Shown: piece by piece, positions 1 to 50,983 of the stretch
Layout: each line of letters begins with the position of its first letter
Position numbering within the stretch: the stretch's first letter is position 1
DNA from: a virus
DNA: 50,983 nucleotides
Direction: 5' to 3' (one strand)
Virus record (IMG/VR): IMGVR_UViG_3300027509_000004
Translations under genes and position numbers: made by a program
The notes under the pieces: model-generated
What the model was told of the DNA's origin: nothing
Seen by the model: only the letters and a program-made list of their open reading frames with translations
Databases searched by the model: none

Positions 1-127
1 ACCAGACACCAAGGCTCTAAAGAGGAACGCTTACAAGCTATCCTTGAACCAGCTTACCAGAATTTATCTGTATGGCACTATAAGGGAGGCAACTGTCAGA
101 CCTTAGAGGAGGAGCTAATACTTAAGT
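1..127. repeat. 127-bp sequence identical to the window end (50857-50983); circular-assembly overlap or terminal redundancy
   Basis: Read directly: bases 1-127 equal bases 50857-50983 with no mismatch. The repeat lies inside the terL reading frame. Confidence 0.95.
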
Positions 128-279
128 TTCCCCCTCATGATGACGTTAAGGATGCGTTAGCAACAGCTATCGAACATGCTCAACCTCCCTCACAGCACAG
201 TGCTTTAGGCTGGGATAGTTCCTCTAGTAAAGTATTTTCACTAAAAGCCCACCCTCGCTTCGGCGGAATGGCAGGATAA
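1..279 (+). CDS. terL: terminase large subunit, C-terminal part (continues the ORF left open at the window end)
   Basis: Frame 1 is open from base 1 to TAA at 277-279. It continues in phase with the ORF that runs off the window at 50983 (..HKPTRHQGSKEERLQAILEPAYQNLSVWHYKGG..). Confidence 0.85.
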   Translation, partial: TRHQGSKEERLQAILEPAYQNLSVWHYKGGNCQTLEEELILKFPPHDDVKDALATAIEHAQPPSQHSALGWDSSSSKVFSLKAHPRFGGMAG

Positions 280-287
280 GGACATAT

Positions 288-2108
288 ATGCCTACACCAA
301 CATCGACAGGTAAGCTAGAGTTTAAGGACGTTATCGGCGGCCCAGAAGCTATTGCTGCTCAAATCTCAGACCAGTTCCTCGAATGGCAGTCGGCTAGGGT
401 CAAGTGGTTACAAGACCGCAGAGAGATTCTCGAATACATTTTTGCCACAGACACACAAGGGACTGCCGCAGGGCAACTTCCTTGGAAGAACTCTACGCAC
501 ATTCCCAAGATTTGTCAGATAAGAGATAACCTACACGCTAACTACATGGCGGCTCTCTTTCCTAATGACCGTCCCTATAAATGGGAAGGTAGTGATGATG
601 GTTCAGAGACTCTCACTAAGAGAAAGTCTATTGAGTCATACATGCACAACAAACTAAGACTAGGAGACTGGAAGAACACTGTCTCTAAGCTGGTCTTAGA
701 CTATATTGACTATGGCAACTGTTTTGGTTCTGTCGAGTCCGTGTACGAGACTAAGAAGAACGAAGAAACAGGAGAGATGGAAGCAGGGTATATTGGCCCC
801 AAGGTTGTCCGTATTCCTCCTGCCGATATTCTCTTTAATCCTGCTGCTGTTTCTTTCAAGGACAGTGGTAAGATTATCCGCTCTATTAACACTCTAGGCT
901 CACTAAAAGCTCTGATGGAAACCCGCCCAGAGTTGGGATACCTTGAGGAAGTCTTTAAAAAGATTGAGTCTGGTCGTATTAATATGAGAGCCCACCAAGA
1001 GTCAGATTTTGTTAAGAACACCTCCTTTCAGATGGCAGGGTTCACAGATTTCTATAGGTATTTCACTTCCAACACAGTAGAGATAATCGACTACTACGGG
1101 GATGTCTACAACCCAGAGACCCAAGAGATTCAAACAAATCGGGTAATCACTGTTGTCGATAGGACCTATGTTATCCGTAACGAAGCCCTCCCTACTATGC
1201 ACACCTTTGCTCCTATCCACCACGCAGGATGGAGGCTGAGACCTGATAACTTAATGGCTATGGGACCTCTTGATAATCTTATTGGGATGCAGTACCGTAT
1301 TGACCATTTGGAGAACGTCAAGGCAGATGCCTATGATTTGATTGTCCACCCTGTCATGAAAGTGAAAGGGTTTGTGGAGCCCTTCAACTACGGGCCGGGA
1401 GAACGTGTACACGTAGGAGATGATGGTGAGGTTGAATTTATGAGGCCTGATGTTACTATGTTAAGCGCAGACACTCAGATTGCTATGTATGAGAACAAGA
1501 TGGAAGAGATGGCAGGGGCTCCTAAACAAGCTATGGGCTTCCGAACCCCCGGAGAGAAAACAAAGTACGAAGTACAGGTCTTAGAGAACGGGGCGAACAA
1601 GGTCTTCATTAATAAGACGGCCCACTTTGAGTCCACTTTCTTGGAGCCTCTCCTCAATGATATGCTTATCTCTGCACGGGAAAACCTAGAAATGGCAGAC
1701 ACCATCCGGGTTATAGACGACGACTCAGGTGTTATCGAGTTCATGGAAATCACTCCAGAGGACTTGAAAGCTTCTGGCAAGCTCTACCCTATTGGTTCTC
1801 GTCACTTCCAGAGAGACGCTAACACTCTACAGTCTTTAACCCAACTGAGTCAAGCTCCTCTCATGGCTGACCCTTCTGTTAAGAACCACTTCTCTGGCTT
1901 TAAGCTGGCTAAACTCGTGGAGCAACTAATGGGTGTCGAAAGATACGATTTGGTCGAGAAGAACATTGGAATTGTCGAAGCCTTGGAGTCTGAACAGCAG
2001 ATGCAAGCCGCTAAACAGATTATCGGAGAGCAGCAAGCAGGTAAGGCAGAAGCCGCCGCAGGTGGGCCTCCTCCACAGCAACAACAGCCTCAAGGGCCGC
2101 CACAATAA
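288..2108 (+). CDS. portal protein
   Basis: 606-aa ORF immediately after terL and before scaffold and capsid. Size and position are typical of podovirus portals. P/Q-rich C-terminal tail. Confidence 0.7.
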   Translation: MPTPTSTGKLEFKDVIGGPEAIAAQISDQFLEWQSARVKWLQDRREILEYIFATDTQGTAAGQLPWKNSTHIPKICQIRDNLHANYMAALFPNDRPYKWEGSDDGSETLTKRKSIESYMHNKLRLGDWKNTVSKLVLDYIDYGNCFGSVESVYETKKNEETGEMEAGYIGPKVVRIPPADILFNPAAVSFKDSGKIIRSINTLGSLKALMETRPELGYLEEVFKKIESGRINMRAHQESDFVKNTSFQMAGFTDFYRYFTSNTVEIIDYYGDVYNPETQEIQTNRVITVVDRTYVIRNEALPTMHTFAPIHHAGWRLRPDNLMAMGPLDNLIGMQYRIDHLENVKADAYDLIVHPVMKVKGFVEPFNYGPGERVHVGDDGEVEFMRPDVTMLSADTQIAMYENKMEEMAGAPKQAMGFRTPGEKTKYEVQVLENGANKVFINKTAHFESTFLEPLLNDMLISARENLEMADTIRVIDDDSGVIEFMEITPEDLKASGKLYPIGSRHFQRDANTLQSLTQLSQAPLMADPSVKNHFSGFKLAKLVEQLMGVERYDLVEKNIGIVEALESEQQMQAAKQIIGEQQAGKAEAAAGGPPPQQQQPQGPPQ

Positions 2109-2425
2109 TGAAGTATATAGAGATATGGACACGAGGATTATCTCCCGAAGAGAGGGAGGAAGTCGAACAAACTTTAAAAAATTCTCAGAAAACACTTGAC
2201 ATTGTACGAAATATGGTGTATAATGTATATGTAGACTCACTTTCCATTAAGGAATCTGAGTTCGACTCACCGGGCTGGCCCTATAAAGCCGCTCAATCCC
2301 AAGGACAGAAGATAGCCTACGAAAAGCTTTTGAAGCTCTTGGATATTTCTGGGGAAGACCGTTCCCTACTCAAAACAAAAAAGAAGGCATTGACCGATGA
2401 CCGACAACTTCGCACCCGAAAATAA
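2108..2425 (+). CDS. hypothetical protein (105 aa)
   Basis: ATG overlaps the portal stop (TAATG). Sits in the structural operon. No recognisable motif. Confidence 0.5.
   Translation: MKYIEIWTRGLSPEEREEVEQTLKNSQKTLDIVRNMVYNVYVDSLSIKESEFDSPGWPYKAAQSQGQKIAYEKLLKLLDISGEDRSLLKTKKKALTDDRQLRTRK
2196..2224 (+). promoter_or_regulatory. consensus sigma70-type promoter P1 (TTGACA-17 nt-TATAAT) upstream of scaffold and capsid
   Basis: TTGACA at 2196-2201, a 17-nt spacer, TATAAT at 2219-2224. The spacer shares GAAATATG with the promoter at 41145. Confidence 0.6.
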
Positions 2426-3149
2426 CGAAACACCTACCATTGAAAACTTCAAGGAGGTCTTAGTTGGCCCCGGAAAGAAGTACGAGACTGAAGAAGACGC
2501 CCTAAAAGGCCTTTATCATTCTCAACAACACATTCAGAAACTAGAGACAGAAGCCGCCGAGCGTAAAGCTAAGATGGAAGAGTCTAAAGTTCTCGAAGAT
2601 GTGCTTGCAGCTATTGATGCGAGAAACAAAGAACAACCAGCCATTACACCACCCGTCCAAGGATTAACGCCTCAAGGGACTATACCAGTCCCACAGGAAC
2701 CTGAACCGGAAGTTAACATGGAGGAAGCTGTTCTTAAAGTTATTGAACAACAACGTGAACAAGAGAGCTACGAACGTAACTATAATAGTGCGTTAGAAAC
2801 TCTCGATAATCGTTTTGGCTCAAGACGTGCTGTTAACGAAGCAGTGGAGAAACGCGCTAAAGAACTTGGCGTTGGAATCAACTTCTTCAAAGAGACTGCA
2901 CGTAAAACCCCCAAAGCTTTTCTAGAGCTGATGGGAACTTCCTCTAAACAAACATCGGCGGGGGTCACTCCGACACCTCTTAATACTACAGCCGTTGTTC
3001 AGAAAAATCTTTCAGAGATTGCCCAACCGGGAACCTACCGATACTACCAGAAGCTTCGAAAAGAAGACCCACGGCAGTACAAGGCTCAATATCAGACAAT
3101 GATGAAGATGCTTGACGCGGACCCCGACGCCTTCTATGAGAGAACCTAA
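2397..3149 (+). CDS. scaffolding protein (probable)
   Basis: 250-aa, highly charged, E/K/Q-rich, helix-prone protein located between portal and major capsid. Confidence 0.55.
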   Translation: MTDNFAPENNETPTIENFKEVLVGPGKKYETEEDALKGLYHSQQHIQKLETEAAERKAKMEESKVLEDVLAAIDARNKEQPAITPPVQGLTPQGTIPVPQEPEPEVNMEEAVLKVIEQQREQESYERNYNSALETLDNRFGSRRAVNEAVEKRAKELGVGINFFKETARKTPKAFLELMGTSSKQTSAGVTPTPLNTTAVVQKNLSEIAQPGTYRYYQKLRKEDPRQYKAQYQTMMKMLDADPDAFYERT

Positions 3150-3176
3150 CTTCTTTTAAAGAAAGGTTCATGTAAA

Positions 3177-4178
3177 ATGAGCAACACTACACGAAATCAT
3201 CAGGCCCTTATCAAGGCAGAGTTCTGGTCAAACGAACTTGCTGAACGGGTTATGGATGAAACAATGATTCAAAACTATGTCGAGTGGGTGGATTTCCCTC
3301 ACGGCGATAAGTTTATCCGTCCCGTTATAGGCGACCTTGATGTTAACTCATACAAGGAAGACGAAGCGGTCAAATATATGCCAATGGATTCAGGCCAGTT
3401 CGAATTCGAGATTACAGAGTACGTTCAGTCGGGCTCCTATATCACGAATAAGGCTCGTCAAGACCTAGCATATGCAGCTCAACTTGAGTCTTCTATCGTT
3501 CCTAAGGCGAACCGTGCTATTCAGTTCGACCTAGAAGCTTTCCTCATGAAGCAGGGTCAACCTGTTGCTGGCGGCAAGCCTCACTCCCAACTAGCTGATG
3601 ACGCTAACCTGATTAACGGTTATGCCCATCGCTTTGTAGGTGGTGGAGAACGCAACTCGAAACGAGTCCTAGACGTAACAGACTTTGCGAAAGCCAACTT
3701 GGCCTTCAATAAGATTAACGTCCCCGGCTCCAATCGTATTGCTTTGGTAGATGCAGCACAAGCTTACATTCTTGAGACGGAAACAAACCTCGTAAACTTC
3801 AGTGACAACCCTCAATGGGAAGGCATTGTTACCACAGGTCTAACCACTGGTAAACGCTTTATCCGAAACATCTTCGGCTTTGACGTATATACCACTGAGT
3901 TCCTCCCTTATTCTGGCGTAAACTCTGATGGCTCTGCTGAGACTATCGACGGAGTGACAGCAGGTGAAGGCTCTATCGCCAACCTGTTCTTCAGCGCAGA
4001 ACAAGATATGTCTCCTTTCATTGCTTCTTGGCGTCAAGCCCCGAAGGTTGACGGTGAGTATAACAAGGACTATCAGCGTGAAGAGTATGTTGTTACTGCT
4101 CGTTACGGTGCTGCCCCTCAAAACCGTGAAAACCTTATCACAGTCTTGACTGATGATTTGGCTAACACTGCTCTGTAA
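3177..4178 (+). CDS. major capsid protein
   Basis: 333-aa ORF after the scaffold gene, preceded by AAAGG..ATG. Size and position match T7-type gp10. Confidence 0.65.
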   Translation: MSNTTRNHQALIKAEFWSNELAERVMDETMIQNYVEWVDFPHGDKFIRPVIGDLDVNSYKEDEAVKYMPMDSGQFEFEITEYVQSGSYITNKARQDLAYAAQLESSIVPKANRAIQFDLEAFLMKQGQPVAGGKPHSQLADDANLINGYAHRFVGGGERNSKRVLDVTDFAKANLAFNKINVPGSNRIALVDAAQAYILETETNLVNFSDNPQWEGIVTTGLTTGKRFIRNIFGFDVYTTEFLPYSGVNSDGSAETIDGVTAGEGSIANLFFSAEQDMSPFIASWRQAPKVDGEYNKDYQREEYVVTARYGAAPQNRENLITVLTDDLANTAL

Positions 4179-4205
4179 TAGAGCGGATTAGAAAGGAATA
4201 ATAGC

Positions 4206-4736
4206 ATGTCTATTGGAACTTATGTAACACCTGAAAACATCGAGCGGAAGCTCGGCAAGTATTGGGTAAAACGTGACCGTGACCAGTCTCGTGGTAAAAT
4301 CAACTCCATCTCTGGCTCTGAATACGCTGAGATTGAACTTGACCTCGCTACGTTGACCCCCGGCGGTCCTAACTATAACCTTGACCGTGATAACGACGGA
4401 ACTAACGACGGATATTCTGCCAACGGCATTTACATCCCCGCTAATTCTTCTATTATCTCAGTCACAGCATTTGTGCGTGAAGCCGCTGTTGGTGGTACTT
4501 CCATCGACGTAGGCCTCTTCGAATTCGACGGCACTGACGTTGATGCAGATGGCCTTATGGCTGGTGTCGCAATCGCAGACATCGACGCTGTAGGTAAACG
4601 TGTTGTAGGTGATGGTGTTAAAACTGTCCCCGCAACTAGCTCTGTAGGTGAGGCCCCTGTTACAGTGGGCGTTACAGGTACAGGCACATTTACTGCTGGT
4701 GTAGTACAGATTATGGTTGAGTACGAACTTAACTAA
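4206..4736 (+). CDS. hypothetical virion-associated protein (176 aa, G/T/V/D-rich)
   Basis: SD GAAAGGA lies upstream. Directly follows the capsid gene. Could be a decoration or minor capsid protein; no motif recognised. Confidence 0.45.
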   Translation: MSIGTYVTPENIERKLGKYWVKRDRDQSRGKINSISGSEYAEIELDLATLTPGGPNYNLDRDNDGTNDGYSANGIYIPANSSIISVTAFVREAAVGGTSIDVGLFEFDGTDVDADGLMAGVAIADIDAVGKRVVGDGVKTVPATSSVGEAPVTVGVTGTGTFTAGVVQIMVEYELN

Positions 4737-4753
4737 ATCTAACAATTGATTGT

Positions 4754-4796
4754 GGGCCGCATGTACCTCTGGTTTTGAAGACCATGTGTGCGGCCC
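4754..4796 (+). terminator. GC-rich hairpin followed by a T/C-rich tract after the capsid block (candidate partial terminator)
   Basis: GGGCCGCA (4754-4761) pairs with TGCGGCCC (4789-4796) and is followed by CTTTCTCTTCTCTT. The position is analogous to a post-capsid terminator. Confidence 0.4.
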
Positions 4797-4820
4797 CTTT
4801 CTCTTCTCTTGAGGACTCTT

Positions 4821-5666
4821 ATGTCAATAGATATAGATTTATCTAACCCCAATAACGGCTCGAACACTCTCTCCCTCGAAGAATTGATTAGAGCCAACAA
4901 CGCAAAGATTGTAGAAGCGTTCACAAAGGTTCTTTCTCGTCATGGGGGAGACCTTAATTATATGTGGGCTGACCTCGACATGAACGGTAAGAAGCTCCTT
5001 AACGTAGGAGACTCTCCTTTTGTCCGTATGTCGGATTTAAACAACATCGCTGCGGGCGAGTTCAGGGTTAATGACACAACAGGGGACTTAGAGTACAGAG
5101 GCCCCAACACAAACGACCCTTGGACTATTCAGTACACTAAAGAAGAGCTAAGAGGGGCCCCCGGTATCAATGGAACAGGAACAGGAGATATGTTATCTTC
5201 TAATAACCTTTCCGAGCTAACAGACAGCTCTGCCGCCAGAACAAACGTAGGACTGGAGATAGGCTTAGACGTACTCGCCTATTCTGCTGATTTAGACGGC
5301 TTTGACCCGTCCACTAAAGCAGACACAGGAGACTCTCGTTTTTCAGCCTATCCTGTAATAACCTACACAAGCAACTCCTCAGTAACAGACGTAGGAACTC
5401 TTTACCGATTTGAAGGGACTGCGGCAGGTACTTCCCTTACGGTAAATGCCGCCTCAGATGGAGAGGTTATAACTGTCCATAACCCCGCTGACTCCTCCGT
5501 CTCTATCGTCATTCTAGCTGGAACAGGTGTAAGCCTATTTCTTTCAGGAGCTACCGCATCTTCTTCGAGTCTCACTTTAGGCGCAGGAGGAACAGCCTCC
5601 ATAATTTGTTCTCACAGTTCTGGGACTTCTTTTATTGTTTCTGGCACCAACCTTTCCGAGACTTAA
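4821..5666 (+). CDS. tail-fibre-like / virion appendage protein
   Basis: Start moved to ATG 4821 (SD GAGGA 6 nt upstream). Contains SNNLSELTDSSAARTNVGLEIG, a motif recurrent in phage fibre proteins. S/T/G-rich C-terminus. Confidence 0.5.
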   Translation: MSIDIDLSNPNNGSNTLSLEELIRANNAKIVEAFTKVLSRHGGDLNYMWADLDMNGKKLLNVGDSPFVRMSDLNNIAAGEFRVNDTTGDLEYRGPNTNDPWTIQYTKEELRGAPGINGTGTGDMLSSNNLSELTDSSAARTNVGLEIGLDVLAYSADLDGFDPSTKADTGDSRFSAYPVITYTSNSSVTDVGTLYRFEGTAAGTSLTVNAASDGEVITVHNPADSSVSIVILAGTGVSLFLSGATASSSSLTLGAGGTASIICSHSSGTSFIVSGTNLSET

Positions 5667-5670
5667 TCCT

Positions 5671-6084
5671 ATGGTAGCCACAATCTTCTCTCCTGTGTTC
5701 CCCGTACAAGGTGTTATCGTAGGTCGCCTGTCTTCTGAAATATCTGTCGCTAACCCTCCTTTCCACATGTTTACTTCTACTGGTGGGGGAACAACAGAGT
5801 CAGTTAGTGTAGTTTTTTCAGGGGGGATAGCGCCTTACACTTCTGTGTGGAGCCTTACCCCCTATGACCAGTCTTCTCTAACTAACCACTCTTTCTCTAA
5901 CGCAGGTGCTACGTCCACTACTATAACTCTCTCCAACCTCTCGGAGAATGGGTCTGCCTACGCTGTATCCAACACTGTTACAGACGCCTTAGGCACAGAG
6001 TTTACTTCTGTCGTAGACCTTGCTGTTTACTATAGCTCCGGAAACTCTGGAGAATTCTCTATTGAAAAAGGAAGCCCTCCTTAA
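5671..6084 (+). CDS. hypothetical structural protein (137 aa)
   Basis: ATG 5671 lies just after the previous stop. S/T-rich and beta-prone. Confidence 0.4.
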   Translation: MVATIFSPVFPVQGVIVGRLSSEISVANPPFHMFTSTGGGTTESVSVVFSGGIAPYTSVWSLTPYDQSSLTNHSFSNAGATSTTITLSNLSENGSAYAVSNTVTDALGTEFTSVVDLAVYYSSGNSGEFSIEKGSPP

Positions 6085-6899
6085 TGTCTAATTCTACAAT
6101 AGGTAAAATGACTCTTCTTGAGATGACACAAGCTGTCTTAGAAAAGATGGAGTCAGATGAAGTCAACACAATCACAGAGACAGTTGAGTCTTTAGCTGTG
6201 GCAGGAGAGATAAGAGACACTTATCGTTCTATGGTGTCTAACAGCGAGGACTACTCTAAGGTGGGTTATCGACAATTAGAAGGCCTCTCCGACTCTCGTA
6301 GGTTTAATCAACTGAGAATACCTGACAACGTAGTGACAATCTTAGAGCTATGGCTAGACGACCCAATAGAGTGTTCTAAAAGGATTCAAGTCGAATATTT
6401 AGAGCCAGAAGATTTTGTTAACAGGGCCTTTAAGCGGGGCGATAAGAGACAAGCCTCAGTCCCTCCATATGGCCAAGAAGGTCCCTGCTTCCCTGTAGGT
6501 TGTGAGAGTGACCCCAAGTGTTACACCTCCTTCGACGGCAAGACAGTGTTTTTTGACTCTGTAGACACTAGGGCGGTTGACACTTTATGCGCTTCACGCT
6601 CTGCTATAAGAGCTTTAATCTTCCCAGAGTTTAAGATGGAAGACGGGTTTGTCCCTGATTTAAAAGTGTCAGACTTTCAATACCTGTTACAGGACTCCAT
6701 AGATGCTTCCTTTATCAACTTTAAAGGGGTGTCTAACTCAAAAGCTCAGAGACGTGCTAGAGAACAAAAAGTAAAGAGGCAGAATAAACGTGACACTATC
6801 GGACACCAAGCCAACACTTTCGGTTCCCCCCCATACGGAAGACACTCACGAGGTGGGTCTCTACAAAACCTTCAAGGGGGCGGAACTCAGAATTCGTAG
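6084..6899 (+). CDS. head-tail adaptor / tail tubular protein A-like
   Basis: The N-terminus (LEMTQAVLEKMESDEVNTITETVESLAVAGEIRDTYRSMVS) follows the pattern of T7 gp11-type adaptors. Lies just upstream of the nozzle-sized gene. Confidence 0.45.
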   Translation: MSNSTIGKMTLLEMTQAVLEKMESDEVNTITETVESLAVAGEIRDTYRSMVSNSEDYSKVGYRQLEGLSDSRRFNQLRIPDNVVTILELWLDDPIECSKRIQVEYLEPEDFVNRAFKRGDKRQASVPPYGQEGPCFPVGCESDPKCYTSFDGKTVFFDSVDTRAVDTLCASRSAIRALIFPEFKMEDGFVPDLKVSDFQYLLQDSIDASFINFKGVSNSKAQRRAREQKVKRQNKRDTIGHQANTFGSPPYGRHSRGGSLQNLQGGGTQNS

Positions 6900-7069
6900 G
6901 AGTTCTACTACTAGCCTTTACTATATACATCTAGCCGCAGGGGGTAAAAGGCCTCCAATGATTAGAGGGTCTTTTAAAACTTTTAAAGACGCCGAACGAA
7001 TTTTAATAAGATACCTGAAGAAGAACGAACGAGTTCTCTTTCCTTCCACTTACCCGGGAAATCCAAGAA

Positions 7070-9352
7070 TTGCCACGCTCAGTAGCCAATAAGAATTATC
7101 AGAACTTTGTTGCAGGTATGATTACAGAAGCTTCAGCTTTGACATACCCAGAGAACGCAACAACCATAGAAGATAACTGCGCCCTTCACCGAGAGGGGAA
7201 CAGGACTCGTCGTCTAGGGTTTGAGGCAGAACAGGATGTAAGGGATTCTCTCTACACCTTCAAGAAAGACAATAACTTGTACATCAACGATTTCTCTTGG
7301 GAAGCCGTAGATGAAACAGGACAAAAAGACTTCTATGTCATACGCATAGGAAACCTTTTATATTTTTATGACAGCAACGTAGACCCCATCGACCAAGGAC
7401 TTGTCTCTTTTTCTATTGACCTTCGTCCTTACAAGTCCTCTACTTCTTCTGTCTCCATAGAAACTTCTAATGTAGCTTTCTCCTCTGGAAGAGGGTTTCT
7501 GTTCGTAGTGGGTGAACAGATAGACCCTCTAATGATTGAATATAACCCTGACAACGGGGACTTAGCCGTACATAGGATTAATATTCGGATAAGAGACTTT
7601 GTAGGGTTAGATGATGGCCTTGACAATGACTTTGAGCCCACTGTCTTATCTACAGAACATCACTACAACTTAAGAAATCAAGGGTGGGTTGCCCCCAGCT
7701 CTAAGACGAGCAACACGACAGGAACAGCAGAGAACGGTGACGTTGCCTACATCACCTTAGGAAGTATCAGAGTGGGTGGCCCTTTCTTCACAAATACTCA
7801 AGGGATTAACTTCTCTTCTGACCCTATCACCAAGTACAAGAACCAAGTAGGCCTTTACCCTGCTAACAACAAGGCTTGGTGGGTAGGAAAACTAGAAACA
7901 GACAACCCCGATAAGGGACTTGTAGCGGGAGACTTCGACCCAGACATTCTTTGTGGGACTTATGTGGGCAACACTCTAGCGGCTAGAGGACACTATATCC
8001 TAGACGCCTTCAACAGAGATAGAAGTAATGCGAGCGGTGTCACAGGAATTGAGGCAGAAGTGAAGACTTCCAGACCTTCTTCTGTAGGCTTCTATGCAGG
8101 AAGAGTCTGGTACGGACACGAGTCTGATGTATATTATTCTCAGACTTTAAGAGACCATAGACAGGCGGGTAACTGCTACCAAGAAGCTGACCCAACCTCT
8201 GAAGACATTTCAGATTTAATCGCCACAGATGGTGGCCTTATTCCCATCCCCGAGGCTTTCAACATTAGGCGTATGCACCCTATTGGGGGCTCTATGTTAG
8301 TTTTCGCAGAGAACGGCGTGTGGGCTATCTCAGGGGGTGGAGGCAACGGCTTTTCCGCCACGGACATTTCTGTTTCTAAGGTCTCTTCTAATGGCATCTT
8401 AGGTCCAGAGACACTTGTAGAAGCGGGAGGGGTTATTTACTGGTGGGCTCCTTCAGGCATTATGAGCCTAGCCCAAAGGGCAGGTATGTTCGGGACACAA
8501 GAAGGTGTCTTCGATAGGGAGAACATCACAGAGACAACTATACAGTCTTTCTATAATAACAATATTCCTCACAGTACAAAGCTAAGAGCCAAGGGCTACT
8601 ACGACCCCTCTAGAAACCTTATACAGTGGTTGTTTAAATCTAATGGTTCTTTCACACCTCAAAAAGCCCTGTTCAACAGGATACTAAACTTTGATGCCAC
8701 GTTAAAAGCTTTCTACCCTTGGACTATCTCTGACATAACAGGGGACGGCATAACAGGGGCTCTCATTAGGCCTACTATAAAACAGATACAGACACAGGCC
8801 CTAGAAAACGTGCAAGGCACTGGTGTCATAAATAGCTACTTTCTTTATCACTACGCAACCCCTTTCTCGAATAGTTTAAAACTGTCCTTTGGAGATTTTA
8901 CCTCTTCAAGACACTTAGACTATGGGGAGACTTCTTATACAAGTTTCATGGAAACAGGTTTTGAGGTTTTAGAAGATTTAATGAGGAGCAAACAAAGTAA
9001 TTATGTTTTCTTATACTTCAGACGAACAGACACAGGGAAAGTCTCAGGAGCCTCTTTGGGGGACTTCTTCCCCGACAGCGTACTCTCAACTAAAGGACGA
9101 GGCATCCCTTCCTCTTGCTACTTCCAGACAAAATGGGACTGGTCAAGAAATGAAAACTCAGGCAGATGGTCCAGAAAAATCCAAGGCTACAGAAAAACTT
9201 CTCGGTTCGACGACTCTCACGTTGTCTCCACTAAACACAAAGCTAGAGGACACGGACGTGCTCTCCAAGTTAGGTTTGAGAGTTCCGAGCCTGATACGAC
9301 ATTTGACCTCCTCGGATGGGCTACTAACTATTCCGGAAACACGACAGTATAA
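7070..9352 (+). CDS. tail tubular protein B / nozzle-like
   Basis: 760 aa, with gp12-like size and position after the adaptor. The start codon (TTG) is uncertain. Confidence 0.5.
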   Translation: MPRSVANKNYQNFVAGMITEASALTYPENATTIEDNCALHREGNRTRRLGFEAEQDVRDSLYTFKKDNNLYINDFSWEAVDETGQKDFYVIRIGNLLYFYDSNVDPIDQGLVSFSIDLRPYKSSTSSVSIETSNVAFSSGRGFLFVVGEQIDPLMIEYNPDNGDLAVHRINIRIRDFVGLDDGLDNDFEPTVLSTEHHYNLRNQGWVAPSSKTSNTTGTAENGDVAYITLGSIRVGGPFFTNTQGINFSSDPITKYKNQVGLYPANNKAWWVGKLETDNPDKGLVAGDFDPDILCGTYVGNTLAARGHYILDAFNRDRSNASGVTGIEAEVKTSRPSSVGFYAGRVWYGHESDVYYSQTLRDHRQAGNCYQEADPTSEDISDLIATDGGLIPIPEAFNIRRMHPIGGSMLVFAENGVWAISGGGGNGFSATDISVSKVSSNGILGPETLVEAGGVIYWWAPSGIMSLAQRAGMFGTQEGVFDRENITETTIQSFYNNNIPHSTKLRAKGYYDPSRNLIQWLFKSNGSFTPQKALFNRILNFDATLKAFYPWTISDITGDGITGALIRPTIKQIQTQALENVQGTGVINSYFLYHYATPFSNSLKLSFGDFTSSRHLDYGETSYTSFMETGFEVLEDLMRSKQSNYVFLYFRRTDTGKVSGASLGDFFPDSVLSTKGRGIPSSCYFQTKWDWSRNENSGRWSRKIQGYRKTSRFDDSHVVSTKHKARGHGRALQVRFESSEPDTTFDLLGWATNYSGNTTV

Positions 9353-9353
9353 A

Positions 9354-9641
9354 ACAATATACCAAGACGACAGAGGCATCGTCTACTTAGAGGTTATCGA
9401 AGATGCCCTCTTCCTTCACTCTCTGCTTTTTGACCTCAAAGACTTAAGACAGTACAAAGCTTTTATACATCTATTGAGCATAGAGCTCTTAGAGAAAGGC
9501 CAACAGTTCTTATTCTGTTTTATCGAGACACCAGTTGAGAAAAGATTTGCTGAGTTCTTCGGTTTCACTGAGACCTCCTTCAAGACGAACCATAACGGAG
9601 GACAGACTATAATGATGAAAGATTTGAAACAAAATGGCTGA
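9354..9641 (+). CDS. probable small CDS with unresolved start
   Basis: The frame stays open through the nozzle stop, and the translation is protein-like (GIVYLEVIEDALFLHSLLFDLKDLRQYKAFIHLLSIELLEKGQQFLFCFIETPVEKRFAEFFGF). No ATG occurs between 9353 and 9610. Confidence 0.3.
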   Translation, partial: TIYQDDRGIVYLEVIEDALFLHSLLFDLKDLRQYKAFIHLLSIELLEKGQQFLFCFIETPVEKRFAEFFGFTETSFKTNHNGGQTIMMKDLKQNG

Positions 9642-10020
9642 CCCATTCGGAACTAAATCGGCTAAAAAGGCTGCTGCTGCTCAAGAAGAAGCTAACGTTC
9701 TTTCCACAAAAAGAGACGCCCTACAAGCTGCTCAAAGACGCAGAGAAACAGTGAGAGAAGCTCGAGCCGCTGCTGCTGACTCTTTTCAAGCCTCTGCTTC
9801 TCAAGGGGTCGTGACCAGCTCAGCAGCACAGGGAGCAGAAGGTAACATCAAAAGCCAGTTCACTTCAAACCTCTCTTTCTTAGATAATCAAAACCTTCTT
9901 GTTGACCAAGAGAGTGCAGCTATCGGACGTCAACGTAAGTATCAAGCGAAAGCTCAACGCTCGAGCGCTATTTTTAAGGCAGTCCTTAACGGTGGCGTAG
10001 CAGCAGCAGGGTTCATATAA
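9634..10020 (+). CDS. internal virion protein (small, A/Q/R-rich)
   Basis: 128 aa and alanine-rich, immediately before the giant internal proteins. Position matches T7 gp13/14. Confidence 0.4.
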   Translation: MADPFGTKSAKKAAAAQEEANVLSTKRDALQAAQRRRETVREARAAAADSFQASASQGVVTSSAAQGAEGNIKSQFTSNLSFLDNQNLLVDQESAAIGRQRKYQAKAQRSSAIFKAVLNGGVAAAGFI

Positions 10021-10021
10021 T

Positions 10022-13000
10022 ATGGAACTATTCACAGAACAGACAGAGACAGGGCCTTTATTTTTAGACCCTAAGACAGGGGAAGACCCTAAAGCCCAGA
10101 CTATAGCGGCCTCCCCTACTACCGTTACTCCTCAAATACATCGGTCTTCCATGATGGCCGCTGTAGAGGAAGTTCCTGTGTCTGAGCTAGACGCTGACCC
10201 TCAGAACTATATGGCCCTTTTGTCAGAAACCAAGGGCTTATACCAAGAGCGTATTCAGATGCTAGGGGACAGTCAAATTCGCCTAGAGATGGCCCATAAA
10301 GAACGCCTAGAAGAGGTTAGAGATGCTTTGGCTCTCTCTCGTGAAACAGAAGACGAGTATGAGAAGTGGGGGGCTGTCCAGTACGCTCAACACGCTGCCC
10401 AACAAGACATGGTAGAGAAGTCTAAAACAGCCCCAGAGAAACGTACTATGGACGCTATCGAACGGATAGCCCAGAGAGACCCTTATGCGGCTGCTATGTT
10501 TTCTCGTGAGCAAGAGATTGGAGACACCACTCGAGACTCTCTGCGAGAAGAAGGAGCTCGTCGTCTCGTCTACCAAAACTTCTTGGACGGCTTAAAGGAA
10601 GAAGATAACAGAAACATGGCTCACAAGGTCTTTGACTGGACAGCCGACAACATTCTGTTTCCTCTTGACAAGGGCCTAGACATAACAGGCAACATTGATG
10701 TTGAGGGAAAGAAGGCGGGAAAGATTAAGAACTTTTTCCTTCCCGGGGAGAGACGTGAAGCAGAGGCCTTCAGGCTTTCTCAGGTTCCTTTGAATGAGCT
10801 TCCAGCTTTTCTTGAAGCTACGAAGATGGCCTATGAAGATGCTGCCACTCTCTTTAAGTACACGAACAAGACAGAGTTGAAAGAACAACTAGGAGAGCTA
10901 GTTAACAACAATAAATCTATTGGTGGCACTAACTTGATGCAGTCTATTGAGATTGCTTCTATACTCCCTGTTACAAAGTCTGCTACTGTCACCAGCACTA
11001 TGATTCGAGGAGGAGCTAGAAAACAAGCTACGGAGCTTGCAGCTACGGCTGCTCGGATAGCAGAGACAGAGGGCATTGAAGCGGCAGCTAAAGCCACAGG
11101 CATGGAAAGTACTGAGATATACGAAAGTCTCCTTCCTGCCGTCCTTAAGAATGTCATGGATGATGGCCTATCTGGCATCTCAACGGATGCTGGTGGAGCT
11201 TACGCTGCTGGCCGTGAGGGCATGGAAAAGATAGTGAAAGCCAACACAAGGTCCCGCCTAGGAGCTAACGAGAGAGAAGCCTTAGAGGGCTCTCTTGAGC
11301 CTCAAGCTAAGAGGGCTTTTGGAGACGCGGTTAAGGATGTTAAGTTGAAGTGGGAGACTACTTCTACAGGCTCTCAGGTTCCTATTAATAGAGCCATAGT
11401 GGGAAGTCTTAAAGGTGAAGGGGGTTATGCCTCGGAGGAAGCCTTAAAGTCCGCTGTGGACAAGTACGGAGTAGCCTACAAGCCTTGGAAGGACGAGTCA
11501 GGGGAATGGTTCGCTGTCGCCCGGCTGCCTATCAAAGAAGAAGGCTTCTATACGGCCCCCTTAAAGGTGAATGCAAGTACAGTTATCTCAAAGTTTCTCC
11601 GAGCGGGAGGGATGCAAGGGGATGATGCACTACAAGGAGCTGCCATTCAAGGGGGACGCCTAGCGGATAAAATACAGTCTGGTTTCGAAGAACTCTCTTA
11701 TAGAAACTACGGAAAGCTCGCCAGAAAAGACCGTAAGGTTTTGGATGAAATTTTTGAAGCAGGGAGAGACACCGAAGAAGGTTGGCTAACTACTGTTCAG
11801 CTACAGAAAAGATGGGAAGAGCAGACAGGCAATAAAATATCCCCTAAAGCTGAAGGCGCTTACTATGACTTTAAGCGTATCATGGACATTACTTACCATA
11901 TTCGTAACCAAGATGTCTACAAAAGAAAAGCCCTTGAGGGCAAAGAAACAATCGCTCTTCCTGCTAATCTAGGTAAAGGGTCAGCTAAGGTCTCTAGGGA
12001 CATGGGGGACATTCCCGAGAGTAGGGTTTTTGATGTGTCCGACAACAAGCATTATGCTAAAGATTTGGGAACTCAGATGGGCCCAGAGAAGTGGAAGAAA
12101 CTAAAAGACAAGGGCTACATGAAAGTGACCTTTGACGAACCTGTCAGCTTGCCTGATGGAACAAAAGTCTTAGAGGTTATTGGCAAGAAGTCTGACTTCG
12201 AGGTCAGTCCCTTAGCACACATCCAAGTACCCTACAAGGCAGGTATCCACAGAATGTATGAAGATAGGTTCTTCGCTAAAGCTGCTACCCGTCTTACACA
12301 AGGAGACACAGGTAAAACTGTCTTAGGTTCCCCTAAAGCCTATAGAACTTTCCCCAGCCAAAAGATGGCTGACGAGTGGGTGTCTACAATGAATGCTGCT
12401 GCTAAGGTCTACAAAGAAAATGCAGGAGACTTGGCCGGACTAGCTAAGGTGTTCGGAGGTCGTAGTGAGTATCCTTCCCCTGAAGAGTTTATTAATTCTA
12501 TTAAGCAGGGGAAATTTAATCCTGACGAAGCCTTGGAGGCCGTAGAGGACGGAGTTCTTCCTTCCGCTTACACTGGAGACCTGTCAGAGACTAGGTTTTT
12601 CTCAGACCCAGAGGCAAGCTCATTAGAGATGTTAGGGACAACTCAAGGACGTATGTACACCTCTTCTCGAGGAGATAGGCTTGTAGGATATGACGGAAAA
12701 GAAGCCCCAGTGCTCTCACCTGCAAAGACAATCAACCGTGCAGCTAATGATGCTGCTCGTATTGCTGGCTTTAGTGATTATGTCATGGAGTCAACCAATC
12801 GGATGCTGACTTCTTTTGACAAACACATAGACCCTAAGAGTGTGGCACACGTGTTGTCTCCACAAGCTAAGGTTCAATATGGTAAACTTAAAAAGGGGAC
12901 AGACTCTAAGATTGTCGCTCAGTGGGAGGCTCAACGTTCAATCATCGGACGTGTCCTCAACCAAAAGACCGCTTCAGATGAAATCATGGACAACTTCAAC

Positions 13001-14659
13001 AGGTCTCTCCAGAACAGACTGGCAGGGAGTGGTGTCTTAGATACTCTAACAGGCGGCAAAGCTATAAACATCGCTAGGTGGGTAGACGAAGCTAATCCTT
13101 TAGCTGCTATGCGGGGTTTTGCTTTCCACACTAAGCTGGGACTATTCAACGTAGCTCAGTTCCCTTTGCAAGCTTCAAGCTCCTTCCAAGCAGCTTTGTT
13201 GAGCCCTGACTGGCTGGAGATTAATCCTTTCCAAGCTTATGCAGGAGGAGTTCTCCTTAGGTTTGCCCACGAGTATGGCCCCAATGCTTCTAAGGTCTTG
13301 GATAATCCTCGTCTCCTGAAATCAATGGGTTTCAAAGACAAGGCTTCTGCTAAGGAAGCTGTAGAGGCTTTCTCAGAGTCAGGTCTTCTCAATGTTAACA
13401 ACTCTCACCAGTTAGCTAACACAAAGACAGGTGGCTTAATCGGTGCAGGACGCTACGGAGCAGCCTACGAAAAAGGAAAGAAAGCTTCTGGTATATTCTT
13501 CTACGAGCCTGAAAAAATTAACCGTTCAGTAGCCTTTATGGTTGCATGGAGGGAAGTAGAGAAAGACCTAGGGAAACGCCTCTTAAGAACAGACGGGGCT
13601 TCCATGAAAAAAGTCTTTGATAAGACAGAGACATATTCTTTTCAAATGGCAGCAGAGAGCCGTAGTGCTTTCCAAAAAGGACCAGCCTCACTGGCCACTC
13701 AGTTCTTTTCCTATCCTATTCGTATGTTGGAGTTGACTTTCTCTGGTAACAAGCTTTCTTCTTCTCAGAAGGCTAAGCTATTAGCTGGTCAGTTGACTAT
13801 GTACGGAAGTGCAGGGTTTGTTGGAACAGAGATTATATCAGACAAAATACAAACGTCCACAGGAGAGACCCCCAAAAAAGGCACTGTTGGTTATGTCTTA
13901 GACCGAGGCTTGGTAGATACTATGATTAACATGGGAGTGTTTGGGTCAGATGATACTGATATTAATGTTTCTGACCGTATCGGCACAGGAGCTTTTGCTA
14001 CAGACCTCTTTAAGGAGCTGGTTAACCAATCCCCTTACGGCGACACTTCTTTCTTAGGGGCTGTTTCAGGCGTGGGTGGTCAAACAGTTAAAGACTCTTA
14101 TGAAGCTTTCAACAGCCTCTTCAAATACTCGGTGGCCTTGAATGGGGATTTCACTCATCCTTTAATGAAGGATGCAATGATTGATGTCGCTAGGGATGTC
14201 AGCTCTGTTAACAACGCATATAGAGGAACTATGGCGATTAAGCAACAGCTTCTATATAGCAAGACAGGGAACTTGATTGACTCTGACGTTACTACGCCTG
14301 AAGCTTTTGCCTTGCTTGCTGGTATTAATAACAACACCATGAACGATGTTGGGGCTATGATGGAACACGGAAAGAGAGACAAAGAGACAGTAGAAGAAAC
14401 TTCTAAGCTAGTCTCTAAATACCTTAAAGATGCTATTCTTCTCCCCCACACCCAAGACAGCAGCTACTCTAAAATCTCTACGTTAGAGAATATAATTGAT
14501 GACCCTCTCTTGTGGGAGAAAATCGTTAAACAGTCAGAGAGATACCACAACACGGACTCCCTCGTTGAGAGTATCAGTAAAAGACACGAAGATGAGAAAA
14601 GCAGAAAAGCTATGAGAGAACGTATTGAAAAAAGAATCAAAGAACGGGATAATAAATAA
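10022..14659 (+). CDS. large internal virion / DNA-ejection protein
   Basis: 1545-aa ORF in the gp15/gp16 position. No catalytic motif recognised. Confidence 0.5.
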   Translation: MELFTEQTETGPLFLDPKTGEDPKAQTIAASPTTVTPQIHRSSMMAAVEEVPVSELDADPQNYMALLSETKGLYQERIQMLGDSQIRLEMAHKERLEEVRDALALSRETEDEYEKWGAVQYAQHAAQQDMVEKSKTAPEKRTMDAIERIAQRDPYAAAMFSREQEIGDTTRDSLREEGARRLVYQNFLDGLKEEDNRNMAHKVFDWTADNILFPLDKGLDITGNIDVEGKKAGKIKNFFLPGERREAEAFRLSQVPLNELPAFLEATKMAYEDAATLFKYTNKTELKEQLGELVNNNKSIGGTNLMQSIEIASILPVTKSATVTSTMIRGGARKQATELAATAARIAETEGIEAAAKATGMESTEIYESLLPAVLKNVMDDGLSGISTDAGGAYAAGREGMEKIVKANTRSRLGANEREALEGSLEPQAKRAFGDAVKDVKLKWETTSTGSQVPINRAIVGSLKGEGGYASEEALKSAVDKYGVAYKPWKDESGEWFAVARLPIKEEGFYTAPLKVNASTVISKFLRAGGMQGDDALQGAAIQGGRLADKIQSGFEELSYRNYGKLARKDRKVLDEIFEAGRDTEEGWLTTVQLQKRWEEQTGNKISPKAEGAYYDFKRIMDITYHIRNQDVYKRKALEGKETIALPANLGKGSAKVSRDMGDIPESRVFDVSDNKHYAKDLGTQMGPEKWKKLKDKGYMKVTFDEPVSLPDGTKVLEVIGKKSDFEVSPLAHIQVPYKAGIHRMYEDRFFAKAATRLTQGDTGKTVLGSPKAYRTFPSQKMADEWVSTMNAAAKVYKENAGDLAGLAKVFGGRSEYPSPEEFINSIKQGKFNPDEALEAVEDGVLPSAYTGDLSETRFFSDPEASSLEMLGTTQGRMYTSSRGDRLVGYDGKEAPVLSPAKTINRAANDAARIAGFSDYVMESTNRMLTSFDKHIDPKSVAHVLSPQAKVQYGKLKKGTDSKIVAQWEAQRSIIGRVLNQKTASDEIMDNFNRSLQNRLAGSGVLDTLTGGKAINIARWVDEANPLAAMRGFAFHTKLGLFNVAQFPLQASSSFQAALLSPDWLEINPFQAYAGGVLLRFAHEYGPNASKVLDNPRLLKSMGFKDKASAKEAVEAFSESGLLNVNNSHQLANTKTGGLIGAGRYGAAYEKGKKASGIFFYEPEKINRSVAFMVAWREVEKDLGKRLLRTDGASMKKVFDKTETYSFQMAAESRSAFQKGPASLATQFFSYPIRMLELTFSGNKLSSSQKAKLLAGQLTMYGSAGFVGTEIISDKIQTSTGETPKKGTVGYVLDRGLVDTMINMGVFGSDDTDINVSDRIGTGAFATDLFKELVNQSPYGDTSFLGAVSGVGGQTVKDSYEAFNSLFKYSVALNGDFTHPLMKDAMIDVARDVSSVNNAYRGTMAIKQQLLYSKTGNLIDSDVTTPEAFALLAGINNNTMNDVGAMMEHGKRDKETVEETSKLVSKYLKDAILLPHTQDSSYSKISTLENIIDDPLLWEKIVKQSERYHNTDSLVESISKRHEDEKSRKAMRERIEKRIKERDNK

Positions 14660-17211
14660 TGGCCTTAACTAAAAACCTTTCAACACCTACAGGGGCTACC
14701 AAGAGCGTACAGGATACAGGAGCTTTGATTGACCCTGCTATGTACACCATAGACGGAGTATCTAGTGTGGCTCAGGCTGCCATAGGGGTGGCTAAAGACG
14801 TTAAAGCGGCTAGAGATAAGAAGAAGGCCTCTGCAAGACAGACAAAGAGACAGGACGCTTCAGATGCTCGGGCAGAAGCTTCAGCGGCTAGAGCACAGAA
14901 CGCAGAAAACAGGGCGGCACAAACTTTTGCCAACACTCAAGAAGACCGTGTTAAGAAGACCTTAGACAGTTCTTTTGAAGACGATGCTGAAAGAGTTGTT
15001 ATGCGTTTGGATAAGGTTCAACGGGGCATCTCTCAAAAAGGAGGTTCTCAGGCTCAACTCTCTCTAACACTGGAGTCAGAGACAACAGCTTTACTGCAAC
15101 AGTACCCCGGATATGAGGCAGAACTAGGGGCCTACATGCAGAAGAGAGGCTTCCAGTCTACCTTCTTCCAAGGTCTAGATGATGCTCAAAAGCAACACGT
15201 ATCTGAACGAGACAATCGATTGCAGAGACAAGAAGAGGCTAAAGATGTAGCTTTTCAGTCAGGCCTTGTTGATGAAAATACTCCTGAAAAGGAAGCTATA
15301 TCTATAGGCCAATCCATTCAAGCATACAAAGCAGAGACAGCTATTTTAAAAGAGCGTGCTCAAATCTTAAATGACAACAAGCGTATGTCTATTGAGGAGA
15401 GAAAAGCAGAGCAGGGCCAAATTGATAGGAAGATGGCACAAGCAGCTTCTAAAGGAGCTTCTACTATAACAGGTGCCGTCACTTCTGCTGTCTTGTCTCA
15501 AATGTCTAACGCCACTCCTGATAACTATAAACAGATTACTTCTAAGATACCCACTAAGATATTAGAGCTAGAAGCGGGCCGTGAGCAGCTATACCAAGAC
15601 TACGGATACAACGCAGATGCTATGAAAGCTATCGACAAAGGAATTGACGCCAGCAAGAAGATGCTCGTAGACATGTCCTCTGGGGATTACTCACAAGCAA
15701 AAGCTAATGCGACTTCTTTAAGTAACATGAAAAGCTCTTTCGGGCTTGACCTATACGAGGTCGCTCCTATTATGGGTATCGTGGACTCTCTTCCCGCTCC
15801 TATGCAAGACTCTATTTACTCTGGCACTGGCATGTTCAAAGGAATGATGCCTGAAATGCAGAAGGGGTTGCTGGACTCTATGCAGAGAATTGACAGCATG
15901 GAGAGGCAACGGTTTGAGTCTTTACAGAAAAATACTGGAGGACCAAAAGGAGATGAGCCCCGTCCACCTCTCGAAACTCTTTCTATTAAGGAAGCACAAG
16001 ATAGGGTTCAGTATGACTCTTTCAATCAAAAGGAGAGTCTAAGAAAGGTCATTGACCCTAACACTTCTCCAGAAGAAATGACTCCCAACTTAGACACTTT
16101 TATTGATTCTCAAGTCCACCTTCTCCCTGCTTTTGAACGAGTTATCTCTGAAAGCTCTAAATCAGGTGTTGAAGATGCTTTAATCGGCGTAGATAAAATA
16201 GCTTCTCCTCAAGTCGCTCAGGCACTAGAGATTGCCATGCAAAACCCTGCTTTCAAAGAAGAGGCGGAGATGGTTATGAGTTCCACTAGGAATCAAATGC
16301 AGAAAGCCTTAGACCTCGTATCTACCAATTCTAAAGAGACAGGGGGGATGTTCACTTCTGGCTTTGACCCTAGGGCGGGTAGATACTCTGCTATGTTTAA
16401 TGGAGACAGAGTAGATGGCGCCAAGAAAATGGCAGGAAATTTTGGAATAGGGGCGTCTCTTATAAGCAACGAAGATTTACGTCTTAGGGCTCTCAAGGAA
16501 GGCCCAAATCCTAAAATGGAACGTAAGATTGAAGTGTTGAACAAGGCTATGGATTTCTTAGCTAGAACCAGAGACCACGATAAGTCCGTCAAACCTAATA
16601 TTACAGAGCTTGAGTACCGTAACGCTTACGCCTCTAAAGACTTCTCTGGAGTTTTTCAAGACAATCCAGCCGAGTTGGGGGACACCTCAATTGACCCGTC
16701 GATGATAGATTACACGGAAGCTTCTTTTAAAGGGATGGCTCTTAGCTCTGCTTACAGGGTCAAAGAGGAATCCTTAGCTCCTGCGCTTGATAGTGCTGCG
16801 ACTTCTCTTAACTTGCCACCTGCGTTAGTCCATTCTATGGCCGACACGGAAACGGGACACCTCACAGGAGAGAACCGTGAGACAGTCACAAATAAGTGGG
16901 GGGCTAGGGGCATCATGCAAGTGACTAAACCAACAGCCGAAGAAATGGGATACTCATGGGAAGACATGTTAGACCCAGAGATTAACGCTAAGGCGGGTTC
17001 TGAATACATGTCAGACCAATTAGCTAACTTTAATGGAGACATAGAAGATGCTCTTATGGCTTACAACGCAGGACCTACAAAGGTTCGTAAGTGGATTAGA
17101 GAAGGACGGCCTATCGTCCAAGGCAAGTCTTGGCAAACAAACGCTTTTCCTTATGTAGAGAAAATCCTCTCTAACCTAGAAAACACACAGACCAACGAAG
17201 GAGACAACTAA
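14659..17211 (+). CDS. internal virion protein with C-terminal lytic transglycosylase (SLT) domain
   Basis: The C-terminus carries ETGH..(x)..GARGIMQVTKPTAEEMG..AGSEYM..LMAYNAGP, the E / GLMQ / AYNAG signature of SLT domains, as in T7 gp16. Confidence 0.75.
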   Translation: MALTKNLSTPTGATKSVQDTGALIDPAMYTIDGVSSVAQAAIGVAKDVKAARDKKKASARQTKRQDASDARAEASAARAQNAENRAAQTFANTQEDRVKKTLDSSFEDDAERVVMRLDKVQRGISQKGGSQAQLSLTLESETTALLQQYPGYEAELGAYMQKRGFQSTFFQGLDDAQKQHVSERDNRLQRQEEAKDVAFQSGLVDENTPEKEAISIGQSIQAYKAETAILKERAQILNDNKRMSIEERKAEQGQIDRKMAQAASKGASTITGAVTSAVLSQMSNATPDNYKQITSKIPTKILELEAGREQLYQDYGYNADAMKAIDKGIDASKKMLVDMSSGDYSQAKANATSLSNMKSSFGLDLYEVAPIMGIVDSLPAPMQDSIYSGTGMFKGMMPEMQKGLLDSMQRIDSMERQRFESLQKNTGGPKGDEPRPPLETLSIKEAQDRVQYDSFNQKESLRKVIDPNTSPEEMTPNLDTFIDSQVHLLPAFERVISESSKSGVEDALIGVDKIASPQVAQALEIAMQNPAFKEEAEMVMSSTRNQMQKALDLVSTNSKETGGMFTSGFDPRAGRYSAMFNGDRVDGAKKMAGNFGIGASLISNEDLRLRALKEGPNPKMERKIEVLNKAMDFLARTRDHDKSVKPNITELEYRNAYASKDFSGVFQDNPAELGDTSIDPSMIDYTEASFKGMALSSAYRVKEESLAPALDSAATSLNLPPALVHSMADTETGHLTGENRETVTNKWGARGIMQVTKPTAEEMGYSWEDMLDPEINAKAGSEYMSDQLANFNGDIEDALMAYNAGPTKVRKWIREGRPIVQGKSWQTNAFPYVEKILSNLENTQTNEGDN

Positions 17212-19256
17212 TGTCTTGTAACAACGACAACAAAGGGCCTTTCTACGAGACAGGGGAAACCTTCGCTAGGAAGATTCTAGAAAAACGTCTCATAAAAGAA
17301 GGTATTTACTACGTTCTAGAAGAGGACGGTAATGTGTACCATTACTACGGTCTTTCCGATGGGACGGGGAAACTCATAAATCAAGAGCTCCCACAAGCAC
17401 TCTTAGAAGACTTAGGGGATAGGTTAGATATTGCCGAGCCTAGGATTGATACGGCGCTTGAGGTTACTATGGTTGAGGGTCAGTCATACACGGCTGGTCA
17501 AACACACTATGCACTCAATACGTTTTGGCACAACGAAGATGCAGCTACAGTCCCCACCCCTATTACGGAAGCCTCTCTTCTGGCGGCAGGGTTTGTCCCT
17601 GAACGGCAATCAGTCTTTGCCACGGCGGCGGACTTACGGCTACAGACTTCTATTGCGGCGGACCTTGTTCTTGTTGGAGGTGGTGTTTTTTGTTCTGATA
17701 GGACAACAGGTCATACAGCTTCCGAAGATGATGGCTTACTTACGATTGTCGATGGTGCGGGGCGTCTGTTTGTCAAGAAAGAGGAGTTCTATTTAAGCTC
17801 TCCTCTTATAGACCCAACGGTGACTGATTGGGCTCCTGTGTTCAACCAGTATCTTGCTAAGGGTTATCTTCTTAGGGTTGGGCCGGGGGATTGGAATATT
17901 CAAACCGAGCTTGTGTTTAAGCGCGGCGGGGGTATTATCAGCAATCCAATGGCTGACCGCTATCCTGATACGTCGCAGAATGGCGGACGTGTATTTACAG
18001 GAACACGAATAAGGTGGACAGGACCAGCAACAAGCGGCGCTATGCTTCGTATGTCGGCCTTGCCTGTTGGACAAGGGCTGTTAGATGGCACTCCTAATGC
18101 TTTTAGTGATAGTGTCTTTGGGTGCTCTCTTGTAGGCATTACGGTAGATGGCAACGGCTTAGCGGATTTCGGTCTTTACCAATATCGTGGTATTGATTGC
18201 CTCATCCAAGGGAATGTGTTTACAGGTACTTTAAAGAATGCGGCTTGGGGTAGTGCTTTATACTCTGGTGAATGGTCTAACAATATAGCGTTTAAGAATG
18301 ATGGGCGCGGTCTTGTTATTGGCATGGGCTTTGAAGACTTCGGTTCTAGTTTTACCGAGGCAGAAGCGAATGCCCTTAGATTTATTTCTAACAATGCAGT
18401 CGCTAATGGACGTGCAGGTGAGTTCGACGATGGTCTAGGGGCTGGCACAGCTAACACAGATAAGGGTGCGGGCATCATGTTGAACCTTCATCGTGGTAAC
18501 TTCATTCACGGTAACACATCAGAGTTAAATGATGGGCCTAGCTTTTGGATAAGATGCACAAGTAGCTCTAACTCAATCATGGGACTGTATAGTGAACTAG
18601 CTAACTCTATCGACATTGATGGTGGTGGTCCAGCAGGGACGGCGATTTCAGAAGGCCGTGCTAAGTTTAAATGGGATTTATGGATGGAGGGAACCGTTGG
18701 TGGCTTTGGCAACATCATCCGTGATGGTGTTTGGGCTGGTGGCTGGATTAGGCTGACAGGCGTTGAGCCCTCTGTGGGCCGTAAAGGTGAAATCCTGAAG
18801 TTAGAAAACATGCACCTCGGCTCAGGCGTCAAAGCGGATTGGGGTGGGTATGCTTTGATAAACTGCTCCGAAGAGTTTATGAACTTCGATGGCTCGACAC
18901 CTCCAAGCGGATGGGCGGGGTCTGTGAACGGGCGGGCTACGTTTAGTCCTGACATTGTTTGCTCTGTTCTTTTTGAGGATGATGGGACAGGTGTAATCAC
19001 AATCCATGATAGTAAGAACGTAACGAGTGTATCAAGAGGAGGCAGTGCTGGAACATATGCTGTCAACTATGCGAATAATCTAAGCGTTCCTTATCTGGTC
19101 AATGCCCAAGAATATAAAGCAGCCCGTTACCTTAAACCAAGCGGCGCTGCGGGCGTAGAGACCTCTCGTCTTATTTTAATTAATACTAACTCTGCTGGAA
19201 CGGGCGTACATGAGGCGGGTCTTTTCTCTGCTGAATGTAAGGGCGAGTTAGTTTAA
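17211..19256 (+). CDS. tailspike / tail fibre with right-handed beta-helix-like repeats
   Basis: 681 aa, the last large structural gene. Has repeated G-N-x-hydrophobic rungs (GNVFTG, NNIAFKN, NNAVANG, GNFIHGN) typical of pectate-lyase-fold spikes. Confidence 0.55.
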   Translation: MSCNNDNKGPFYETGETFARKILEKRLIKEGIYYVLEEDGNVYHYYGLSDGTGKLINQELPQALLEDLGDRLDIAEPRIDTALEVTMVEGQSYTAGQTHYALNTFWHNEDAATVPTPITEASLLAAGFVPERQSVFATAADLRLQTSIAADLVLVGGGVFCSDRTTGHTASEDDGLLTIVDGAGRLFVKKEEFYLSSPLIDPTVTDWAPVFNQYLAKGYLLRVGPGDWNIQTELVFKRGGGIISNPMADRYPDTSQNGGRVFTGTRIRWTGPATSGAMLRMSALPVGQGLLDGTPNAFSDSVFGCSLVGITVDGNGLADFGLYQYRGIDCLIQGNVFTGTLKNAAWGSALYSGEWSNNIAFKNDGRGLVIGMGFEDFGSSFTEAEANALRFISNNAVANGRAGEFDDGLGAGTANTDKGAGIMLNLHRGNFIHGNTSELNDGPSFWIRCTSSSNSIMGLYSELANSIDIDGGGPAGTAISEGRAKFKWDLWMEGTVGGFGNIIRDGVWAGGWIRLTGVEPSVGRKGEILKLENMHLGSGVKADWGGYALINCSEEFMNFDGSTPPSGWAGSVNGRATFSPDIVCSVLFEDDGTGVITIHDSKNVTSVSRGGSAGTYAVNYANNLSVPYLVNAQEYKAARYLKPSGAAGVETSRLILINTNSAGTGVHEAGLFSAECKGELV

Positions 19257-19304
19257 ACAATCAACCAAAAGCCGGGCGCGGGCTGAAAATCAAAGAAAAA
19301 TAAC

Positions 19305-19706
19305 ATGACAATAGCCATAGCCACCGTGCTTTGCCTAATTCTTTTGGGTTGGGCGACCATCTCCGGCCTGATAACCGTCTGGCGATGCCGCGTACAATTT
19401 GCCCGGTACGACCTGAACGACATTAAAGATTTATTCCTACATCCGAGCAGGGTGATTGTGGCCGAAGTATTTTGGGCAGGGGTATGTCTCTTTCTTATTG
19501 GCTCAACCATAATCTGTGCATGGGATTTTTATCTGCGTGTGCTTTGGCACTATCAAGTTGGGTGGACTAATTCAGGCGACACTTGGGGTTGGCGTTGGAT
19601 TAACTGGCATATCACCACTGCAATATTTTTCTTATTTTTTCACGGTTTCATTCGGCGTGTGGCCAAGCAATCAGAAAAAAAGAATGGAGTCGGTGATGCC
19701 GATTGA
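19305..19706 (+). CDS. membrane protein (holin or lysis-regulator candidate)
   Basis: 133 aa with several hydrophobic helices (IAIATVLCLILLGWATISGLI; VFWAGVCLFLIGSTIICAW; TTAIFFLFFHGFI). First gene of the lysis block. Confidence 0.45.
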   Translation: MTIAIATVLCLILLGWATISGLITVWRCRVQFARYDLNDIKDLFLHPSRVIVAEVFWAGVCLFLIGSTIICAWDFYLRVLWHYQVGWTNSGDTWGWRWINWHITTAIFFLFFHGFIRRVAKQSEKKNGVGDAD

Positions 19707-20100
19707 AGTTAAAGAGCTCGCCGACATGCTGATGCGGATGCTCGCCCCTCTCATGCTTTCAATTATCATGGGCTTAGCTGTCTACGCGGTCGTCCCGCAA
19801 TGGCGTGAAAATGCGAAGCTCTTATTCGGCGGCATTATCTTTGGCACACTTGGAGGATTCATGGCGGGAGAGGTTGATGGGCTAGTGTTTATTAAAACTC
19901 CTATCACGATTGCCTCGACTGTGATGGGCCCTTCCCTTGTGCTTTGGGCGGCTAATATTAAAAACCCCGGACAATTTATCCAAGTTCTGCGGGAGTTCGG
20001 AGAAGCCCTAGCGACTATTCAAATCGGAAAATCAAGCGCCTCAAGACCAAAGGAGATTAACCATGATAATGTTGTCAAAGAAACCGAAGACTTAGCTTAA
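19696..20100 (+). CDS. holin-like membrane protein
   Basis: ATG 19696 has GGAG 5 nt upstream. About three TM segments and a charged C-terminus. The N-terminal extension in the ORF track (19516) overlaps the previous gene and is rejected. Confidence 0.45.
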   Translation: MPIEVKELADMLMRMLAPLMLSIIMGLAVYAVVPQWRENAKLLFGGIIFGTLGGFMAGEVDGLVFIKTPITIASTVMGPSLVLWAANIKNPGQFIQVLREFGEALATIQIGKSSASRPKEINHDNVVKETEDLA

Positions 20101-20121
20101 TAATAACTAAAGGAGACTATT

Positions 20122-20325
20122 ATGTCTAATAACTACAACTATACAGTTTTATGTGAGGTCAAAACCCACAAGATTGAATACAAAGGTGAGCCCTACGTGA
20201 AAGGCGATTATGTCCTTATTCCACGTCCACATGCCGTCCAGTACGGTAAGGCTGTACGAATTCTCACCCGTACAGAGCAACTCCAGAAAGAAAAGGAATG
20301 GAAAGATGCCGATAATAAAACATAA
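20122..20325 (+). CDS. hypothetical protein (67 aa)
   Basis: SD AAAGGAG lies upstream of the ATG. No motif recognised. Confidence 0.45.
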   Translation: MSNNYNYTVLCEVKTHKIEYKGEPYVKGDYVLIPRPHAVQYGKAVRILTRTEQLQKEKEWKDADNKT

Positions 20326-20740
20326 GCTTTCCAAGAGGTCTTTAAGGAGACTCCAAGGCCTTCACCCTGATATGGTGAAAGTTGTTAAAAGGGCCAGCAC
20401 TATTCTTAGGTACGGGGGCCACCCTTATGTGGACTTCTCTGTAGGAGAGTCTGTGAGGACTTTGGAACGACAAAGAAAGCTCATGTCTATAGGAGCGACT
20501 AAGACTATGAATAGTCGTCACCTCAGGGCTTCTAATGGCTACTCTCACGCAGTAGACCTTATTGCCCTCATAGACGGCAAGGTTACGTGGTCTTGGGAGA
20601 GCGGGGCTTTTGACATTATTGCAGATGCAATGAAACAGGCCGCCAGAGAATATCGTATCCCTATTCAATGGGGAGGCGACTGGAAGTCCTTTAAGGATGG
20701 CCCACACTTTCAACTACCTTGGAGGGAGTACCCTAAGTAA
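20306..20740 (+). CDS. endolysin, peptidase M15 (VanY / L-Ala-D-Glu peptidase-like)
   Basis: Zinc-peptidase motifs SRHL, HAVDL and DGPHFQ (H..D...H arrangement). Lies in the lysis block. Start set at the internal ATG 20306. Confidence 0.7.
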   Translation: MPIIKHKLSKRSLRRLQGLHPDMVKVVKRASTILRYGGHPYVDFSVGESVRTLERQRKLMSIGATKTMNSRHLRASNGYSHAVDLIALIDGKVTWSWESGAFDIIADAMKQAAREYRIPIQWGGDWKSFKDGPHFQLPWREYPK

Positions 20741-21111
20741 TGAAAAAATGGATTTTAAATCTTTTTGGGGGAGGAGCTGGCTGGCTGATAGTCTTGTTAG
20801 TGACTATAGGGCTGGCCTTCGGTGGTGGATTGTATTTAGAGTACAAAGACGCCATTAAAGATAAGGACGAAGCAGAGAAAGCTTTGAAACTGGAGAGGGC
20901 TAATAATGCTTCTCTTCGTATCACTGTCTCTTCTTTGGCACGAACAAACAAGAGGCGTGAAAACGCTGACGAACAGGACGGACAAGATGAAGGAGCTATC
21001 AATGCTACGACAGATTCGAACAGGTGTACTACTTCTGAGCCTATCGTTGTTGCCCTTGACGGGGTGCGCGACGAGTGGAATAGACGCTACACCGACCTTA
21101 ACGATGACTAA
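20740..21111 (+). CDS. i-spanin (Rz-like)
   Basis: N-terminal TM (WLIVLLVTIGLAFGGGLYL) followed by a charged coiled-coil region. Directly after the endolysin. Confidence 0.6.
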   Translation: MKKWILNLFGGGAGWLIVLLVTIGLAFGGGLYLEYKDAIKDKDEAEKALKLERANNASLRITVSSLARTNKRRENADEQDGQDEGAINATTDSNRCTTSEPIVVALDGVRDEWNRRYTDLNDD

Positions 21112-21313
21112 CGGGCAGTTCAACTGTAAGCCTGACCCTAAGCCTCCTGCTGAAGGGAATGAGTCGGACAAATCATTGGCTCTCTATATTGAAAGGTTAC
21201 AGTCTAGGGGGTGGGACTGTGCTGACCAGTTACATGAGATTAAGAACGTCCTTCAGGTAAATGGTATTGAGATAACGGACGTTGTAACAGAAGCACAAAT
21301 AGAAGAGGACTAA
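21002..21313 (+). CDS. o-spanin (Rz1-like lipoprotein), overlapping the i-spanin in another frame
   Basis: SD AAGGAG lies 6 nt upstream of the ATG. Signal peptide plus lipobox (LLLSLSLLPLTG|C). Overlaps the 3' third of the i-spanin gene. Confidence 0.6.
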   Translation: MLRQIRTGVLLLSLSLLPLTGCATSGIDATPTLTMTNGQFNCKPDPKPPAEGNESDKSLALYIERLQSRGWDCADQLHEIKNVLQVNGIEITDVVTEAQIEED

Positions 21314-21317
21314 CTAC

Positions 21318-21578
21318 GTGGCAGACTTCATAGGAAACACACAATTAAACCAAGACGACGGCTCAGGGTGGGAGGACGTTACAGGACTTTTCATCGGCAA
21401 GAATATAGTCATTCAAAATGTTCACCCTAAACACAACATAAGCATTCACCTAGGAGCTTCTGCTCCAGAAGATACAGGTTACGTGTTAACTCCTTTCAAG
21501 TCTGTAGAGGCTGCTGTTATCTCTAAGGTTTGGATAAAGGGCTTACCTTCTGAAGTACACATAAGTGAGACCTCTTAA
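21318..21578 (+). CDS. hypothetical protein (86 aa, GTG start)
   Basis: ORF only; no motif recognised. Confidence 0.35.
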   Translation: MADFIGNTQLNQDDGSGWEDVTGLFIGKNIVIQNVHPKHNISIHLGASAPEDTGYVLTPFKSVEAAVISKVWIKGLPSEVHISETS

Positions 21579-22143
21579 GATGGGAATACTTTCTAAACTC
21601 AATTCTATTAAAAATAACAATGGTTCGTCTGTATTAGCTGTCTTGGTAGACCAAGTACAAATAACTAACACTTCTGTAGAGTCTAGTGTTATGCCTCTAT
21701 CTTCTTCTAGAGGGACTAAAACTATTTTAGCAGACACTCTTCAAGTAGGAGATGTCATACGAATAACTGGCACGGGGGTCTATGGGACCCCTCTTGTAGG
21801 GACAGACGTGACTATCAGAACTAAGGCTAACTCTGTCGTGTTGTCCGAGGTTGTTACAGACGCCATTGTGAGTAACGCCGCTAATGATGCTTTTACGTTC
21901 ACCCTAGAGTCTTCTGTAATGTCTTTAGGGGTTTCAGGAGAAATTGTTTCAGGGGGGAACATTAGTTATCAGTCTTCCAGTGGACGTATACTTAATAACT
22001 TAGACAACAACGGGGTCCCTGTGACTGTAGACACCACCCAAGATATAGTCTTTGATGTTACCCTACAGTGGGACTCTGCCAGCACCGACAGGAATGTTGT
22101 TATGAGCACTTGCACGTTAGAGCTCTTAAGGCCTCCTTCTTAA
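21565..22143 (+). CDS. hypothetical protein (192 aa, S/T/V-rich)
   Basis: Last rightward ORF before the terminator. Beta-rich composition. Confidence 0.4.
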   Translation: MRPLKMGILSKLNSIKNNNGSSVLAVLVDQVQITNTSVESSVMPLSSSRGTKTILADTLQVGDVIRITGTGVYGTPLVGTDVTIRTKANSVVLSEVVTDAIVSNAANDAFTFTLESSVMSLGVSGEIVSGGNISYQSSSGRILNNLDNNGVPVTVDTTQDIVFDVTLQWDSASTDRNVVMSTCTLELLRPPS

Positions 22144-22162
22144 CCTCTTATTCGCAAACGAC

Positions 22163-22203
22163 AAAAAAATAAGCCCCCAAGGATTTCTCCAAGGGGGCTT
22201 TTT
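22163..22203. terminator. bidirectional rho-independent terminator at the convergence of the two arms
   Basis: A7 run (22163-22169), stem AGCCCCC (22172-22178) paired with GGGGGCT (22193-22199), then a T5 run. The structure reads as stem plus U-tract on both strands. Confidence 0.7.
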
Positions 22204-22209
22204 CGTGGG

Positions 22210-22335
22210 TTATTTTTCTTTGTCTAGTATCTTTTGGACCTCTAGGGAAATTTCCCGAAGGTCTGTGAGGATGTCTTCTATCTCCTTATTCTCTAGAAAT
22301 TTCTTATACAATTTTATAGCTGAAGTCAAGGACAT
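22210..22335 (-). CDS. small hypothetical protein (41 aa)
   Basis: Internal ATG of the 65-aa track ORF (MSLTSAIKLYKKFLENKEIEDILTDLREISLEVQKILDKEK), helical and charged. Weak support. Confidence 0.25.
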   Translation of the reverse strand: MSLTSAIKLYKKFLENKEIEDILTDLREISLEVQKILDKEK

Positions 22336-22447
22336 GGTCCCCTTCATTATGAATCCACCTTCTTCCTTCTTCTTTGCTGTTAAAGAGCTTTTTCTTGATT
22401 GTGCCATCAGTATAGGCTATCGTGAACTCTATGTTTTGAAATCTCAT
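22304..22447 (-). CDS. small hypothetical protein (47 aa)
   Basis: ATG 22447 with GGAG 7 nt upstream. Translation MRFQNIEFTIAYTDGTIKKKLFNSKEEGRRWIHNEGDHVLDFSYKIV. Below the size cut-off of the ORF track. Confidence 0.35.
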   Translation of the reverse strand: MRFQNIEFTIAYTDGTIKKKLFNSKEEGRRWIHNEGDHVLDFSYKIV

Positions 22448-22575
22448 GTTAAAACTCCTGTGTTGCTTTACATTTATGGACTTCGTGTCCGGGCCAAATA
22501 ATTACGTTCTCACACTGTGGGATAGTTGAACATCCTCCAACAAGTAAGAAGAACGAGAGCACCATTCCGAAGATT

Positions 22576-24258
22576 TTACGCTCCACATGAACCTCCTACC
22601 CCTGTAATGTCACACACATCGTGTGTCTCAAGGGCTTCTTCGAAAGTCTTTCCTAGTTTAACTACAGCTTCTCCATAGGCAACAGAGGTAAGGGGTTGTC
22701 CTCCTCGGGCCCCATCAGGGTAGCAAGTAAACCCTCTAAGTCGTGAAGCATACTTAGCGAGCAAGTCTCCAAACGGCTTAACAGTGTCTTCGTTGTTTGT
22801 TTTGGACCCCCAACTAGGAAGGTTAATTGTAGAGCTAATTGACATATCAACGTAGTCCTGTATGTCTGCTTGGAATTTAAGTCTTCGCTCGGGGTCATTC
22901 GCCAAGTCGATTGAGGTGTCAATTTCATCAGGGTTTACTCCATATATGTCTATTAATTCTTGTGCCGTTCCATCGACGACGTACTGGTAATGCCACCGTG
23001 AGCCACCTTTGAGGAAACGTCTTTTATAAGAGACTGCATAGAGAGGTTCAATTCCTGTAGTCGTACCAGCGAGGATTCCAATGCTGCCTGTGGGGGCGAT
23101 TGCCCTAACAGCGATTGGTCGAGATACTCCAAGCTCATCCGCAAAGCTGATAGCTGTTTTGTCACTAACTCCACGGTACGTCTGGAGCCACGAGTGTAGT
23201 TCGGGCGTAACTTCATATTTATGTCCTTTCTTTAAGAGCCATTCATGGATACCCATGAGGCCTAGTCCTAAGCGTCTGTTTCGTTCCCTAACCTCTGAGA
23301 CCTTACGGTAGGGGAGGTCAGCTCTAAGAGTGCCACAAAGTAGGAACTTTGTTGCGAGCTCAACAATCGTTGCCATTTCAGCAATTGAATCCACTCGTCC
23401 AAGGTTAATTGAGCCAAGATTACAGACATCTGAGTCGTCGGCTGAGGTGACTTCTGTACAAGCGTTGCGTAGCGTCTCATTTTCCTTGTCAAAGAAGTTG
23501 AAACTAAACCCCGGCTCGCCAGTCTTGAGAGCTTGTCCCACGTTTTTGAGAAATGTGTCACCGTAATCTCCTGTGGCCCAATAATTTGTAAGCCATTTAG
23601 TGTCGTAGTTAAGGCTAATATTGGTCATATCAAGAGGGGCGGGGAAGTTGAAGTCTTCTTGTTTAATGTCCCAAAGAGACTTTCCAGTAGAGCCTACGGC
23701 CATGTTATGCCAGTCTTTGGCGGTCAGGAAGTCTTGAGCGTCTCCGTGTTCCCAATTGAGGGAGGCATAGATAGCAGACCTTCGGGAGCCTCCTTGCATG
23801 ACATTACGACCAATTTCGTTAATCATCTGCATCTTGGGTATAGGGCCACTAGCTGTGCCACCTGTGCGTCCAAGGGGGGAGTCTTTAGGGCGATACACTG
23901 AGTAATCAATTCCAATACCGCCACCAGTCATAAGACAGGACTCGGAGCGCCATGATAGATTAGCCCAGTCTTCACGGGTGTCCTCTTCGGCTTTAAGGAG
24001 ATAACAGTTGTTAAAGAACTTAGCAGGTCTCCCTGCATAGTATAAGTAGCGCCCACCGGGGATGAACTTTAACTGTCGCATAATCTCGGTAAGCTGAGAC
24101 TTCTCGTCGGGTGTCATATCCTCTCGACACACATCCTCGACAAGGGTTCCACAAAGTTCATCCCAAGTTTCAGCGCCCTCATGGGAATACTTTTGGTTGA
24201 ATATGTCCTCGGAGAATTTACTCCTAAAGACGGGGTTTTTGTTACTTCTGTATTTCAC
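22576..24258 (-). CDS. nrdJ: ribonucleotide reductase, class II-type (single-chain)
   Basis: RNR active-site signatures NACTEV and CNLGSINL, and a C-terminal Cys pair. At 560 aa with no beta-subunit gene in the genome, the B12-dependent class is favoured. Confidence 0.75.
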   Translation of the reverse strand: MKYRSNKNPVFRSKFSEDIFNQKYSHEGAETWDELCGTLVEDVCREDMTPDEKSQLTEIMRQLKFIPGGRYLYYAGRPAKFFNNCYLLKAEEDTREDWANLSWRSESCLMTGGGIGIDYSVYRPKDSPLGRTGGTASGPIPKMQMINEIGRNVMQGGSRRSAIYASLNWEHGDAQDFLTAKDWHNMAVGSTGKSLWDIKQEDFNFPAPLDMTNISLNYDTKWLTNYWATGDYGDTFLKNVGQALKTGEPGFSFNFFDKENETLRNACTEVTSADDSDVCNLGSINLGRVDSIAEMATIVELATKFLLCGTLRADLPYRKVSEVRERNRRLGLGLMGIHEWLLKKGHKYEVTPELHSWLQTYRGVSDKTAISFADELGVSRPIAVRAIAPTGSIGILAGTTTGIEPLYAVSYKRRFLKGGSRWHYQYVVDGTAQELIDIYGVNPDEIDTSIDLANDPERRLKFQADIQDYVDMSISSTINLPSWGSKTNNEDTVKPFGDLLAKYASRLRGFTCYPDGARGGQPLTSVAYGEAVVKLGKTFEEALETHDVCDITGVGGSCGA

Positions 24259-24433
24259 TCAAATATCTTTCTGCTTCTTCTTTTGTTAGGAACAAAACTT
24301 TCTCTCTTGTGGGTGTCACACAATGGAGCCAGAAAAGGTTAGGCTTATACTGTGGATAATATATTGTCCAAGCCAAATATCCTGACGTTGTCTGACAATC
24401 TCTTTCCTTAATTCTATACTTCATATTTGTCAA
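24242..24433 (-). CDS. hypothetical protein (63 aa)
   Basis: ORF overlaps its neighbours by a few codons (operon packing). Confidence 0.4.
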   Translation of the reverse strand: MTNMKYRIKERDCQTTSGYLAWTIYYPQYKPNLFWLHCVTPTREKVLFLTKEEAERYLSEIQK

Positions 24434-24785
24434 ATTCGGCTAAAAGTCTAAGAGCCTCTTCTGAGTCTCCTATGATGAGTTCATCTAAAGTTCTAGAATA
24501 CATTTCTTTTAAAGTGTTAAGAGCTTTTTCTTGTTTTTTCAAATCATATGTTATGTTATGAGAGTAGTGAGACAAATCAAAGAAATCATTCAAATACGAA
24601 GGGTAGTTTCCATGAAGTTTTTTCTTTCTTAATTTTAAAGTGCCTTCTTTAAATTCTTTTTGGAGCTTCTCTAAAGTAAGGGGATTGGCCTCCTTTTTAA
24701 CAAAGGATGTTCTAATTTTTTTCTCCTTTTTAACTAACATCTCTGTTAGTCTTTGGCGGATATGTTTAATTTGCATTTGATTCAT
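24414..24785 (-). CDS. hypothetical protein (123 aa, K/E-rich helical)
   Basis: ORF only. Confidence 0.4.
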   Translation of the reverse strand: MNQMQIKHIRQRLTEMLVKKEKKIRTSFVKKEANPLTLEKLQKEFKEGTLKLRKKKLHGNYPSYLNDFFDLSHYSHNITYDLKKQEKALNTLKEMYSRTLDELIIGDSEEALRLLAEFDKYEV

Positions 24786-24789
24786 TGTA

Positions 24790-24972
24790 TTAATCCCATA
24801 ATGAATGTTTATAATCGTCCCACAAGTAATCTCTTGCGGGGGTAATAGTTACGTCGTCAAGGCCACACTCAGGACACGTTCCAGCCCACACTGTGTGGTA
24901 TCCCGGAACAGGCTTACCGCCAAGGGCGATGGAGCAAGGCCTACAAAGGTCTTCCTTGGGCATGTTAGACAT
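24790..24972 (-). CDS. zinc-ribbon protein (60 aa)
   Basis: CRPC ... CPEC four-cysteine arrangement. Confidence 0.45.
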   Translation of the reverse strand: MSNMPKEDLCRPCSIALGGKPVPGYHTVWAGTCPECGLDDVTITPARDYLWDDYKHSLWD

Positions 24973-25255
24973 GCTCAGGGTTCCATTCTTCTGTTTGTTT
25001 AGCCTTTTTGATAATGGCCTTTAAGACTTTCTCTGGGAGAGACTTCCATTCAAGAGCAAATCCTGTTCCAGCTCTTAAGTCTTCTTTTGAGACAAACTTT
25101 TTGAACCAATCAGGTGTCTTGGAATAATTTCTAAGCAAAATCAAGCAGCAAGTATCGTACATATTGTCACTTGCAAGGCTTTTATCTAATTCATAATATC
25201 CGTAAGACCAAAGAAGATAGTCGTCAATTCTATTCAGGAGGTATTTAACGTCCAT
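24965..25255 (-). CDS. hypothetical protein (96 aa)
   Basis: Start moved to ATG 25255, just after the upstream stop. YGYYELDKSLASDNMYD weakly recalls the YYxxDxPxxSDxxYD motif of NAD-ligase domain Ia; this is very tentative. Confidence 0.35.
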   Translation of the reverse strand: MDVKYLLNRIDDYLLWSYGYYELDKSLASDNMYDTCCLILLRNYSKTPDWFKKFVSKEDLRAGTGFALEWKSLPEKVLKAIIKKAKQTEEWNPEHV

Positions 25256-25257
25256 CT

Positions 25258-25623
25258 TTACTCCCCTGTTCCTTTGCATTCTGAACAATCACCTACAGCA
25301 GCTCCGCATTGAACTTCTCCGTATCCTTTGCATCTTTTGCACAGAACAGGAAGACTGTCTATAATAATCCCACAACGGGCTCTTACATGGCTTAAGGGGT
25401 GAGCCCCTGAGTCCTTGTCCTCAGTGATGCCCTTCTCGTACTCTTTCAAGTGTCGTTTAAGGGCTGCTAGGTCTTTCTTAAGGTCTCGTTCTTGGTCAAT
25501 CCAATCAAGGTGCTCCCCGTTCTTAGAGGCTCCGTCTTTGTAGACAAGCTTCTCGTCGTCGAGAACCTTAGGGGAGGGCCAGAAGGAAATCTTATGGATG
25601 ATGTATGTGGACATTTTACTCAT
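25258..25623 (-). CDS. protein with a DnaJ-type cysteine-rich zinc finger
   Basis: The C-terminus holds two CxxCxGxG repeats (CKRCKGYG, CSECKGTG), the unit that forms one zinc centre in DnaJ. Confidence 0.5.
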   Translation of the reverse strand: MSKMSTYIIHKISFWPSPKVLDDEKLVYKDGASKNGEHLDWIDQERDLKKDLAALKRHLKEYEKGITEDKDSGAHPLSHVRARCGIIIDSLPVLCKRCKGYGEVQCGAAVGDCSECKGTGE

Positions 25624-25975
25624 TAAACCAACTCCCAGTCAAGAGAACATTGTCTGGTATATGAACTGATTTCAAAATCTCTATCAGTTCTTCCTTATTC
25701 TGTCCAGCGAGTCCTGTTCCTACAGGGGTGAACTTAAAAGTCAGTTCCGGATTTTCTAAGGCATACATAAAGAAGGTGTCTATATTATCTACTACCTCTA
25801 AAAAAGGAAGGGAGGCTAGTTTTTCATCCTTAGTGGGTAAGGCATAACTATCTCCTGTTCGGCCTTCCCCTATTCCATACTCAGCCCCGTAGTGGTTTCT
25901 AGCATGAAGGGCGGCCCCTTTTCCATGTCGGCCTGAAAGGTTTGAGCCAAATACAAAAATAATGTTATTCGTCAT
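25616..25975 (-). CDS. conserved phage protein, function unknown (Rossmann-like GSNxxGxHGxGAA motif)
   Basis: FVFGSNLSGRHGKGAALHA...GDSYALPTKD is a motif I recognise as recurrent in phage and bacterial proteins, but I cannot assign it to a named family. Confidence 0.4.
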   Translation of the reverse strand: MTNNIIFVFGSNLSGRHGKGAALHARNHYGAEYGIGEGRTGDSYALPTKDEKLASLPFLEVVDNIDTFFMYALENPELTFKFTPVGTGLAGQNKEELIEILKSVHIPDNVLLTGSWFNE

Positions 25976-26141
25976 CTTCAGTCTCCATCATTCCAATCTC
26001 TTCTTTAAGGTCTTCTAGGTGGTCTGACAGGAGGTCCATAAAGGACCCCCCGTCGAACAACACTGAGAACTCCGTATCGAGGAAGTCAACAAGCTCAGCA
26101 GGGGTGAAGTGTTGACTAATCCTCTCAAGAATTGCTTCCAT
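25965..26141 (-). CDS. small acidic protein (58 aa)
   Basis: ATG 26141; the stop overlaps the next start (GATGACGAATAA). Strongly acidic (D/E-rich). Below the track cut-off. Confidence 0.35.
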   Translation of the reverse strand: MEAILERISQHFTPAELVDFLDTEFSVLFDGGSFMDLLSDHLEDLKEEIGMMETEDDE

Positions 26142-26239
26142 GTTATGTTCCTTTTGTTGGTGGCTTGGTGTTGTTAAAGGCCGCTATGAGTAACAATATA
26201 GAGACTGCTATAACAGACCAGTCAAGGGTAGTCATGTTG

Positions 26240-26434
26240 CTATACATTAGGCTTAATCTTTTTCAAAGCTTGTTTTGGATATATTTGAACAGACCCTTTT
26301 TCTGTTTCACTCTCAACAGCGTAACCTTCTTTAGTTAGAGAAGAGGAATAAAATCCTACGACTGTTCCTGTCCAAGAAGAGCCTTTTATTTTTGTAACCC
26401 TATCTCCTAAAGAAAAAGTAAACTCTTTATACAT
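26240..26434 (-). CDS. dfrB: type II dihydrofolate reductase (R67 / DfrB family, SH3-like fold)
   Basis: [51 protein letters not shown] aligns by eye with the R67 core [51 protein letters not shown] (recalled from memory). K32, W38 and S65-V66-Q67-I68-Y69 are conserved. At 64 aa the size fits. Confidence 0.8.
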
Positions 26435-27164
26435 ATTCAGGCTTTCCTATGCTTTTATCGTGAGTACGCTCAGACATCCAAGTGCCACAAGAATTACATC
26501 TAAACCGTCTGTAACGGAATGAACGTGTCTCACGATAGCCTCGTGCTTGGAGGTCATGTGAACCACAGTTAGTACATCCTGTAGATTTCTCTAAATCAAT
26601 CGGGTGGGCTTTAATCCAAGGTAAGAGCTTTTTGTAAAGCTTCTCGGTTAGATTAACGTCTTGAAGGTTATACTTCTTCATGAGCTTCCATGCACGAGGA
26701 TTGTCCTCTAACATGCAACCTTTAAAGAGCTTCATATAACCTGCTCCGGGAGTCTTACGCCCTAGACCTAGTGTGTCCCCTAAAGAGTCCAGACGGTTAG
26801 AAGTATTCGCAAAGTTTTTACGCGCAATCTTCAAGGTGTCAATGGTTCTAAAAGGAGCTGGGGGAGTAAGTCCGTGTCGGATGAATAAAGCGTTAGCTTT
26901 CTTAACGTCGAATTTATCTACGTTATGCCCTATGACAACATCAGCTTCGTCGAACAGCCCCCAGAGGGTTTTGACCATTTCAATATCGTTGTAAGGGTCT
27001 CCTTCGGGGGGTCGTACAAAGTAGGTTTTCTTTTGCCCGTACCATTTATAGGCGAAGCAAATCATTTGCCAGTCTTTGGTCACTTCAATTATATTAGTGT
27101 TCCAAGTAGACCAAGCGTAACCCGTAATAGGGGTAGTTTCAATATCGTATATAAGTATTTTCAA
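26427..27164 (-). CDS. DEDD-type 3'-5' exonuclease (RNase H-like fold) with C-terminal zinc ribbon
   Basis: Exo motifs [13 protein letters not shown] and YNLQDVNL. C-terminal CTNC...CNSC. Confidence 0.6.
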
Positions 27165-27205
27165 AATTTATCCTTGTTCAGCGGAAGAGAGACGACAGCA
27201 AAGGT

Positions 27206-27772
27206 TTATTCTGCCCACGGTGTCAGAGGAATCGCCCCTATCGATAATGGCCTGGGTTTCAATATCCTACTTAAAAACCATTGTTCTCTCCAAGGGCTAT
27301 CTGGGTTAGGGACAGTGGTTATATAAAGAGAGCCGGGGAGACTGGCTACTGTTCCTTTCGGTTTAGTGAGGGCGTTATAGATGTGTAAACGGAGTTCTTT
27401 ATCTTCAACTTGTACCGCCCGACAAACATCGGTGGCTATGACATACTTATCGAAGTGAGCCTTATCAGAAGTTATTATAATGTTGGCCAAATCTTTACGG
27501 TAGCTTATGAAGTTAGAGGTCTTGTATTTATCGTCTCCGTCAATCTCAAACCCTTCTTCCCATAGAACATATGCTAACTCGGAGTAGCCTTGTAGACCTA
27601 CATACACGAGATAGTCATAGTCTGTATCTTCTTTGACGGTGGCAACAGAAGTCTCGCGGGAGCCCATAGGGTAGATATGGGCCTTAGCTTTATGGAGAGC
27701 TCTACGGACATTCTCATTAAGACCTACAGGTAAGTCTTTCTCGTCTGTTATGGTGTACTTTCTCTTAGACAT
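27206..27772 (-). CDS. predicted Pol-beta-superfamily nucleotidyltransferase
   Basis: YPMGSRETSVATVKEDTDYDYLVYV fits the hG[GS]-x(9-13)-DxD minimal nucleotidyltransferase signature. Confidence 0.4.
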   Translation of the reverse strand: MSKRKYTITDEKDLPVGLNENVRRALHKAKAHIYPMGSRETSVATVKEDTDYDYLVYVGLQGYSELAYVLWEEGFEIDGDDKYKTSNFISYRKDLANIIITSDKAHFDKYVIATDVCRAVQVEDKELRLHIYNALTKPKGTVASLPGSLYITTVPNPDSPWREQWFLSRILKPRPLSIGAIPLTPWAE

Positions 27773-27987
27773 TAGTATTTCCTTTCTATGGTATGCCCTA
27801 AGTGGGTTAGAATATCTCGGTAAACCTCGTCAAGACTATATCCAATCAAGGAGGTACATCCAGCATTTGGCTCATAGTCTCCAAAACTTTTACCGTCAAT
27901 AGTGACTTTGAAACCTTCCTCGTAGTTAGAACCACAAGTGTCACAGTCTGTTTCATCAGATAAATCTTCGATTACTATTTTAACCAT
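27772..27987 (-). CDS. hypothetical protein (71 aa)
   Basis: ORF packed with start/stop overlap. One CDTC pair. Confidence 0.4.
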   Translation of the reverse strand: MVKIVIEDLSDETDCDTCGSNYEEGFKVTIDGKSFGDYEPNAGCTSLIGYSLDEVYRDILTHLGHTIERKY

Positions 27988-28346
27988 TTGTCTGGTATCC
28001 TTTTATGTGACCACAGAAACCCTGCCTTGTCGGCCCACATTCCATAAGTAGTTTTTGAGTTTTTATTGAGCTTGTTTTTTGCGTTTTGGAAGACAAACCG
28101 TATGTCTAGCTCTGGATGCTGTTCTTTAATTGCTTTCATCTTACGACGGTCAGCGGGTTTGAGAACACCTTTAGCTTCTATTCGTATTCCGTTGGGGAGG
28201 ATAAAATCAGGAGTATAGTTTGATACGAGCACGTAGGAGTATTTTTCAGACTCGTATTCGTATTCTATTTTCTCCTTGGAGAGTTGAGAAGCAAGAGACT
28301 CTTCAAACTTGCTCCTGAAATTATGTTCTTTATTCTTGGTCGTCAT
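27975..28346 (-). CDS. endonuclease I (T7 gp3-type Holliday junction resolvase)
   Basis: FRSKFEESLASQL..IEYEYE..YTPDFILPNGIRIEAKG..DRRKMKAIKEQHPELDIRFVF parallels T7 endonuclease I (FRSGLEDKVSKQL..YTPDFLLPNGIFVETKG..DRKKHLLIREQHPELDIRIVF). Confidence 0.85.
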   Translation of the reverse strand: MTTKNKEHNFRSKFEESLASQLSKEKIEYEYESEKYSYVLVSNYTPDFILPNGIRIEAKGVLKPADRRKMKAIKEQHPELDIRFVFQNAKNKLNKNSKTTYGMWADKAGFLWSHKRIPDKWLK

Positions 28347-28632
28347 CTAAGGACACCACATAGTCTATATTGCTAAGAGGAGCCATGAATTTGACATCTT
28401 TAGGGTCTTCTCCGAAGATGGCGAAGACAGACTGAACAGAGAGTTGACCATGAACTTCTAGGACTGTGGTAGCACCTAAAGGTGTTGTCACGCTGATGCG
28501 CCAGTCTTTCATCATTAAAAGGTCTTCCCCCGAAGTGTTATCAGCGGCTACCTTTGGTTGGAAGCCTACAACGTTAGTTTTGCTGGGTTTAGCCCCAGTC
28601 TCTTTATTATCGTTGGGTGTTTCGTCAGTCAA
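28330..28632 (-). CDS. hypothetical protein (100 aa)
   Basis: ORF only. Confidence 0.4.
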   Translation of the reverse strand: MTDETPNDNKETGAKPSKTNVVGFQPKVAADNTSGEDLLMMKDWRISVTTPLGATTVLEVHGQLSVQSVFAIFGEDPKDVKFMAPLSNIDYVVSLDDDQE

Positions 28633-28638
28633 GTCTAA

Positions 28639-29535
28639 TTATCCTTTTTGTTTGGTTAGGAGGCCTTTAGGTGGTGGTGCTTCAAACACCTTAGGTAGTC
28701 GGTCTACTTTTGTGAGGTATTTAGGCCCGTTAGAGTAGAGGAAAGTTCGGAGGCCAGCTCCGTCATTAGCGTCTCTCCAGCAGTGGTATTTAAATGGACA
28801 GTAAGAACACCCCCGGGAAAGTCCCATGTTTCCAGACTTCCCTTCAGGAATTGTCTTAAAACACCTAGACGGGACTCGTAGGGTATCGGATTGGACGTTC
28901 TTTTGTCTACTGATGTGACCGCTAACGTCAACCGATAGCAGTTCTTCTTTTGAAAATAAACAGAGACATAGCTGTCCCGACACCTTATTGATACTGAGGA
29001 ACCCACCGCCCAAAGTTTCTTTTTCGAGAGCTTTATAATAGGAAGCCAACTGGGGTATATAGTTAAATCCGTCATCGTCCCGTATGGAGCCGTCTTTGAA
29101 CTTGAGAAATCCAAACGGACTGGCGCTTTTAACGTCAATAACATACCCATCAATGATAGCGTCAATGTGCCCTGTAACTCCATCGACTTCGACTTCTCGT
29201 TGTTCGTGGGTAACTTCATGACCAGCTTCCTTCGCTAAGTATAGTATCAATTCTTCGAGAATGTGTCCGTATTGAAACTTCATCAATACTGCTGCTGAAT
29301 ACTCTTCTCGGGGAGCATGAGTAAGCTCGTAATGAAGCTGTCTGGAGGGCTTTCCTACTGCGGATAACCTAAGCCTAGGCACACGAGGGGAAAGGGGTTG
29401 AGCGAGGCTCTCAGCTAGGTTAGCGGCGACTTTAAGGCCGTATTCAGCTAGGAGTTTTTCCTCTGAGATGGCCCCACCAGTGAGCAATCTTTCGATGTCA
29501 CTGATGAGGGTCTCTATGGAGGGCTTTTTAGGCAA
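28639..29535 (-). CDS. PD-(D/E)XK nuclease, RecB/Cas4-like, with C-terminal Cys cluster
   Basis: GHIDAIIDGYVIDVKSASP (D...D-x-K), QLASYY (QxxxY) and CSYCPFKYHC (CxxCx5C). TTG start with no clear SD. Confidence 0.6.
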   Translation of the reverse strand: MPKKPSIETLISDIERLLTGGAISEEKLLAEYGLKVAANLAESLAQPLSPRVPRLRLSAVGKPSRQLHYELTHAPREEYSAAVLMKFQYGHILEELILYLAKEAGHEVTHEQREVEVDGVTGHIDAIIDGYVIDVKSASPFGFLKFKDGSIRDDDGFNYIPQLASYYKALEKETLGGGFLSINKVSGQLCLCLFSKEELLSVDVSGHISRQKNVQSDTLRVPSRCFKTIPEGKSGNMGLSRGCSYCPFKYHCWRDANDGAGLRTFLYSNGPKYLTKVDRLPKVFEAPPPKGLLTKQKG

Positions 29536-29648
29536 AGAACAGTCTTTGGAGAGTGTCTACAATTATATAGACATATAAAACTAAGAGAGATTCTCCTACA
29601 TTATTTTCAAACTCCTCCAGAAGCAGTTTGTATAAATTTTTCATAATA

Positions 29649-30131
29649 TTAAGTCTCTTCCTCGTTCTCGTCCCAGACTTCATTATCTGGTTCTGCTAGG
29701 GGCTCACCTTCGTCGTACTCAAAGTCTTCACGAGGGGCGACAGGAACATGTTCCCATACTTGGACCTCTCGGAGGGCTGGTTTACGCCAAGGTGTTTTGT
29801 TGAAGACTCCTTCACGAATGTCGAAACGGACATTAACGACAGAGCCATTACCAATGAGGACTTCAGAGTCCCAATCACGTCCGTAACGGTCTTTTACACG
29901 AGGAGGAGTTAAGAGCTCTCCGTCACGTGTTTTTTCAGGTTGCACAAACTTGATGTAAGGAAGGTCGTAGCCTTCTTTCTCTTTAATCTTGTTACCAAGT
30001 TTTTCTTCTTTCAGAGCGTCAACAACTTCAGGCTCGATGAGCAAGTCCATTGTATACTCTTTAGCAGTTGCGCCGTAGTTGTCCACGGGCTTAAGTATTT
30101 TTGCCCATTGGGCGATACCTTTAATAATCAT
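29649..30131 (-). CDS. single-stranded DNA-binding protein (T7 gp2.5-like)
   Basis: OB-like core with IGNGSVVNVRF and an acidic C-terminal tail (EPDNEVWDENEEET). Lies next to the polymerase and helicase genes. Confidence 0.55.
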   Translation of the reverse strand: MIIKGIAQWAKILKPVDNYGATAKEYTMDLLIEPEVVDALKEEKLGNKIKEKEGYDLPYIKFVQPEKTRDGELLTPPRVKDRYGRDWDSEVLIGNGSVVNVRFDIREGVFNKTPWRKPALREVQVWEHVPVAPREDFEYDEGEPLAEPDNEVWDENEEET

Positions 30132-30202
30132 AGGTGATGTTTTCCATTATGTTTTGGATTGGTTGGTGGTTTAATAGAACTCTTTAATAAGCTCTATAGG
30201 GT

Positions 30203-30231
30203 ATAGTAACACATTGAATCTTAATTGTCAA
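30203..30231 (-). promoter_or_regulatory. candidate sigma70-type promoter for the SSB gene
   Basis: On the minus strand: TTGACA (30231-30226), 17 nt, TACTAT (30208-30203), in the intergenic leader of 29649..30131. Confidence 0.35.
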
Positions 30232-30566
30232 GGGTTATTTTGAGATATTTTGTGTTCTTCTAAGATGTCCAATATCGGGACATACTTTTTGTCCACTTCA
30301 ATTTTAAGTCGGTCACAGTCCCACCACAAAAGAGATAAAGTTTTTTCCTCTTCCTTCATCAAATAGACTAGAGCAGCCGCCTTTAAGGCGTCATTTTCCT
30401 CTAAGGCCTTTTTCAAGGAGACGTTTCTTTTCCGCATAAAGAGCGGAAAGGTTTTTGACTCCTCTAGGGTTTTTTCTTTATGCTCCTTATCTCTTAATAA
30501 AATAAAAATAAAAAGAGGAGAGAATAGAATTAAAACAGGTAGCCCTACAAGCAGAAAGTCCTTCAT
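30228..30566 (-). CDS. membrane-anchored hypothetical protein (112 aa)
   Basis: Start set at ATG 30566 (MKDFLLVGLPVLILFSPLFIFILL, an N-terminal TM). The longer track ORF overlaps the upstream small gene. Confidence 0.4.
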   Translation of the reverse strand: MKDFLLVGLPVLILFSPLFIFILLRDKEHKEKTLEESKTFPLFMRKRNVSLKKALEENDALKAAALVYLMKEEEKTLSLLWWDCDRLKIEVDKKYVPILDILEEHKISQNNP

Positions 30567-30570
30567 AGCC

Positions 30571-30750
30571 CTAACTCCAAGCCCACTTAGGAACCTTGTT
30601 GAAGACTCCTCTGATAACCCATATAGGGTTGTGACGGGTCTCACTTAACCCCTCCATGAAGGGGAGAAGTTGCCAGAGGTTGTATTTTCCGTCAGGCCGT
30701 AGGGTAAATTCTTCGGCGAGAGGCCGGGGGTGTTTTGTTTTAGTGGTCAT
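30571..30750 (-). CDS. small hypothetical protein (59 aa)
   Basis: ATG 30750 directly after the upstream stop; ends TAG at 30571. Below the track cut-off. Confidence 0.3.
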   Translation of the reverse strand: MTTKTKHPRPLAEEFTLRPDGKYNLWQLLPFMEGLSETRHNPIWVIRGVFNKVPKWAWS

Positions 30751-30751
30751 C

Positions 30752-30961
30752 TTATTTGATTCCTTTCAAGAATTCTCTTCCTTTTTCTGTGTGTCCGCCG
30801 TTGAAGGTTATCATCCCTAAGTTTCTTAGACGAGTGACACATACATTAAAAGCAGCTCCCGCTATGACTGGTGTTTCTGTAGGGAACCCGTATAAGTCTT
30901 TCAAAACATCTAGTTCGTATCCTTCAATTTTAATGTGTGTCTGCCCAGTTTGGTCCGACAT
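30752..30961 (-). CDS. hypothetical protein (69 aa)
   Basis: ORF overlaps the 3' end of the polymerase gene by 32 nt. Confidence 0.4.
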   Translation of the reverse strand: MSDQTGQTHIKIEGYELDVLKDLYGFPTETPVIAGAAFNVCVTRLRNLGMITFNGGHTEKGREFLKGIK

Positions 30962-32870
30962 TATAGTCTCCTTCCATTAGTACGTTAAAGCCCAGCAGTT
31001 GGCCCGCGAGTGTGATAGATTGACAATAAACTTCTCCACACTCTTTAGCGTAGTTTTTCTCCGATTCCATCTGAACCTCGTCGTGGACGTCCAGAACTTT
31101 TTTACACCTGTCGAGGTCCCAAGGAGTTTCCATCTTAGCTCCGTCAAGAGCGTTTATAGAGTATCCGTAGGCGAGGATAGTTGCAAGCTTCATTAAGATT
31201 CCGCCAGCGGACTGACAGAGGTAGTTAAGGGCGGCGTGAGGACTCGGGCAACGAACAAAGCCACCATCAATAGTCTCAATCCATCCTTCTTTAGTCGAGT
31301 GGTACTCACTCTGAACTTTCTCTGTTAGCTCTTTAAGACCCGGAACATTCTCCATAAGAGTGGCACGTACAACGATACCGACTTTACGGTTCTTGCCCAT
31401 CATCTTTCCAAGCTTAGGGTCAGAAGCCCCGTAGAGGAACGCATAGAAGAGGGCCTTAAGGATTTGACGATAACCGTTAGATTCTTCGTCTTCTTTAGGC
31501 TTCCCAGCGTCTCTCCATTTACGGAGATTCTCAGAGATTTCTTTTAACCCTAGAGCTTCGTAGACAGCAATAGCGTTAGCTGTATGGAAGTCAGAGGTTA
31601 GGAACTCTTCCGCAGCAGGATTATCCAAGTAGTGCATCAATACCCGGCCTTCAAGGCCTTTAGCGTCAATCCCTACTAGAAGAGACCCTTCAGAGACAGT
31701 CCACAATTCACGGAGCTCACGTCCATAAGGCTTGTCAGCGGAACAGATGTTAGCGGTATTAGGTGTGGTGTGTCTCATGCGTCGAGTACCTGCCCCACAC
31801 GAGAAGACGCGGCCATGAATACGACCATCGTCTTTCAAGTGCTTCAACCACTCCTCAAGAGACCTGATACGTCCAGAGTAGAGCATCCAATCAGAGATTA
31901 GTGCTACTTCCTCTAGTCCAGATTTTTTGGCAAAGGCTAGGAGTTGGTCTTCAGTTACCTTGGGATTTCCGCCCCCTCCTTTCGGAGTTTTGGGTGTGAA
32001 TTCTGTCGGCTTCCAACCCAGAGCGAGTAGTCGTTCCACTCTTTGCTTGGGGGAACCAATATTGAAATCCTTGTAATCCCATGTTCGGTACATCTTTCCG
32101 CTATTGCTGAAGGTAAGTCGAGAATATCGTTCAAGATGTTTTTTATATGAGGCGTAGGGGGTTCCATCTTGTCGAAGTCGATAGTGATATTCACCTTGGA
32201 GGACAAGTTTGGGAGGGAAGACGCTATGAATGCGTTTCTCCACGTTGGCTTTAAGAGACTGGAGCTCCGCCAAGAGAATAGTCGCTCGTCGTTCGTCGAA
32301 CTTGACCCCATTAGCTGTTTGCTCATCAATAATTTTCCTTATTTTGTGTTCAATTTCACATGAAAGCTCACTAAAACCTTTAAGCTTCATTCGCCCAGAA
32401 AGACGTTTGAAGAGGGTGGCAGTGATTTCTACGTCCTGCTCACAATAGCTTAACATCTCTTCAGTGAAGTGAGAGAAGTCGTCAAACTCTATTTTTTGGT
32501 TGCCGAATCTCGCACCCCAAGCAGAGAGGCTGTGACCACCACGCATGTGCGGGTCATATAGATAACTAAGAGTGAGGGTATCCACAATATCATTGATATT
32601 AATAGAAGTCCCAGCAAGAGCATTGAGCGCAGGAATGTCATAAGAGATTGCATTGTGTCCGACCCATCTTGTTGTGGGCTTATCCTTTAACGTATTAATG
32701 AAATCTGCTAAGTATCCGTTCTCGATGTCAGCGGGACGGAAGGACCAAGTGTCCTCCTCACCGTAAATTTCTTTGATTACAACACACCATATTTTCGTAG
32801 GTGTGAGGCTATCGGCTTCAATGTCGATAGCATAGTAGTTTAGTCCGTTGTCTGGGTGGTTTAGGTACAC
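30930..32870 (-). CDS. DNA polymerase, family A (T7-like) with 3'-5' exonuclease domain
   Basis: Exo motifs AIDIEADS, GHNAISYD and YCEQDVEIT. Polymerase motifs GIDAKGLEGRVL (A), KALFYAFLYGAS (B) and VHDEVQME (C). Confidence 0.85.
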   Translation of the reverse strand: MYLNHPDNGLNYYAIDIEADSLTPTKIWCVVIKEIYGEEDTWSFRPADIENGYLADFINTLKDKPTTRWVGHNAISYDIPALNALAGTSININDIVDTLTLSYLYDPHMRGGHSLSAWGARFGNQKIEFDDFSHFTEEMLSYCEQDVEITATLFKRLSGRMKLKGFSELSCEIEHKIRKIIDEQTANGVKFDERRATILLAELQSLKANVEKRIHSVFPPKLVLQGEYHYRLRQDGTPYASYKKHLERYSRLTFSNSGKMYRTWDYKDFNIGSPKQRVERLLALGWKPTEFTPKTPKGGGGNPKVTEDQLLAFAKKSGLEEVALISDWMLYSGRIRSLEEWLKHLKDDGRIHGRVFSCGAGTRRMRHTTPNTANICSADKPYGRELRELWTVSEGSLLVGIDAKGLEGRVLMHYLDNPAAEEFLTSDFHTANAIAVYEALGLKEISENLRKWRDAGKPKEDEESNGYRQILKALFYAFLYGASDPKLGKMMGKNRKVGIVVRATLMENVPGLKELTEKVQSEYHSTKEGWIETIDGGFVRCPSPHAALNYLCQSAGGILMKLATILAYGYSINALDGAKMETPWDLDRCKKVLDVHDEVQMESEKNYAKECGEVYCQSITLAGQLLGFNVLMEGDYNVGPNWADTH

Positions 32871-33116
32871 TTATAGGACCGTTTGTGAGGAGAAAGCCCA
32901 CTCCAAGAAGCGAACCACTCCTATTAAGATAGAAAAACATGCCGCTATAATAAACCATCTTCTTAGGCAGATAATTATTATATTACCTAGAGACGGTAGA
33001 GGGTTAAAGACGTTAAAATTTTCATAGTAGATTGGTAGAAAGAAAAAGAAAACAATTGAGGCGGTCACTAAAACACTGACTGTCCCATTAGCTATAAATT
33101 GGAGTATATCATTCAT
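32871..33116 (-). CDS. small membrane protein (81 aa)
   Basis: ATG 33116 overlaps the helicase stop (GATGAATGA). Two hydrophobic helices. Confidence 0.4.
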   Translation of the reverse strand: MNDILQFIANGTVSVLVTASIVFFFFLPIYYENFNVFNPLPSLGNIIIICLRRWFIIAACFSILIGVVRFLEWAFSSQTVL

Positions 33117-34842
33117 CGGTAGGGTCGTCCTTCCATTCTTCTGTTGGTGGTTCTTCGTAGGTAAACCCTTCTTGAGGGATGCCTTCTTCAAACCTTCTTG
33201 CTTCTTCTTCAGTTAACTCTCGCATACGGCCTGTGTTGGCTTCGTAGAAGAGGAAACCTGCGGGGCCAGTGCGACCACAGAAGCGGTTCTTTTCTACTTC
33301 CATCACAGTTACGTTACGGATGAAAGGGTCTTTAGCTTTCTTGTCCCGGTTAATCTTAATGACAATGTTGGCTAACTGTTCTACGCCAGCAGTGCCACGT
33401 ATCTGACCTTGACGGTTCTGGTGGATAACTCCAATAAGAGCTATATCCAATTCCATACAGAGGGTCTTCAACTTGGTTGCCGCTTCGTCTAGCTGCTTAC
33501 GTTCGTCACCGTTCTGGTCACTAACAAGGATGCTAAAGTGGTCTAGGAAGATATACTTACAGCCCATGTTGTGCATGAACCTAATGTTAGCTATAACTTC
33601 TTCAATGGTATTAGAACCAAAATGGTCCCACATGACAACTCGGTCATTATCAAGGGTCTCTTCGAACCATCCTCTCATCTGCTCCGTAGTTACTTCCGCC
33701 CGAACATCGGGTAAGTGTAGAGGTTTATTGGCGGTAATCGAAATGAGCCCCAACGCAGTGTCGTCGTTAGGTTCCTCAAGATGCAAAATCCCAATCCCAA
33801 CGTCATCGGAGATTGATAGTATGTTGTGTTGAGACTCTTTAAGGAGACTTGTCTTACCGACTCCTGTCTCGGCTGTAACAACAACCATTTCAGATAGACG
33901 GATGCCGTAAGTTTTTTCATTGAGAGAGTCCCAAGGCCAAGGTATCGAATCATTTTCTTTAGGCTCCTTAATTTTGTCCCAGAGGTCTTTACCTACTACT
34001 AGGCCAGCGGGAGTGTAGGTAGGGGCAGACCACCATTCTTTCATGAAGCTGGCTTGTTTACCCTCTATGAGGTAGTCGTTAGCGTCTTTATATTCATTCA
34101 GAGTGACTATGCGGACCTTACCGATAGGGAACAATTTAGCCACTGCTTGAGCAGCCTCTTGTCCTACATAGTGGGTCACACCTGTAGCAGGGTTTCGTTT
34201 GCCTTCATCTTTGTCAAACACGATAACAATCTCTTTGAAAGAGTTAAGGTAATTGAAGTTAGCGAGGCAGTCCTTAGGGGCAGCCCCAGCAGACGTCACA
34301 GACACTACGGGGTAACGTGACCCTTGCATCTGATAAGCAGCCATAGCGTCACACTCGCCTTCGACAATTGTTATCGCCTTAGCGCTGTTAGCAGGAAAGA
34401 GTTGCTGTCCGAAGAGGCCTATCCGAGAGGTGTCGCCTTTCCACCCAAAAGATTTGGTATGGGAACGATATTTAGCTGCTACATAGTCACCTGTTTCTTT
34501 ATCAAAATAAGGGTATATATGCTTAGTACGGCCTTCTCCAAGATTTTGAGTAACTTGATATTTCTTTGCCGTATCAGCGCTGATGGCTCTATCTTTCAAA
34601 GGGGTGAAGTCTTTAGGTAGTTCAGGGGGGGTTGTCGTCGATTTTTTACTCACTGATGGTTTCTTTTTCTGTTCTGTTTCAGGGTTGGCCTTAGTAGACG
34701 AGGCCTTAGAGGGATTCGAAGTGTGAGTCCCGCAAGAGAAGCAATACGTATGGCCATCATCATAAAGACCACACGCATCGCTTGAAGGACAGTGTTTACA
34801 CGGCCCCTTGCTGACGAGAGTAGATTCACTATTTCTCATCAT
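33109..34842 (-). CDS. bifunctional primase-helicase (T7 gp4-like)
   Basis: N-terminal zinc finger CKHC..CFSC, a TOPRIM-type EGECDAMA..DKDEGK region, and a DnaB/RecA-type Walker A (AETGVGKTS) and Walker B (IFLDHF). Confidence 0.85.
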   Translation of the reverse strand: MMRNSESTLVSKGPCKHCPSSDACGLYDDGHTYCFSCGTHTSNPSKASSTKANPETEQKKKPSVSKKSTTTPPELPKDFTPLKDRAISADTAKKYQVTQNLGEGRTKHIYPYFDKETGDYVAAKYRSHTKSFGWKGDTSRIGLFGQQLFPANSAKAITIVEGECDAMAAYQMQGSRYPVVSVTSAGAAPKDCLANFNYLNSFKEIVIVFDKDEGKRNPATGVTHYVGQEAAQAVAKLFPIGKVRIVTLNEYKDANDYLIEGKQASFMKEWWSAPTYTPAGLVVGKDLWDKIKEPKENDSIPWPWDSLNEKTYGIRLSEMVVVTAETGVGKTSLLKESQHNILSISDDVGIGILHLEEPNDDTALGLISITANKPLHLPDVRAEVTTEQMRGWFEETLDNDRVVMWDHFGSNTIEEVIANIRFMHNMGCKYIFLDHFSILVSDQNGDERKQLDEAATKLKTLCMELDIALIGVIHQNRQGQIRGTAGVEQLANIVIKINRDKKAKDPFIRNVTVMEVEKNRFCGRTGPAGFLFYEANTGRMRELTEEEARRFEEGIPQEGFTYEEPPTEEWKDDPTDE

Positions 34843-35029
34843 TCTTGCCGACTACAGTTGGTTCTTCGTTTAGGAGATGTTCGAAGTCGTCGTCGGTAAA
34901 GTCATCAAAAGCTTCTGGGTCAAAGGAAGGCTCAGAAGCTTTGATACACACCCTACAAGGCTCAATCTTACCAGTGATAGGATGAGTTGTGAAGTGTGGC
35001 ATAAAGGTGTTGCAAATATTACATCGCAT
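34829..35029 (-). CDS. zinc-ribbon protein (66 aa)
   Basis: CNIC...CRVC. Acidic C-terminus. Confidence 0.45.
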   Translation of the reverse strand: MRCNICNTFMPHFTTHPITGKIEPCRVCIKASEPSFDPEAFDDFTDDDFEHLLNEEPTVVGKNDEK

Positions 35030-35083
35030 TTTTCTTCTCCGTGTTTATAGTTATAATTATTGGAGTCGGCTGTTAGTGATAGA

Positions 35084-36178
35084 TTAGTAGGGGTATTCGA
35101 GTTTGTCGCAAATAGCTTGAGCGAACAAGATTACATCTTCAATCACTTCACCAGAATTCGCAAAGCTCTCAAACTCTGTCGCACAGATTCTCTCCCCTAT
35201 TTCACCTGTGACCTGAGAAGAGGTAGACCAGCTACAAAACTCCGAGGAAATGCCCCTAGCCGCTCTTACAACACTTCGTACAGACCAGCAAGAAGGACTC
35301 GAACACCGCCTAGCTTGGTCTAAGGTCATAGCACTATAAGGGTTAGCGCCAAGAGTCTTAACTATTTTATCAATGTCAAGGCCTTTAATAGCTTCGACAT
35401 ATGCGTCAATAGTACCGCCTTCAAGGCCGGGACTGGTGTTAATCTCTAAGACGAAGGCGTTTTTCTTAGTACGGTTCCAGATAACATCTACAGCGCCAAA
35501 CACTAAGCGTATATCCTTTACAGCTTGAAGGGCTTGAACAACAACATCTTCAGGACATTCTTCTCTTACACCTTCAACGACATATATAAAACCATTCTTA
35601 TGGTTGCGAACCTTCCAGTCAATACTCTCAGAGTCAATCTCATTAGTACGAATTTGCTCTGTGAGCTCTGGTCTAAGTATCTTCTTTTGTATTCGGATAG
35701 CTTCTCCGTTAAACACATGAACACGATACTCTGAGGACTTAGGCACATACTTAGTATATAGCTTTGCATCAGGAATGTCAAGCTCTTTTTTAGGGTCAAG
35801 TACAACAAGACCTTCGGCAGAGTGCCCTGTGAGCTTGGTACGAGCACAAACAGTGTGCCCCTTGTCGAGCCACTCAACAACCTTTTTTACGTCGGAAGTA
35901 TAAGGCACAAGACGAGCCGTGGAGTTTTTCAAGGCCTCAAAGAAGGTCAGTTTATTGGAGGCCCTAGAGACAACCGTGGGCTCATTGAGCATAGGACAGT
36001 CTACAAACTTTTTACTGGAGCCCCAGTTGATTACTAGGTCACTCTCTCGGTGCTTGTACTTAGACTTCCCATTCACTAGGAGCCTCTTGCCGCCTACAGC
36101 TTCCGCAAGAGAAGCGGCAGAAGAGGAGGCTTGCTTATAAGGGTGAATGAAAATTCTGTTGACGGTAGTTTTTGACAT
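35084..36178 (-). CDS. ATP-grasp ligase (RimK-like) with a ~85-aa Cys/Ser-rich C-terminal extension
   Basis: KYVPKSSEYRVHVF, GAVDVIWN and FVLEINTSPGL match ATP-grasp nucleotide- and Mg-binding elements. Confidence 0.65.
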   Translation of the reverse strand: MSKTTVNRIFIHPYKQASSSAASLAEAVGGKRLLVNGKSKYKHRESDLVINWGSSKKFVDCPMLNEPTVVSRASNKLTFFEALKNSTARLVPYTSDVKKVVEWLDKGHTVCARTKLTGHSAEGLVVLDPKKELDIPDAKLYTKYVPKSSEYRVHVFNGEAIRIQKKILRPELTEQIRTNEIDSESIDWKVRNHKNGFIYVVEGVREECPEDVVVQALQAVKDIRLVFGAVDVIWNRTKKNAFVLEINTSPGLEGGTIDAYVEAIKGLDIDKIVKTLGANPYSAMTLDQARRCSSPSCWSVRSVVRAARGISSEFCSWSTSSQVTGEIGERICATEFESFANSGEVIEDVILFAQAICDKLEYPY

Positions 36179-36179
36179 C

Positions 36180-37511
36180 TTAGTCTAGTCCTTCTCGGTT
36201 AATCCAATATTCTTTGATGATGTTCTCAATTCTTTCGTCAGCTATATCGGCACGAAGACAAGCTACTACAATATTACCTCTTAAGACTCCTCTGTCCCTA
36301 ACATTCCGAGGGAAGTCTAGAAAATCTGACAAAAGGCGGAAGAACTCGTCGGGGTCCTCTCCAGCTGATATATAGTAGGCTGAGTAAGGGTGGCCTTCTT
36401 CAAAAGGCATCGCATCACGATGAATTTGAGCAGGGGCGGTAGGGGTGACAGGGGCAGGGGCGTGAGGGTCAATGAAAGTAGCCTCGTCAATAAAGATATT
36501 GTCTAGAGGCCGGTTAAAGGTTGTCGGAGGTGTTGTCATAGAAACATACTTCTTTTTCTTGCTGACACTACCTTGTTCTGGCTCGTACTTTCCCCAGTCA
36601 ATATCGTAAGCAAGGCATTGAACGACACGTAGAGCATCACGGAGAGAGTTTTCCATCTCCTCTGGTCCCTCGAATAGGTCTCGAGTGGAGGCGTAAAGAA
36701 GAGGAAGATGTTGCCGGATAAAGCCAACAGGAGACAGAGAAGAGAACTGTTGAATGACTTCTGTTGGCTCTGCGATACCGTCAATAGACAAGCGAAGCTC
36801 ATTGATGATAGATAACCACTGAATTAGCTCAGAAGGAGATTCTTGAAGACCACGCCCAGCACGAAATTCAATAGTCCCGAAACTCTTACTTGTTCCACGA
36901 CGCAGAGGCATATAGTTGAGAGCAGAATACCTAAGACCATTATCTACGTTGCGGTCTTCTAGGAAGCTCATCAAGGACTCCACTAAAAGAGGGGCCTGAG
37001 TCGCCTGAAGAGCAAACAAGTTGTGCTCCCGTTCAGCTCCGTTATAGCGGCTCAAAAGAGGCTCTGCTACATAGTACATCAACAAGAGACGGACAAGGGC
37101 TTCTAAGGTCATGTCTTGCACATTCATGTGGACATGAACAGACGTTCGGATAGAAGGGGTTATTGACATGTTGGCTCTCTTAAAAAGGGCAGAGAGCTGT
37201 TCTACAGCGAGAGGGACTTGAGCGTAAGAGATAGGAGACGCGGAGATGAACTCCCGTCCTCCGGGCTCCCCCTTAGTGTTACGAAGAGAGTTATCTTCAA
37301 CAGCTTTCCACAAGCTACCGTGACTTTTCATAGAAGCCGCAGAGGGGTATCGGTCATTAGAGTCTTCCACTTCGACTTCAATACCGAACAAAGTCCCGTT
37401 GACTTCTTCCCGAAAGGCTCCGAAGTATTCCCGAACAGTGGTAGTGTAAGGGTCTGCCCTTTTTAGCCGTGTAGGCTTAGATAGGTTGGTTTTTTTATAG
37501 ATTGTCGGCAC
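36180..37511 (-). CDS. amidoligase (glutamine-synthetase-like COOH-NH2 ligase; Amidoligase_2-type)
   Basis: Motif triad FGIEVEVE / SVHVHMN / TIEFRAGRG, as I recall it for the putative amidoligase family. Confidence 0.55.
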   Translation of the reverse strand: MPTIYKKTNLSKPTRLKRADPYTTTVREYFGAFREEVNGTLFGIEVEVEDSNDRYPSAASMKSHGSLWKAVEDNSLRNTKGEPGGREFISASPISYAQVPLAVEQLSALFKRANMSITPSIRTSVHVHMNVQDMTLEALVRLLLMYYVAEPLLSRYNGAEREHNLFALQATQAPLLVESLMSFLEDRNVDNGLRYSALNYMPLRRGTSKSFGTIEFRAGRGLQESPSELIQWLSIINELRLSIDGIAEPTEVIQQFSSLSPVGFIRQHLPLLYASTRDLFEGPEEMENSLRDALRVVQCLAYDIDWGKYEPEQGSVSKKKKYVSMTTPPTTFNRPLDNIFIDEATFIDPHAPAPVTPTAPAQIHRDAMPFEEGHPYSAYYISAGEDPDEFFRLLSDFLDFPRNVRDRGVLRGNIVVACLRADIADERIENIIKEYWINREGLD

Positions 37512-38319
37512 AAGATACTCCTAATTCTTCCAACGATTCTTTGAGGTAGTGATATTTACCCAAAAGAGATACCTCTTCTCTCTCTTGTGAGTATGTTCCT
37601 ATGTGTCTAGTCAAGTGACTGACTGTGACGTGTCCTACTTCATCTACTGTGAAGGAGAACTGATTACTAAACGCCATAGAGTTCTCTTCAGAACATTCAA
37701 AGAGTCTCTTCAGGCATTCGTCAGGGCTCGGGTAGATTCCGTACAATGAGGAGATGTAACCCCCAGAGAGGATACTACTTCTTTCAAATAAGCCCCTGTC
37801 GTCGTTTGATACAGGCTTAATTTGAATGTTGCGTGTCTGTAGGCCTTGTTTAGTTTGAGTGAAAGGAGCACGAGAACAAGCGTAAGCAATATATCTCTTA
37901 ACTTCTTTACCTTTACGAGAGCTCCAAGAGAAATTACTTAACCCGATATTGCGGATACGGAGGTCTAACTCTTCCACAGGGATAGTCTTTCTGTCGCTCC
38001 TAGGAGGTTCATCTACGAAGTCTTTAGGACATTCAAGGGAAAAACCGGAAGCTGAATACTTAGCCACGTATTCAGGAGAAGCCCGGAAATCATCTAGATT
38101 TTTACGTCGCTCTCTTTGTTGCTCGACAGTGCCAGCCGTGTTGTACAAAGATATTAGCTCTACCTCTGTTCTCTTGACTTCTGGGGGGAGATTCGTAACA
38201 ATCTCCTCTACATAAAAAGGAATGCCATCATAGAAAACAACAGAATCCTTTATCCGCATCCTCCAATCATTAATGGTCCCGTAGTCAGGGGCGAAGCTTT
38301 TTTTCTTTACCTTAGTCAT
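37495..38319 (-). CDS. hypothetical protein (274 aa) inside the ligase block
   Basis: ORF overlaps the upstream gene by 17 nt. No motif recognised. Confidence 0.45.
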   Translation of the reverse strand: MTKVKKKSFAPDYGTINDWRMRIKDSVVFYDGIPFYVEEIVTNLPPEVKRTEVELISLYNTAGTVEQQRERRKNLDDFRASPEYVAKYSASGFSLECPKDFVDEPPRSDRKTIPVEELDLRIRNIGLSNFSWSSRKGKEVKRYIAYACSRAPFTQTKQGLQTRNIQIKPVSNDDRGLFERSSILSGGYISSLYGIYPSPDECLKRLFECSEENSMAFSNQFSFTVDEVGHVTVSHLTRHIGTYSQEREEVSLLGKYHYLKESLEELGVSCADNL

Positions 38320-38353
38320 AACCGCGTATACTCCTTTTAAGTTTTATTTCTAT

Positions 38354-39163
38354 CTAGTGTCCAACAGCCGAAAGAAATGCCGGAACGACGTCAACTGAAC
38401 TTTCGTTTATAATTTCCCGGGCTTTAGTGTGCATAAAGTCTGGCAACACTTCTCCTGCCATCCACTGTTGTGTGGCTTTAACAGTTCGGTCAAAAACTTC
38501 TCCCATAAGGTCAGGAGAGAGGAGCCAAGCGTTAGACAATACACGGTACTCAACTCCGTACTCTTTAGGTCGGAAAGCACCAGCAGCCCCATAAAGAGAC
38601 CGACGCTCTACGTCTTGGTCATAAGTGAGGGAGTAGACACCTAAGGTGGCGTCTAAGTGTTTTACTAAAGAGCAGCAGTCTTTGAAGTGGTTCTCGTTGA
38701 ACGGGTCTGACACCATCTCAGATGTAAACCCTATGTGAATATGACCAGCAGCAGTACGCATAGTCCCTGTAGATACGTCAGGACGAGGGTTGACACCCAT
38801 AGAATATGCGTCATAATCTGGCTCGCAGCCTAGCTCAAGAGCCTCGTAGGGCTGTGCTGAGTAGACCTCTGGACTGAAATGGGCCACAGGGACGCCGGGG
38901 ACAGGGATAATGCCTGAGGGAAGCTGTGAGGTCATTGAAGCAAACACTGATTGGACCTTAGAGACAAAGTCTTCGCGAGTAGTCACAGGGTCAGTGTTAA
39001 ACTCACAGGCCATTCCGTCAATTTGGATTGCCCCGTCTTTAACGACGTGAGGATTTTCCTTGTTGCCGGGCAGTAGGCCGTGAGCACTTACAAACTCTTT
39101 AGTAGAAGAGTCAATTACAAAAACTTCAGGGTCACATCCGATTGTGATTAACTTGTTGGTCAT
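38354..39163 (-). CDS. COOH-NH2 ligase type 2 (phiEco32-like, GCS/GS superfamily)
   Basis: IGCDPEVFV / GHIHIGF / EYRVLSN repeats the E-x-E, H-x-H, E-x-R logic of GS/GCS-type ligases. The N-terminal GCDPE motif is as I recall for the phage COOH-NH2 ligase family. Confidence 0.55.
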   Translation of the reverse strand: MTNKLITIGCDPEVFVIDSSTKEFVSAHGLLPGNKENPHVVKDGAIQIDGMACEFNTDPVTTREDFVSKVQSVFASMTSQLPSGIIPVPGVPVAHFSPEVYSAQPYEALELGCEPDYDAYSMGVNPRPDVSTGTMRTAAGHIHIGFTSEMVSDPFNENHFKDCCSLVKHLDATLGVYSLTYDQDVERRSLYGAAGAFRPKEYGVEYRVLSNAWLLSPDLMGEVFDRTVKATQQWMAGEVLPDFMHTKAREIINESSVDVVPAFLSAVGH

Positions 39164-39206
39164 GATGATAGATTCCTTTCAAAGGGAAGAGGGGTGATTT
39201 AAAAGA

Positions 39207-40280
39207 CTAAGCAGTACGGTTAGACTCGTAAGCTTTTTGGAGTTCGACTTCTTTAGCGCAAGAGCCACAAAGAATAGACTTAGGGGCTACCGCAACAGTG
39301 CCTTTATCGTCAGAGTCCACGTTGGAAGTACACCAACAACAGAAAGCAGTGCCTTTAGAGAAGACTTCCAGTAACTCGCCTTCGCTCATCTCATATGGCT
39401 CAAGGACAAGCCCAACAGAAGAGGCGAGGGAAGACTTGGACGTGTCTACTTTTCTTTTGTTCTGGCTAAATCCGTGAACGTTACTGTAATTATTTCGATA
39501 GCTGTTAGTGACCCCACCACGGTAAGAGGCAGGGGGGAGAGGCTTTTTTGGTTTCACAGTCACCCGTTCTTCTTTACCGAACTCCTCGCCTACGGCAGGG
39601 ACGGCCCATCGAAATTCAACGTTTATGGGCAGAGAGTAGATGGTGTCCAACTTAACACGCCCCTTTCTAGCGCAAGCTAGACGTAGCATGTTGGCCTCAG
39701 AAGCCCAGAATAATTGTTTCTTATCTTCGGATAGAGCGAAACAGAGAGTGCGTTCATCGTTGCGTACCATACAGATTTCATTTGTAGTGAAGTCATAGTA
39801 CACAAGAGCCCAAGCCCCGGAGTAGCCAGAACGAAGCTTAGAAAGAGTATCCTTAATCCCGTTCTCGGAGATATTGTTAAGGATTTCTTCGCTGTCTGTG
39901 CCCCATGACCCGTCAAAGGTTAGGTCGGACAAGTCACTGACAGTGCCATTGTGTGCGCCGACAATGTTCTCTGTCATGAAAGGGTGAGTGTTCTCGAAAA
40001 TATGTTCACCCTTAGTCGCATGACGGTTATGCCCGATAAGAACAGAGTGTGATGTGCTTCGAAGCATCGTCTTGACAGCTTCAATACCTAAAAAGGTTGG
40101 AGCGTCTACAGGAGCTTTGATGATTTTGCAATCATCTGGCTCACGGCTCCCTTTTGCCCAAGGGACAGAGGCTATACCAGTGCCGTGGGCTCCTCTGACA
40201 GTATCAAAGAACAGTAAGTCTTTGAAAGCGTCTACTGATGCTGAATTTAAATCTCCAGCTACTCCTACGTGTCCACACAT
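39207..40280 (-). CDS. class II (Ntn) glutamine amidotransferase-like protein with C-terminal zinc ribbon
   Basis: Starts MCGHVG (catalytic Cys2), then RGAHGTG, GHNRHATKG and AHNGTV. The C-terminus carries CCWC...CGSC. SD GGAG lies 5 nt upstream. Confidence 0.7.
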   Translation of the reverse strand: MCGHVGVAGDLNSASVDAFKDLLFFDTVRGAHGTGIASVPWAKGSREPDDCKIIKAPVDAPTFLGIEAVKTMLRSTSHSVLIGHNRHATKGEHIFENTHPFMTENIVGAHNGTVSDLSDLTFDGSWGTDSEEILNNISENGIKDTLSKLRSGYSGAWALVYYDFTTNEICMVRNDERTLCFALSEDKKQLFWASEANMLRLACARKGRVKLDTIYSLPINVEFRWAVPAVGEEFGKEERVTVKPKKPLPPASYRGGVTNSYRNNYSNVHGFSQNKRKVDTSKSSLASSVGLVLEPYEMSEGELLEVFSKGTAFCCWCTSNVDSDDKGTVAVAPKSILCGSCAKEVELQKAYESNRTA

Positions 40281-40315
40281 ATAGTCTCCATTTTGTTGAT
40301 GTGGTTAATATTAGT

Positions 40316-41137
40316 TTATTTAGTCGCGGCGTACTTCTCAACGAGACTAAAACAGTATCGTTCAAAAGATGAGCCTAACATTCTCTCTGGGTGTGCTTGA
40401 ATGCACAGAGAACGGGTATTATTGCAGTATATGATTTCTGCGTCTTGCCGCATAAGGTCAAAGTCAGACATTTTTCTTTTGGCGAAAAACTCCAGCCTGT
40501 TACGAGCCATAGGAAGAGGCAACTCCTTTTCATGAGGGGAAGCCGAAAGAGTGTCCTTTCCCGTCGTCTTGTTGAAAGTTACCGCCAATATTTCCCTGTT
40601 AGAAACCTTATGGGAAGGCACCATCATTTGATGATGGGTGGAAGTGACTCTTTCGAACACTTGAGGTTCTTTTATCAAACGTACAGCGTGTGGTGATAGA
40701 TGCCGTTTATTGCCGATATTTTGTATCATAGTGCCACCACTAAGAACATTCAGCAGTTGGGCTCCGCGACAAATACCGAGCTTAAACGTGTCCTTTCCGA
40801 GAACAGCTAGGTTCTTCTCATAGAAGTCTCGTTCAGGGGAATAAGCCCTAGTGGCATAGTGCTTCGGTTGATTATAGAGCGAAGGGGATATGTCAGGCCC
40901 ACCAGCAAAGACTATTATATCTGCCTTTGAAGGATTATAGGTAACAGTGTGTCCTCTGATGACTAGCCAATTCTGTATTTCGACACCGGGGTGCCAACTA
41001 GGGTCTCCAATAGACCCCGCACAGAAGACGGCGAGGGGGTTCTTAGTCTTCTCAAAAGGAGACTTTTTAGTTTTTTGTTCAAGCAACTTCTTTCTCCTTT
41101 GCTCTTTCTTTCTTCTTTTTCTTTTGGACATTTGCAT
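40316..41137 (-). CDS. class I glutamine amidotransferase / peptidase C26 (gamma-glutamyl hydrolase-like)
   Basis: GGPDISPSLY, GICRGAQLLNV (nucleophile elbow) and TSTHHQ, as in PuuD-type enzymes. Basic K/R-rich N-terminal tail. Confidence 0.65.
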   Translation of the reverse strand: MQMSKRKRRKKEQRRKKLLEQKTKKSPFEKTKNPLAVFCAGSIGDPSWHPGVEIQNWLVIRGHTVTYNPSKADIIVFAGGPDISPSLYNQPKHYATRAYSPERDFYEKNLAVLGKDTFKLGICRGAQLLNVLSGGTMIQNIGNKRHLSPHAVRLIKEPQVFERVTSTHHQMMVPSHKVSNREILAVTFNKTTGKDTLSASPHEKELPLPMARNRLEFFAKRKMSDFDLMRQDAEIIYCNNTRSLCIQAHPERMLGSSFERYCFSLVEKYAATK

Positions 41138-41144
41138 TTTTCTC

Positions 41145-41172
41145 TTGACAAATCTGAAATATGTGGTATAAT
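41145..41172 (+). promoter_or_regulatory. consensus sigma70-type promoter P2 (TTGACA-16 nt-TGgTATAAT), antisense to the surrounding operon
   Basis: TTGACA 41145-41150 and TATAAT 41167-41172, with an extended -10 TG at 41164-41165. It sits on the plus strand between two minus-strand genes. Confidence 0.5.
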
Positions 41173-41216
41173 ACCTTTAAGGGGCAGAGTTAAGGAACCT
41201 AATAATAGGCACTAAC

Positions 41217-41666
41217 TTATCTCTTTGTCCAATCCCCGCTTTCAATAAGCGACTCCACTCGAAAATCCCTGTTATAGTAGTAGATTTCAACAGGTTCCTG
41301 TAAAGTGTGAGGGGTAGTCTCCGCTCTTAAGTAGAGGGAAGCGTCTTGTCTCTCAAAGTAATACCCTTCGAGACCATCAAGACTTTGCCCTAAAGTTGGC
41401 TCAACAATCTCGTAGATTTCAACTACTACAGGTTCAACAGTAGTCGTGTCAACCTCAGGATGTTCAGCTACTAGGCCGGGGTAGCCTCCGTGTAACCCAA
41501 AGAGGATACCATCAACGGTATCTTTTCCAATGAATTTGGCACGAGAGCCTAGCCTTAGGGCTTCGTAGTTGCCACATCCTTCACGGAGAGTACCGTATAC
41601 AGCGAACTTATCGCCAACAGTTAGGGTGTTAGAGGAGGGTGTGATAGATTGGTTATAGGCTGTCAT
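41217..41666 (-). CDS. gamma-glutamyl cyclotransferase-like (GGCT / AIG2 family)
   Basis: FAVYGTLREG ... GYPGLV ... VVVEIYEI ... LDGLEGY matches the YGTL / E signature of GGCT and GGACT proteins. Confidence 0.65.
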   Translation of the reverse strand: MTAYNQSITPSSNTLTVGDKFAVYGTLREGCGNYEALRLGSRAKFIGKDTVDGILFGLHGGYPGLVAEHPEVDTTTVEPVVVEIYEIVEPTLGQSLDGLEGYYFERQDASLYLRAETTPHTLQEPVEIYYYNRDFRVESLIESGDWTKR

Positions 41667-41669
41667 AGG

Positions 41670-42071
41670 TTATCGGTCCTTGTTCATAAAATCTTGTTCC
41701 CAGTATTGGGGGCCTACTATAACTGGGTGGCCATTGAGGGTTAGGTCTTCCGCTATTCTCCATTTGAGTTCATCGAGAGATAGTTGTACGATGTCCCAAT
41801 CGTCTGTGAAGGCGAAATAGGTTGGCTCTACTTTTGCAGACTCAATCTTTCGGGGCTCCATTGCAGAAGTCTCTAAGCAAAAGAGAAAGAGCTCAATCTC
41901 ATCAGAGGCTAAGACATACTTAGGGTCTCCTTCGTAGAGAGAGGCCTCAAGAGGAGGAATTTCCGTAGGCTCATCGGGGTCGATTAAAACGAAATCATCC
42001 ACTTCAGGCCGAGAGATAAACTCACGGTCTCTAGGGTCGGCCTTAGGGAAAGTGCTGGTGACTTTTGCCAT
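41670..42071 (-). CDS. hypothetical acidic protein (133 aa)
   Basis: ORF only. D/E-rich. Confidence 0.4.
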   Translation of the reverse strand: MAKVTSTFPKADPRDREFISRPEVDDFVLIDPDEPTEIPPLEASLYEGDPKYVLASDEIELFLFCLETSAMEPRKIESAKVEPTYFAFTDDWDIVQLSLDELKWRIAEDLTLNGHPVIVGPQYWEQDFMNKDR

Positions 42072-42076
42072 ATAGG

Positions 42077-43660
42077 CTATCCTTTCTTGTAGTTAGGGTT
42101 AACACGGCCCATAGGCAGCAACCAGTGACGGTACGCCCCACTGTAGTCAGAAGACCTGTAGTTTCCGTTTAGGTACGGCATACCGTCTTCTGTTAAAGGG
42201 ACAAAGCCGAGAGCTAGCGCTTCCGCAAGGTTTGTTCTTATCTGGAATCTTCCCTCTCCTCTTGTACGAAGTATCATAACCTGTGTGGCAGACCTCGTAT
42301 CGTAGCAAGCGGAAGCAGAGAGAGCAGGAGCTCCATTATTCTTGAAGCCGTATAGTCCTCCTACTCGAGGCATATTTTCTGGACTGAAACTGTAGCTAAC
42401 CTTAGACCTTGTAGCTAAGAGAGTCTCATCAGTGACAGCGTCTCTTGTAGGAGGCATCTCGAAGGCAGGTTCCGATTGACGCTCAAGCTGTTTTTCACTG
42501 ACAGTTGTCTTGAAGTATAGGGCAGACGTCTTTTTGTCAGTTAGGGCTAAGTGCCAGCCTTCTTTTTGGAATATGTCGCCATACTTTTTGTGTATCTCAA
42601 GAGGCATGGAGAAGAGAACTCCCGTAGTACACTGTCCTCCGCTTTTGTTTGTGTAACAATCTCTATCTAATTCCTTTTTTAAGGCCTTCACAATATCTTC
42701 GGCCACTTTCTCCTCTAAGAGGAAATTTGTGGTTCTGTGATTGAAGAAGAAAGAAGAGGCACCACAACAACTTAACAAGCCTTGATGAGTTGTGCCTATT
42801 TTGACATATCGAGTGGGGGTGCGATACCCTGCCAGCTCATCCATTATAGTGTTCATACGGCTGTTGTTTCCAGACTCCATTACGTGCTTTCGGAGACGAG
42901 ATGTTGATGATAGATTCTGCAAAGGGCTGAAGTCTCCTCGTAGGCTGTCCCGAAGAGTGAACGCCTTAGGGCGTTTTTTCTTGTCGCCGAACTTTTCCGG
43001 CCAAGAAGTCTTAAGGCCAAAACAAGCCTCTAGGTCGGACATTGCAAATCGAGAGATGAAGGTAGGTTTAGACAAGGGGTAGTCCTTTCTTAGTAGGTCA
43101 GTGTAAACGTCAGAATCGGGGGTAGATTTTCCTATATAACAGGACTCGCTAGGCTTCCTCGCGCTTAAATAGTAATAAGAACCTTTATGGAAGCAGTAAC
43201 GACCCCCAAGAAGATTCCCTGAGGTCACTTTAAAAATTATGTTTTCAGGAACTTCGTCGGCGGTGAGGTATTCGCCCTCTTTTCCGGGATAGAGCCCGGG
43301 GCGTCTAAAGGCCTTTAAAGGTTCTTCCCTTACTATGCTGGTGAGAGCTTGACGAGCCATTTCAGGAGAAATAGGCACTCTTACTTTGTCCATGTCTCTT
43401 TTCAAGATGCCTGTAAGAGTCTTATAGAAACGTGTCCCTCTCTGCCCTAAACCAAGAGCAGAAGAAGAGCGTATATAAAAACGAACACCCGGCTTATTAA
43501 TTTCATCCACATGAAGACGGTGAGGGTGACGGACAGAAGCAAAAATAGAGGACATAATAATAGACACCTTCAAGAAAGGGAGAGAAGAGGGAATAAGGTC
43601 GAACACCAACATAGCCCGAGGAAGACTGAAAAGCTTCAGTAGCCGCTTATCAAGACTCAC
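42077..43660 (-). CDS. large hypothetical protein (492-527 aa)
   Basis: Long ORF; either a GTG start at 43660 or ATG 43555 (MSSIFASVRH..). No motif recognised. Confidence 0.5.
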   Translation of the reverse strand: MSLDKRLLKLFSLPRAMLVFDLIPSSLPFLKVSIIMSSIFASVRHPHRLHVDEINKPGVRFYIRSSSALGLGQRGTRFYKTLTGILKRDMDKVRVPISPEMARQALTSIVREEPLKAFRRPGLYPGKEGEYLTADEVPENIIFKVTSGNLLGGRYCFHKGSYYYLSARKPSESCYIGKSTPDSDVYTDLLRKDYPLSKPTFISRFAMSDLEACFGLKTSWPEKFGDKKKRPKAFTLRDSLRGDFSPLQNLSSTSRLRKHVMESGNNSRMNTIMDELAGYRTPTRYVKIGTTHQGLLSCCGASSFFFNHRTTNFLLEEKVAEDIVKALKKELDRDCYTNKSGGQCTTGVLFSMPLEIHKKYGDIFQKEGWHLALTDKKTSALYFKTTVSEKQLERQSEPAFEMPPTRDAVTDETLLATRSKVSYSFSPENMPRVGGLYGFKNNGAPALSASACYDTRSATQVMILRTRGEGRFQIRTNLAEALALGFVPLTEDGMPYLNGNYRSSDYSGAYRHWLLPMGRVNPNYKKG

Positions 43661-43722
43661 GCTACACCTTTCAGCCCAAATATGGGGCTATGTCGGTGTT
43701 CGTAATAGAGAGGCGTACTACT

Positions 43723-43896
43723 TTAAGCAGTATTCAGAATCTCCATTATACGTGAAACGGCTTGCTCTCGTCCGTGAGGCCCAAGACCGCCTTTAGTGTG
43801 GTGCTTACGATAAGCGATAGGGTCGTGGTCAAGAGTTGTTGTTGTGCCGTCTTTGTTAGGGACTACGATACGAATGTTTGAGGATTGTTGAGTCAC
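43723..43896 (-). CDS. small hypothetical protein (57 aa, GTG start)
   Basis: AGGAG lies 8 nt upstream of GTG 43896. Translation VTQQSSNIRIVVPNKDGTTTTLDHDPIAYRKHHTKGGLGPHGREQAVSRIMEILNTA. Not in the ORF track. Confidence 0.4.
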   Translation of the reverse strand: MTQQSSNIRIVVPNKDGTTTTLDHDPIAYRKHHTKGGLGPHGREQAVSRIMEILNTA

Positions 43897-44065
43897 TTTT
43901 TATTCTCCTATAGATGATGATGATAGATTATTTGGTCCCAGCCCACCCATCGAAGGGCAGTTAAGCGATGCTTTCACAAGGGGGTATTGGCCATCTCCTC
44001 TTTCACTCGAAGAGAGTCGTGCGTTCCAATGCCTCAACCGTACCAGCGGAACTGGGATAAGAGGG

Positions 44066-44680
44066 TTAGTCGTTGAAGGGGGCTGTTGGGTATCCGTCTT
44101 CGGCCCATTCAATATAAGCGCGGGCAGCCGCCAACCTACTCCCATTCGCATTAGGATTAACCGACATTCTAAGGCCCAAAAGACTGCAGAAATATCCATT
44201 GACTACGTATTTCTCATAGGACTTCGGCACACGAGGCTCAGGTGGGATTATAATCGCTTGAAAGTTGTAACGAGGAGACTTTCGGGCTACCTTACGGGTG
44301 GACGAAATCCATTTTTGTCCTTTATACCAAATCTCGTCCCCGCCACAAGGAAGTCTTCGACATTTCTCTACCCGGGAGGGTGAGTAGAGTACTAGACACT
44401 CGACACCTACGGGCATATCCTTAAAAAGTGTGTAAGGGGCTGTCGCAGGGGTTGCGGAGCTAGTGATAGATTGTTCGGAGGCCCCCGCTCGGCGTACTAA
44501 CTTAATCCGGGAAGCAGGTTTATTGTAGAACAGGATGTTAGGGGGGTCTAGGGTTTTCAGGTCTAAAAAGACTTCCCCGTCTAGATTAGAAAGGACTTGT
44601 GTCACCTCGTACTCGTCGTACTCGTAGACAGCAGCCGATTTGAACGTGACAATGTCACCCTTAGCAAATACAGTTTTCAT
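44066..44680 (-). CDS. hypothetical protein (204 aa)
   Basis: ORF only. Confidence 0.45.
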   Translation of the reverse strand: MKTVFAKGDIVTFKSAAVYEYDEYEVTQVLSNLDGEVFLDLKTLDPPNILFYNKPASRIKLVRRAGASEQSITSSATPATAPYTLFKDMPVGVECLVLYSPSRVEKCRRLPCGGDEIWYKGQKWISSTRKVARKSPRYNFQAIIIPPEPRVPKSYEKYVVNGYFCSLLGLRMSVNPNANGSRLAAARAYIEWAEDGYPTAPFND

Positions 44681-44723
44681 AATTAATTCTCCAAGTTTTC
44701 TTAATGATTACAAGAGGTTAGGC

Positions 44724-45077
44724 CTATTCTTCTTCGTGAGATTCCAGAAGGGTCTCCAGATACTCTGCTACTTGTTGTGCCTGTTCGGTGTGTAACACGG
44801 ACTCACCTATTTCAGACGCCGCTATGAGATAGATAGTGGTCTTTGATGGCACAAATCCTAAGACAATGAGGCTCAACAGGAGAGAGGTTACAAGGCTTTT
44901 AACGGGGATGTGTTTTTTCACCGACCTGTATGTCGCTACTTCTGTAGATACCAGCATTCCAATAATGGCGATAGGAAGAGGACTAAGAATTAAAACTAAA
45001 ACAAAATAGGTATGCACCATCTCTACTAGATTCTCAGACACATCCGCTAGATATAGCAGCCATGATAGATTATTCAT
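44724..45077 (-). CDS. membrane protein (117 aa, ~3 TM)
   Basis: GGAG lies 7 nt upstream of ATG 45077. Hydrophobic helices and an acidic C-terminus. Confidence 0.5.
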   Translation of the reverse strand: MNNLSWLLYLADVSENLVEMVHTYFVLVLILSPLPIAIIGMLVSTEVATYRSVKKHIPVKSLVTSLLLSLIVLGFVPSKTTIYLIAASEIGESVLHTEQAQQVAEYLETLLESHEEE

Positions 45078-45088
45078 GAAATTCTCCG

Positions 45089-45202
45089 TTAAGGTAGGTA
45101 GTTGAGTGAAAAACAGAAGGCCTTTGAAGCCGATACGAGGAGGCCTTGACTTACCATAAGTTCTGATATGTAAGACCAGTAGAGGAACATGTGATAGTCC
45201 AT
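45089..45202 (-). CDS. tiny hydrophobic ORF (33-37 aa)
   Basis: AAGGAG precedes ATG 45202 / ATG 45190. Weak support. Confidence 0.25.
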   Translation of the reverse strand: MDYHMFLYWSYISELMVSQGLLVSASKAFCFSLNYLP

Positions 45203-45206
45203 CTCC

Positions 45207-45311
45207 TTAGAACCCCGGCATGATGAAGCCGACTCCGAGCATAAGCCCCATAGATGTCACCATGAAGGCCATAGACAGGAAGCCCTTAATGTCCGAATTA
45301 CGATTGTTCAT
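45207..45311 (-). CDS. tiny membrane peptide (34 aa)
   Basis: AAGGGAGG lies 6 nt upstream of ATG 45311. Translation MNNRNSDIKGFLSMAFMVTSMGLMLGVGFIMPGF. Confidence 0.35.
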   Translation of the reverse strand: MNNRNSDIKGFLSMAFMVTSMGLMLGVGFIMPGF

Positions 45312-45435
45312 CGAGGCCTCCCTTAGCGAAATACTCCCTTAAGCGACAGTAGCCTATGACAAGACGAAGGTACGTCATACCTAGGAACATAACTGCAACA
45401 AGAAGCAGAGATAGTGTGAATTTAAAGACTGCCAT
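45298..45435 (-). CDS. tiny membrane peptide (45 aa)
   Basis: GGGGAG lies 7 nt upstream of ATG 45435. Translation MAVFKFTLSLLLVAVMFLGMTYLRLVIGYCRLREYFAKGGLDEQS. Confidence 0.35.
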   Translation of the reverse strand: MAVFKFTLSLLLVAVMFLGMTYLRLVIGYCRLREYFAKGGLDEQS

Positions 45436-45437
45436 AG

Positions 45438-45635
45438 CTAAGCTCCCCGAGCTATCGCCTGTGTCTCAACAGAGAAGTTGGCCTTTGACGCCGACACGTC
45501 TTCTTCAAGCGAGTCCCGAACAGAGGTCAAGTGGCTATTGCCAACGAGAGCTGATTGAGAGGCGTCGAAGGAAGGGGTTTTCTTGACACTCTTACAAGCG
45601 AGTGGACGAAAGCCTAAGGGTGTATTGATAAGCAT
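45438..45635 (-). CDS. hypothetical protein (65 aa)
   Basis: AGGAG lies 9 nt upstream of ATG 45635. Confidence 0.4.
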   Translation of the reverse strand: MLINTPLGFRPLACKSVKKTPSFDASQSALVGNSHLTSVRDSLEEDVSASKANFSVETQAIARGA

Positions 45636-45674
45636 GGATAATTCTCCTAGAGGGTGTGTTGTGTGTGTGAAAGA

Positions 45675-45765
45675 GGACTATATGAGAGAGACGTATCACC
45701 TCTCTCGGCGTCCCTAGAGGGGAGAATAGAGAAGCGGAAAGTGATACGTCTCACTGATATAGTCC
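45675..45765. promoter_or_regulatory. long imperfect inverted repeat (25-nt arms, 41-nt loop) between two early genes
   Basis: GGACTATATGAGAGAGACGTATCAC (45675-45699) against GTGATACGTCTCACTGATATAGTCC (45741-45765): 23 of 25 positions are complementary and no U-tract follows. Confidence 0.5.
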
Positions 45766-45785
45766 GTGAAAAAGGGGGGCTGCCC

Positions 45786-46007
45786 TTATATTGTGGGTAG
45801 TCCGTGTTCAGCCACTAGAGCCGACCACCAGCCACGAGTTAGACTGTCACGCATAATAGCTGGGACAGAAGCCTCTTTAAGTGTCTGTCGGGCAATCTTA
45901 CCCAAACGGATAGCCGCTTCATTCTTATATCCAAGCAGCTTATAGGCGTCTTCAAATTGACGCTTTGCGATAGCAACCGAGTTACTTTGATTTATTTTTT
46001 TAGCCAT
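45786..46007 (-). CDS. hypothetical early protein (73 aa)
   Basis: Start set at ATG 46007 (GGGAGAAATAGCT ATG). The longer track ORF (to 46067) lacks an SD. Confidence 0.45.
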   Translation of the reverse strand: MAKKINQSNSVAIAKRQFEDAYKLLGYKNEAAIRLGKIARQTLKEASVPAIMRDSLTRGWWSALVAEHGLPTI

Positions 46008-46132
46008 AGCTATTTCTCCCGAGGCACGATGATGATAGATTAACGACAAACAGCCACATACAAGCACCGATGTAAGGTGTCTCGATGTAACTTATACGTG
46101 ACTGTTTAGGTTGGTTGGTATCCGGTTTTGCG

Positions 46133-46663
46133 TTACGCTGTTGCGTCCGCTTCTTCACCAGTAACTTCTTCTTCGGCAGGTGTCACCGTAGTGATAGCCG
46201 CTTCAAGAGCCGCAACTTGCGCCGCATCAAACTCTTGCTTACCGTCAGCAGACGCCTTGTTAATACGCTTGAGAAGCGTAGTCAAAGTCTTCTGAATGTC
46301 GATAGGTGTATATGTGGGTTCAGGTTTGAACTCTGTCCACATGACAGCCATAGCGCCGTCCATATCCGTAACTTTATCAGCCGCCGGGATGAACTTAGCA
46401 GTAAGGTCACCCTTAGCTGGAGCCCATACCATCTTGCCGAATGCTTCGAAGTAATTGCGAAGAGCATTAGTACGAGCACCTTTTGGCATCGCCTCGATAA
46501 GTTGAGTAGCGAGGGACGTTTCCGTCACCGCTTCGACGTGTTGGATAATGCTTACCGCAGCAATTTGAATGTCACGGTCTAGCCTTGCGCCACGCCCTTT
46601 GATTGACTTAATAGCTGCTGTAATCGCAACTGCTGTAGTCATTAGTTCCATAGTCTTAGCCAT
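46133..46663 (-). CDS. hypothetical early protein (176 aa), first gene of the leftward arm
   Basis: GGAG lies 8 nt upstream of ATG 46663. A/T/E-rich and helical, with an acidic tail. Confidence 0.5.
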   Translation of the reverse strand: MAKTMELMTTAVAITAAIKSIKGRGARLDRDIQIAAVSIIQHVEAVTETSLATQLIEAMPKGARTNALRNYFEAFGKMVWAPAKGDLTAKFIPAADKVTDMDGAMAVMWTEFKPEPTYTPIDIQKTLTTLLKRINKASADGKQEFDAAQVAALEAAITTVTPAEEEVTGEEADATA

Positions 46664-47841
46664 AGGGTTTCTCCATGTTGGCAGTTAAAAGAACATACCG
46701 ACATCATTACCGATATGCTCTAAGTCACTGCCAATAGGCCATAACTACACTGCTCTTTCAAGCGGCATAGCATAGCCTATCGGTGTAACTCGTGGTGAAT
46801 AGCCACACATGGGGTCTTTACGCAATCCACTGCATTAACACGCATCTATATCAATTTGTTGAAATCCTAATATGTCAGTCACGCTGTAGCACGCAGAATA
46901 AACCATCCCTGTTACGGGCTTGGTTAAAGTCGCACTACATTTGCTGAATTGCTGATAGCCAATATATTCACCGCCTAGACCTATTAAAGCCTAGGTTCTT
47001 GTTTCCAAACGCTATAGTTTGTTGAAGCTCTCCGGCTATAGTTGTTAGCTACCACCTTCCGAATTCAACCCCCACATCTAGCGAAAGTCACCTACACCGA
47101 CTAACCACACCTATTACAAGGGGGCCATTGCGTAAAACAAGCGGGACTATAGCTTGCTATATTGTGCCAAGTTATAAGGGCACTATCCTATCCTTTGCAT
47201 AGTGATTACGGTTCCGAGTTAGCCCGTACATCTTACTAATCCTCGCACCTATGCTAGGCACGAATTGACGCTTTTAACGCCCGCACTAATCCGCACTGTG
47301 TTCTTTGTTACGCATGGCTATCCCGTTCTTTGCGATATAGCGAGACCCCTATCTAAAGGGATTGGCACTATATGGCCCTATTAAGGCAGACTATTCTCAA
47401 GTCCGTCAACATGCGCAAGGCAAAGATTTTGCACTTACGTTTTTAGCTATGGTCAAAAGCCGGGTTTGTCTGGCCCGTCTTTCGATGATTTGAATATGAG
47501 GGAATAAAAGAGGCCTCGCATTGATATAAATCAAACACTCTAATTTTTATTCAAACTTTCTTTAAAAGTGTAGCATTATCAATAGGTTAGGGATGGAATT
47601 ATTTTCAATCTTTTTTATGAGGCGGCTGTTCAAGGGACATTTGCTTAGGATTATATTCATAGCCTAGGTATTGATTCCTATAATAGCCTCCAATGTGGCA
47701 TTCATGGTCTTATTGTTATAATGTAACATTCCCCTTTTTATATTATAATGTATAGGTAGGATTATGATAGATTGCCTCGTATGTAGGCATATAATCCTAT
47801 TCATATCAATCGTATAGGGATTTATTCCTAGGCTGTTAGGG

Positions 47842-47882
47842 TGTCACACTAAAGAGACACTGTTGCAAAAATGTCACACTAA
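47842..47882 (+). repeat. direct repeat of TGTCACACTAA (2 copies, 30 bp apart)
   Basis: Copies at 47842-47852 and 47872-47882. Extended similarity TGTCACACTAA(A)GAG(A)CAC. Confidence 0.7.
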
Positions 47883-47938
47883 GAGCACATGGGTATTAAT
47901 TCCCATTAGAATCATTCTAAGGTCACCAGCAGAACACG

Positions 47939-48007
47939 TTAGGATTCCATTCCTATCCTTAATGTTATAACGTAACATGTGTGGGCCTCATTAGGATTCC
48001 ATTCCTA
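47939..48007 (+). repeat. two exact copies of the pseudo-palindromic box TTAGGATTCCATTCCTA, 52 bp apart
   Basis: Copies at 47939-47955 and 47991-48007. Degenerate relatives (TAGGATTATATTCATA, TAGGTATTGATTCCTA, TAGGGATTTATTCCTA) occur at about 47646-47830. Confidence 0.75.
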
Positions 48008-48113
48008 GGTTTCACCGGGGGGGCATTAAGGGGGGGCCGGGGGCTTCTATTTCTATGAATGGGACACCAAAAATATTACTAACAGAAAATACCTGTAGAA
48101 CGAATGCCTATTA

Positions 48114-48211
48114 AAAGCGGAACCCGCATAGAATCCTTTTGAGACGATTCAAAGCGGAACCTTAAAAGAAATATTCAAGTATTATCATTTTATGCTTGAC
48201 AAAGCGGAACC
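48114..48211 (+). promoter_or_regulatory. three direct copies of AAAGCGGAACC (operator-like), the third inside the spacer of promoter P3
   Basis: Exact 11-mers at 48114-48124, 48151-48161 and 48201-48211. Confidence 0.7.
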
Positions 48212-48224
48212 TTTATGGTATAAT
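48196..48224 (+). promoter_or_regulatory. consensus sigma70-type promoter P3 (TTGACA-17 nt-TATAAT) at the head of the rightward arm
   Basis: TTGACA 48196-48201 and TATAAT 48219-48224, with an AT-rich upstream tract. About 195 nt upstream of the first rightward ORF. Confidence 0.65.
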
Positions 48225-48418
48225 AATCTTATAGAGTATCTTAAACATCCTTCACTAAGTGCAATAAGCTTTAACAAGTTACTTTACTCTAACACATATA
48301 AAGGTTCTTTAAATCCTCTTAAGAACTGTTTAACATCTTAGGATTCTTTAAAGATTCTTATATAAGGAGAAAAAGCATTTCCAAACCCACCTCTGACTTC
48401 TTCAAACCTAAAGGTCAC

Positions 48419-48937
48419 TTGTTAACTGTTCCTCTCTTTTACGAGAGAGCTAAACTGTTTAAGAAGGATACTGATAGGTCTATCTTCTCTATTGATGGTC
48501 GGACTAAGGTTCACCCTGACAATGGTCGAGCATTAGTGGACGCCCAGCGGAGCTACATCCTACTAGAGGATAAAACTGGATACAAATGGTCTCAAGCCTA
48601 TCTAGACTCCTTTGAACACTTTAGTCGTCTCATGGGGGCTACATGGTTCAGAGAACTTAAAGAAGTCTGGGACGCAGAGATTGACGCTAAACTCCAAGCC
48701 AGAGCTATTAAGGCTGTGGTCTCTCTCATGGAAGACCCAGAAGCAGCAGACTCGGTTAAGCTTGCCTCAGCTAAGTATGTAGCAGAGAAAGGTTGGGAGA
48801 GACGTCACAAGGCTTCCGAGAAGGGGAGACCTTCAAAAGCAGACATCGCTAAGGCTGTTAAAGCCAAGACAGAGAAACTCACACAAGAAGACCAAGACAT
48901 GGAACGTATTGGGCTGAAGCTCGTTAAAAATGGATAA
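48419..48937 (+). CDS. hypothetical protein (possible small terminase / DNA-binding protein)
   Basis: First rightward gene, about 600 nt upstream of terL, with a K/E-rich C-terminus. The start is ambiguous: TTG 48419, or ATT 48377 lying 7 nt after AAGGAG. Confidence 0.35.
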   Translation: MLTVPLFYERAKLFKKDTDRSIFSIDGRTKVHPDNGRALVDAQRSYILLEDKTGYKWSQAYLDSFEHFSRLMGATWFRELKEVWDAEIDAKLQARAIKAVVSLMEDPEAADSVKLASAKYVAEKGWERRHKASEKGRPSKADIAKAVKAKTEKLTQEDQDMERIGLKLVKNG

Positions 48938-49154
48938 TGAATATTTCTTCGGGGAGACTGTGTTTCTGACTCCTATTGAATCTCCTATACTAGATTCAAA
49001 AGGGAACCCCTTCATAATGACACGTAAAATAGGATTTGAGATACCAACCGATGGCAACAGGACCCAACTCACAAAAAAATACAGCCGCTCGCAAACGAGC
49101 ACAAGCAAAATACAACCGCAAGCCAGCCCAGAAGAAGAGACGGGCCTCCCGTAA
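48930..49154 (+). CDS. hypothetical ORF (74 aa); the 3' part overlaps the next ORF
   Basis: The ATG overlaps the upstream stop (ATGGATAATGA). Only the first ~45 codons look protein-like. Confidence 0.3.
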   Translation: MDNEYFFGETVFLTPIESPILDSKGNPFIMTRKIGFEIPTDGNRTQLTKKYSRSQTSTSKIQPQASPEEETGLP

Positions 49155-49338
49155 TAAAGCCCGTAGACAGGCTATAAGAGATGGTCGAGCCCGCAAAGGG
49201 GACGGTAAAGATGTCCATCACAAGGATGGGAACCCCCTTAACAACAAGAAGGGGAACACAGCCGTGACCACAAAGAAAGCCAACAGGACTCTTAAGCGGG
49301 ACAAGAACGCAAGGAAGCGTAAAAAGAATGGAAAGTAG
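49036..49338 (+). CDS. basic protein with an HNH-like motif
   Basis: GDGKDVHHKDGNPLNNKKGN resembles the HH..DGN..NN core of HNH nucleases often found beside terminase genes. Extremely K/R-rich. Confidence 0.4.
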   Translation: MRYQPMATGPNSQKNTAARKRAQAKYNRKPAQKKRRASRNKARRQAIRDGRARKGDGKDVHHKDGNPLNNKKGNTAVTTKKANRTLKRDKNARKRKKNGK

Positions 49339-49537
49339 TTCCCCTAGACGAGACGGTGTCATTCAAAAAAGAGCTGAGTTGTGCGCTACCGCCTTATTGG
49401 TAGGTTTGGTAGTCCCTTTTCTTATATGTGCTTTTGTTATACCTTCTCCCAGTTGGTCAGATTTCTTTGGGGTGTTAGGTATAGGAGGGCTCTTCTTTTC
49501 TGTTGTCTCTCTCTGGGCCCTATGGTGGCCTGTGTGA
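49328..49537 (+). CDS. small membrane protein (69 aa, 2 TM)
   Basis: Two hydrophobic helices. The stop overlaps the terL start region. Confidence 0.4.
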   Translation: MESSSPRRDGVIQKRAELCATALLVGLVVPFLICAFVIPSPSWSDFFGVLGIGGLFFSVVSLWALWWPV

Positions 49538-50983
49538 GCGTAGACAATAAAACAGACATTATACGAGAAGCAGCGGAGAACTCTCTTGAGACATTCATTA
49601 CCCTTGTCGCCCCGCACAACGTCATGGGACACGTACATAGGGAGCTCTGCTCTTGGTGGACAAAGGATGACAGCAAAGACGCCCAGCTTGTCTTGCTCCC
49701 CCGTGACCACGGTAAGTCTCGATACCTTGCTTACTGGTGCGCTTGGCAGATTACCAAGAACCCAGCCATCCGTATCCTTTACATATCGGCCACCTCAAAC
49801 TTAGCAGAGAAACAGTTAAAGTTCATCAAGGACATCTTGACCTCTAAGATTTATCGGAGGTACTGGCCGGAAATGATAAATAAGAAAGTGAGTGAACGTG
49901 AGAAGTGGACCAACTCAGAGATTTGTGTGGACCACCCTAAACGGGCTAAAGAAGGTATTCGTGATTCTACTGTATTTACTGGGGGTCTCACTACTTCTCT
50001 TACTGGGCTCCATTGCGATGTCGCAGCCTTGGATGACGTCGTAGTACAAGAGAACGCCCAGACAGAAGAAGGCCGTAACAAGGTTAAAGCTCAATACTCC
50101 CTCCTAGCCTCCATCCAAGGAGCACAAGGAAGAGAGATGGCAGTAGGCACTCGTTACCACCCTCTCGACCTCTACAACGATATGCTCAACATGAATGAAG
50201 ACCTCTACGATGAAGTAGGGGAAGTCATTGGTCAACAAGCTATCTACGAAGTCTTCCAGAGACAAGTAGAAGACCTAGGAGACGGCACAGGAGAATTCCT
50301 TTGGCCTCGCCAACAGAGAGCGGACGGAGCTTGGTTTGGTTTTAATAGACAAATCTTAGCTAAGAAGAGAGGCAAATATCTTGACAGAACCCAGTTCAGG
50401 TCACAATACTACAACGACCCTAATGACACCACTGACGCCCCTGTCGGAAGAGAATACTTCCAATACTACGACAGAAGACACCTCGAACATATCGACGGGT
50501 CGTGGAAAATCAGGACACACAAAGGTGTGGATAGTCGTGTTATTGGTCAGCCTCGTAAGCTTAATCTTGTGGCTTCTGTTGATTTTGCTTATAGTCTCGG
50601 TAAGAGAAGTGATTACACAGCTATTGTCGTTCTAGGGATAGACTCTGAAAGAAACAGATACGTCCTCGATATACGCAGGTTCAAGACCACAAAGATTTCT
50701 GAATATTTTGACCACATCTTAGAGCTCTACAATAAGTGGGGATTTAGAAAACTAATAGCAGAGACTAACGCAGCCCAGAAGGCTATCGTTGACTCTCTCA
50801 AACACGACTATATAAGGCAGTACGGGTTAAACCTTTCTGTCATCGAACACAAGCCAACCAGACACCAAGGCTCTAAAGAGGAACGCTTACAAGCTATCCT
50901 TGAACCAGCTTACCAGAATTTATCTGTATGGCACTATAAGGGAGGCAACTGTCAGACCTTAGAGGAGGAGCTAATACTTAAGT
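49522..50983 (+). CDS. terL: terminase large subunit, N-terminal and central part (ORF open at the window end, continues at 1-279)
   Basis: Own translation: ..LLPRDHGKSRYLAYW (Walker A-like), CDVAALDDVV (Walker B) and ASVDFAYS..YTAIVVLG (RNase H-like nuclease). No stop occurs before 50983. Alternative starts are GTG 49534 and ATG 49426. Confidence 0.85.
   Translation, partial: MVACVSVDNKTDIIREAAENSLETFITLVAPHNVMGHVHRELCSWWTKDDSKDAQLVLLPRDHGKSRYLAYWCAWQITKNPAIRILYISATSNLAEKQLKFIKDILTSKIYRRYWPEMINKKVSEREKWTNSEICVDHPKRAKEGIRDSTVFTGGLTTSLTGLHCDVAALDDVVVQENAQTEEGRNKVKAQYSLLASIQGAQGREMAVGTRYHPLDLYNDMLNMNEDLYDEVGEVIGQQAIYEVFQRQVEDLGDGTGEFLWPRQQRADGAWFGFNRQILAKKRGKYLDRTQFRSQYYNDPNDTTDAPVGREYFQYYDRRHLEHIDGSWKIRTHKGVDSRVIGQPRKLNLVASVDFAYSLGKRSDYTAIVVLGIDSERNRYVLDIRRFKTTKISEYFDHILELYNKWGFRKLIAETNAAQKAIVDSLKHDYIRQYGLNLSVIEHKPTRHQGSKEERLQAILEPAYQNLSVWHYKGGNCQTLEEELILK
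50857..50983. repeat. second copy of the 127-bp junction repeat
   Basis: Identical to 1-127. Confidence 0.95.

Follow-up and report, generated by a model that had tools for sequence, protein, structure and literature searches.

The window analysed here, the whole stretch of 50,983 nucleotides of the viral record IMGVR_UViG_3300027509_000004, contains a leftward early/middle arm on the minus strand (22576..46663) that carries the replication genes and an amidoligase cluster, and a late arm that includes the terminase gene. On the sense strand of the early/middle arm, we observe a recurrent nine-nucleotide word, which appears on the plus strand as TGATAGATT. Beginning at the early end, a copy at 47765..47773 (minus strand, as are all those that follow; reading cAATCTATCAt) lies in the non-coding control region inside a modest hairpin, 1.1 kb upstream of the first early gene. 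The next is intergenic (46033..46041), with ATG 46007 located 25 nt downstream, and is followed by one in codons 3-5 (45063..45071) of the gene at 44724..45077 (ATGAATAATCTATCA), the start of which has two occurrences in the relative L002. A copy in codon 70 of the gene at 44066..44680 (44464..44472) encodes QSIT, another (43921..43929) is intergenic with GTG 43896 located 24 nt downstream, and a third (42908..42916) is mid-gene, encoding NLS at codon 249 of a 527-aa early gene. In the GGACT/GGCT gene, the word occupies codons 6-8 (41642..41650), and the 8-mer core is likewise near the 5' end of the homologues in L002 (codon 7) and L004 (codon 16).

Farther along the arm, the copy at 39166..39174 ends 2 nt ahead of the ATG of the COOH-NH2 ligase gene (39163); the word is found at exactly the same position in L002 and L004, and in a shifted register, 0 and 4 nt before the ATG, in L029 and L023. 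The copy at 35077..35085 overlaps the TAA stop codon of the ATP-grasp gene, with ATG 35029 located 47 nt downstream, and has a counterpart at the orthologous position in L002. The last two copies of the arm are in codon 617 near the 3' end of the DNA polymerase gene (31013..31021, with ATG 30961 located 51 nt downstream) and in codon 100 of the ribonucleotide reductase gene (23953..23961), which is the last gene of the leftward arm. The sole late-arm copy (16703..16711) is antisense to codon 682 of a gene for an SLT-domain virion protein; it lies on the same DNA strand as all other copies in the window and has no counterpart at this position in the relatives. Thus, the 9-mer is distributed as 11+1, the one being this antisense copy. 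Spacing within the leftward arm increases from ~0.5-1.7 kb near 47 kb to 4-7 kb near 24 kb.

A scripted count recovers the 12 exact copies of TGATAGATT on the plus strand at the coordinates given by an earlier, sequence-only reading of this DNA, eight of them between 39 and 48 kb as it had stated, with none on the minus strand and no occurrence of AATCTATCA on the plus strand of the window. These numbers are unaffected by the 127-bp overlap shared by the window ends, which is that of a circular assembly, because no copy lies inside it. That reading's expectation of less than one copy by chance also agrees with our estimates of 0.48 from dinucleotide shuffles (largest shuffle value of 5, with 0 of 100 shuffles reaching 12) and 0.2-0.5 under Markov models of order 1-4. 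The word is the commonest 9-mer of the window, the runner-up being an unrelated 9-mer with 6 copies. Its one-mismatch copies are no commoner than background and lie at 9616, 36806, 37495 and 40694 on the plus strand and at 3006 and 4736 on the minus strand; the two positions previously listed for such copies, 36816 and 40693, are corrected accordingly. Two of these copies, at 36806..36813 in the amidoligase gene (tATCTATCAt) and at 40694..40701 (cATCTATCAc), both on the minus strand, retain the 8-mer core, and since they do so, the real unit is ATCTATCA followed by a pyrimidine. Read on the minus strand, the core followed by T or C occurs 14 times in the forward orientation and never in reverse in the window, with 13 of the 14 copies in the early arm and control region, and its count exceeds a null of 69 comparable loci. 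Of the longer extension that had been described as common to several copies, the full 14-mer AATCTATCATCATC occurs only twice.

With respect to coding, the copies occupy all three reading frames as well as intergenic DNA, which agrees with the earlier view that they sit in different frames. QSIT is indeed encoded in three genes, whereas NLS is encoded in three rather than the four previously counted. The distances to start codons that had been reported (for 39163, 43896, 46007 and 35029, for codons 3-5 of 44724..45077 and for codons 6-8 of the GGCT gene) are all correct, and the broader claim of closeness to starts is borne out in part. Among 110 copies, 18 (16%) fall in the spacer between the Shine-Dalgarno sequence and the ATG, compared to 0.5% of random positions, and RTCTATC-ATG begins 11 ORFs; positions 4-60 nt upstream of starts, however, are not enriched (12% of copies versus 9% at random), and 72% of the copies are away from starts. 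This closeness is most readily accounted for if the word fits the spacer that separates the Shine-Dalgarno sequence from the ATG. It looks like an 8-mer accommodated in the only free space of a compact genome, because the nick sites of Pseudomonas putida phage tf, considered below, also fuse with start codons.

The motif and its strand bias recur in related genomes, where the sequence-only reading had suggested looking for them. In a pool of 11 related genomes (212 kb), the word is found at a ratio of 77:1, compared to ~3 expected per strand, and the additional related genomes beyond this pool have ratios of 9:0, 4:0 and 10:0. Altogether, the same word is enriched in the same orientation in at least 13 further genomes, the proteins of which are 30-75% identical and the GC contents of which span 42-55%. 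None of the 77 pooled copies departs from ATCTATCA plus Y, while the information in the flanks is near zero and carries no structural signal. Orthologous positions are shared by genomes with 42-68% identical proteins, namely at the ligase start, ahead of the primase operon and in the GGCT gene, and the word is conserved exactly despite synonymous sites that are saturated between genomes. The word is therefore real, strand-exclusive, evenly spaced, densest at the early end and conserved in a diverged clade, and the earlier view of a functional polar signal at the nucleic-acid level, rather than a coding or compositional one, is strongly supported.

The late arms of the relatives hold 52 versus 39 copies on the two strands with 41.5 expected per strand, which is background. 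The enrichment is thus limited to the early arm, so that a bias by DNA strand and a bias by transcript would look alike. In the window, L149, L233, tf (two copies) and LUZ24, the few copies of the late arm share one DNA strand. A model of word avoidance in late mRNA also predicts late-arm copies on a single strand.

Other lineages have sister words, TGCTATCA, TGGTATCA, TACTATCA and GGTCGGTCA, and the series can be written on one template as ATC-TATCA, TGC-TATCA, TGG-TATCA, TAC-TATCA and GTC-GGTCA, continuing with TAC-TATGA(C) in LUZ24 and TAC-TGTGA(C) in tf. TGCTATCA and TGGTATCA are possible intermediates toward the tf-type site, and TACTATCA in L058 is suggestive of another. No such word was found in PA11, CW02, ICBM2 or HTVC115P, which are close structural relatives. 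Because PA11 shares its host species with LUZ24 and yet has the LUZ24 word at background level only, the words do not appear to be set by the host.

The closest parallel we find is with tf, the DNA of which has localized single-strand interruptions (sci sites) physically mapped to 5'-TACT/RTGMC-3', with matching putative sites in LUZ24, PaP3 and phiMR299-2 (PMC3517423). In the tf record HE611333, the site occurs at a ratio of 14:0; the early arm carries 12 of these copies on its sense strand, and the other 2 run antisense within late genes. LUZ24 has 8+1 putative sites. Gap size increases with distance from the early end in the window (rho 0.65), in 10 related loci (0.6-0.93), in tf (0.69) and in LUZ24 (0.71), and minimum gaps exceed the uniform expectation in about half of the genomes, including the window (P=0.027), L029 (P<0.001) and tf (P=0.014). 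TACT/ATGAC and TACT/GTGAC furnish the start codons of tf_04, tf_15 and tf_41, and the annotated sigma-70 promoters of tf do not overlap its nick sites.

Strand-specific nicking had been among the options listed by the sequence-only reading, and it is the best-fitting of them, since on each formal point compared the sites agree with those mapped in tf. By analogy with tf, we propose, with a probability of roughly 0.5, that the word is the recognition site of a phage-encoded, sequence-specific nicking enzyme. Such an enzyme would read 5'-(A)ATCTATCA(Y)-3' on the minus strand, which is the sense, non-template strand of the early/middle genes, and, like those of tf, the phiKMV-like phages and T5, the packaged genome would have localized, ligatable interruptions confined to a single strand. 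Alignment with TACT/RTGMC predicts a cut at ATCT/ATCA, such that a copy at plus coordinates p..p+8 would be cut on the minus strand between p+4 and p+3.

A weak candidate for the cognate nickase is a 95-aa, very basic HNH_3-like protein (DVHHKDGNPLNN) encoded on the plus strand at 49051..49338 in the late operon, immediately ahead of the terminase gene. Against Pfam HNH_3, the window protein reaches 22.3-22.4 bits, under the cut-off of 24.8, while 21 of 25 members of its family match (best E-value of 6e-9); D54, H57, N61, N69 and N78 are invariant in the family, which has 631 database relatives. The structural model has a predicted beta-beta-alpha unit, and a fold search gave no significant match (best E=1.8). 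The gene adjoins the terminase gene in all ATC-clade genomes covering that region, and distant members of the family co-occur with different words. CW02, however, has a distant member but no word, and L035 has a clear member but one word copy only. The HNH_3-like family is absent from tf and LUZ24, so that a single homologous enzyme for the whole word series would be hypothetical. Endonuclease I is encoded by the window, tf and LUZ24 but not by PA11 or CW02, in a comparison limited to these five genomes.

The main rival to nicking is that the word acts in RNA. Here, a sequence-specific endoribonuclease or RNA-binding protein would act on AAUCUAUCA in early and middle transcripts and so tune or shut off early genes in the manner of T4 RegB or RegA, with late mRNAs immune through absence of the word. 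Nearly all copies are on the early/middle sense strand and are densest over the earliest genes, and the word is absent from the late-gene sense strands of motif-bearing genomes. Lineage-specific words imply a phage-encoded reader, and cleavage or binding at the 16% of copies that lie exactly between Shine-Dalgarno and AUG would stop translation. A translational operator or RegB-like target is nonetheless expected to have most of its sites in initiation regions, whereas the majority of copies are within genes in three frames; this expectation would not apply to a general signal for mRNA cleavage. Furthermore, one copy is in non-coding DNA ahead of the first early gene, the flanks are devoid of structural information, no RNase or RNA-binding domain and no Rfam family match was found, and the formally identical tf sites are physical nicks in DNA. 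We consider this explanation unlikely. A role in transcription strikes us as improbable, whether the word served an RNA polymerase that is phage-modified or unrecognised as its short promoter or initiator, or worked as an ops- or nut-like non-template pausing or antitermination element that is reloaded along a long operon. The orientation of the word agrees with transcription, the copies at 46033, 43921, 35077 and 31013 sit 20-51 nt upstream of gene starts with a Shine-Dalgarno sequence, one copy in L023 lies between a terminator-like hairpin before it and a 5' hairpin after it, and RTCTATC-ATG could give leaderless mRNAs. The class 4-60 nt upstream is not enriched, however, and many copies are mid-gene; nothing is conserved beyond 9-10 nt, with no -10, -35 or AT-rich flank, and the ATG-fused copies have their Shine-Dalgarno sequence upstream, outside any transcript that the word would initiate. 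Searches of the window for a phage RNA polymerase, a sigma factor or a NusG-like protein found none, and in tf the promoters and nick sites are distinct.

The remaining alternatives are more remote. A polar DNA signal read by the host, either a Chi-like site that tames RecBCD or AddAB from the first-injected end or a translocase-orienting sequence, would suit an 8-mer that is over-represented, keeps one orientation with respect to a genome end and is densest there. This is very improbable when one word spans phages of 42-55% GC that probably have different hosts, sister lineages have other words, and only LUZ24, of two phages infecting the same species, has its word; nor would Chi need nucleotide-exact conservation at orthologous positions. 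The operator and Chi-like options of the sequence-only reading are disfavoured. Slightly less credible still is a preferred priming site for a T7 gp4-like primase/helicase on the lagging-strand template of forks leaving the control region. All of these phages encode such a protein, and the word can be divided into two tandem (N)NTC units (AATC-TATC, GGTC-GGTC), of which the GGTC variant contains GTC, the core of T7 primase sites. Primases, however, recognise ~3 nt, which would make a 9-nt word superfluous, the sister words TGGTATCA and TGCTATCA depart from the tandem pattern, and PA11, CW02 and ICBM2 have the same kind of primase/helicase without such a word. Finally, strand-exclusive 8-mers with 6-10 dispersed copies, such as TGCTGGTG, are common in the coding sequence of these phages, and CAGAGACA even reaches 12:0 in the window, which would favour an artefact, be it of base composition, of codon usage or of recurrent protein motifs. 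The decoys CAGAGACA in the window and AAGTCATCA in CW02 are each confined to one frame, unlike the word studied here, and the artefact explanation, with a negligible probability, is already refuted by the shuffles and Markov models (<0.5 copies), the frames and non-coding copies, the exact conservation and the 69-locus null.

To our knowledge, site-specific nicks in phage DNA have been recognised since T5, while their function and most of the enzymes are still unexplained. If the copies are nick sites, this feature reaches a large clade of environmental phages and may be far commoner than known, and it comes with a natural specificity series (ATCTATCA, TGCTATCA, TGGTATCA, GGTCGGTCA and TACTRTGAC) and with rules open to measurement (copies on a single strand, a lower limit to their spacing and a density graded from the early end) that constrain functional models. 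It could also account for breaks in long-read data of such phages, and the enzymes would be a source of new 8-9-bp nicking endonucleases that are useful as reagents. A wider and more doubtful possibility is that a large group of uncultured podoviruses and the LUZ24-like phages mark the non-template strand of the first-expressed arm at intervals of about 1 kb with 8-9-mers that differ by lineage but follow a common template (NNN-TATCA-Y and variants), each recognised by a small and rapidly evolving nickase of HNH type whose gene adjoins that of the terminase, and that the nick gradient is functional, for example in the start of packaging or ejection or in the strand-specific entry of transcription or replication factors. 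With nickase and word varying together, the nicks of phage DNA, a puzzle for 60 years, would become a tractable system; were the word to act on RNA instead, it would represent a new code for early shutoff.

When compared to other known systems, Chi sites are likewise polar, over-represented 8-mers. Known Chi sequences are G-rich and set by the host, whereas the word here tracks phage lineage. The targets of T4 RegB (GGAG in the Shine-Dalgarno sequences of early genes) share with it a short early-mRNA word that is enriched in initiation regions and absent from late messages, but they are 4 nt long and inside the Shine-Dalgarno sequence, as opposed to an 8-9-nt word that is largely away from starts in phages where no RNase was found. 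On the enzyme side, HNH_3 nicking enzymes cleave one strand at asymmetric sites. The candidate resembles nicking homing endonucleases such as I-HmuI and terminase-associated HNH proteins such as HK97 gp74 in its HNH_3-like core, its predicted beta-beta-alpha unit and the position of its gene next to that of the terminase, with the difference that, at 95 aa, it shows a basic helical N-terminus but otherwise no separate domain recognisable as DNA-binding. The nick sites of phiKMV-like phages (5'-CGACxxxxxCCTA/CTCCGG-3') and of T5/BF23 (5'-R/GCGCRGG-3') are also consensus-associated and on one strand; these nicks are in virion DNA, unevenly spread and unexplained in function. They differ in having ~4-5 major sites, a longer or looser consensus and unrelated genome modules, and in T5 the consensus is also present on the un-nicked strand. 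Nicks in phiKF77 are mended early in infection and are back late (PMC3517423).

The likeness to tf and LUZ24 is closer, apart from the following differences: the word is another one and the late arm here is essentially without copies; the structural genes are Zobellviridae-like (portal 46-49% identical to those of ICBM2, PA11 and CW02); and the HNH_3-like candidate gene has no equivalent in tf or LUZ24. For the tf nicks, the only function hypothesized is that they ease the start of packaging, and the distribution of phage nicks was described as never having been surveyed (PMC3517423). In both cases, sharp 9-mers with 12-14 copies lie on one DNA strand, where nicks have been mapped in tf and are predicted here. 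The early arm holds most of the sites on its sense strand, late genes contain one or two antisense copies, the spacing widens from the early end, and some of the sites supply or abut start codons. Their number, strand and approximate position are conserved among related phages, while the word differs by lineage; ATCTATCAY shares 6 of 9 positions with TACTATGAC of LUZ24, which is suggestive rather than conclusive. Both kinds of genome also have two convergent arms, and their early modules are homologous, with COOH-NH2 ligase, amidoligase, GATase, ATP-grasp, GGCT, primase/helicase, DNA polymerase and endonuclease I.

The strand-exclusive word is a conserved, polar signal at the nucleic-acid level. 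In its plus-strand form, TGATAGATT, it is the commonest 9-mer of the window, and pattern matching and a separately run script each return the 12 plus-strand copies and 0 reverse copies counted in the sequence-only reading. The over-representation also holds against randomized sequence, with dinucleotide shuffles averaging 0.48 copies and never exceeding 5, and Markov models of order 1-4 giving 0.2-0.5. Four plus-strand copies differ by one mismatch, and those at 36806 and 40694, coordinates that replace the erroneous ones given before, retain the 8-mer core. The true unit is therefore ATCTATCA, as read on the minus strand, followed by Y, which occurs 14:0 in the window (same-orientation versus reverse counts, here and below). 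When the window copies are aligned on the minus strand, their flanks have nothing in common outside AATCTATCA then T or C, and a 14-mer extension described as common to several copies is found only twice. The distances to start codons reported in the sequence-only reading are correct, and the word is indeed read as NLS within genes, in three of them rather than four. Another plus-strand word, CAGAGACA (6175-15332 and others, 12:0), was rejected as a signal, as 8/9 of its copies in called late genes share a reading frame and encode x-Glu-Thr-x, a coding bias.

The window is a complete phage genome, metagenomic and circularly assembled; it derives from contig k141_383862 of ENA ERZ27241782. Its ends, 1-127 and 50857-50983, are identical (for example, GCACTATAAGG lies at 75 and 50931 with like flanks), and this 127-bp circular-assembly overlap thus gives a true genome length of about 50,856 bp, with the large terminase gene crossing the junction. 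The late arm reads rightward from about 288 to 22,500 and carries the portal, tail, internal virion protein and lysis genes. The early/middle arm reads leftward from 46,663 down to 22,576 and carries small early genes, an amidoligase-type cluster and a replication set of primase/helicase, DNA polymerase A, endonuclease I and ribonucleotide reductase. The cluster (35084-41666, minus strand) encodes GGACT/GGCT, Peptidase_C26 (class I GATase), class II GATase, COOH-NH2 ligase, a 274-aa protein, amidoligase and ATP-grasp (RimK-like); it is common to LUZ24-like phages and the Zobellviridae phages PA11 and CW02, and does not track the word. Also on the minus strand, a 527-aa early protein (42077-43660) matches nothing in Pfam, PHROG, NCBIfam or PDB, and a search of 5.8 billion database proteins gives it just two homologues (42-45% identical). 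A 107-aa protein on the same strand (24965-25288) matches DNA ligases solely in their N-terminal NAD+-binding domain Ia (Pfam Nlig-Ia, E=2e-7), with no complete ligase gene seen in the window.

Between the two arms lies a 1.7-kb non-coding control region (46664-48418). It holds GGTTCCGCTTT three times (48114, 48151 and 48201, minus-strand reading), TAGGAATGGAATCCTAA twice (47939 and 47991) and, overlapping the third GGTTCCGCTTT repeat, a rightward promoter at 48196-48224 that fits the sigma-70 consensus perfectly (TTGACA-17-TATAAT with TG); these elements may serve as operators or origin iterons. At 47656-47684 and 47695-47722, two rightward promoter-like sites stand directly upstream of the non-coding word copy at 47765, which lies within a hairpin (z = -2.3) and is followed by a terminator-like hairpin at 48032-48048. 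A small rightward RNA with UGAUAGAUU, complementary to every early-mRNA copy, is conceivable but unsupported. An Rfam search of the window gave no match. Elsewhere on the plus strand, GCACTATAAGGG at 35331 and 75/50931 resembles a T7-type promoter core (CACTATAGGG); it has just two distinct copies because of the window end overlap, and searches of the window turned up no gene for a phage RNA polymerase.

No near-identical phage records were found, and the DNA polymerase as a single-protein query against viral contigs gave no return. Sequenced phages are all distant: the portal shares 46-49% identity with its counterparts in the Zobellviridae phages ICBM2, PA11 and CW02, and the polymerase and primase are about 34% and about 42% identical to those of pelagiphages. 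Two loci found via the 527-aa protein (L002 and L004, 42-45% identical) contain the exact word in the same orientation with 0 reversed (8-mer, 5:0 and 7:0). The word lies 2 nt ahead of the COOH-NH2 ligase ATG in the window and both loci, and at the ATP-grasp gene stop, before the small gene preceding the primase, in the window and L002, and the core lies near the 5' end of the GGCT gene in the window (codons 6-8), L002 and L004 (7 and 16). Further loci were retrieved by protein alignment alone and thus without bias to the word; these give 6:0 (L022), 9:0 (L023), 12:1 (L029), 9:0 (L037), 3:0 (L034) and 7:0 (L065), with L072 and L082 also added. The resulting pool of 212 kb contains 77:1 copies versus about 3 expected per strand, and has the consensus (A>C)-R-TCTATCA-Y, a tolerated variant GTCTATCA (9:0) and zero flank information. 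Together with the orthologous copies in L002 and L004, this pool bears out conservation of the word, with its strand bias, in related phage genomes. Loci found via an HNH-like protein give 9:0 (L233), 4:0 (L237, over 3.8 kb) and 10:0 (L238, over 8.7 kb), and the genomes with the word range from 42 to 55% GC. One of them, L029, has a second strand-exclusive word within genes, ATCGACAT (2438-16093, 9:0), which falls in several positional classes (position mod 3) and may be a coding bias (Ile-Asp-Ile) or a second signal.

Of 85 early-arm copies placed with a simple gene caller, 34 fall between genes and 51 in coding sequence, with each of the three frames represented (7, 20 and 24). Closeness to start codons was measured without gene calls on 110 copies from 14 genomes, and it stands in part: 11/110 overlap an ORF-opening ATG (RTCTATC-ATG) and 7/110 sit 0-3 nt ahead of one, classes that together make up 16% of copies versus 0.5% of random positions, but the class 4-60 nt upstream is not enriched (12% versus 9% random). 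The other 72% of copies are elsewhere than start regions. The usual start arrangement in L029 and L238 is AAGGnnA-ATCTATC-ATG; the 8-mer ending in CAT fits exactly in the Shine-Dalgarno-to-ATG spacer, the sole unconstrained sequence of a compact genome. The copies are regularly spaced, with gaps that in every genome widen away from the early end (rho 0.6-0.93), and in about half of the genomes the copies avoid one another, the minimum gap exceeding the uniform expectation (P=0.027 in the window, P<0.001 in L029).

Sister words in other lineages are likewise strand-exclusive and dispersed, with orientation and placement as for the window word. These include GGTCGGTCA(T) of the GGTC clade (9:0, 6:0 and 8:0 in L042, L043 and L047), AATGGTATCATC in L028 and ATGCTATCAT in L258; TACTATCA in L058 is suggestive only. 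In a null of 69 comparable loci, the top dispersed 9-mer has 4-5 copies (maximum 8) and the top 10-mer 3-4 (maximum 6). The window clade, the GGTC clade, tf (a Pseudomonas putida phage with mapped single-strand nicks) and phage LUZ24 are clear outliers, L028 is borderline in equaling the null maximum, and the L258 10-mer (5 copies over about 10 kb), on an informal comparison, exceeds the usual null level of loci twice as long. By the same null, GAAGTATC in L057 and TTGATGAAT in L035 are not significant and indistinguishable from background. The words align as ATC-TATCA, TGC-TATCA, TGG-TATCA, TAC-TATCA, GTC-GGTCA, TAC-TATGA(C) and TAC-TGTGA(C), with a variable 5' half and a conserved 3' block; on this alignment, the tf and LUZ24 sites may be members of the series. 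The near-palindrome TTAACATTTGTTAA in L058 (2242-9950, five intergenic copies upstream of genes) and TGTACATTA/TTAATGTAC in L241 (9:9) probably act as operators or promoters, with no relation to the polar word.

No such word was found in the cultured relatives PA11, CW02, ICBM2 and HTVC115P, none of which therefore serves as an experimental system; the CW02 word AAGTCATCA was rejected as coding bias, with 6/6 copies reading Asp-Asp-Phe/Leu in one frame. The LUZ24 word is only at background level in PA11, though the host species is common to both, and the words therefore track phage lineage rather than host. Complete phage-sized contigs of this group (L240-L260) carry the MAG labels Pseudanabaena, Phycisphaeraceae, Woesearchaeota, Saccharibacteria, Colwellia and others. 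Host inference from such labels was abandoned, as they are contradictory and the phage contigs evidently mis-binned.

Among the larger proteins of the window, we observe no HNH protein, RNA polymerase or sigma factor, and sequence searches with the early proteins of no assigned function returned no match in PDB, NCBIfam or Pfam. A very basic 95-aa ORF (49051-49338), located immediately ahead of the terminase gene and containing DVHHKDGNPLNN, matches Pfam HNH_3 at E=1e-4 (22.3 bits, below the 24.8 cut-off). Its family has 631 database relatives, 21/25 sampled members match HNH_3 (best E=6e-9), and D54, H57, N61, N69 and N78 are invariant. The AlphaFold model (pLDDT 80) has two helices and then a beta-beta-alpha unit; a fold search with it gave nothing significant, the best matches being to the HNH nuclease Cap5 (E about 2). 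An HNH_3-like gene adjoins the terminase gene in all genomes sharing the window word whose terminase region was covered, and distant family members occur alongside different words in L042 and L058. In CW02 a distant member occurs in the absence of a word, in L035 a clear member occurs with a single copy of the word, and in tf and LUZ24 the family is absent. Endonuclease I is the sole protein found in the window, tf and LUZ24, with a word, and in neither PA11 nor CW02, without one, a weak lead from five complete genomes. The 176-aa first early protein (tf_02/LUZ24 gp2 family) was rejected as the word reader, being present in PA11 too and thus not tracking the word, as were the 527-aa, 133-aa and 274-aa proteins, whose distribution in phyletic profiling is too narrow or too broad.

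At a probability of about 0.5, we read the word as a localized nick site of the tf class, one whose specificity is new and whose phage group is likewise new and mostly uncultured. Alignment would place the cut at ATCT/ATCA on the early-sense strand; physical nicking, its enzyme and its function are inferred. The main alternative, which we consider distinctly less probable, is that the word acts at the RNA level on early transcripts. The few late-arm copies in word-bearing genomes (window, L149 and L233) are all on the DNA strand of the early copies, and the window copy at 16703 is not conserved. Across portal- and tail-centred loci (1.36 Mb), late arms are at background both ways (52 versus 39, 41.5 expected per strand), and late-arm copies at this chance frequency therefore do not discriminate between DNA-strand and transcript polarity.

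The promoter reading is disfavoured by the 4-60 nt upstream class, and a -35 element fails on direct reading of the contexts, with TATAAT at 17 nt only at the 47765 copy and absent at all others. Readings of the word as a Chi-like signal, a priming site or an artefact are likewise disfavoured, as specific tests count against each one.

The nick-site reading draws on tf, where 14 ligatable nicks were mapped at 5'-TACT/RTGMC-3', all on the top strand and 11 in the left half; one-strand sites in LUZ24, PaP3 and phiMR299-2 are placed similarly and are only putative (PMC3517423). A literature search for the word itself, or for subsequent studies of a tf/LUZ24 nickase or of transcript maps, found nothing beyond this paper. 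An element distinct from the nick word also occurs in LUZ24 and tf, with copies at the bidirectional terminator and in each terminal repeat; its strand bias is 6:0 for CCAAGGGTA in LUZ24 (at 129, 14882, 25737, 28076, 29939 and 45570) and 10:3 for CCAAGGGT in tf. Of the nick sites in the tf record, 12 lie on the early-arm sense strand and 2 are antisense within late genes, with three providing start codons (tf_04, tf_15 and tf_41); the LUZ24 sites divide 8+1. As in the window clade, gaps show a gradient in tf (rho 0.69) and LUZ24 (0.71), and the minimum-gap behaviour is alike (P=0.014 and P=0.08, respectively). The window also resembles tf in its early arm, which shares COOH-NH2 ligase, amidoligase, GATase, ATP-grasp, AIG2/GGCT, primase/helicase, polymerase and endonuclease I.

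Follow-up and report, generated by a model that had tools for sequence, protein, structure and literature searches.

The window analysed here, a stretch of 50,983 nucleotides of viral DNA (IMG/VR record IMGVR_UViG_3300027509_000004), carries on its minus strand a short gene for a type II dihydrofolate reductase (DHFR) of the R67/DfrB family. This gene and the features to which it is related below are:

26240..26434, minus strand: dfrB-like gene encoding a 64-aa type II (R67/DfrB family) DHFR (ORF, Pfam, PDB, fold)
26442..26448, minus strand: putative Shine-Dalgarno-like AGGAAAG, 7 nt 5' of the dfrB ATG (read from ...GCATAGGAAAGCCTGAATATG)
26427..27164, minus strand: upstream gene for a 245-aa DnaQ-like / RNase_H_2-superfamily exonuclease (Pfam PF13482, E 3.7e-12)
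26143..26247, minus strand: downstream 34-aa hydrophobic ORF, putatively coding (sequence only)
22576..24258, minus strand: ribonucleotide reductase (RNR), most probably class II (B12-dependent, NrdJ-like) (Pfam, PDB, NCBIfam)
1..127 = 50857..50983, no strand: exact terminal direct repeat of 127 bp (sequence comparison)

The dfrB-like ORF runs over 64 codons from ATG to TAG, with the sequence quoted in the preliminary description of this DNA. Its start overlaps the stop of the exonuclease gene by 8 nt (ATGTATAA, 26427-26434), which suggests that translation of dfrB is coupled to that of the exonuclease gene, and its stop is overlapped by 8 nt by the ATG of the 34-aa ORF (ATGTATAG, 26240-26247). 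As neighbouring ORFs overlap it on both sides, dfrB is tightly packed in a co-directional operon, and the overlap of the 34-aa ORF with its stop leaves no space for an integron attC site. The start/stop overlaps at the two junctions are nearly identical, so that the dfrB and 34-aa products both start with Met-Tyr. A scan for promoters and terminators gave nothing specific beside dfrB. The GC content of the gene is 33% vs 45% for the genome; a reading as a compositional island or recent transfer is nevertheless unconvincing, as 200-nt windows of the same operon span 0.30-0.50 GC.

The phage genome

The window represents a complete, circular-mapping genome (about 50,856 bp), as is shown by the terminal repeat and by permuted copies elsewhere: a Logan and a JGI assembly both contain this contig, each starting at a different point. 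Besides DfrB and the DnaQ-like exonuclease, for which NCBIfam Pol III epsilon matches were weak, the minus-strand arm encodes the RNR, an Nlig-Ia protein, a dGTP_diPhyd_N-domain protein, an A1S_2505-family protein, a T7-type endonuclease I, a PD-(D/E)XK nuclease, PolA, a T7-type primase-helicase and a RimK-like / amidoligase / COOH-NH2 ligase / GATase / GGACT cluster. The RNR matches Pfam Ribonuc_red_lgC (E 1.4e-45) and, among PDB entries, best the B12-dependent RNR of T. maritima (1e-28), with NrdJ_Z as its best NCBIfam match (2.9e-57, below the cutoff of that model), and is the sole other recognisable dNTP-synthesis enzyme of the genome. The preliminary description placed dfrB between an exonuclease and a class II RNR; the exonuclease gene indeed adjoins it, but the RNR gene is found farther downstream, separated from it by 1,982 nt that contain eight small ORFs.

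Two small proteins are encoded in this interval. One, of 121 aa (25258-25623, minus strand), matches PF18909 (E 2.3e-9), the N-terminal domain of dATP/dGTP diphosphohydrolases, and carries Cys-rich CxxC motifs after this domain, with no MazG or HD catalytic domain attached; the PF18909 domain occurs in phages that remodel purine dNTP pools. The other, of 107 aa (24965-25288, minus strand), stands alone and matches PF22745 (E 2.4e-7), the NAD+-binding Ia domain of NAD-dependent DNA ligases; a DNA ligase catalytic domain is found nowhere in the window genome. Further along the arm, a seven-gene cluster (35084-41666, minus strand) comprises a RimK / S6-glutaminyl-transferase-like gene (phrog_2599), Amidoligase_2, an unannotated 274-aa ORF (phrog_11055), a phiEco32-type COOH-NH2 ligase, two glutamine amidotransferases and a gamma-glutamyl cyclotransferase, and resembles a system that ligates peptides or metabolites.

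On the plus strand, nine large ORFs in 288-19256 (up to 760 aa) gave no Pfam match at E<=1e-3 and are presumably the terminase, portal, capsid and tail genes, while an M15 peptidase (20210-20740) is the sole annotated plus-strand gene in the scan, which omits ORFs of 1545, 850 and 681 aa. The virion module is very divergent. Pfam scans of the ORFs of at least 176 aa revealed neither an integrase nor a repressor domain, from which we take the phage to be probably virulent, and the genome has no tRNA genes. Megablast of positions 20000-32000 against 50,697 phage records returned no match, so that the phage is without close relatives among those sequenced. The nearest sequenced phages are marine podoviruses with 32-35% identity in PolA (highest 34.5%, pelagiphage HTVC103P), and the phage probably represents a podovirus-like, very divergent lineage, adding one complete genome of this kind to the phages with a minimal type II DHFR.

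Family membership, active-site residues and selection

Profile, solved-structure and fold evidence agree that the 64-aa product is a phage-encoded R67/DfrB-type DHFR, as had been proposed from the letters of the DNA. Pfam PF06442 (DHFR_2) matched with 78.3 bits vs a gathering score of 25 (E 3.9e-22, profile positions 21-77 of 78), and in a phmmer search against all PDB chains the significant matches were R67 entries only (E 8.5e-18 to 6.6e-17), aligned by HMMER without gaps to residues 4-60 of the window protein. Significant alignment to DfrB proteins in a real search had been named as one of the points on which the assignment would stand or fall; at 78.3 bits, and E values around 1e-17 against the PDB, the match goes well beyond what chance would give. 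An AlphaFold2 single-chain model computed with 57 homologues (pLDDT 89.5) has five strands, predicted to form an SH3-like barrel that superposes on R67. With this predicted structure the best seven PDB matches in Foldseek were all R67 (TM 0.84-0.96, rmsd 0.6-0.7 Å), followed by generic SH3/chromo-like folds at E~0.02, about five orders of magnitude weaker. The ORF gave no match to the FolA-type family Pfam DHFR_1. For NCBIfam NF000331 (trim_DfrB) it scored 85.3 bits, below the allele-level cutoff of 137; passing DHFR_2 and falling below trim_DfrB, the window protein is thus a family member rather than a named resistance allele. That it belongs to the DfrB family and has the R67 fold is as good as certain.

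With an offset of 17 (residue i of the window protein is residue i+17 of R67) the window protein is identical to DfrB1 at 33 of 55 positions (60%, R67 residues 23-77), bearing out the expectation that more than half of the positions match R67. The residues listed in the preliminary description are likewise in place: K15 corresponds to K32, W21 to W38 and S48-V-Q-I-Y52 to S65-V66-Q67-I68-Y69. In R67, K32 binds negative charges of the ligands, W38 lies at the dimer-dimer interface and is required for tetramerisation, V66-Y69 is the active-site motif, and W45 is reported to be replaceable with structure and function being kept (PMC9835603). K32, W38, Y46 and S65-VQIY-69-P70 are identical in the window protein, R67 and DfrB1, B2, B3, B4 and B10, whereas the window protein differs from R67 in having Glu62 for His and Phe45 for Trp.

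The Glu at position 62 (E45 of the window protein) had been correctly read and singled out as a departure from R67, but it is not a peculiarity of this protein. In an alignment of 106 database relatives with DfrB1, B2, B3, B4 and B10, translated from plasmid records, position 62 is Glu in 86 and His in 19 of the relatives, and in copies from phage contigs it is Glu in 82 of 83; position 45 is Phe in 98 relatives and Trp in two. Both H62E and W45F are therefore the consensus of the environmental clade and not anomalies. The near-universal Glu62 of phage copies, as opposed to the pH-sensing His62, predicts that their tetramer assembly would respond to pH unlike that of R67. A compensatory covariation of positions 62 and 63 (His-Pro in clinical alleles, Glu-Lys here), as a possible sign of another salt bridge at the interface, was considered and rejected, as His-Lys (17) and Glu-Pro (15) are both common.

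W38 is present in 105 of the 106 relatives and in all 83 phage copies. The latter, compared without gaps over residues 8-57, also keep K32 without exception (83/83) and VQIY in 79 cases, contain no stop codons, and have a median pairwise dN/dS of 0.19 (448 pairs with 0.1<dS<1.5). In phages, dfrB is thus under purifying selection.

The VQIY motif has been reported solely from the catalytic cluster I of the family; homologues of this cluster that were tested, at 38-55% identity to DfrB1, form tetramers and have kinetics like those of DfrB1 (2025 MBE study, PMC12486381). At 60% identity to DfrB1 the window protein lies above these tested active homologues, which makes it very likely active; by homology to them we are confident, short of certainty, that it would form the tetrameric pore and reduce dihydrofolate (DHF) with NADPH. 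DfrB enzymes are slow, with a kcat of about 1 per second (PMC12486381). The window protein consists of the SH3-like core, having nine residues before the conserved Gly vs 26 in R67. The N-terminus of DfrB1 was reported to be necessary for well-folded expression in E. coli (PMC9835603), and the short N-terminus of the window protein may matter to its function.

Relatives in clinical alleles and in other phages

The window protein is 60-62% identical to DfrB1, B2, B3, B4 and B10. These five are mutually 85-100% identical, all have His62 and form a clade of their own in a neighbour-joining tree of 111 sequences, in which they rank 100th-107th by distance from the window protein; the tree is built on a 55-column alignment, which is too short for deeper history. 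The environmental sequences nearest the clinical alleles (up to 76% identical) are His62 types. Clinical copies adjoin intI1 and other cassettes, whereas the window gene lies in a phage operon, outside any integron gene-cassette context. The preliminary description had proposed the phage as a possible reservoir or evolutionary source of DfrB-type genes and had suggested a phylogeny as a check. The tree, with the clinical alleles in a separate clade far from the window protein, makes this proposal a weak one for the window gene, as do the 60-62% identity and the score below the allele cutoff. Given this distance, the separate clade and the His62 of the nearest environmental sequences, the window gene is not the proximate source of the clinical alleles.

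DfrB genes in phages are not new, being already annotated in GenBank and described in the literature. By tblastn we found homologues in 26 of 50,697 GenBank phage records, many annotated as dihydrofolate reductase and several as 'R67 dihydrofolate reductase'; relatives are present on 286 viral contigs of IMG/VR, and PHROGs lists the family as phrog_31682, 'unknown function'. An exhaustive HMMER search gave 1,563 cluster representatives at 50% identity, many of them multi-domain. Among the best 150 representatives (P0107-P0235), proteins of 100-300 aa that carry the DfrB core at their N- or C-terminal end predominate, and in metagenomes a stand-alone DfrB of ~65 aa is one architecture among several. 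In the literature, dfrB2-like genes with 67% identity were reported on freshwater viral contigs in a 2020 virome paper (PMC7265639), two phage homologues, DfrB-H3 and DfrB-H4, were assayed in 2023 (Lemay-St-Denis et al., PMC9835603), a 2025 paper on dfr genes of lytic phages counted eight dfrB vs 1,953 FolA-type genes (1,961 in total), and the 2025 MBE study catalogued 20 viral homologues (PMC12486381).

The assayed proteins share VQIY, K32 and W38 with the window protein. Unlike the stand-alone 64-aa core found here, both have several domains: DfrB-H4, from a Vibrio phage, is 218 aa long and DfrB-H3, from a Pseudomonas phage, 167 aa, and their genes lie beside DNA methyltransferases in a Mu-like myovirus and a temperate siphovirus, respectively, and not in a T7-like replication operon. 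Vibrio phage 1.030.O encodes a 218-aa protein with Glu62 whose C-terminal core is 73% identical to the window protein; its gene is located in the tail/baseplate region, about 2 kb from a DNA methylase. This protein, NVP1030O_25, is probably DfrB-H4, an identification made from the description '2 kb from a DNA methylase', which fits, and not from an accession. DfrB-H4, whole or as the excised SH3 segment, gives high trimethoprim resistance in E. coli, up to 600 ug/ml (MIC >=600 ug/ml; PMC9835603).

A second informative relative is UOF80610.1, annotated 'R67 dihydrofolate reductase' and 69% identical to the window protein, from Podoviridae sp. ctOsX528 (MW202697.1), a 45-kb circular genome from spring water. 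Like the window it has the GATase / COOH-NH2 ligase / amidoligase cluster, a helicase, PolA, DfrB, an exonuclease and a class II RNR, with eight genes in common and no ThyA, ThyX or FolA. It differs in that the common genes are just 23-40% identical, the genome is 6 kb smaller and DfrB lies between PolA fragments, the order being PolA fragment, DfrB, PolA fragment, exonuclease, RNR II. DfrB is here flanked by two CDSs (3696-4856 and 5275-5820, within 3696-5820 of locus L102) that are both annotated as DNA polymerase, indicating that PolA is split with the small gene at the break. The seven-gene ligation-type cluster of the window also occurs in MW202697.1, minus the cyclotransferase.

Of 89 further viral loci with DfrB (80 in IMG/VR, nine others), all of the VQIY clade closest to the window gene, 83 have nothing in common with the arm of the window besides DfrB. 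One locus, a 60-kb contig (L009), encodes in this order a class II RNR, three small genes, a DfrB 80% identical to that of the window, dCMP deaminase and MazG. Homologues of the exonuclease (35-40% identity) are found near DfrB both there and in MW202697.1. Most copies lie among small early genes with no nucleotide-metabolism neighbours. Contexts formed by a series of such small genes occur in temperate or Prim-Pol phages and in some cases have HNH endonucleases beside them. In L014 (9493-10982) HNH homing-type endonucleases are encoded on both sides of DfrB, and in Rhizobium phage RHph_TM3_3_3 (L016, 8270-9231) an HNH endonuclease gene lies upstream of the homologue, which hints that the small DfrB gene could spread with mobile HNH endonucleases. 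The phage of locus L093 is a distant relative of the window phage (primase-helicase 41%, PolA 32% identical). Conserved synteny was sought in it and dismissed: DfrB lies upstream of the primase gene there and not downstream of PolA, so that its position is not conserved.

Role in the phage and alternative explanations

The preliminary description had recognised no thymidylate synthase, and this holds in a genome-wide check with ThyA and ThyX profiles. Pfam Thymidylat_synt, Thy1 and DHFR_1 gave no match in the window ORFs scanned (non-nested ORFs of at least 176 aa except three giant virion genes, and most smaller ORFs), and six-frame tblastn with E. coli ThyA and FolA and roseophage SIO1 ThyX, one seed per family with the ThyX seed being the least sensitive of the three, found nothing in the window. 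As the window is a complete genome, the absence of ThyA, ThyX and FolA applies to the genome as a whole. With the same tblastn none of the three was detected within 10 kb on either side of DfrB in the 89 other loci; two complete genomes, those of Podoviridae sp. ctOsX528 and Pseudomonas phage PS-1, were likewise negative, as was Vibrio phage 1.030.O over the 40 kb covered out of 45.8 kb.

Hydride transfer takes place in R67 within a central pore lined by K32 and the S65-VQIY-69 strand, where NADPH and dihydrofolate lie next to each other. In the phage, we propose, dfrB would be expressed as part of the long operon for replication and nucleotide metabolism on the minus strand, its translation being coupled to that of the exonuclease gene, and the 64-residue SH3-like protomer would assemble into an R67-like homotetramer. 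DfrB could then re-reduce the DHF that host ThyA produces during the surge in dTMP demand, which would keep the tetrahydrofolate (THF) pool from limiting phage DNA synthesis; insensitivity of the enzyme to trimethoprim would be a by-product. Tetramer formation, catalysis and coupling to host ThyA are steps that we infer. We consider this explanation as a whole, an active tetrameric DHFR that re-reduces DHF from host ThyA, probable, and for the role itself, re-reduction of this DHF during phage DNA synthesis, we see a somewhat better than even chance. It is the most economical role, as the phage raises the dNDP supply with its own RNR, yet has neither a thymidylate synthase nor FolA.

A similar arrangement is known from phage T4, whose Frd, like other FolA-type phage DHFRs, is encoded among deoxynucleotide-synthesis genes and has the same pathway-level function, although fold and evolutionary origin are unrelated to those of DfrB. 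In T4, Frd is accompanied by a phage-encoded thymidylate synthase, Td; the window phage lacks the second member of such a pair. For viral DfrB proteins, recycling of DHF for a viral ThyA has been proposed, with ThyA being present in merely three of ten cluster I viral genomes (PMC12486381). The logic in the ThyA-linked cases (cluster II and the three of cluster I) is the same, DfrB serving dTMP synthesis without FolA. Unlike those, the window phage and the 89 loci have no viral ThyA nearby, so that any coupling must be to the host enzyme, and the published picture of a DfrB serving the virus's own ThyA misses most phage copies. The absence of thymidylate synthase and FolA across 89 loci of the VQIY clade, to which four complete or near-complete genomes can be added, and the near-universal Glu62 of phage copies go modestly beyond the literature.

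The link to dTMP rests on enzyme chemistry and not on gene linkage, since no thymidylate synthase is found at the 89 loci and the neighbours are mostly unrelated to nucleotide metabolism. ThyX releases THF rather than DHF, and the coupling would therefore fail in a host that uses ThyX. Deletion of FolA-type DHFR genes from two lytic phages left burst size and latent period unchanged in rich medium (PMC12466917), and the fitness benefit may be small or conditional. With gene linkage giving no support and these deletions having no effect on burst size, the proposed role is the less certain part.

One alternative is an active DHFR with a purpose other than dTMP synthesis via host ThyA: it might provide THF for purines, fMet-tRNA or glycine/serine, replace a host FolA that is lacking or shut down, or guard replication from antifolates. 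In bacteria, however, DHF is known to arise in quantity only from the ThyA reaction, and the metabolic contexts of phage DfrB, where present, are those of deoxynucleotides (RNR II, dCMP deaminase, MazG). We regard such a purpose as unlikely, despite several observations in its favour: the 89 loci and three complete or near-complete genomes alike show no linked thymidylate synthase, homologues are found in both virulent and temperate phages whose architectures are unrelated, and FolA-type phage DHFRs shielded reproduction under trimethoprim while burst size was otherwise unchanged (PMC12466917).

In a broader and quite unlikely scenario VQIY-type DfrB would belong first and foremost to phages, as a 'DHFR-only' auxiliary metabolic cassette that has no thymidylate synthase partner and hops between unrelated phage backbones; the clinical, integron-borne His62 alleles would have been recruited from such phages and prophages. 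The enzyme would then act on host-derived dihydrofolate or have an unrecognised substrate or role.

The SH3-like domain could also be non-catalytic in phages, binding a nucleotide, a cofactor or a protein, with DHF reduction being incidental. The family has non-catalytic clusters (III-V) to which phage proteins belong (PMC12486381), many relatives are domains within proteins of 100-300 aa, such as the 218-aa protein of Vibrio phage 1.030.O, and thymidylate synthase linkage is missing. We nevertheless hold this to be improbable, because K32, W38 and VQIY, needed for the tetrameric pore and its ligands (PMC9835603), are near-invariant, VQIY is reported from no cluster but the catalytic one (PMC12486381), and the window copy is a stand-alone core whose close relatives confer trimethoprim resistance (PMC9835603).

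That dfrB is instead a transferable resistance cargo gene (moron) selected by trimethoprim, as might be thought of a family best known for such resistance and flagged as ARGs in virome studies (PMC7265639), is highly improbable given that ORFs of 176 aa or more show no integrase or repressor domain, that the 8-nt overlaps on both sides in the operon leave no space for attC, that identity to the mobilised alleles is 60-62%, outside their clade and below the NCBIfam cutoff, and that environmental phages widely carry members of the clade, kept under purifying selection, which points to a role for the phage itself. For resistance surveillance the finding is reassuring, the gene being distant from mobilised alleles and residing in a probably non-lysogenic phage; if expressed in a bacterium it would, by analogy with its assayed relatives, probably confer trimethoprim tolerance.

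Follow-up and report, generated by a model that had tools for sequence, protein, structure and literature searches.

The seven genes at positions 35084-41666 of the window (the whole 50,983-nucleotide stretch of viral DNA that we analysed) are almost certainly a new, metagenome-derived copy of a podovirus cassette that has already been described. Their products quite probably combine amide-ligation chemistry with gamma-glutamyl cleavage, and the gamma-glutamyl/amide theme proposed in the initial annotation holds. The gene set itself is not new, having been published as a conserved cassette in many short-tailed phages, with RIO-1, PSA-HP1, PA11, LUZ24, phiEco32 and CW02 reported to carry it. 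In the portions of the literature available to us, it is named a podovirus "gamma-glutamyl amide / unusual peptide bond operon" or a "seven-gene peptidoglycan modification cassette", and its description is attributed to Iyer 2009 (as cited in PMC10580990 and PMC11945000) and Hardies 2013 (as cited in PMC4819975 and PMC5498523). Because these two papers and Duhaime 2017 (PMC5498523) had already published the same gene set, the novelty implied by the initial annotation fails. An already characterised pathway exists only in part: the gene set and a hypothesis are in print, but the function itself is predicted. Peptidoglycan or gamma-glutamyl chemistry has been proposed (PMC5498523, PMC4819975, PMC11945000, PMC10580990), the published functional hypothesis being peptidoglycan side-chain modification and superinfection exclusion. 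We found no experimental substrate in the literature, and the earlier statement that none had been demonstrated stands.

All seven genes lie on the minus strand in a single direction, and each open reading frame was recovered at the coordinates given beforehand. These genes and two adjoining elements are as follows:

34829-35029, minus strand: small protein carrying a zinc ribbon and an acidic tail, 66 aa, between the ATP-grasp and primase/helicase genes
35084-36178, minus strand: ATP-grasp ligase, 364 aa
36180-37511, minus strand: Amidoligase_2, 443 aa, GTG start
37495-38319, minus strand: partner protein (the earlier "orphan"), 274 aa
38354-39163, minus strand: COOH-NH2 ligase type 2, 269 aa
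39207-40280, minus strand: Ntn GAT-II (class-II glutamine amidotransferase), 357 aa
40316-41137, minus strand: Peptidase C26 / class-I GATase, 273 aa
41145-41172, plus strand: antisense sigma-70 consensus promoter in the GGCT-C26 gap, 12/12 consensus
41217-41666, minus strand: GGACT/AIG2-type gamma-glutamyl(amine) cyclotransferase (GGCT), 149 aa

The tight packing was confirmed: at one extreme the genes for the amidoligase and the 274-aa protein overlap by 17 nt, and the widest gap, 79 nt, separates C26 from GGCT. A second, independent gene calling on the source contig gave identical genes except for C26, which started 17 codons downstream (256 aa). Spacing does not set the block off from its surroundings: the two upstream neighbours are separated by gaps of just 3 nt and 5 nt, and on the downstream side the 66-aa gene and primase are as closely spaced as the seven genes themselves. 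As annotated, the cassette belongs to the leftward early/replication operon, directly upstream of the primase/helicase and DNA polymerase genes. In PSA-HP1, transcriptomics showed immediate-early expression of the cassette, straight after infection (PMC7082346). A ribonucleotide reductase gene is also found near the cassette. No transmembrane segments were found in the cassette proteins, which are soluble. Active sites are intact in all enzymes of the block, and every catalytic motif quoted in the initial annotation is present and kept in relatives.

Family assignment by Pfam family cut-offs and PHROGs profiles agreed with the annotated enzyme families; Amidoligase_2 and RimK fell just under their Pfam cut-offs but were backed by PHROGs. 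None of the cassette enzymes reached an NCBIfam equivalog cut-off, so specificity is not transferable from any known enzyme. The COOH-NH2 ligase matched Pfam PF14395 (COOH-NH2_lig; 2.2e-7, above cut-off) and phrog_3815 (8e-73), and its DPE, EFN, GHxH and EYR motifs are invariant in relatives. Its AlphaFold2 model (pLDDT 94.7) gave 2gwc, 1r8g/1tt4, glutamine synthetases, GmaS and 1-naphthylamine GS as best Foldseek matches; neither PafA nor Dop was among the top 50. The fold resembles glutamate-cysteine ligase, YbdK, glutamine synthetase, gamma-glutamylmethylamide synthetase and a 1-naphthylamine-glutamylating glutamine synthetase, all of which activate glutamate and couple it to a small amine. 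From this model, the enzyme is predicted to be a minimal ATP-dependent carboxylate-amine ligase of the glutamate-cysteine-ligase/YbdK/glutamine-synthetase fold.

The second ligase, Amidoligase_2, matched phrog_7469 (2.9e-44) and scored 21.6 bits against a cut-off of 22 for PF12224 (2.3e-4), with GxExExE, HVH, YxxxN and EFR motifs invariant in relatives. Its catalytic domain spans approximately residues 24-302, and the C-terminal ~130 aa were found in this window only; alignment to the closest relative (L133, 326 aa) was limited to residues 5-313. The ATP-grasp protein matched phrog_2599 (1.1e-74) and Pfam RimK (1.6e-3; 18.5 bits against a cut-off of 21), and its best NCBIfam match was MptN (5e-7, far under the cut-off). 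The motifs E(Y/F)RVHV and (L/V)E(I/V)N are kept in relatives, and the catalytic domain (approximately residues 5-265) is followed by a C-terminal extension common to the close relatives L004 and L133. These similarities point to a RimK/MptN-like ligase.

The GAT-II protein exceeded the Pfam GATase_6 cut-off (1.2e-10), and Cys2, HNRxAT, HNG and DSE are conserved in relatives; we take these residues to be those that bind glutamine in GlmS. It carries a C-terminal CxxC...CxxC zinc ribbon, and paired CxxC motifs occur near the C-terminus in most relatives. By sequence, it is predicted to be a stand-alone Ntn class-II glutamine amidotransferase. C26 also scored above its cut-off (Peptidase_C26, 2e-17), with conserved GICRG (Cys), HHQ and HPE (His-Glu); its N-terminal tail is rich in Lys and Arg (residues 4-35), and a basic tail is present in L004 too. 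GGCT matched Pfam GGACT (7.7e-15, above cut-off) and phrog_2520, and YGTLR, the catalytic Glu and LEGY are conserved in relatives. GGACT-type enzymes act on gamma-glutamyl-amines.

The 274-aa protein, initially annotated as an orphan, is in fact a conserved, phage-only core member encoded between both GS-fold ligases. A search of 1.84 billion representative proteins gave 106 relatives, and an HMM of the family identified 111 loci, 106 of which run COOH-NH2 ligase, partner, amidoligase, the junctions overlapping. A Pfam search gave no match. Although the protein was modelled confidently (pLDDT 91.9), a PDB fold search with the model gave no match at E<0.1, and its structural matches were uncharacterised phage proteins only, one of them from CW02. 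Conserved residues include R22, G126, N129, R150, Q158-G159, Y196-P197 and E261; despite the conserved Arg, Asn and Gln, it has no recognisable catalytic or binding fold. We also considered the partner as a Pup- or ubiquitin-like tag and rejected this, because its C-terminal residue is not conserved. The earlier idea of a C-terminally activated peptide tag thus fails for the sole candidate examined.

The genes are co-conserved as a unit, as counted in 56 fully flanked loci. The exact seven-gene order occurs in nine, and the order minus GGCT in 16 more; the closest relatives (L133 and L004) have the identical seven-gene order. GAT-II is present in 54/56, Amidoligase_2 and the ATP-grasp ligase in 53/56 each, C26 in 48/56 and GGCT in 19/56. 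The core comprises the COOH-NH2 ligase (the anchor), partner protein, Amidoligase_2, ATP-grasp ligase and GAT-II, with C26 as a frequent and GGCT as a variable accessory member. The "three hydrolases" of the initial annotation were right as to family, but two of them are variable accessories.

The COOH-NH2 ligase family is confined to phage-like contigs. Among representative genomes of 185,579 species it had 37 matches, all on MAG contigs, about half of which were 44-54 kb long. The flanks fetched around these matches usually held the remaining cassette genes together with phage genes for primase and DNA polymerase. The two long contigs that were inspected both resemble large phages. The family comprises 3,067 protein clusters, and among 120 clusters listed the longest contigs were ~52 kb.

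We put at about even the chance that the cassette is a cytoplasmic, ATP-driven module for gamma-glutamyl ligation and trimming on a soluble amine or peptide. In such a module, the two minimal GS/GCL-fold ligases, COOH-NH2 ligase and Amidoligase_2, would each use ATP to convert a carboxylate to an acyl-phosphate and couple this to an amine, as their fold and families suggest; in every characterised relative, the carboxylate so activated is the gamma-carboxylate of glutamate. The two ligases may cooperate through the phage-only partner; its gene always sits between theirs with overlapping ends, an arrangement that suggests translational coupling. The RimK/MptN-like enzyme would add another alpha-linked residue, probably Glu. 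Since GAT-II keeps the residues holding glutamine's free alpha-amino and alpha-carboxyl groups, it may either pass ammonia from Gln to the acyl-phosphate (amidation) or remove a gamma-glutamyl group with a free head, and the accessory C26 and GGACT enzymes would strip gamma-glutamyl from amines.

The acceptor may be a soluble small molecule, a tentative proposal at slightly less than even chance. The same families pair around small-molecule gamma-glutamyl amides in PuuA/PuuD, PauA, GshA/GshB/ChaC, EgtA/EgtC and BtrJ/BtrG. The likeliest candidates in the cytoplasm would be an amine, for example one of the polyamine type, or a short peptide, for example a precursor resembling a stem peptide; a ubiquitin-like protein tag or DNA is less likely. 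The suggested folate polyglutamate link through an encoded DHFR was not upheld: neither Pfam nor PHROGs nor a simple motif search detected DHFR among the scanned ORFs. Against the ligation-and-trimming module, making and hydrolysing one bond within a single operon looks futile in the absence of intermediate steps or separate substrates, and neither an oxidoreductase nor a transferase is present. The analogy behind a small acceptor leans on distant relatives (TM-score ~0.5, ~11% identity), and the conserved GAT-II zinc ribbon, C26 basic tail and acidic-tail neighbour would be just as compatible with a macromolecular target.

Modification of peptidoglycan or its precursors, in which the three ligases would remodel the stem peptide or add groups to it, with the GATases amidating it, we consider unlikely. 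The proposal goes back to Iyer 2009 and Hardies 2013, according to PMC5498523, PMC11945000 and PMC10580990. A gamma-D-Glu bond occurs in the stem peptide, as does a D-Ala-D-Ala bond formed by an ATP-grasp enzyme, and the ATP-grasp protein weakly matches D-Ala-D-Ala ligases. A ligase plus a GATase is also how MurT/GatD amidation works, the hosts of the named phages seen are Gram-negative, and early expression is compatible with superinfection exclusion. If this reading were true, the altered wall would bar superinfection or ready the cell for lysis. However, a Mur-ligase domain, signal peptide, membrane segment, transferase and flippase are all absent, and every structural neighbour of the GS-fold ligase uses free L-Glu and small amines. 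Moreover, judging from conserved Asp and Arg, GAT-II and GGACT chemistry would require the alpha-amine of the gamma-glutamyl group to be free, whereas in stem-peptide D-iGlu it is acylated by L-Ala.

Protein modification is also unlikely. Here, Glu or short peptides would be ligated to a host or phage protein, as in RimK/S6 polyglutamylation or pupylation, with the hydrolases as erasers or tag-maturing deamidases. PafA and Dop share the GS fold, but neither is among the 50 best fold matches. The ATP-grasp protein resembles RimK, and papers from the Aravind group predict that phage ATP-grasp ligases act on proteins (PMC4431377). A candidate acceptor is the 66-aa protein adjoining the ATP-grasp gene, which has an N-terminal CxxC...CxxC zinc ribbon and an acidic C-terminal tail. 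An iterative HMM found family members in 33 loci; they lie between ATP-grasp and primase in 26/63 loci versus 0/15 where ATP-grasp is located elsewhere (Fisher p=0.0016, uncorrected for phylogeny), and the protein is possibly linked to the cassette. The GAT-II zinc ribbon and C26 basic tail likewise suggest macromolecule contacts. Against this, C-termini are not conserved in the 66-aa family, nor is the C-terminal residue of the partner, hence no Pup- or ubiquitin-like tag, and the GAT-II and GGACT pockets suit a free Glu head over a protein-embedded one.

Nucleic-acid modification is highly improbable. Here the ligases would amidate or extend bases bearing a carboxyl or amino group, in either phage DNA or host tRNA, and so shield them from nucleases. 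In its favour, some viral contigs carry amidoligase and amidotransferase genes together with thymidine-hypermodification genes (PMC8989533). The cassette does lie among replication genes, a PurZ-like gene adjoins cassette genes in one locus (L050), and a zinc ribbon and basic tail are present, but no 5-HMUDK, aGPT-Pplase, dUMP/dCMP hydroxymethylase, TET/JBP or DpdA-type gene was detected among the scanned window ORFs, and the DNA-base adduct suggested earlier finds no backing there. We know of no GS-fold ligase that works on nucleic acids, and no report of modified DNA in cassette-bearing phages came to light in literature searches aimed at other questions. Equally improbable is a general rewiring of nitrogen or glutamate metabolism by auxiliary metabolic genes, in which glutaminases and gamma-glutamyl hydrolases would free Glu, NH3 and amines from host pools such as glutamine, glutathione and gamma-glutamyl-polyamines for nucleotide synthesis, with no single dedicated ligase product; three enzymes are predicted to release Glu or 5-oxoproline, ribonucleotide reductase is encoded close by and 'host material recycling' has been discussed (PMC5498523), but this leaves unexplained three ATP-consuming ligases and a phage-only partner in fixed order in hundreds of phages, and the COOH-NH2 ligase family, unlike typical borrowed metabolic genes, has no cellular members.

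The antisense promoter (TTGACA-16-TGgTATAAT) is a perfect sigma-70 consensus with an extended -10. It occurs in the same place and orientation in L133/L134 and L004 and is absent from more distant cassettes; no Rfam match was found near it. To the cassette as published, our analysis adds the partner protein as a core member, the restriction of the COOH-NH2 ligase to phage-like contigs, the predicted fold of this ligase, the zinc-ribbon neighbour and the antisense promoter.

The seven-gene block is real, and it is a further copy of a cassette already known from phages. The window is essentially a whole phage genome, with structural genes on the plus strand to ~22.5 kb and then a long leftward early/replication arm on the minus strand; the cassette makes up ~13% of these 51 kb. 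All seven ORFs lie on the minus strand exactly where the initial annotation had placed them, and its junction range, from a 17-nt overlap to a 79-nt gap, was reproduced. An independent gene call was available on the corresponding ENA metagenome contig (ERZ27241782 k141_383862, 50,997 bp). The genes considered here are as follows.

42077-43660, minus strand: gene of 527 aa
41670-42071, minus strand: gene of 133 aa, directly upstream of the GGCT gene
35084-41666, minus strand: the cassette, in the order GGCT (GGACT/AIG2-type cyclotransferase), C26 (class-I GATase), GAT-II (Ntn amidotransferase), COOH-NH2 ligase, 274-aa partner protein, amidoligase, ATP-grasp
41145-41172, plus strand: promoter antisense to the cassette
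40316-41137, minus strand: C26
39207-40280, minus strand: GAT-II
37495-38319, minus strand: partner protein
36180-37511, minus strand: amidoligase
34829-35029, minus strand: gene of 66 aa

The two upstream genes (133 and 527 aa, with gaps of 3 and 5 nt), the downstream 66-aa gene and the primase are packed as tightly as the cassette itself, so spacing sets no block boundary. The 133- and 527-aa proteins had no match in Pfam, PHROG or NCBIfam, and homologues were found only in the closest relatives (~45% identity in L133, an uncultured relative on a Logan contig; a weak match to the 527-aa protein in L004, IMG/VR UViG_3300004883_000001). These two genes are co-directional with the cassette and outside its conserved set.

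Family assignments were examined with Pfam, PHROGs and motif conservation, and the family-level reading of the initial annotation proved correct. Every motif it quoted was present and was conserved in homologues from related loci.

Best Pfam and PHROG matches of the cassette proteins, and occurrence of each family among 56 fully flanked related loci
GGCT: Pfam GGACT, 7.7e-15; phrog_2520, 1.3e-15; 19/56
C26: Pfam Peptidase_C26, 2e-17; phrog_7218, 4.6e-29; 48/56
GAT-II: Pfam GATase_6, 1.2e-10; phrog_4736, 2.9e-63; 54/56
COOH-NH2 ligase: Pfam COOH-NH2_lig (PF14395), 2.2e-7, 30.8 bits (cut-off 25); phrog_3815, 8.2e-73; anchor of the loci
Partner (274-aa family): no Pfam family; 48/56
Amidoligase: Pfam Amidoligase_2, 21.6 bits (cut-off 22); phrog_7469, 2.9e-44; 53/56
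ATP-grasp: Pfam RimK, 18.5 bits (cut-off 21); phrog_2599, 1.1e-74; 53/56

GAT-II has the N-terminal Cys nucleophile and the glutamine-binding Arg, Asn-Gly and Asp, and relatives keep MCGHVG, HNRHAT (HNRxAT), HNG and TDSE; the residues used by GlmS to bind glutamine at its free alpha-carboxylate and alpha-amine are retained. The Cys-His-Glu triad of C26 was found, with GICRG and HPE conserved and HHQ present, and GGCT carries the YGTLR loop (YGSL-type), the catalytic Glu (VVEIYE) and LEGY. Relatives also keep the motifs of the COOH-NH2 ligase (DPE, EFN, GHxH, EYR), the amidoligase (GxExExE, HVH, EFR) and the ATP-grasp enzyme (EYRVHV, LEIN). No membrane-spanning segment was predicted in the seven proteins (no hydrophobic segment above 1.6). 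A DHFR mentioned by the initial annotation had no match among the ORFs scanned with Pfam and PHROGs and was not found by a simple six-frame motif search, and the folate link was rejected for this reason.

The window GAT-II (357 aa; relatives 435-497 aa) is without ~80-100 residues between the Ntn domain and a CxxC...CxxC zinc ribbon (residues ~314-341), which is conserved near the C-terminus in most cassette GAT-II proteins. C26 begins with a Lys/Arg-rich tail (residues 4-35, SKRKRRKKEQRRKKLLEQKTKK...) that has a similar counterpart in L004 and is absent from most relatives; the independent gene call starts C26 17 codons downstream, which would drop roughly half of this tail. The amidoligase has a ~130-aa C-terminal extension (residues ~314-443) consisting of a Pro/Thr-rich linker and a small domain. 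This extension is absent from the closest relative, L133, in which a 326-aa amidoligase is followed by a separate 60-aa ORF.

We next examined relatives of the cassette. The block had no nucleotide-level match to GenBank phages by megablast. In a tblastn search, the COOH-NH2 ligase matched 319 GenBank phage records at up to 47% identity, 94 of them Escherichia phages. The best matches were Zobellviridae (PA11, TC6, O4, CW02, CVT22, and Klyazma and oyster-metagenome phages) and Pseudoalteromonas phage Slicky01, and a further group of Pseudomonas podoviruses was more distant. PA11, Slicky01 and an oyster phage share the annotated order GAT-II, COOH-NH2 ligase, small hypothetical protein, amidoligase, ATP-grasp, with the primase/helicase a few small genes beyond. 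Protein identity was 27-57% to the first-sampled Zobellviridae-type relatives (L001-L016, including PA11) and up to 66% to L133, the closest uncultured relative. Both L004 and L133 carry all seven genes in the order of the window, followed, as in the window, by the 66-aa gene, the primase/helicase and the DNA polymerase; their cassette proteins are 32-66% identical to those of the window, and the replication proteins are 64-76% identical. In PA11 itself (5482-6366 of locus L002), the window ATP-grasp protein aligns by tblastn in one frame through the annotated gp008 stop (6234) and on into gp009, which points to a split gene or to an error of sequencing or annotation in the record.

Per-family HMMs were then run on 131 loci anchored on the COOH-NH2 ligase, 56 of which had enough flank to be judged. 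The exact architecture of the window occurred 9 times among these 56 and its GGCT-less version 16 times, bearing out the expectation that the genes co-occur as a unit in related phages.

This unit has been described before, so the novelty claimed for it falls (PMC5498523, PMC11945000, PMC10580990). It has been called the 'gamma-glutamyl amide / unusual peptide bond operon' and the 'seven-gene peptidoglycan modification cassette', with phiRIO-1, PSA-HP1, PA11, LUZ24, PaP3, tf, phiEco32, 7-11 and CW02 as carriers (Iyer 2009, Hardies 2013, Duhaime 2017). PMC5498523 gives it as conserved in RIO-1, phiEco32, 7-11, PA11, tf, MR299-2, LUZ24, PaP3 and CW02. The window has the same families and core order (GAT-II, COOH-NH2 ligase, small conserved protein, amidoligase, ATP-grasp; PMC5498523). 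A single co-directional cluster encodes the phiEco32-type PF14395 ligase, an Amidoligase_2 protein, an Ntn GAT-II and an ATP-grasp ligase, with the small conserved protein identified by HMM between the two GS-fold ligases. The block lies in the early/replication arm, upstream of the primase/helicase and beside a family-A DNA polymerase, and C26 and GGCT behave as variable accessories. Unlike the cassettes of those relatives, that of the window has a longer partner protein (274 vs ~190 aa), a shorter GAT-II, ~130 additional C-terminal residues in the amidoligase, and an antisense consensus promoter. In PSA-HP1, and for that phage only, the cassette genes are reported as 'expressed immediately' on infection (PMC7082346). 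In full-text literature searches, no substrate, product or structure determined by experiment turned up for the cassette, and no mutant phenotype either.

The 274-aa partner protein is a core component of the cassette. It had been labelled an orphan, wrongly: a word-indexed homologue search matched only the protein itself, but when 1.84 billion representative proteins were scanned in full with HMMER, 106 relatives turned up, 190-296 aa long. [quoted passage not shown] An AlphaFold2 model was confident (pLDDT 91.9), had no PDB neighbour with E<0.1, and matched only uncharacterised phage proteins, such as one of CW02. No PDB sequence relative was found, and no fused domain that might give a clue came out of Pfam scans of the partner family. 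Conservation falls mainly on Arg, Asn, Gln, Gly and Pro residues, with no obvious catalytic triad among them. The partner may be an adaptor or scaffold that specifically serves the two GS-fold ligases.

To place the chemistry, we compared the enzymes with characterized families. The COOH-NH2 ligase and the amidoligase had no usable PDB relatives by phmmer or profile search. A model of the COOH-NH2 ligase (pLDDT 94.7) showed the GS/GCL fold, and the Glu, His and Arg motifs for binding metal and ATP are in place; the fold assignment comes from this model only. Its best Foldseek neighbours were plant glutamate-cysteine ligase, YbdK, glutamine synthetases, gamma-glutamylmethylamide synthetase and a 1-naphthylamine-glutamylating GS (E 7e-5 to 1e-2, TM-scores ~0.5), with 2gwc, 1r8g, 1tt4 and 4lnn at E 7e-5 to 1e-3. 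Plant GCL, YbdK and the GS-type neighbours activate glutamate by phosphorylating its gamma-carboxylate, which they then couple to a small amine, and the predicted fold of the phage ligase points to glutamate-amine ligation. In an NCBIfam search of the cassette proteins, nothing came near any cut-off. The two GS-fold ligases had no match; ATP-grasp was closest to MptN (alpha-L-glutamate ligase), microviridin maturases and D-Ala-D-Ala ligase, >300 bits below their cut-offs, and C26 to gamma-glutamyl-CDP-amidate hydrolase, hundreds of bits below. Specificity is therefore not transferable from these matches. Pfam scans of longer homologues of the amidoligase, ATP-grasp, GAT-II and GGCT proteins gave no informative fused domain.

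Several cellular systems resemble parts of the cassette. Like the E. coli Puu pathway (PuuA, PuuD), it pairs a GS-fold ligase with a C26 gamma-glutamyl hydrolase, and amine-glutamylating GS homologues among the fold neighbours recall the gamma-glutamylpolyamine synthetases of Pseudomonas and Streptomyces (PauA, GlnA2/3). However, no PuuB/PuuC-type oxidoreductase domain was found in the block, the phage ligases are far smaller (269 aa), additional ligases and the partner are present, and a sequence relation was undetectable by HMM against the PDB. The glutathione cycle likewise combines a GCL-fold ligase (GshA/YbdK-type), an ATP-grasp enzyme (GshB) and a cyclotransferase (GGCT/ChaC), and plant GCL and YbdK were the best fold matches of the COOH-NH2 ligase; by contrast, the cassette cyclotransferase is of the GGACT (gamma-glutamyl-amine) type, the second GS-fold ligase and GAT-II have no counterpart in that cycle, and no NCBIfam match to a GshA or GshB equivalog was obtained. 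In butirosin (BtrJ, BtrG) and ergothioneine (EgtA, EgtC) biosynthesis, an ATP-dependent ligase installs gamma-Glu and a GGCT-like enzyme or Ntn GAT-II removes it. An EgtC match in the cassette was weak and far below the family cut-off, and the carrier protein, PLP enzyme, methyltransferase and sulfoxide synthase of those pathways are absent from it.

We also surveyed the distribution of the COOH-NH2 ligase. The family comprised 3,067 clusters at 90% identity in a 5.8-billion-protein collection (longest contigs ~52 kb among the 120 clusters listed) and occurred on at least 580 IMG/VR contigs. When 185,579 bacterial and archaeal species were searched with one genome each, matches were confined to 37 contigs, all from MAGs; about half had lengths of 44-54 kb, and those fetched with sufficient flank usually carried the rest of the cassette and often phage primase and polymerase genes. 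Two were long contigs, one with phage-like primase, helicase and RNR genes and the other with a PurZ-like gene. A cellular origin of these matches was rejected, as all 37 are phage-like. On this distribution the family looks phage-exclusive, with no cellular members. In a 176-kb contig binned as an archaeon MAG (L050, 9995-13539), the genes directly after the COOH-NH2 ligase are dehydrogenase-like and PurZ-like (the latter of the 2-aminoadenine pathway), and GAT-II and amidoligase genes lie 5 kb upstream; the contig probably represents a large Z-base phage whose cassette is rearranged. Occurrence in archaeal viruses was not retained as an argument against a peptidoglycan target, as the host assignment in PMC11706807 is computational only.

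Two features beside the enzymes were noted. A perfect sigma-70 consensus promoter with an extended -10 (TTGACAAATCTGAAATATGTGGTATAAT) lies antisense to the cassette in the 79-nt gap between GGCT and C26. L133/L134 and L004 have it at the equivalent position and orientation, although identity of the flanking proteins is only 40-66%, and ~35 nt downstream of the promoter are conserved between the window and L133. No Rfam match was found around it. Distant cassettes are without this promoter, so it is confined to the closest clade rather than general. Three 12/12 sigma-70 sites occur in the window (2196, 41145 and 48196, all plus strand), compared with 59 on both strands in 2.1 Mb of related loci, and transcription from the window site at 48196 could reach the plus-strand late genes by crossing the contig ends. 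A scan for consensus promoters showed no enrichment (22 sites vs 16.2 ± 4.1 expected). The second feature is the 66-aa protein, in which a CxxC...CxxC zinc ribbon at the N-terminus is combined with a strongly acidic tail at the C-terminus; family members occur in 33 loci. Its gene lies between ATP-grasp and primase in 26/63 loci vs 0/15 with ATP-grasp elsewhere (p=0.0016, not phylogeny-corrected). The RimK-like ligase could use this protein as an acceptor; alternatively, the protein may be no more than a replisome accessory.

The best-supported reading of the cassette is a cytoplasmic, ATP-driven amide-bond module. The two GS-fold ligases and the RimK-like ATP-grasp enzyme would make glutamate-type amide bonds; GAT-II, together with C26 and GGACT where present, would supply ammonia from glutamine or remove gamma-glutamyl groups. 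We tentatively regard a soluble amine or short peptide as the acceptor, because the ligase resembles in fold enzymes that use small amines, the GAT-II pocket suits a free Glu head, and GGACT chemistry requires a gamma-glutamyl group with a free alpha-amine.

The published alternative, modification of peptidoglycan, appears unlikely. Together with superinfection exclusion it is repeated in later genome papers, which trace it to Iyer et al. 2009 (PMC11945000, PMC10580990). However, no Mur-ligase domain (Pfam), envelope-targeting signal or transferase was found in the cassette, and the gamma-D-Glu of the stem peptide offers the hydrolases no free alpha-amine. The lack of a Mur-ligase domain and of envelope-targeting signals would still be compatible with action on cytoplasmic precursors. 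A protein target is about as possible, with the 66-aa zinc-ribbon gene as a new lead. As in pupylation (PafA, Dop, Pup), two paralogous GS-fold enzymes flank the gene of a non-enzymatic protein, and a deamidase/ligase logic is possible. In contrast to Pup, the middle protein is a folded domain of 190-275 aa without a conserved C-terminal Gln, Glu or Gly-Gly; PafA and Dop were absent from the top 50 fold matches of the COOH-NH2 ligase, and proteasome genes are absent. The partner as a Pup- or ubiquitin-like tag was rejected, its C-terminus not being conserved. A DNA or RNA target has no supporting genes in the window: the thymidine-hypermodification genes 5-HMUDK, aGPT-Pplase and dUMP hydroxymethylase were not among the ORFs scanned with Pfam and PHROGs, a set that covers ORFs <90 aa and plus-strand structural genes in part.

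For the amide-bond module, a bolder version is a long shot: a phage-exclusive enzyme complex around the partner, a protein whose predicted fold lacks a solved counterpart, might neutralise or re-route the host amine pool at the start of infection by gamma-glutamylating and trimming replication-stalling polyamines, or might polyglutamylate the 66-aa protein into a polyanionic effector. If true, either would be host-takeover or counter-defence chemistry not yet known in phages.

The cassette, first noticed around 2008-2009, is found in hundreds of genomes of podoviruses of marine, freshwater, gut and clinical origin, and its 319 GenBank carriers include therapeutic-candidate Pseudomonas, E. coli and Klebsiella phages. 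The question of its substrate is genuine and widespread, and cultured phages already make it at least as testable as the window does. The window contributes no more than comparative detail: it brings in the partner protein, the phage-only distribution and the fold assignment, along with two side observations. These sharpen the problem to an anchor ligase family that appears to have no cellular members and a predicted fold pointing toward glutamate-amine ligation, and they indicate ligase, partner and ligase as the unit for reconstitution.
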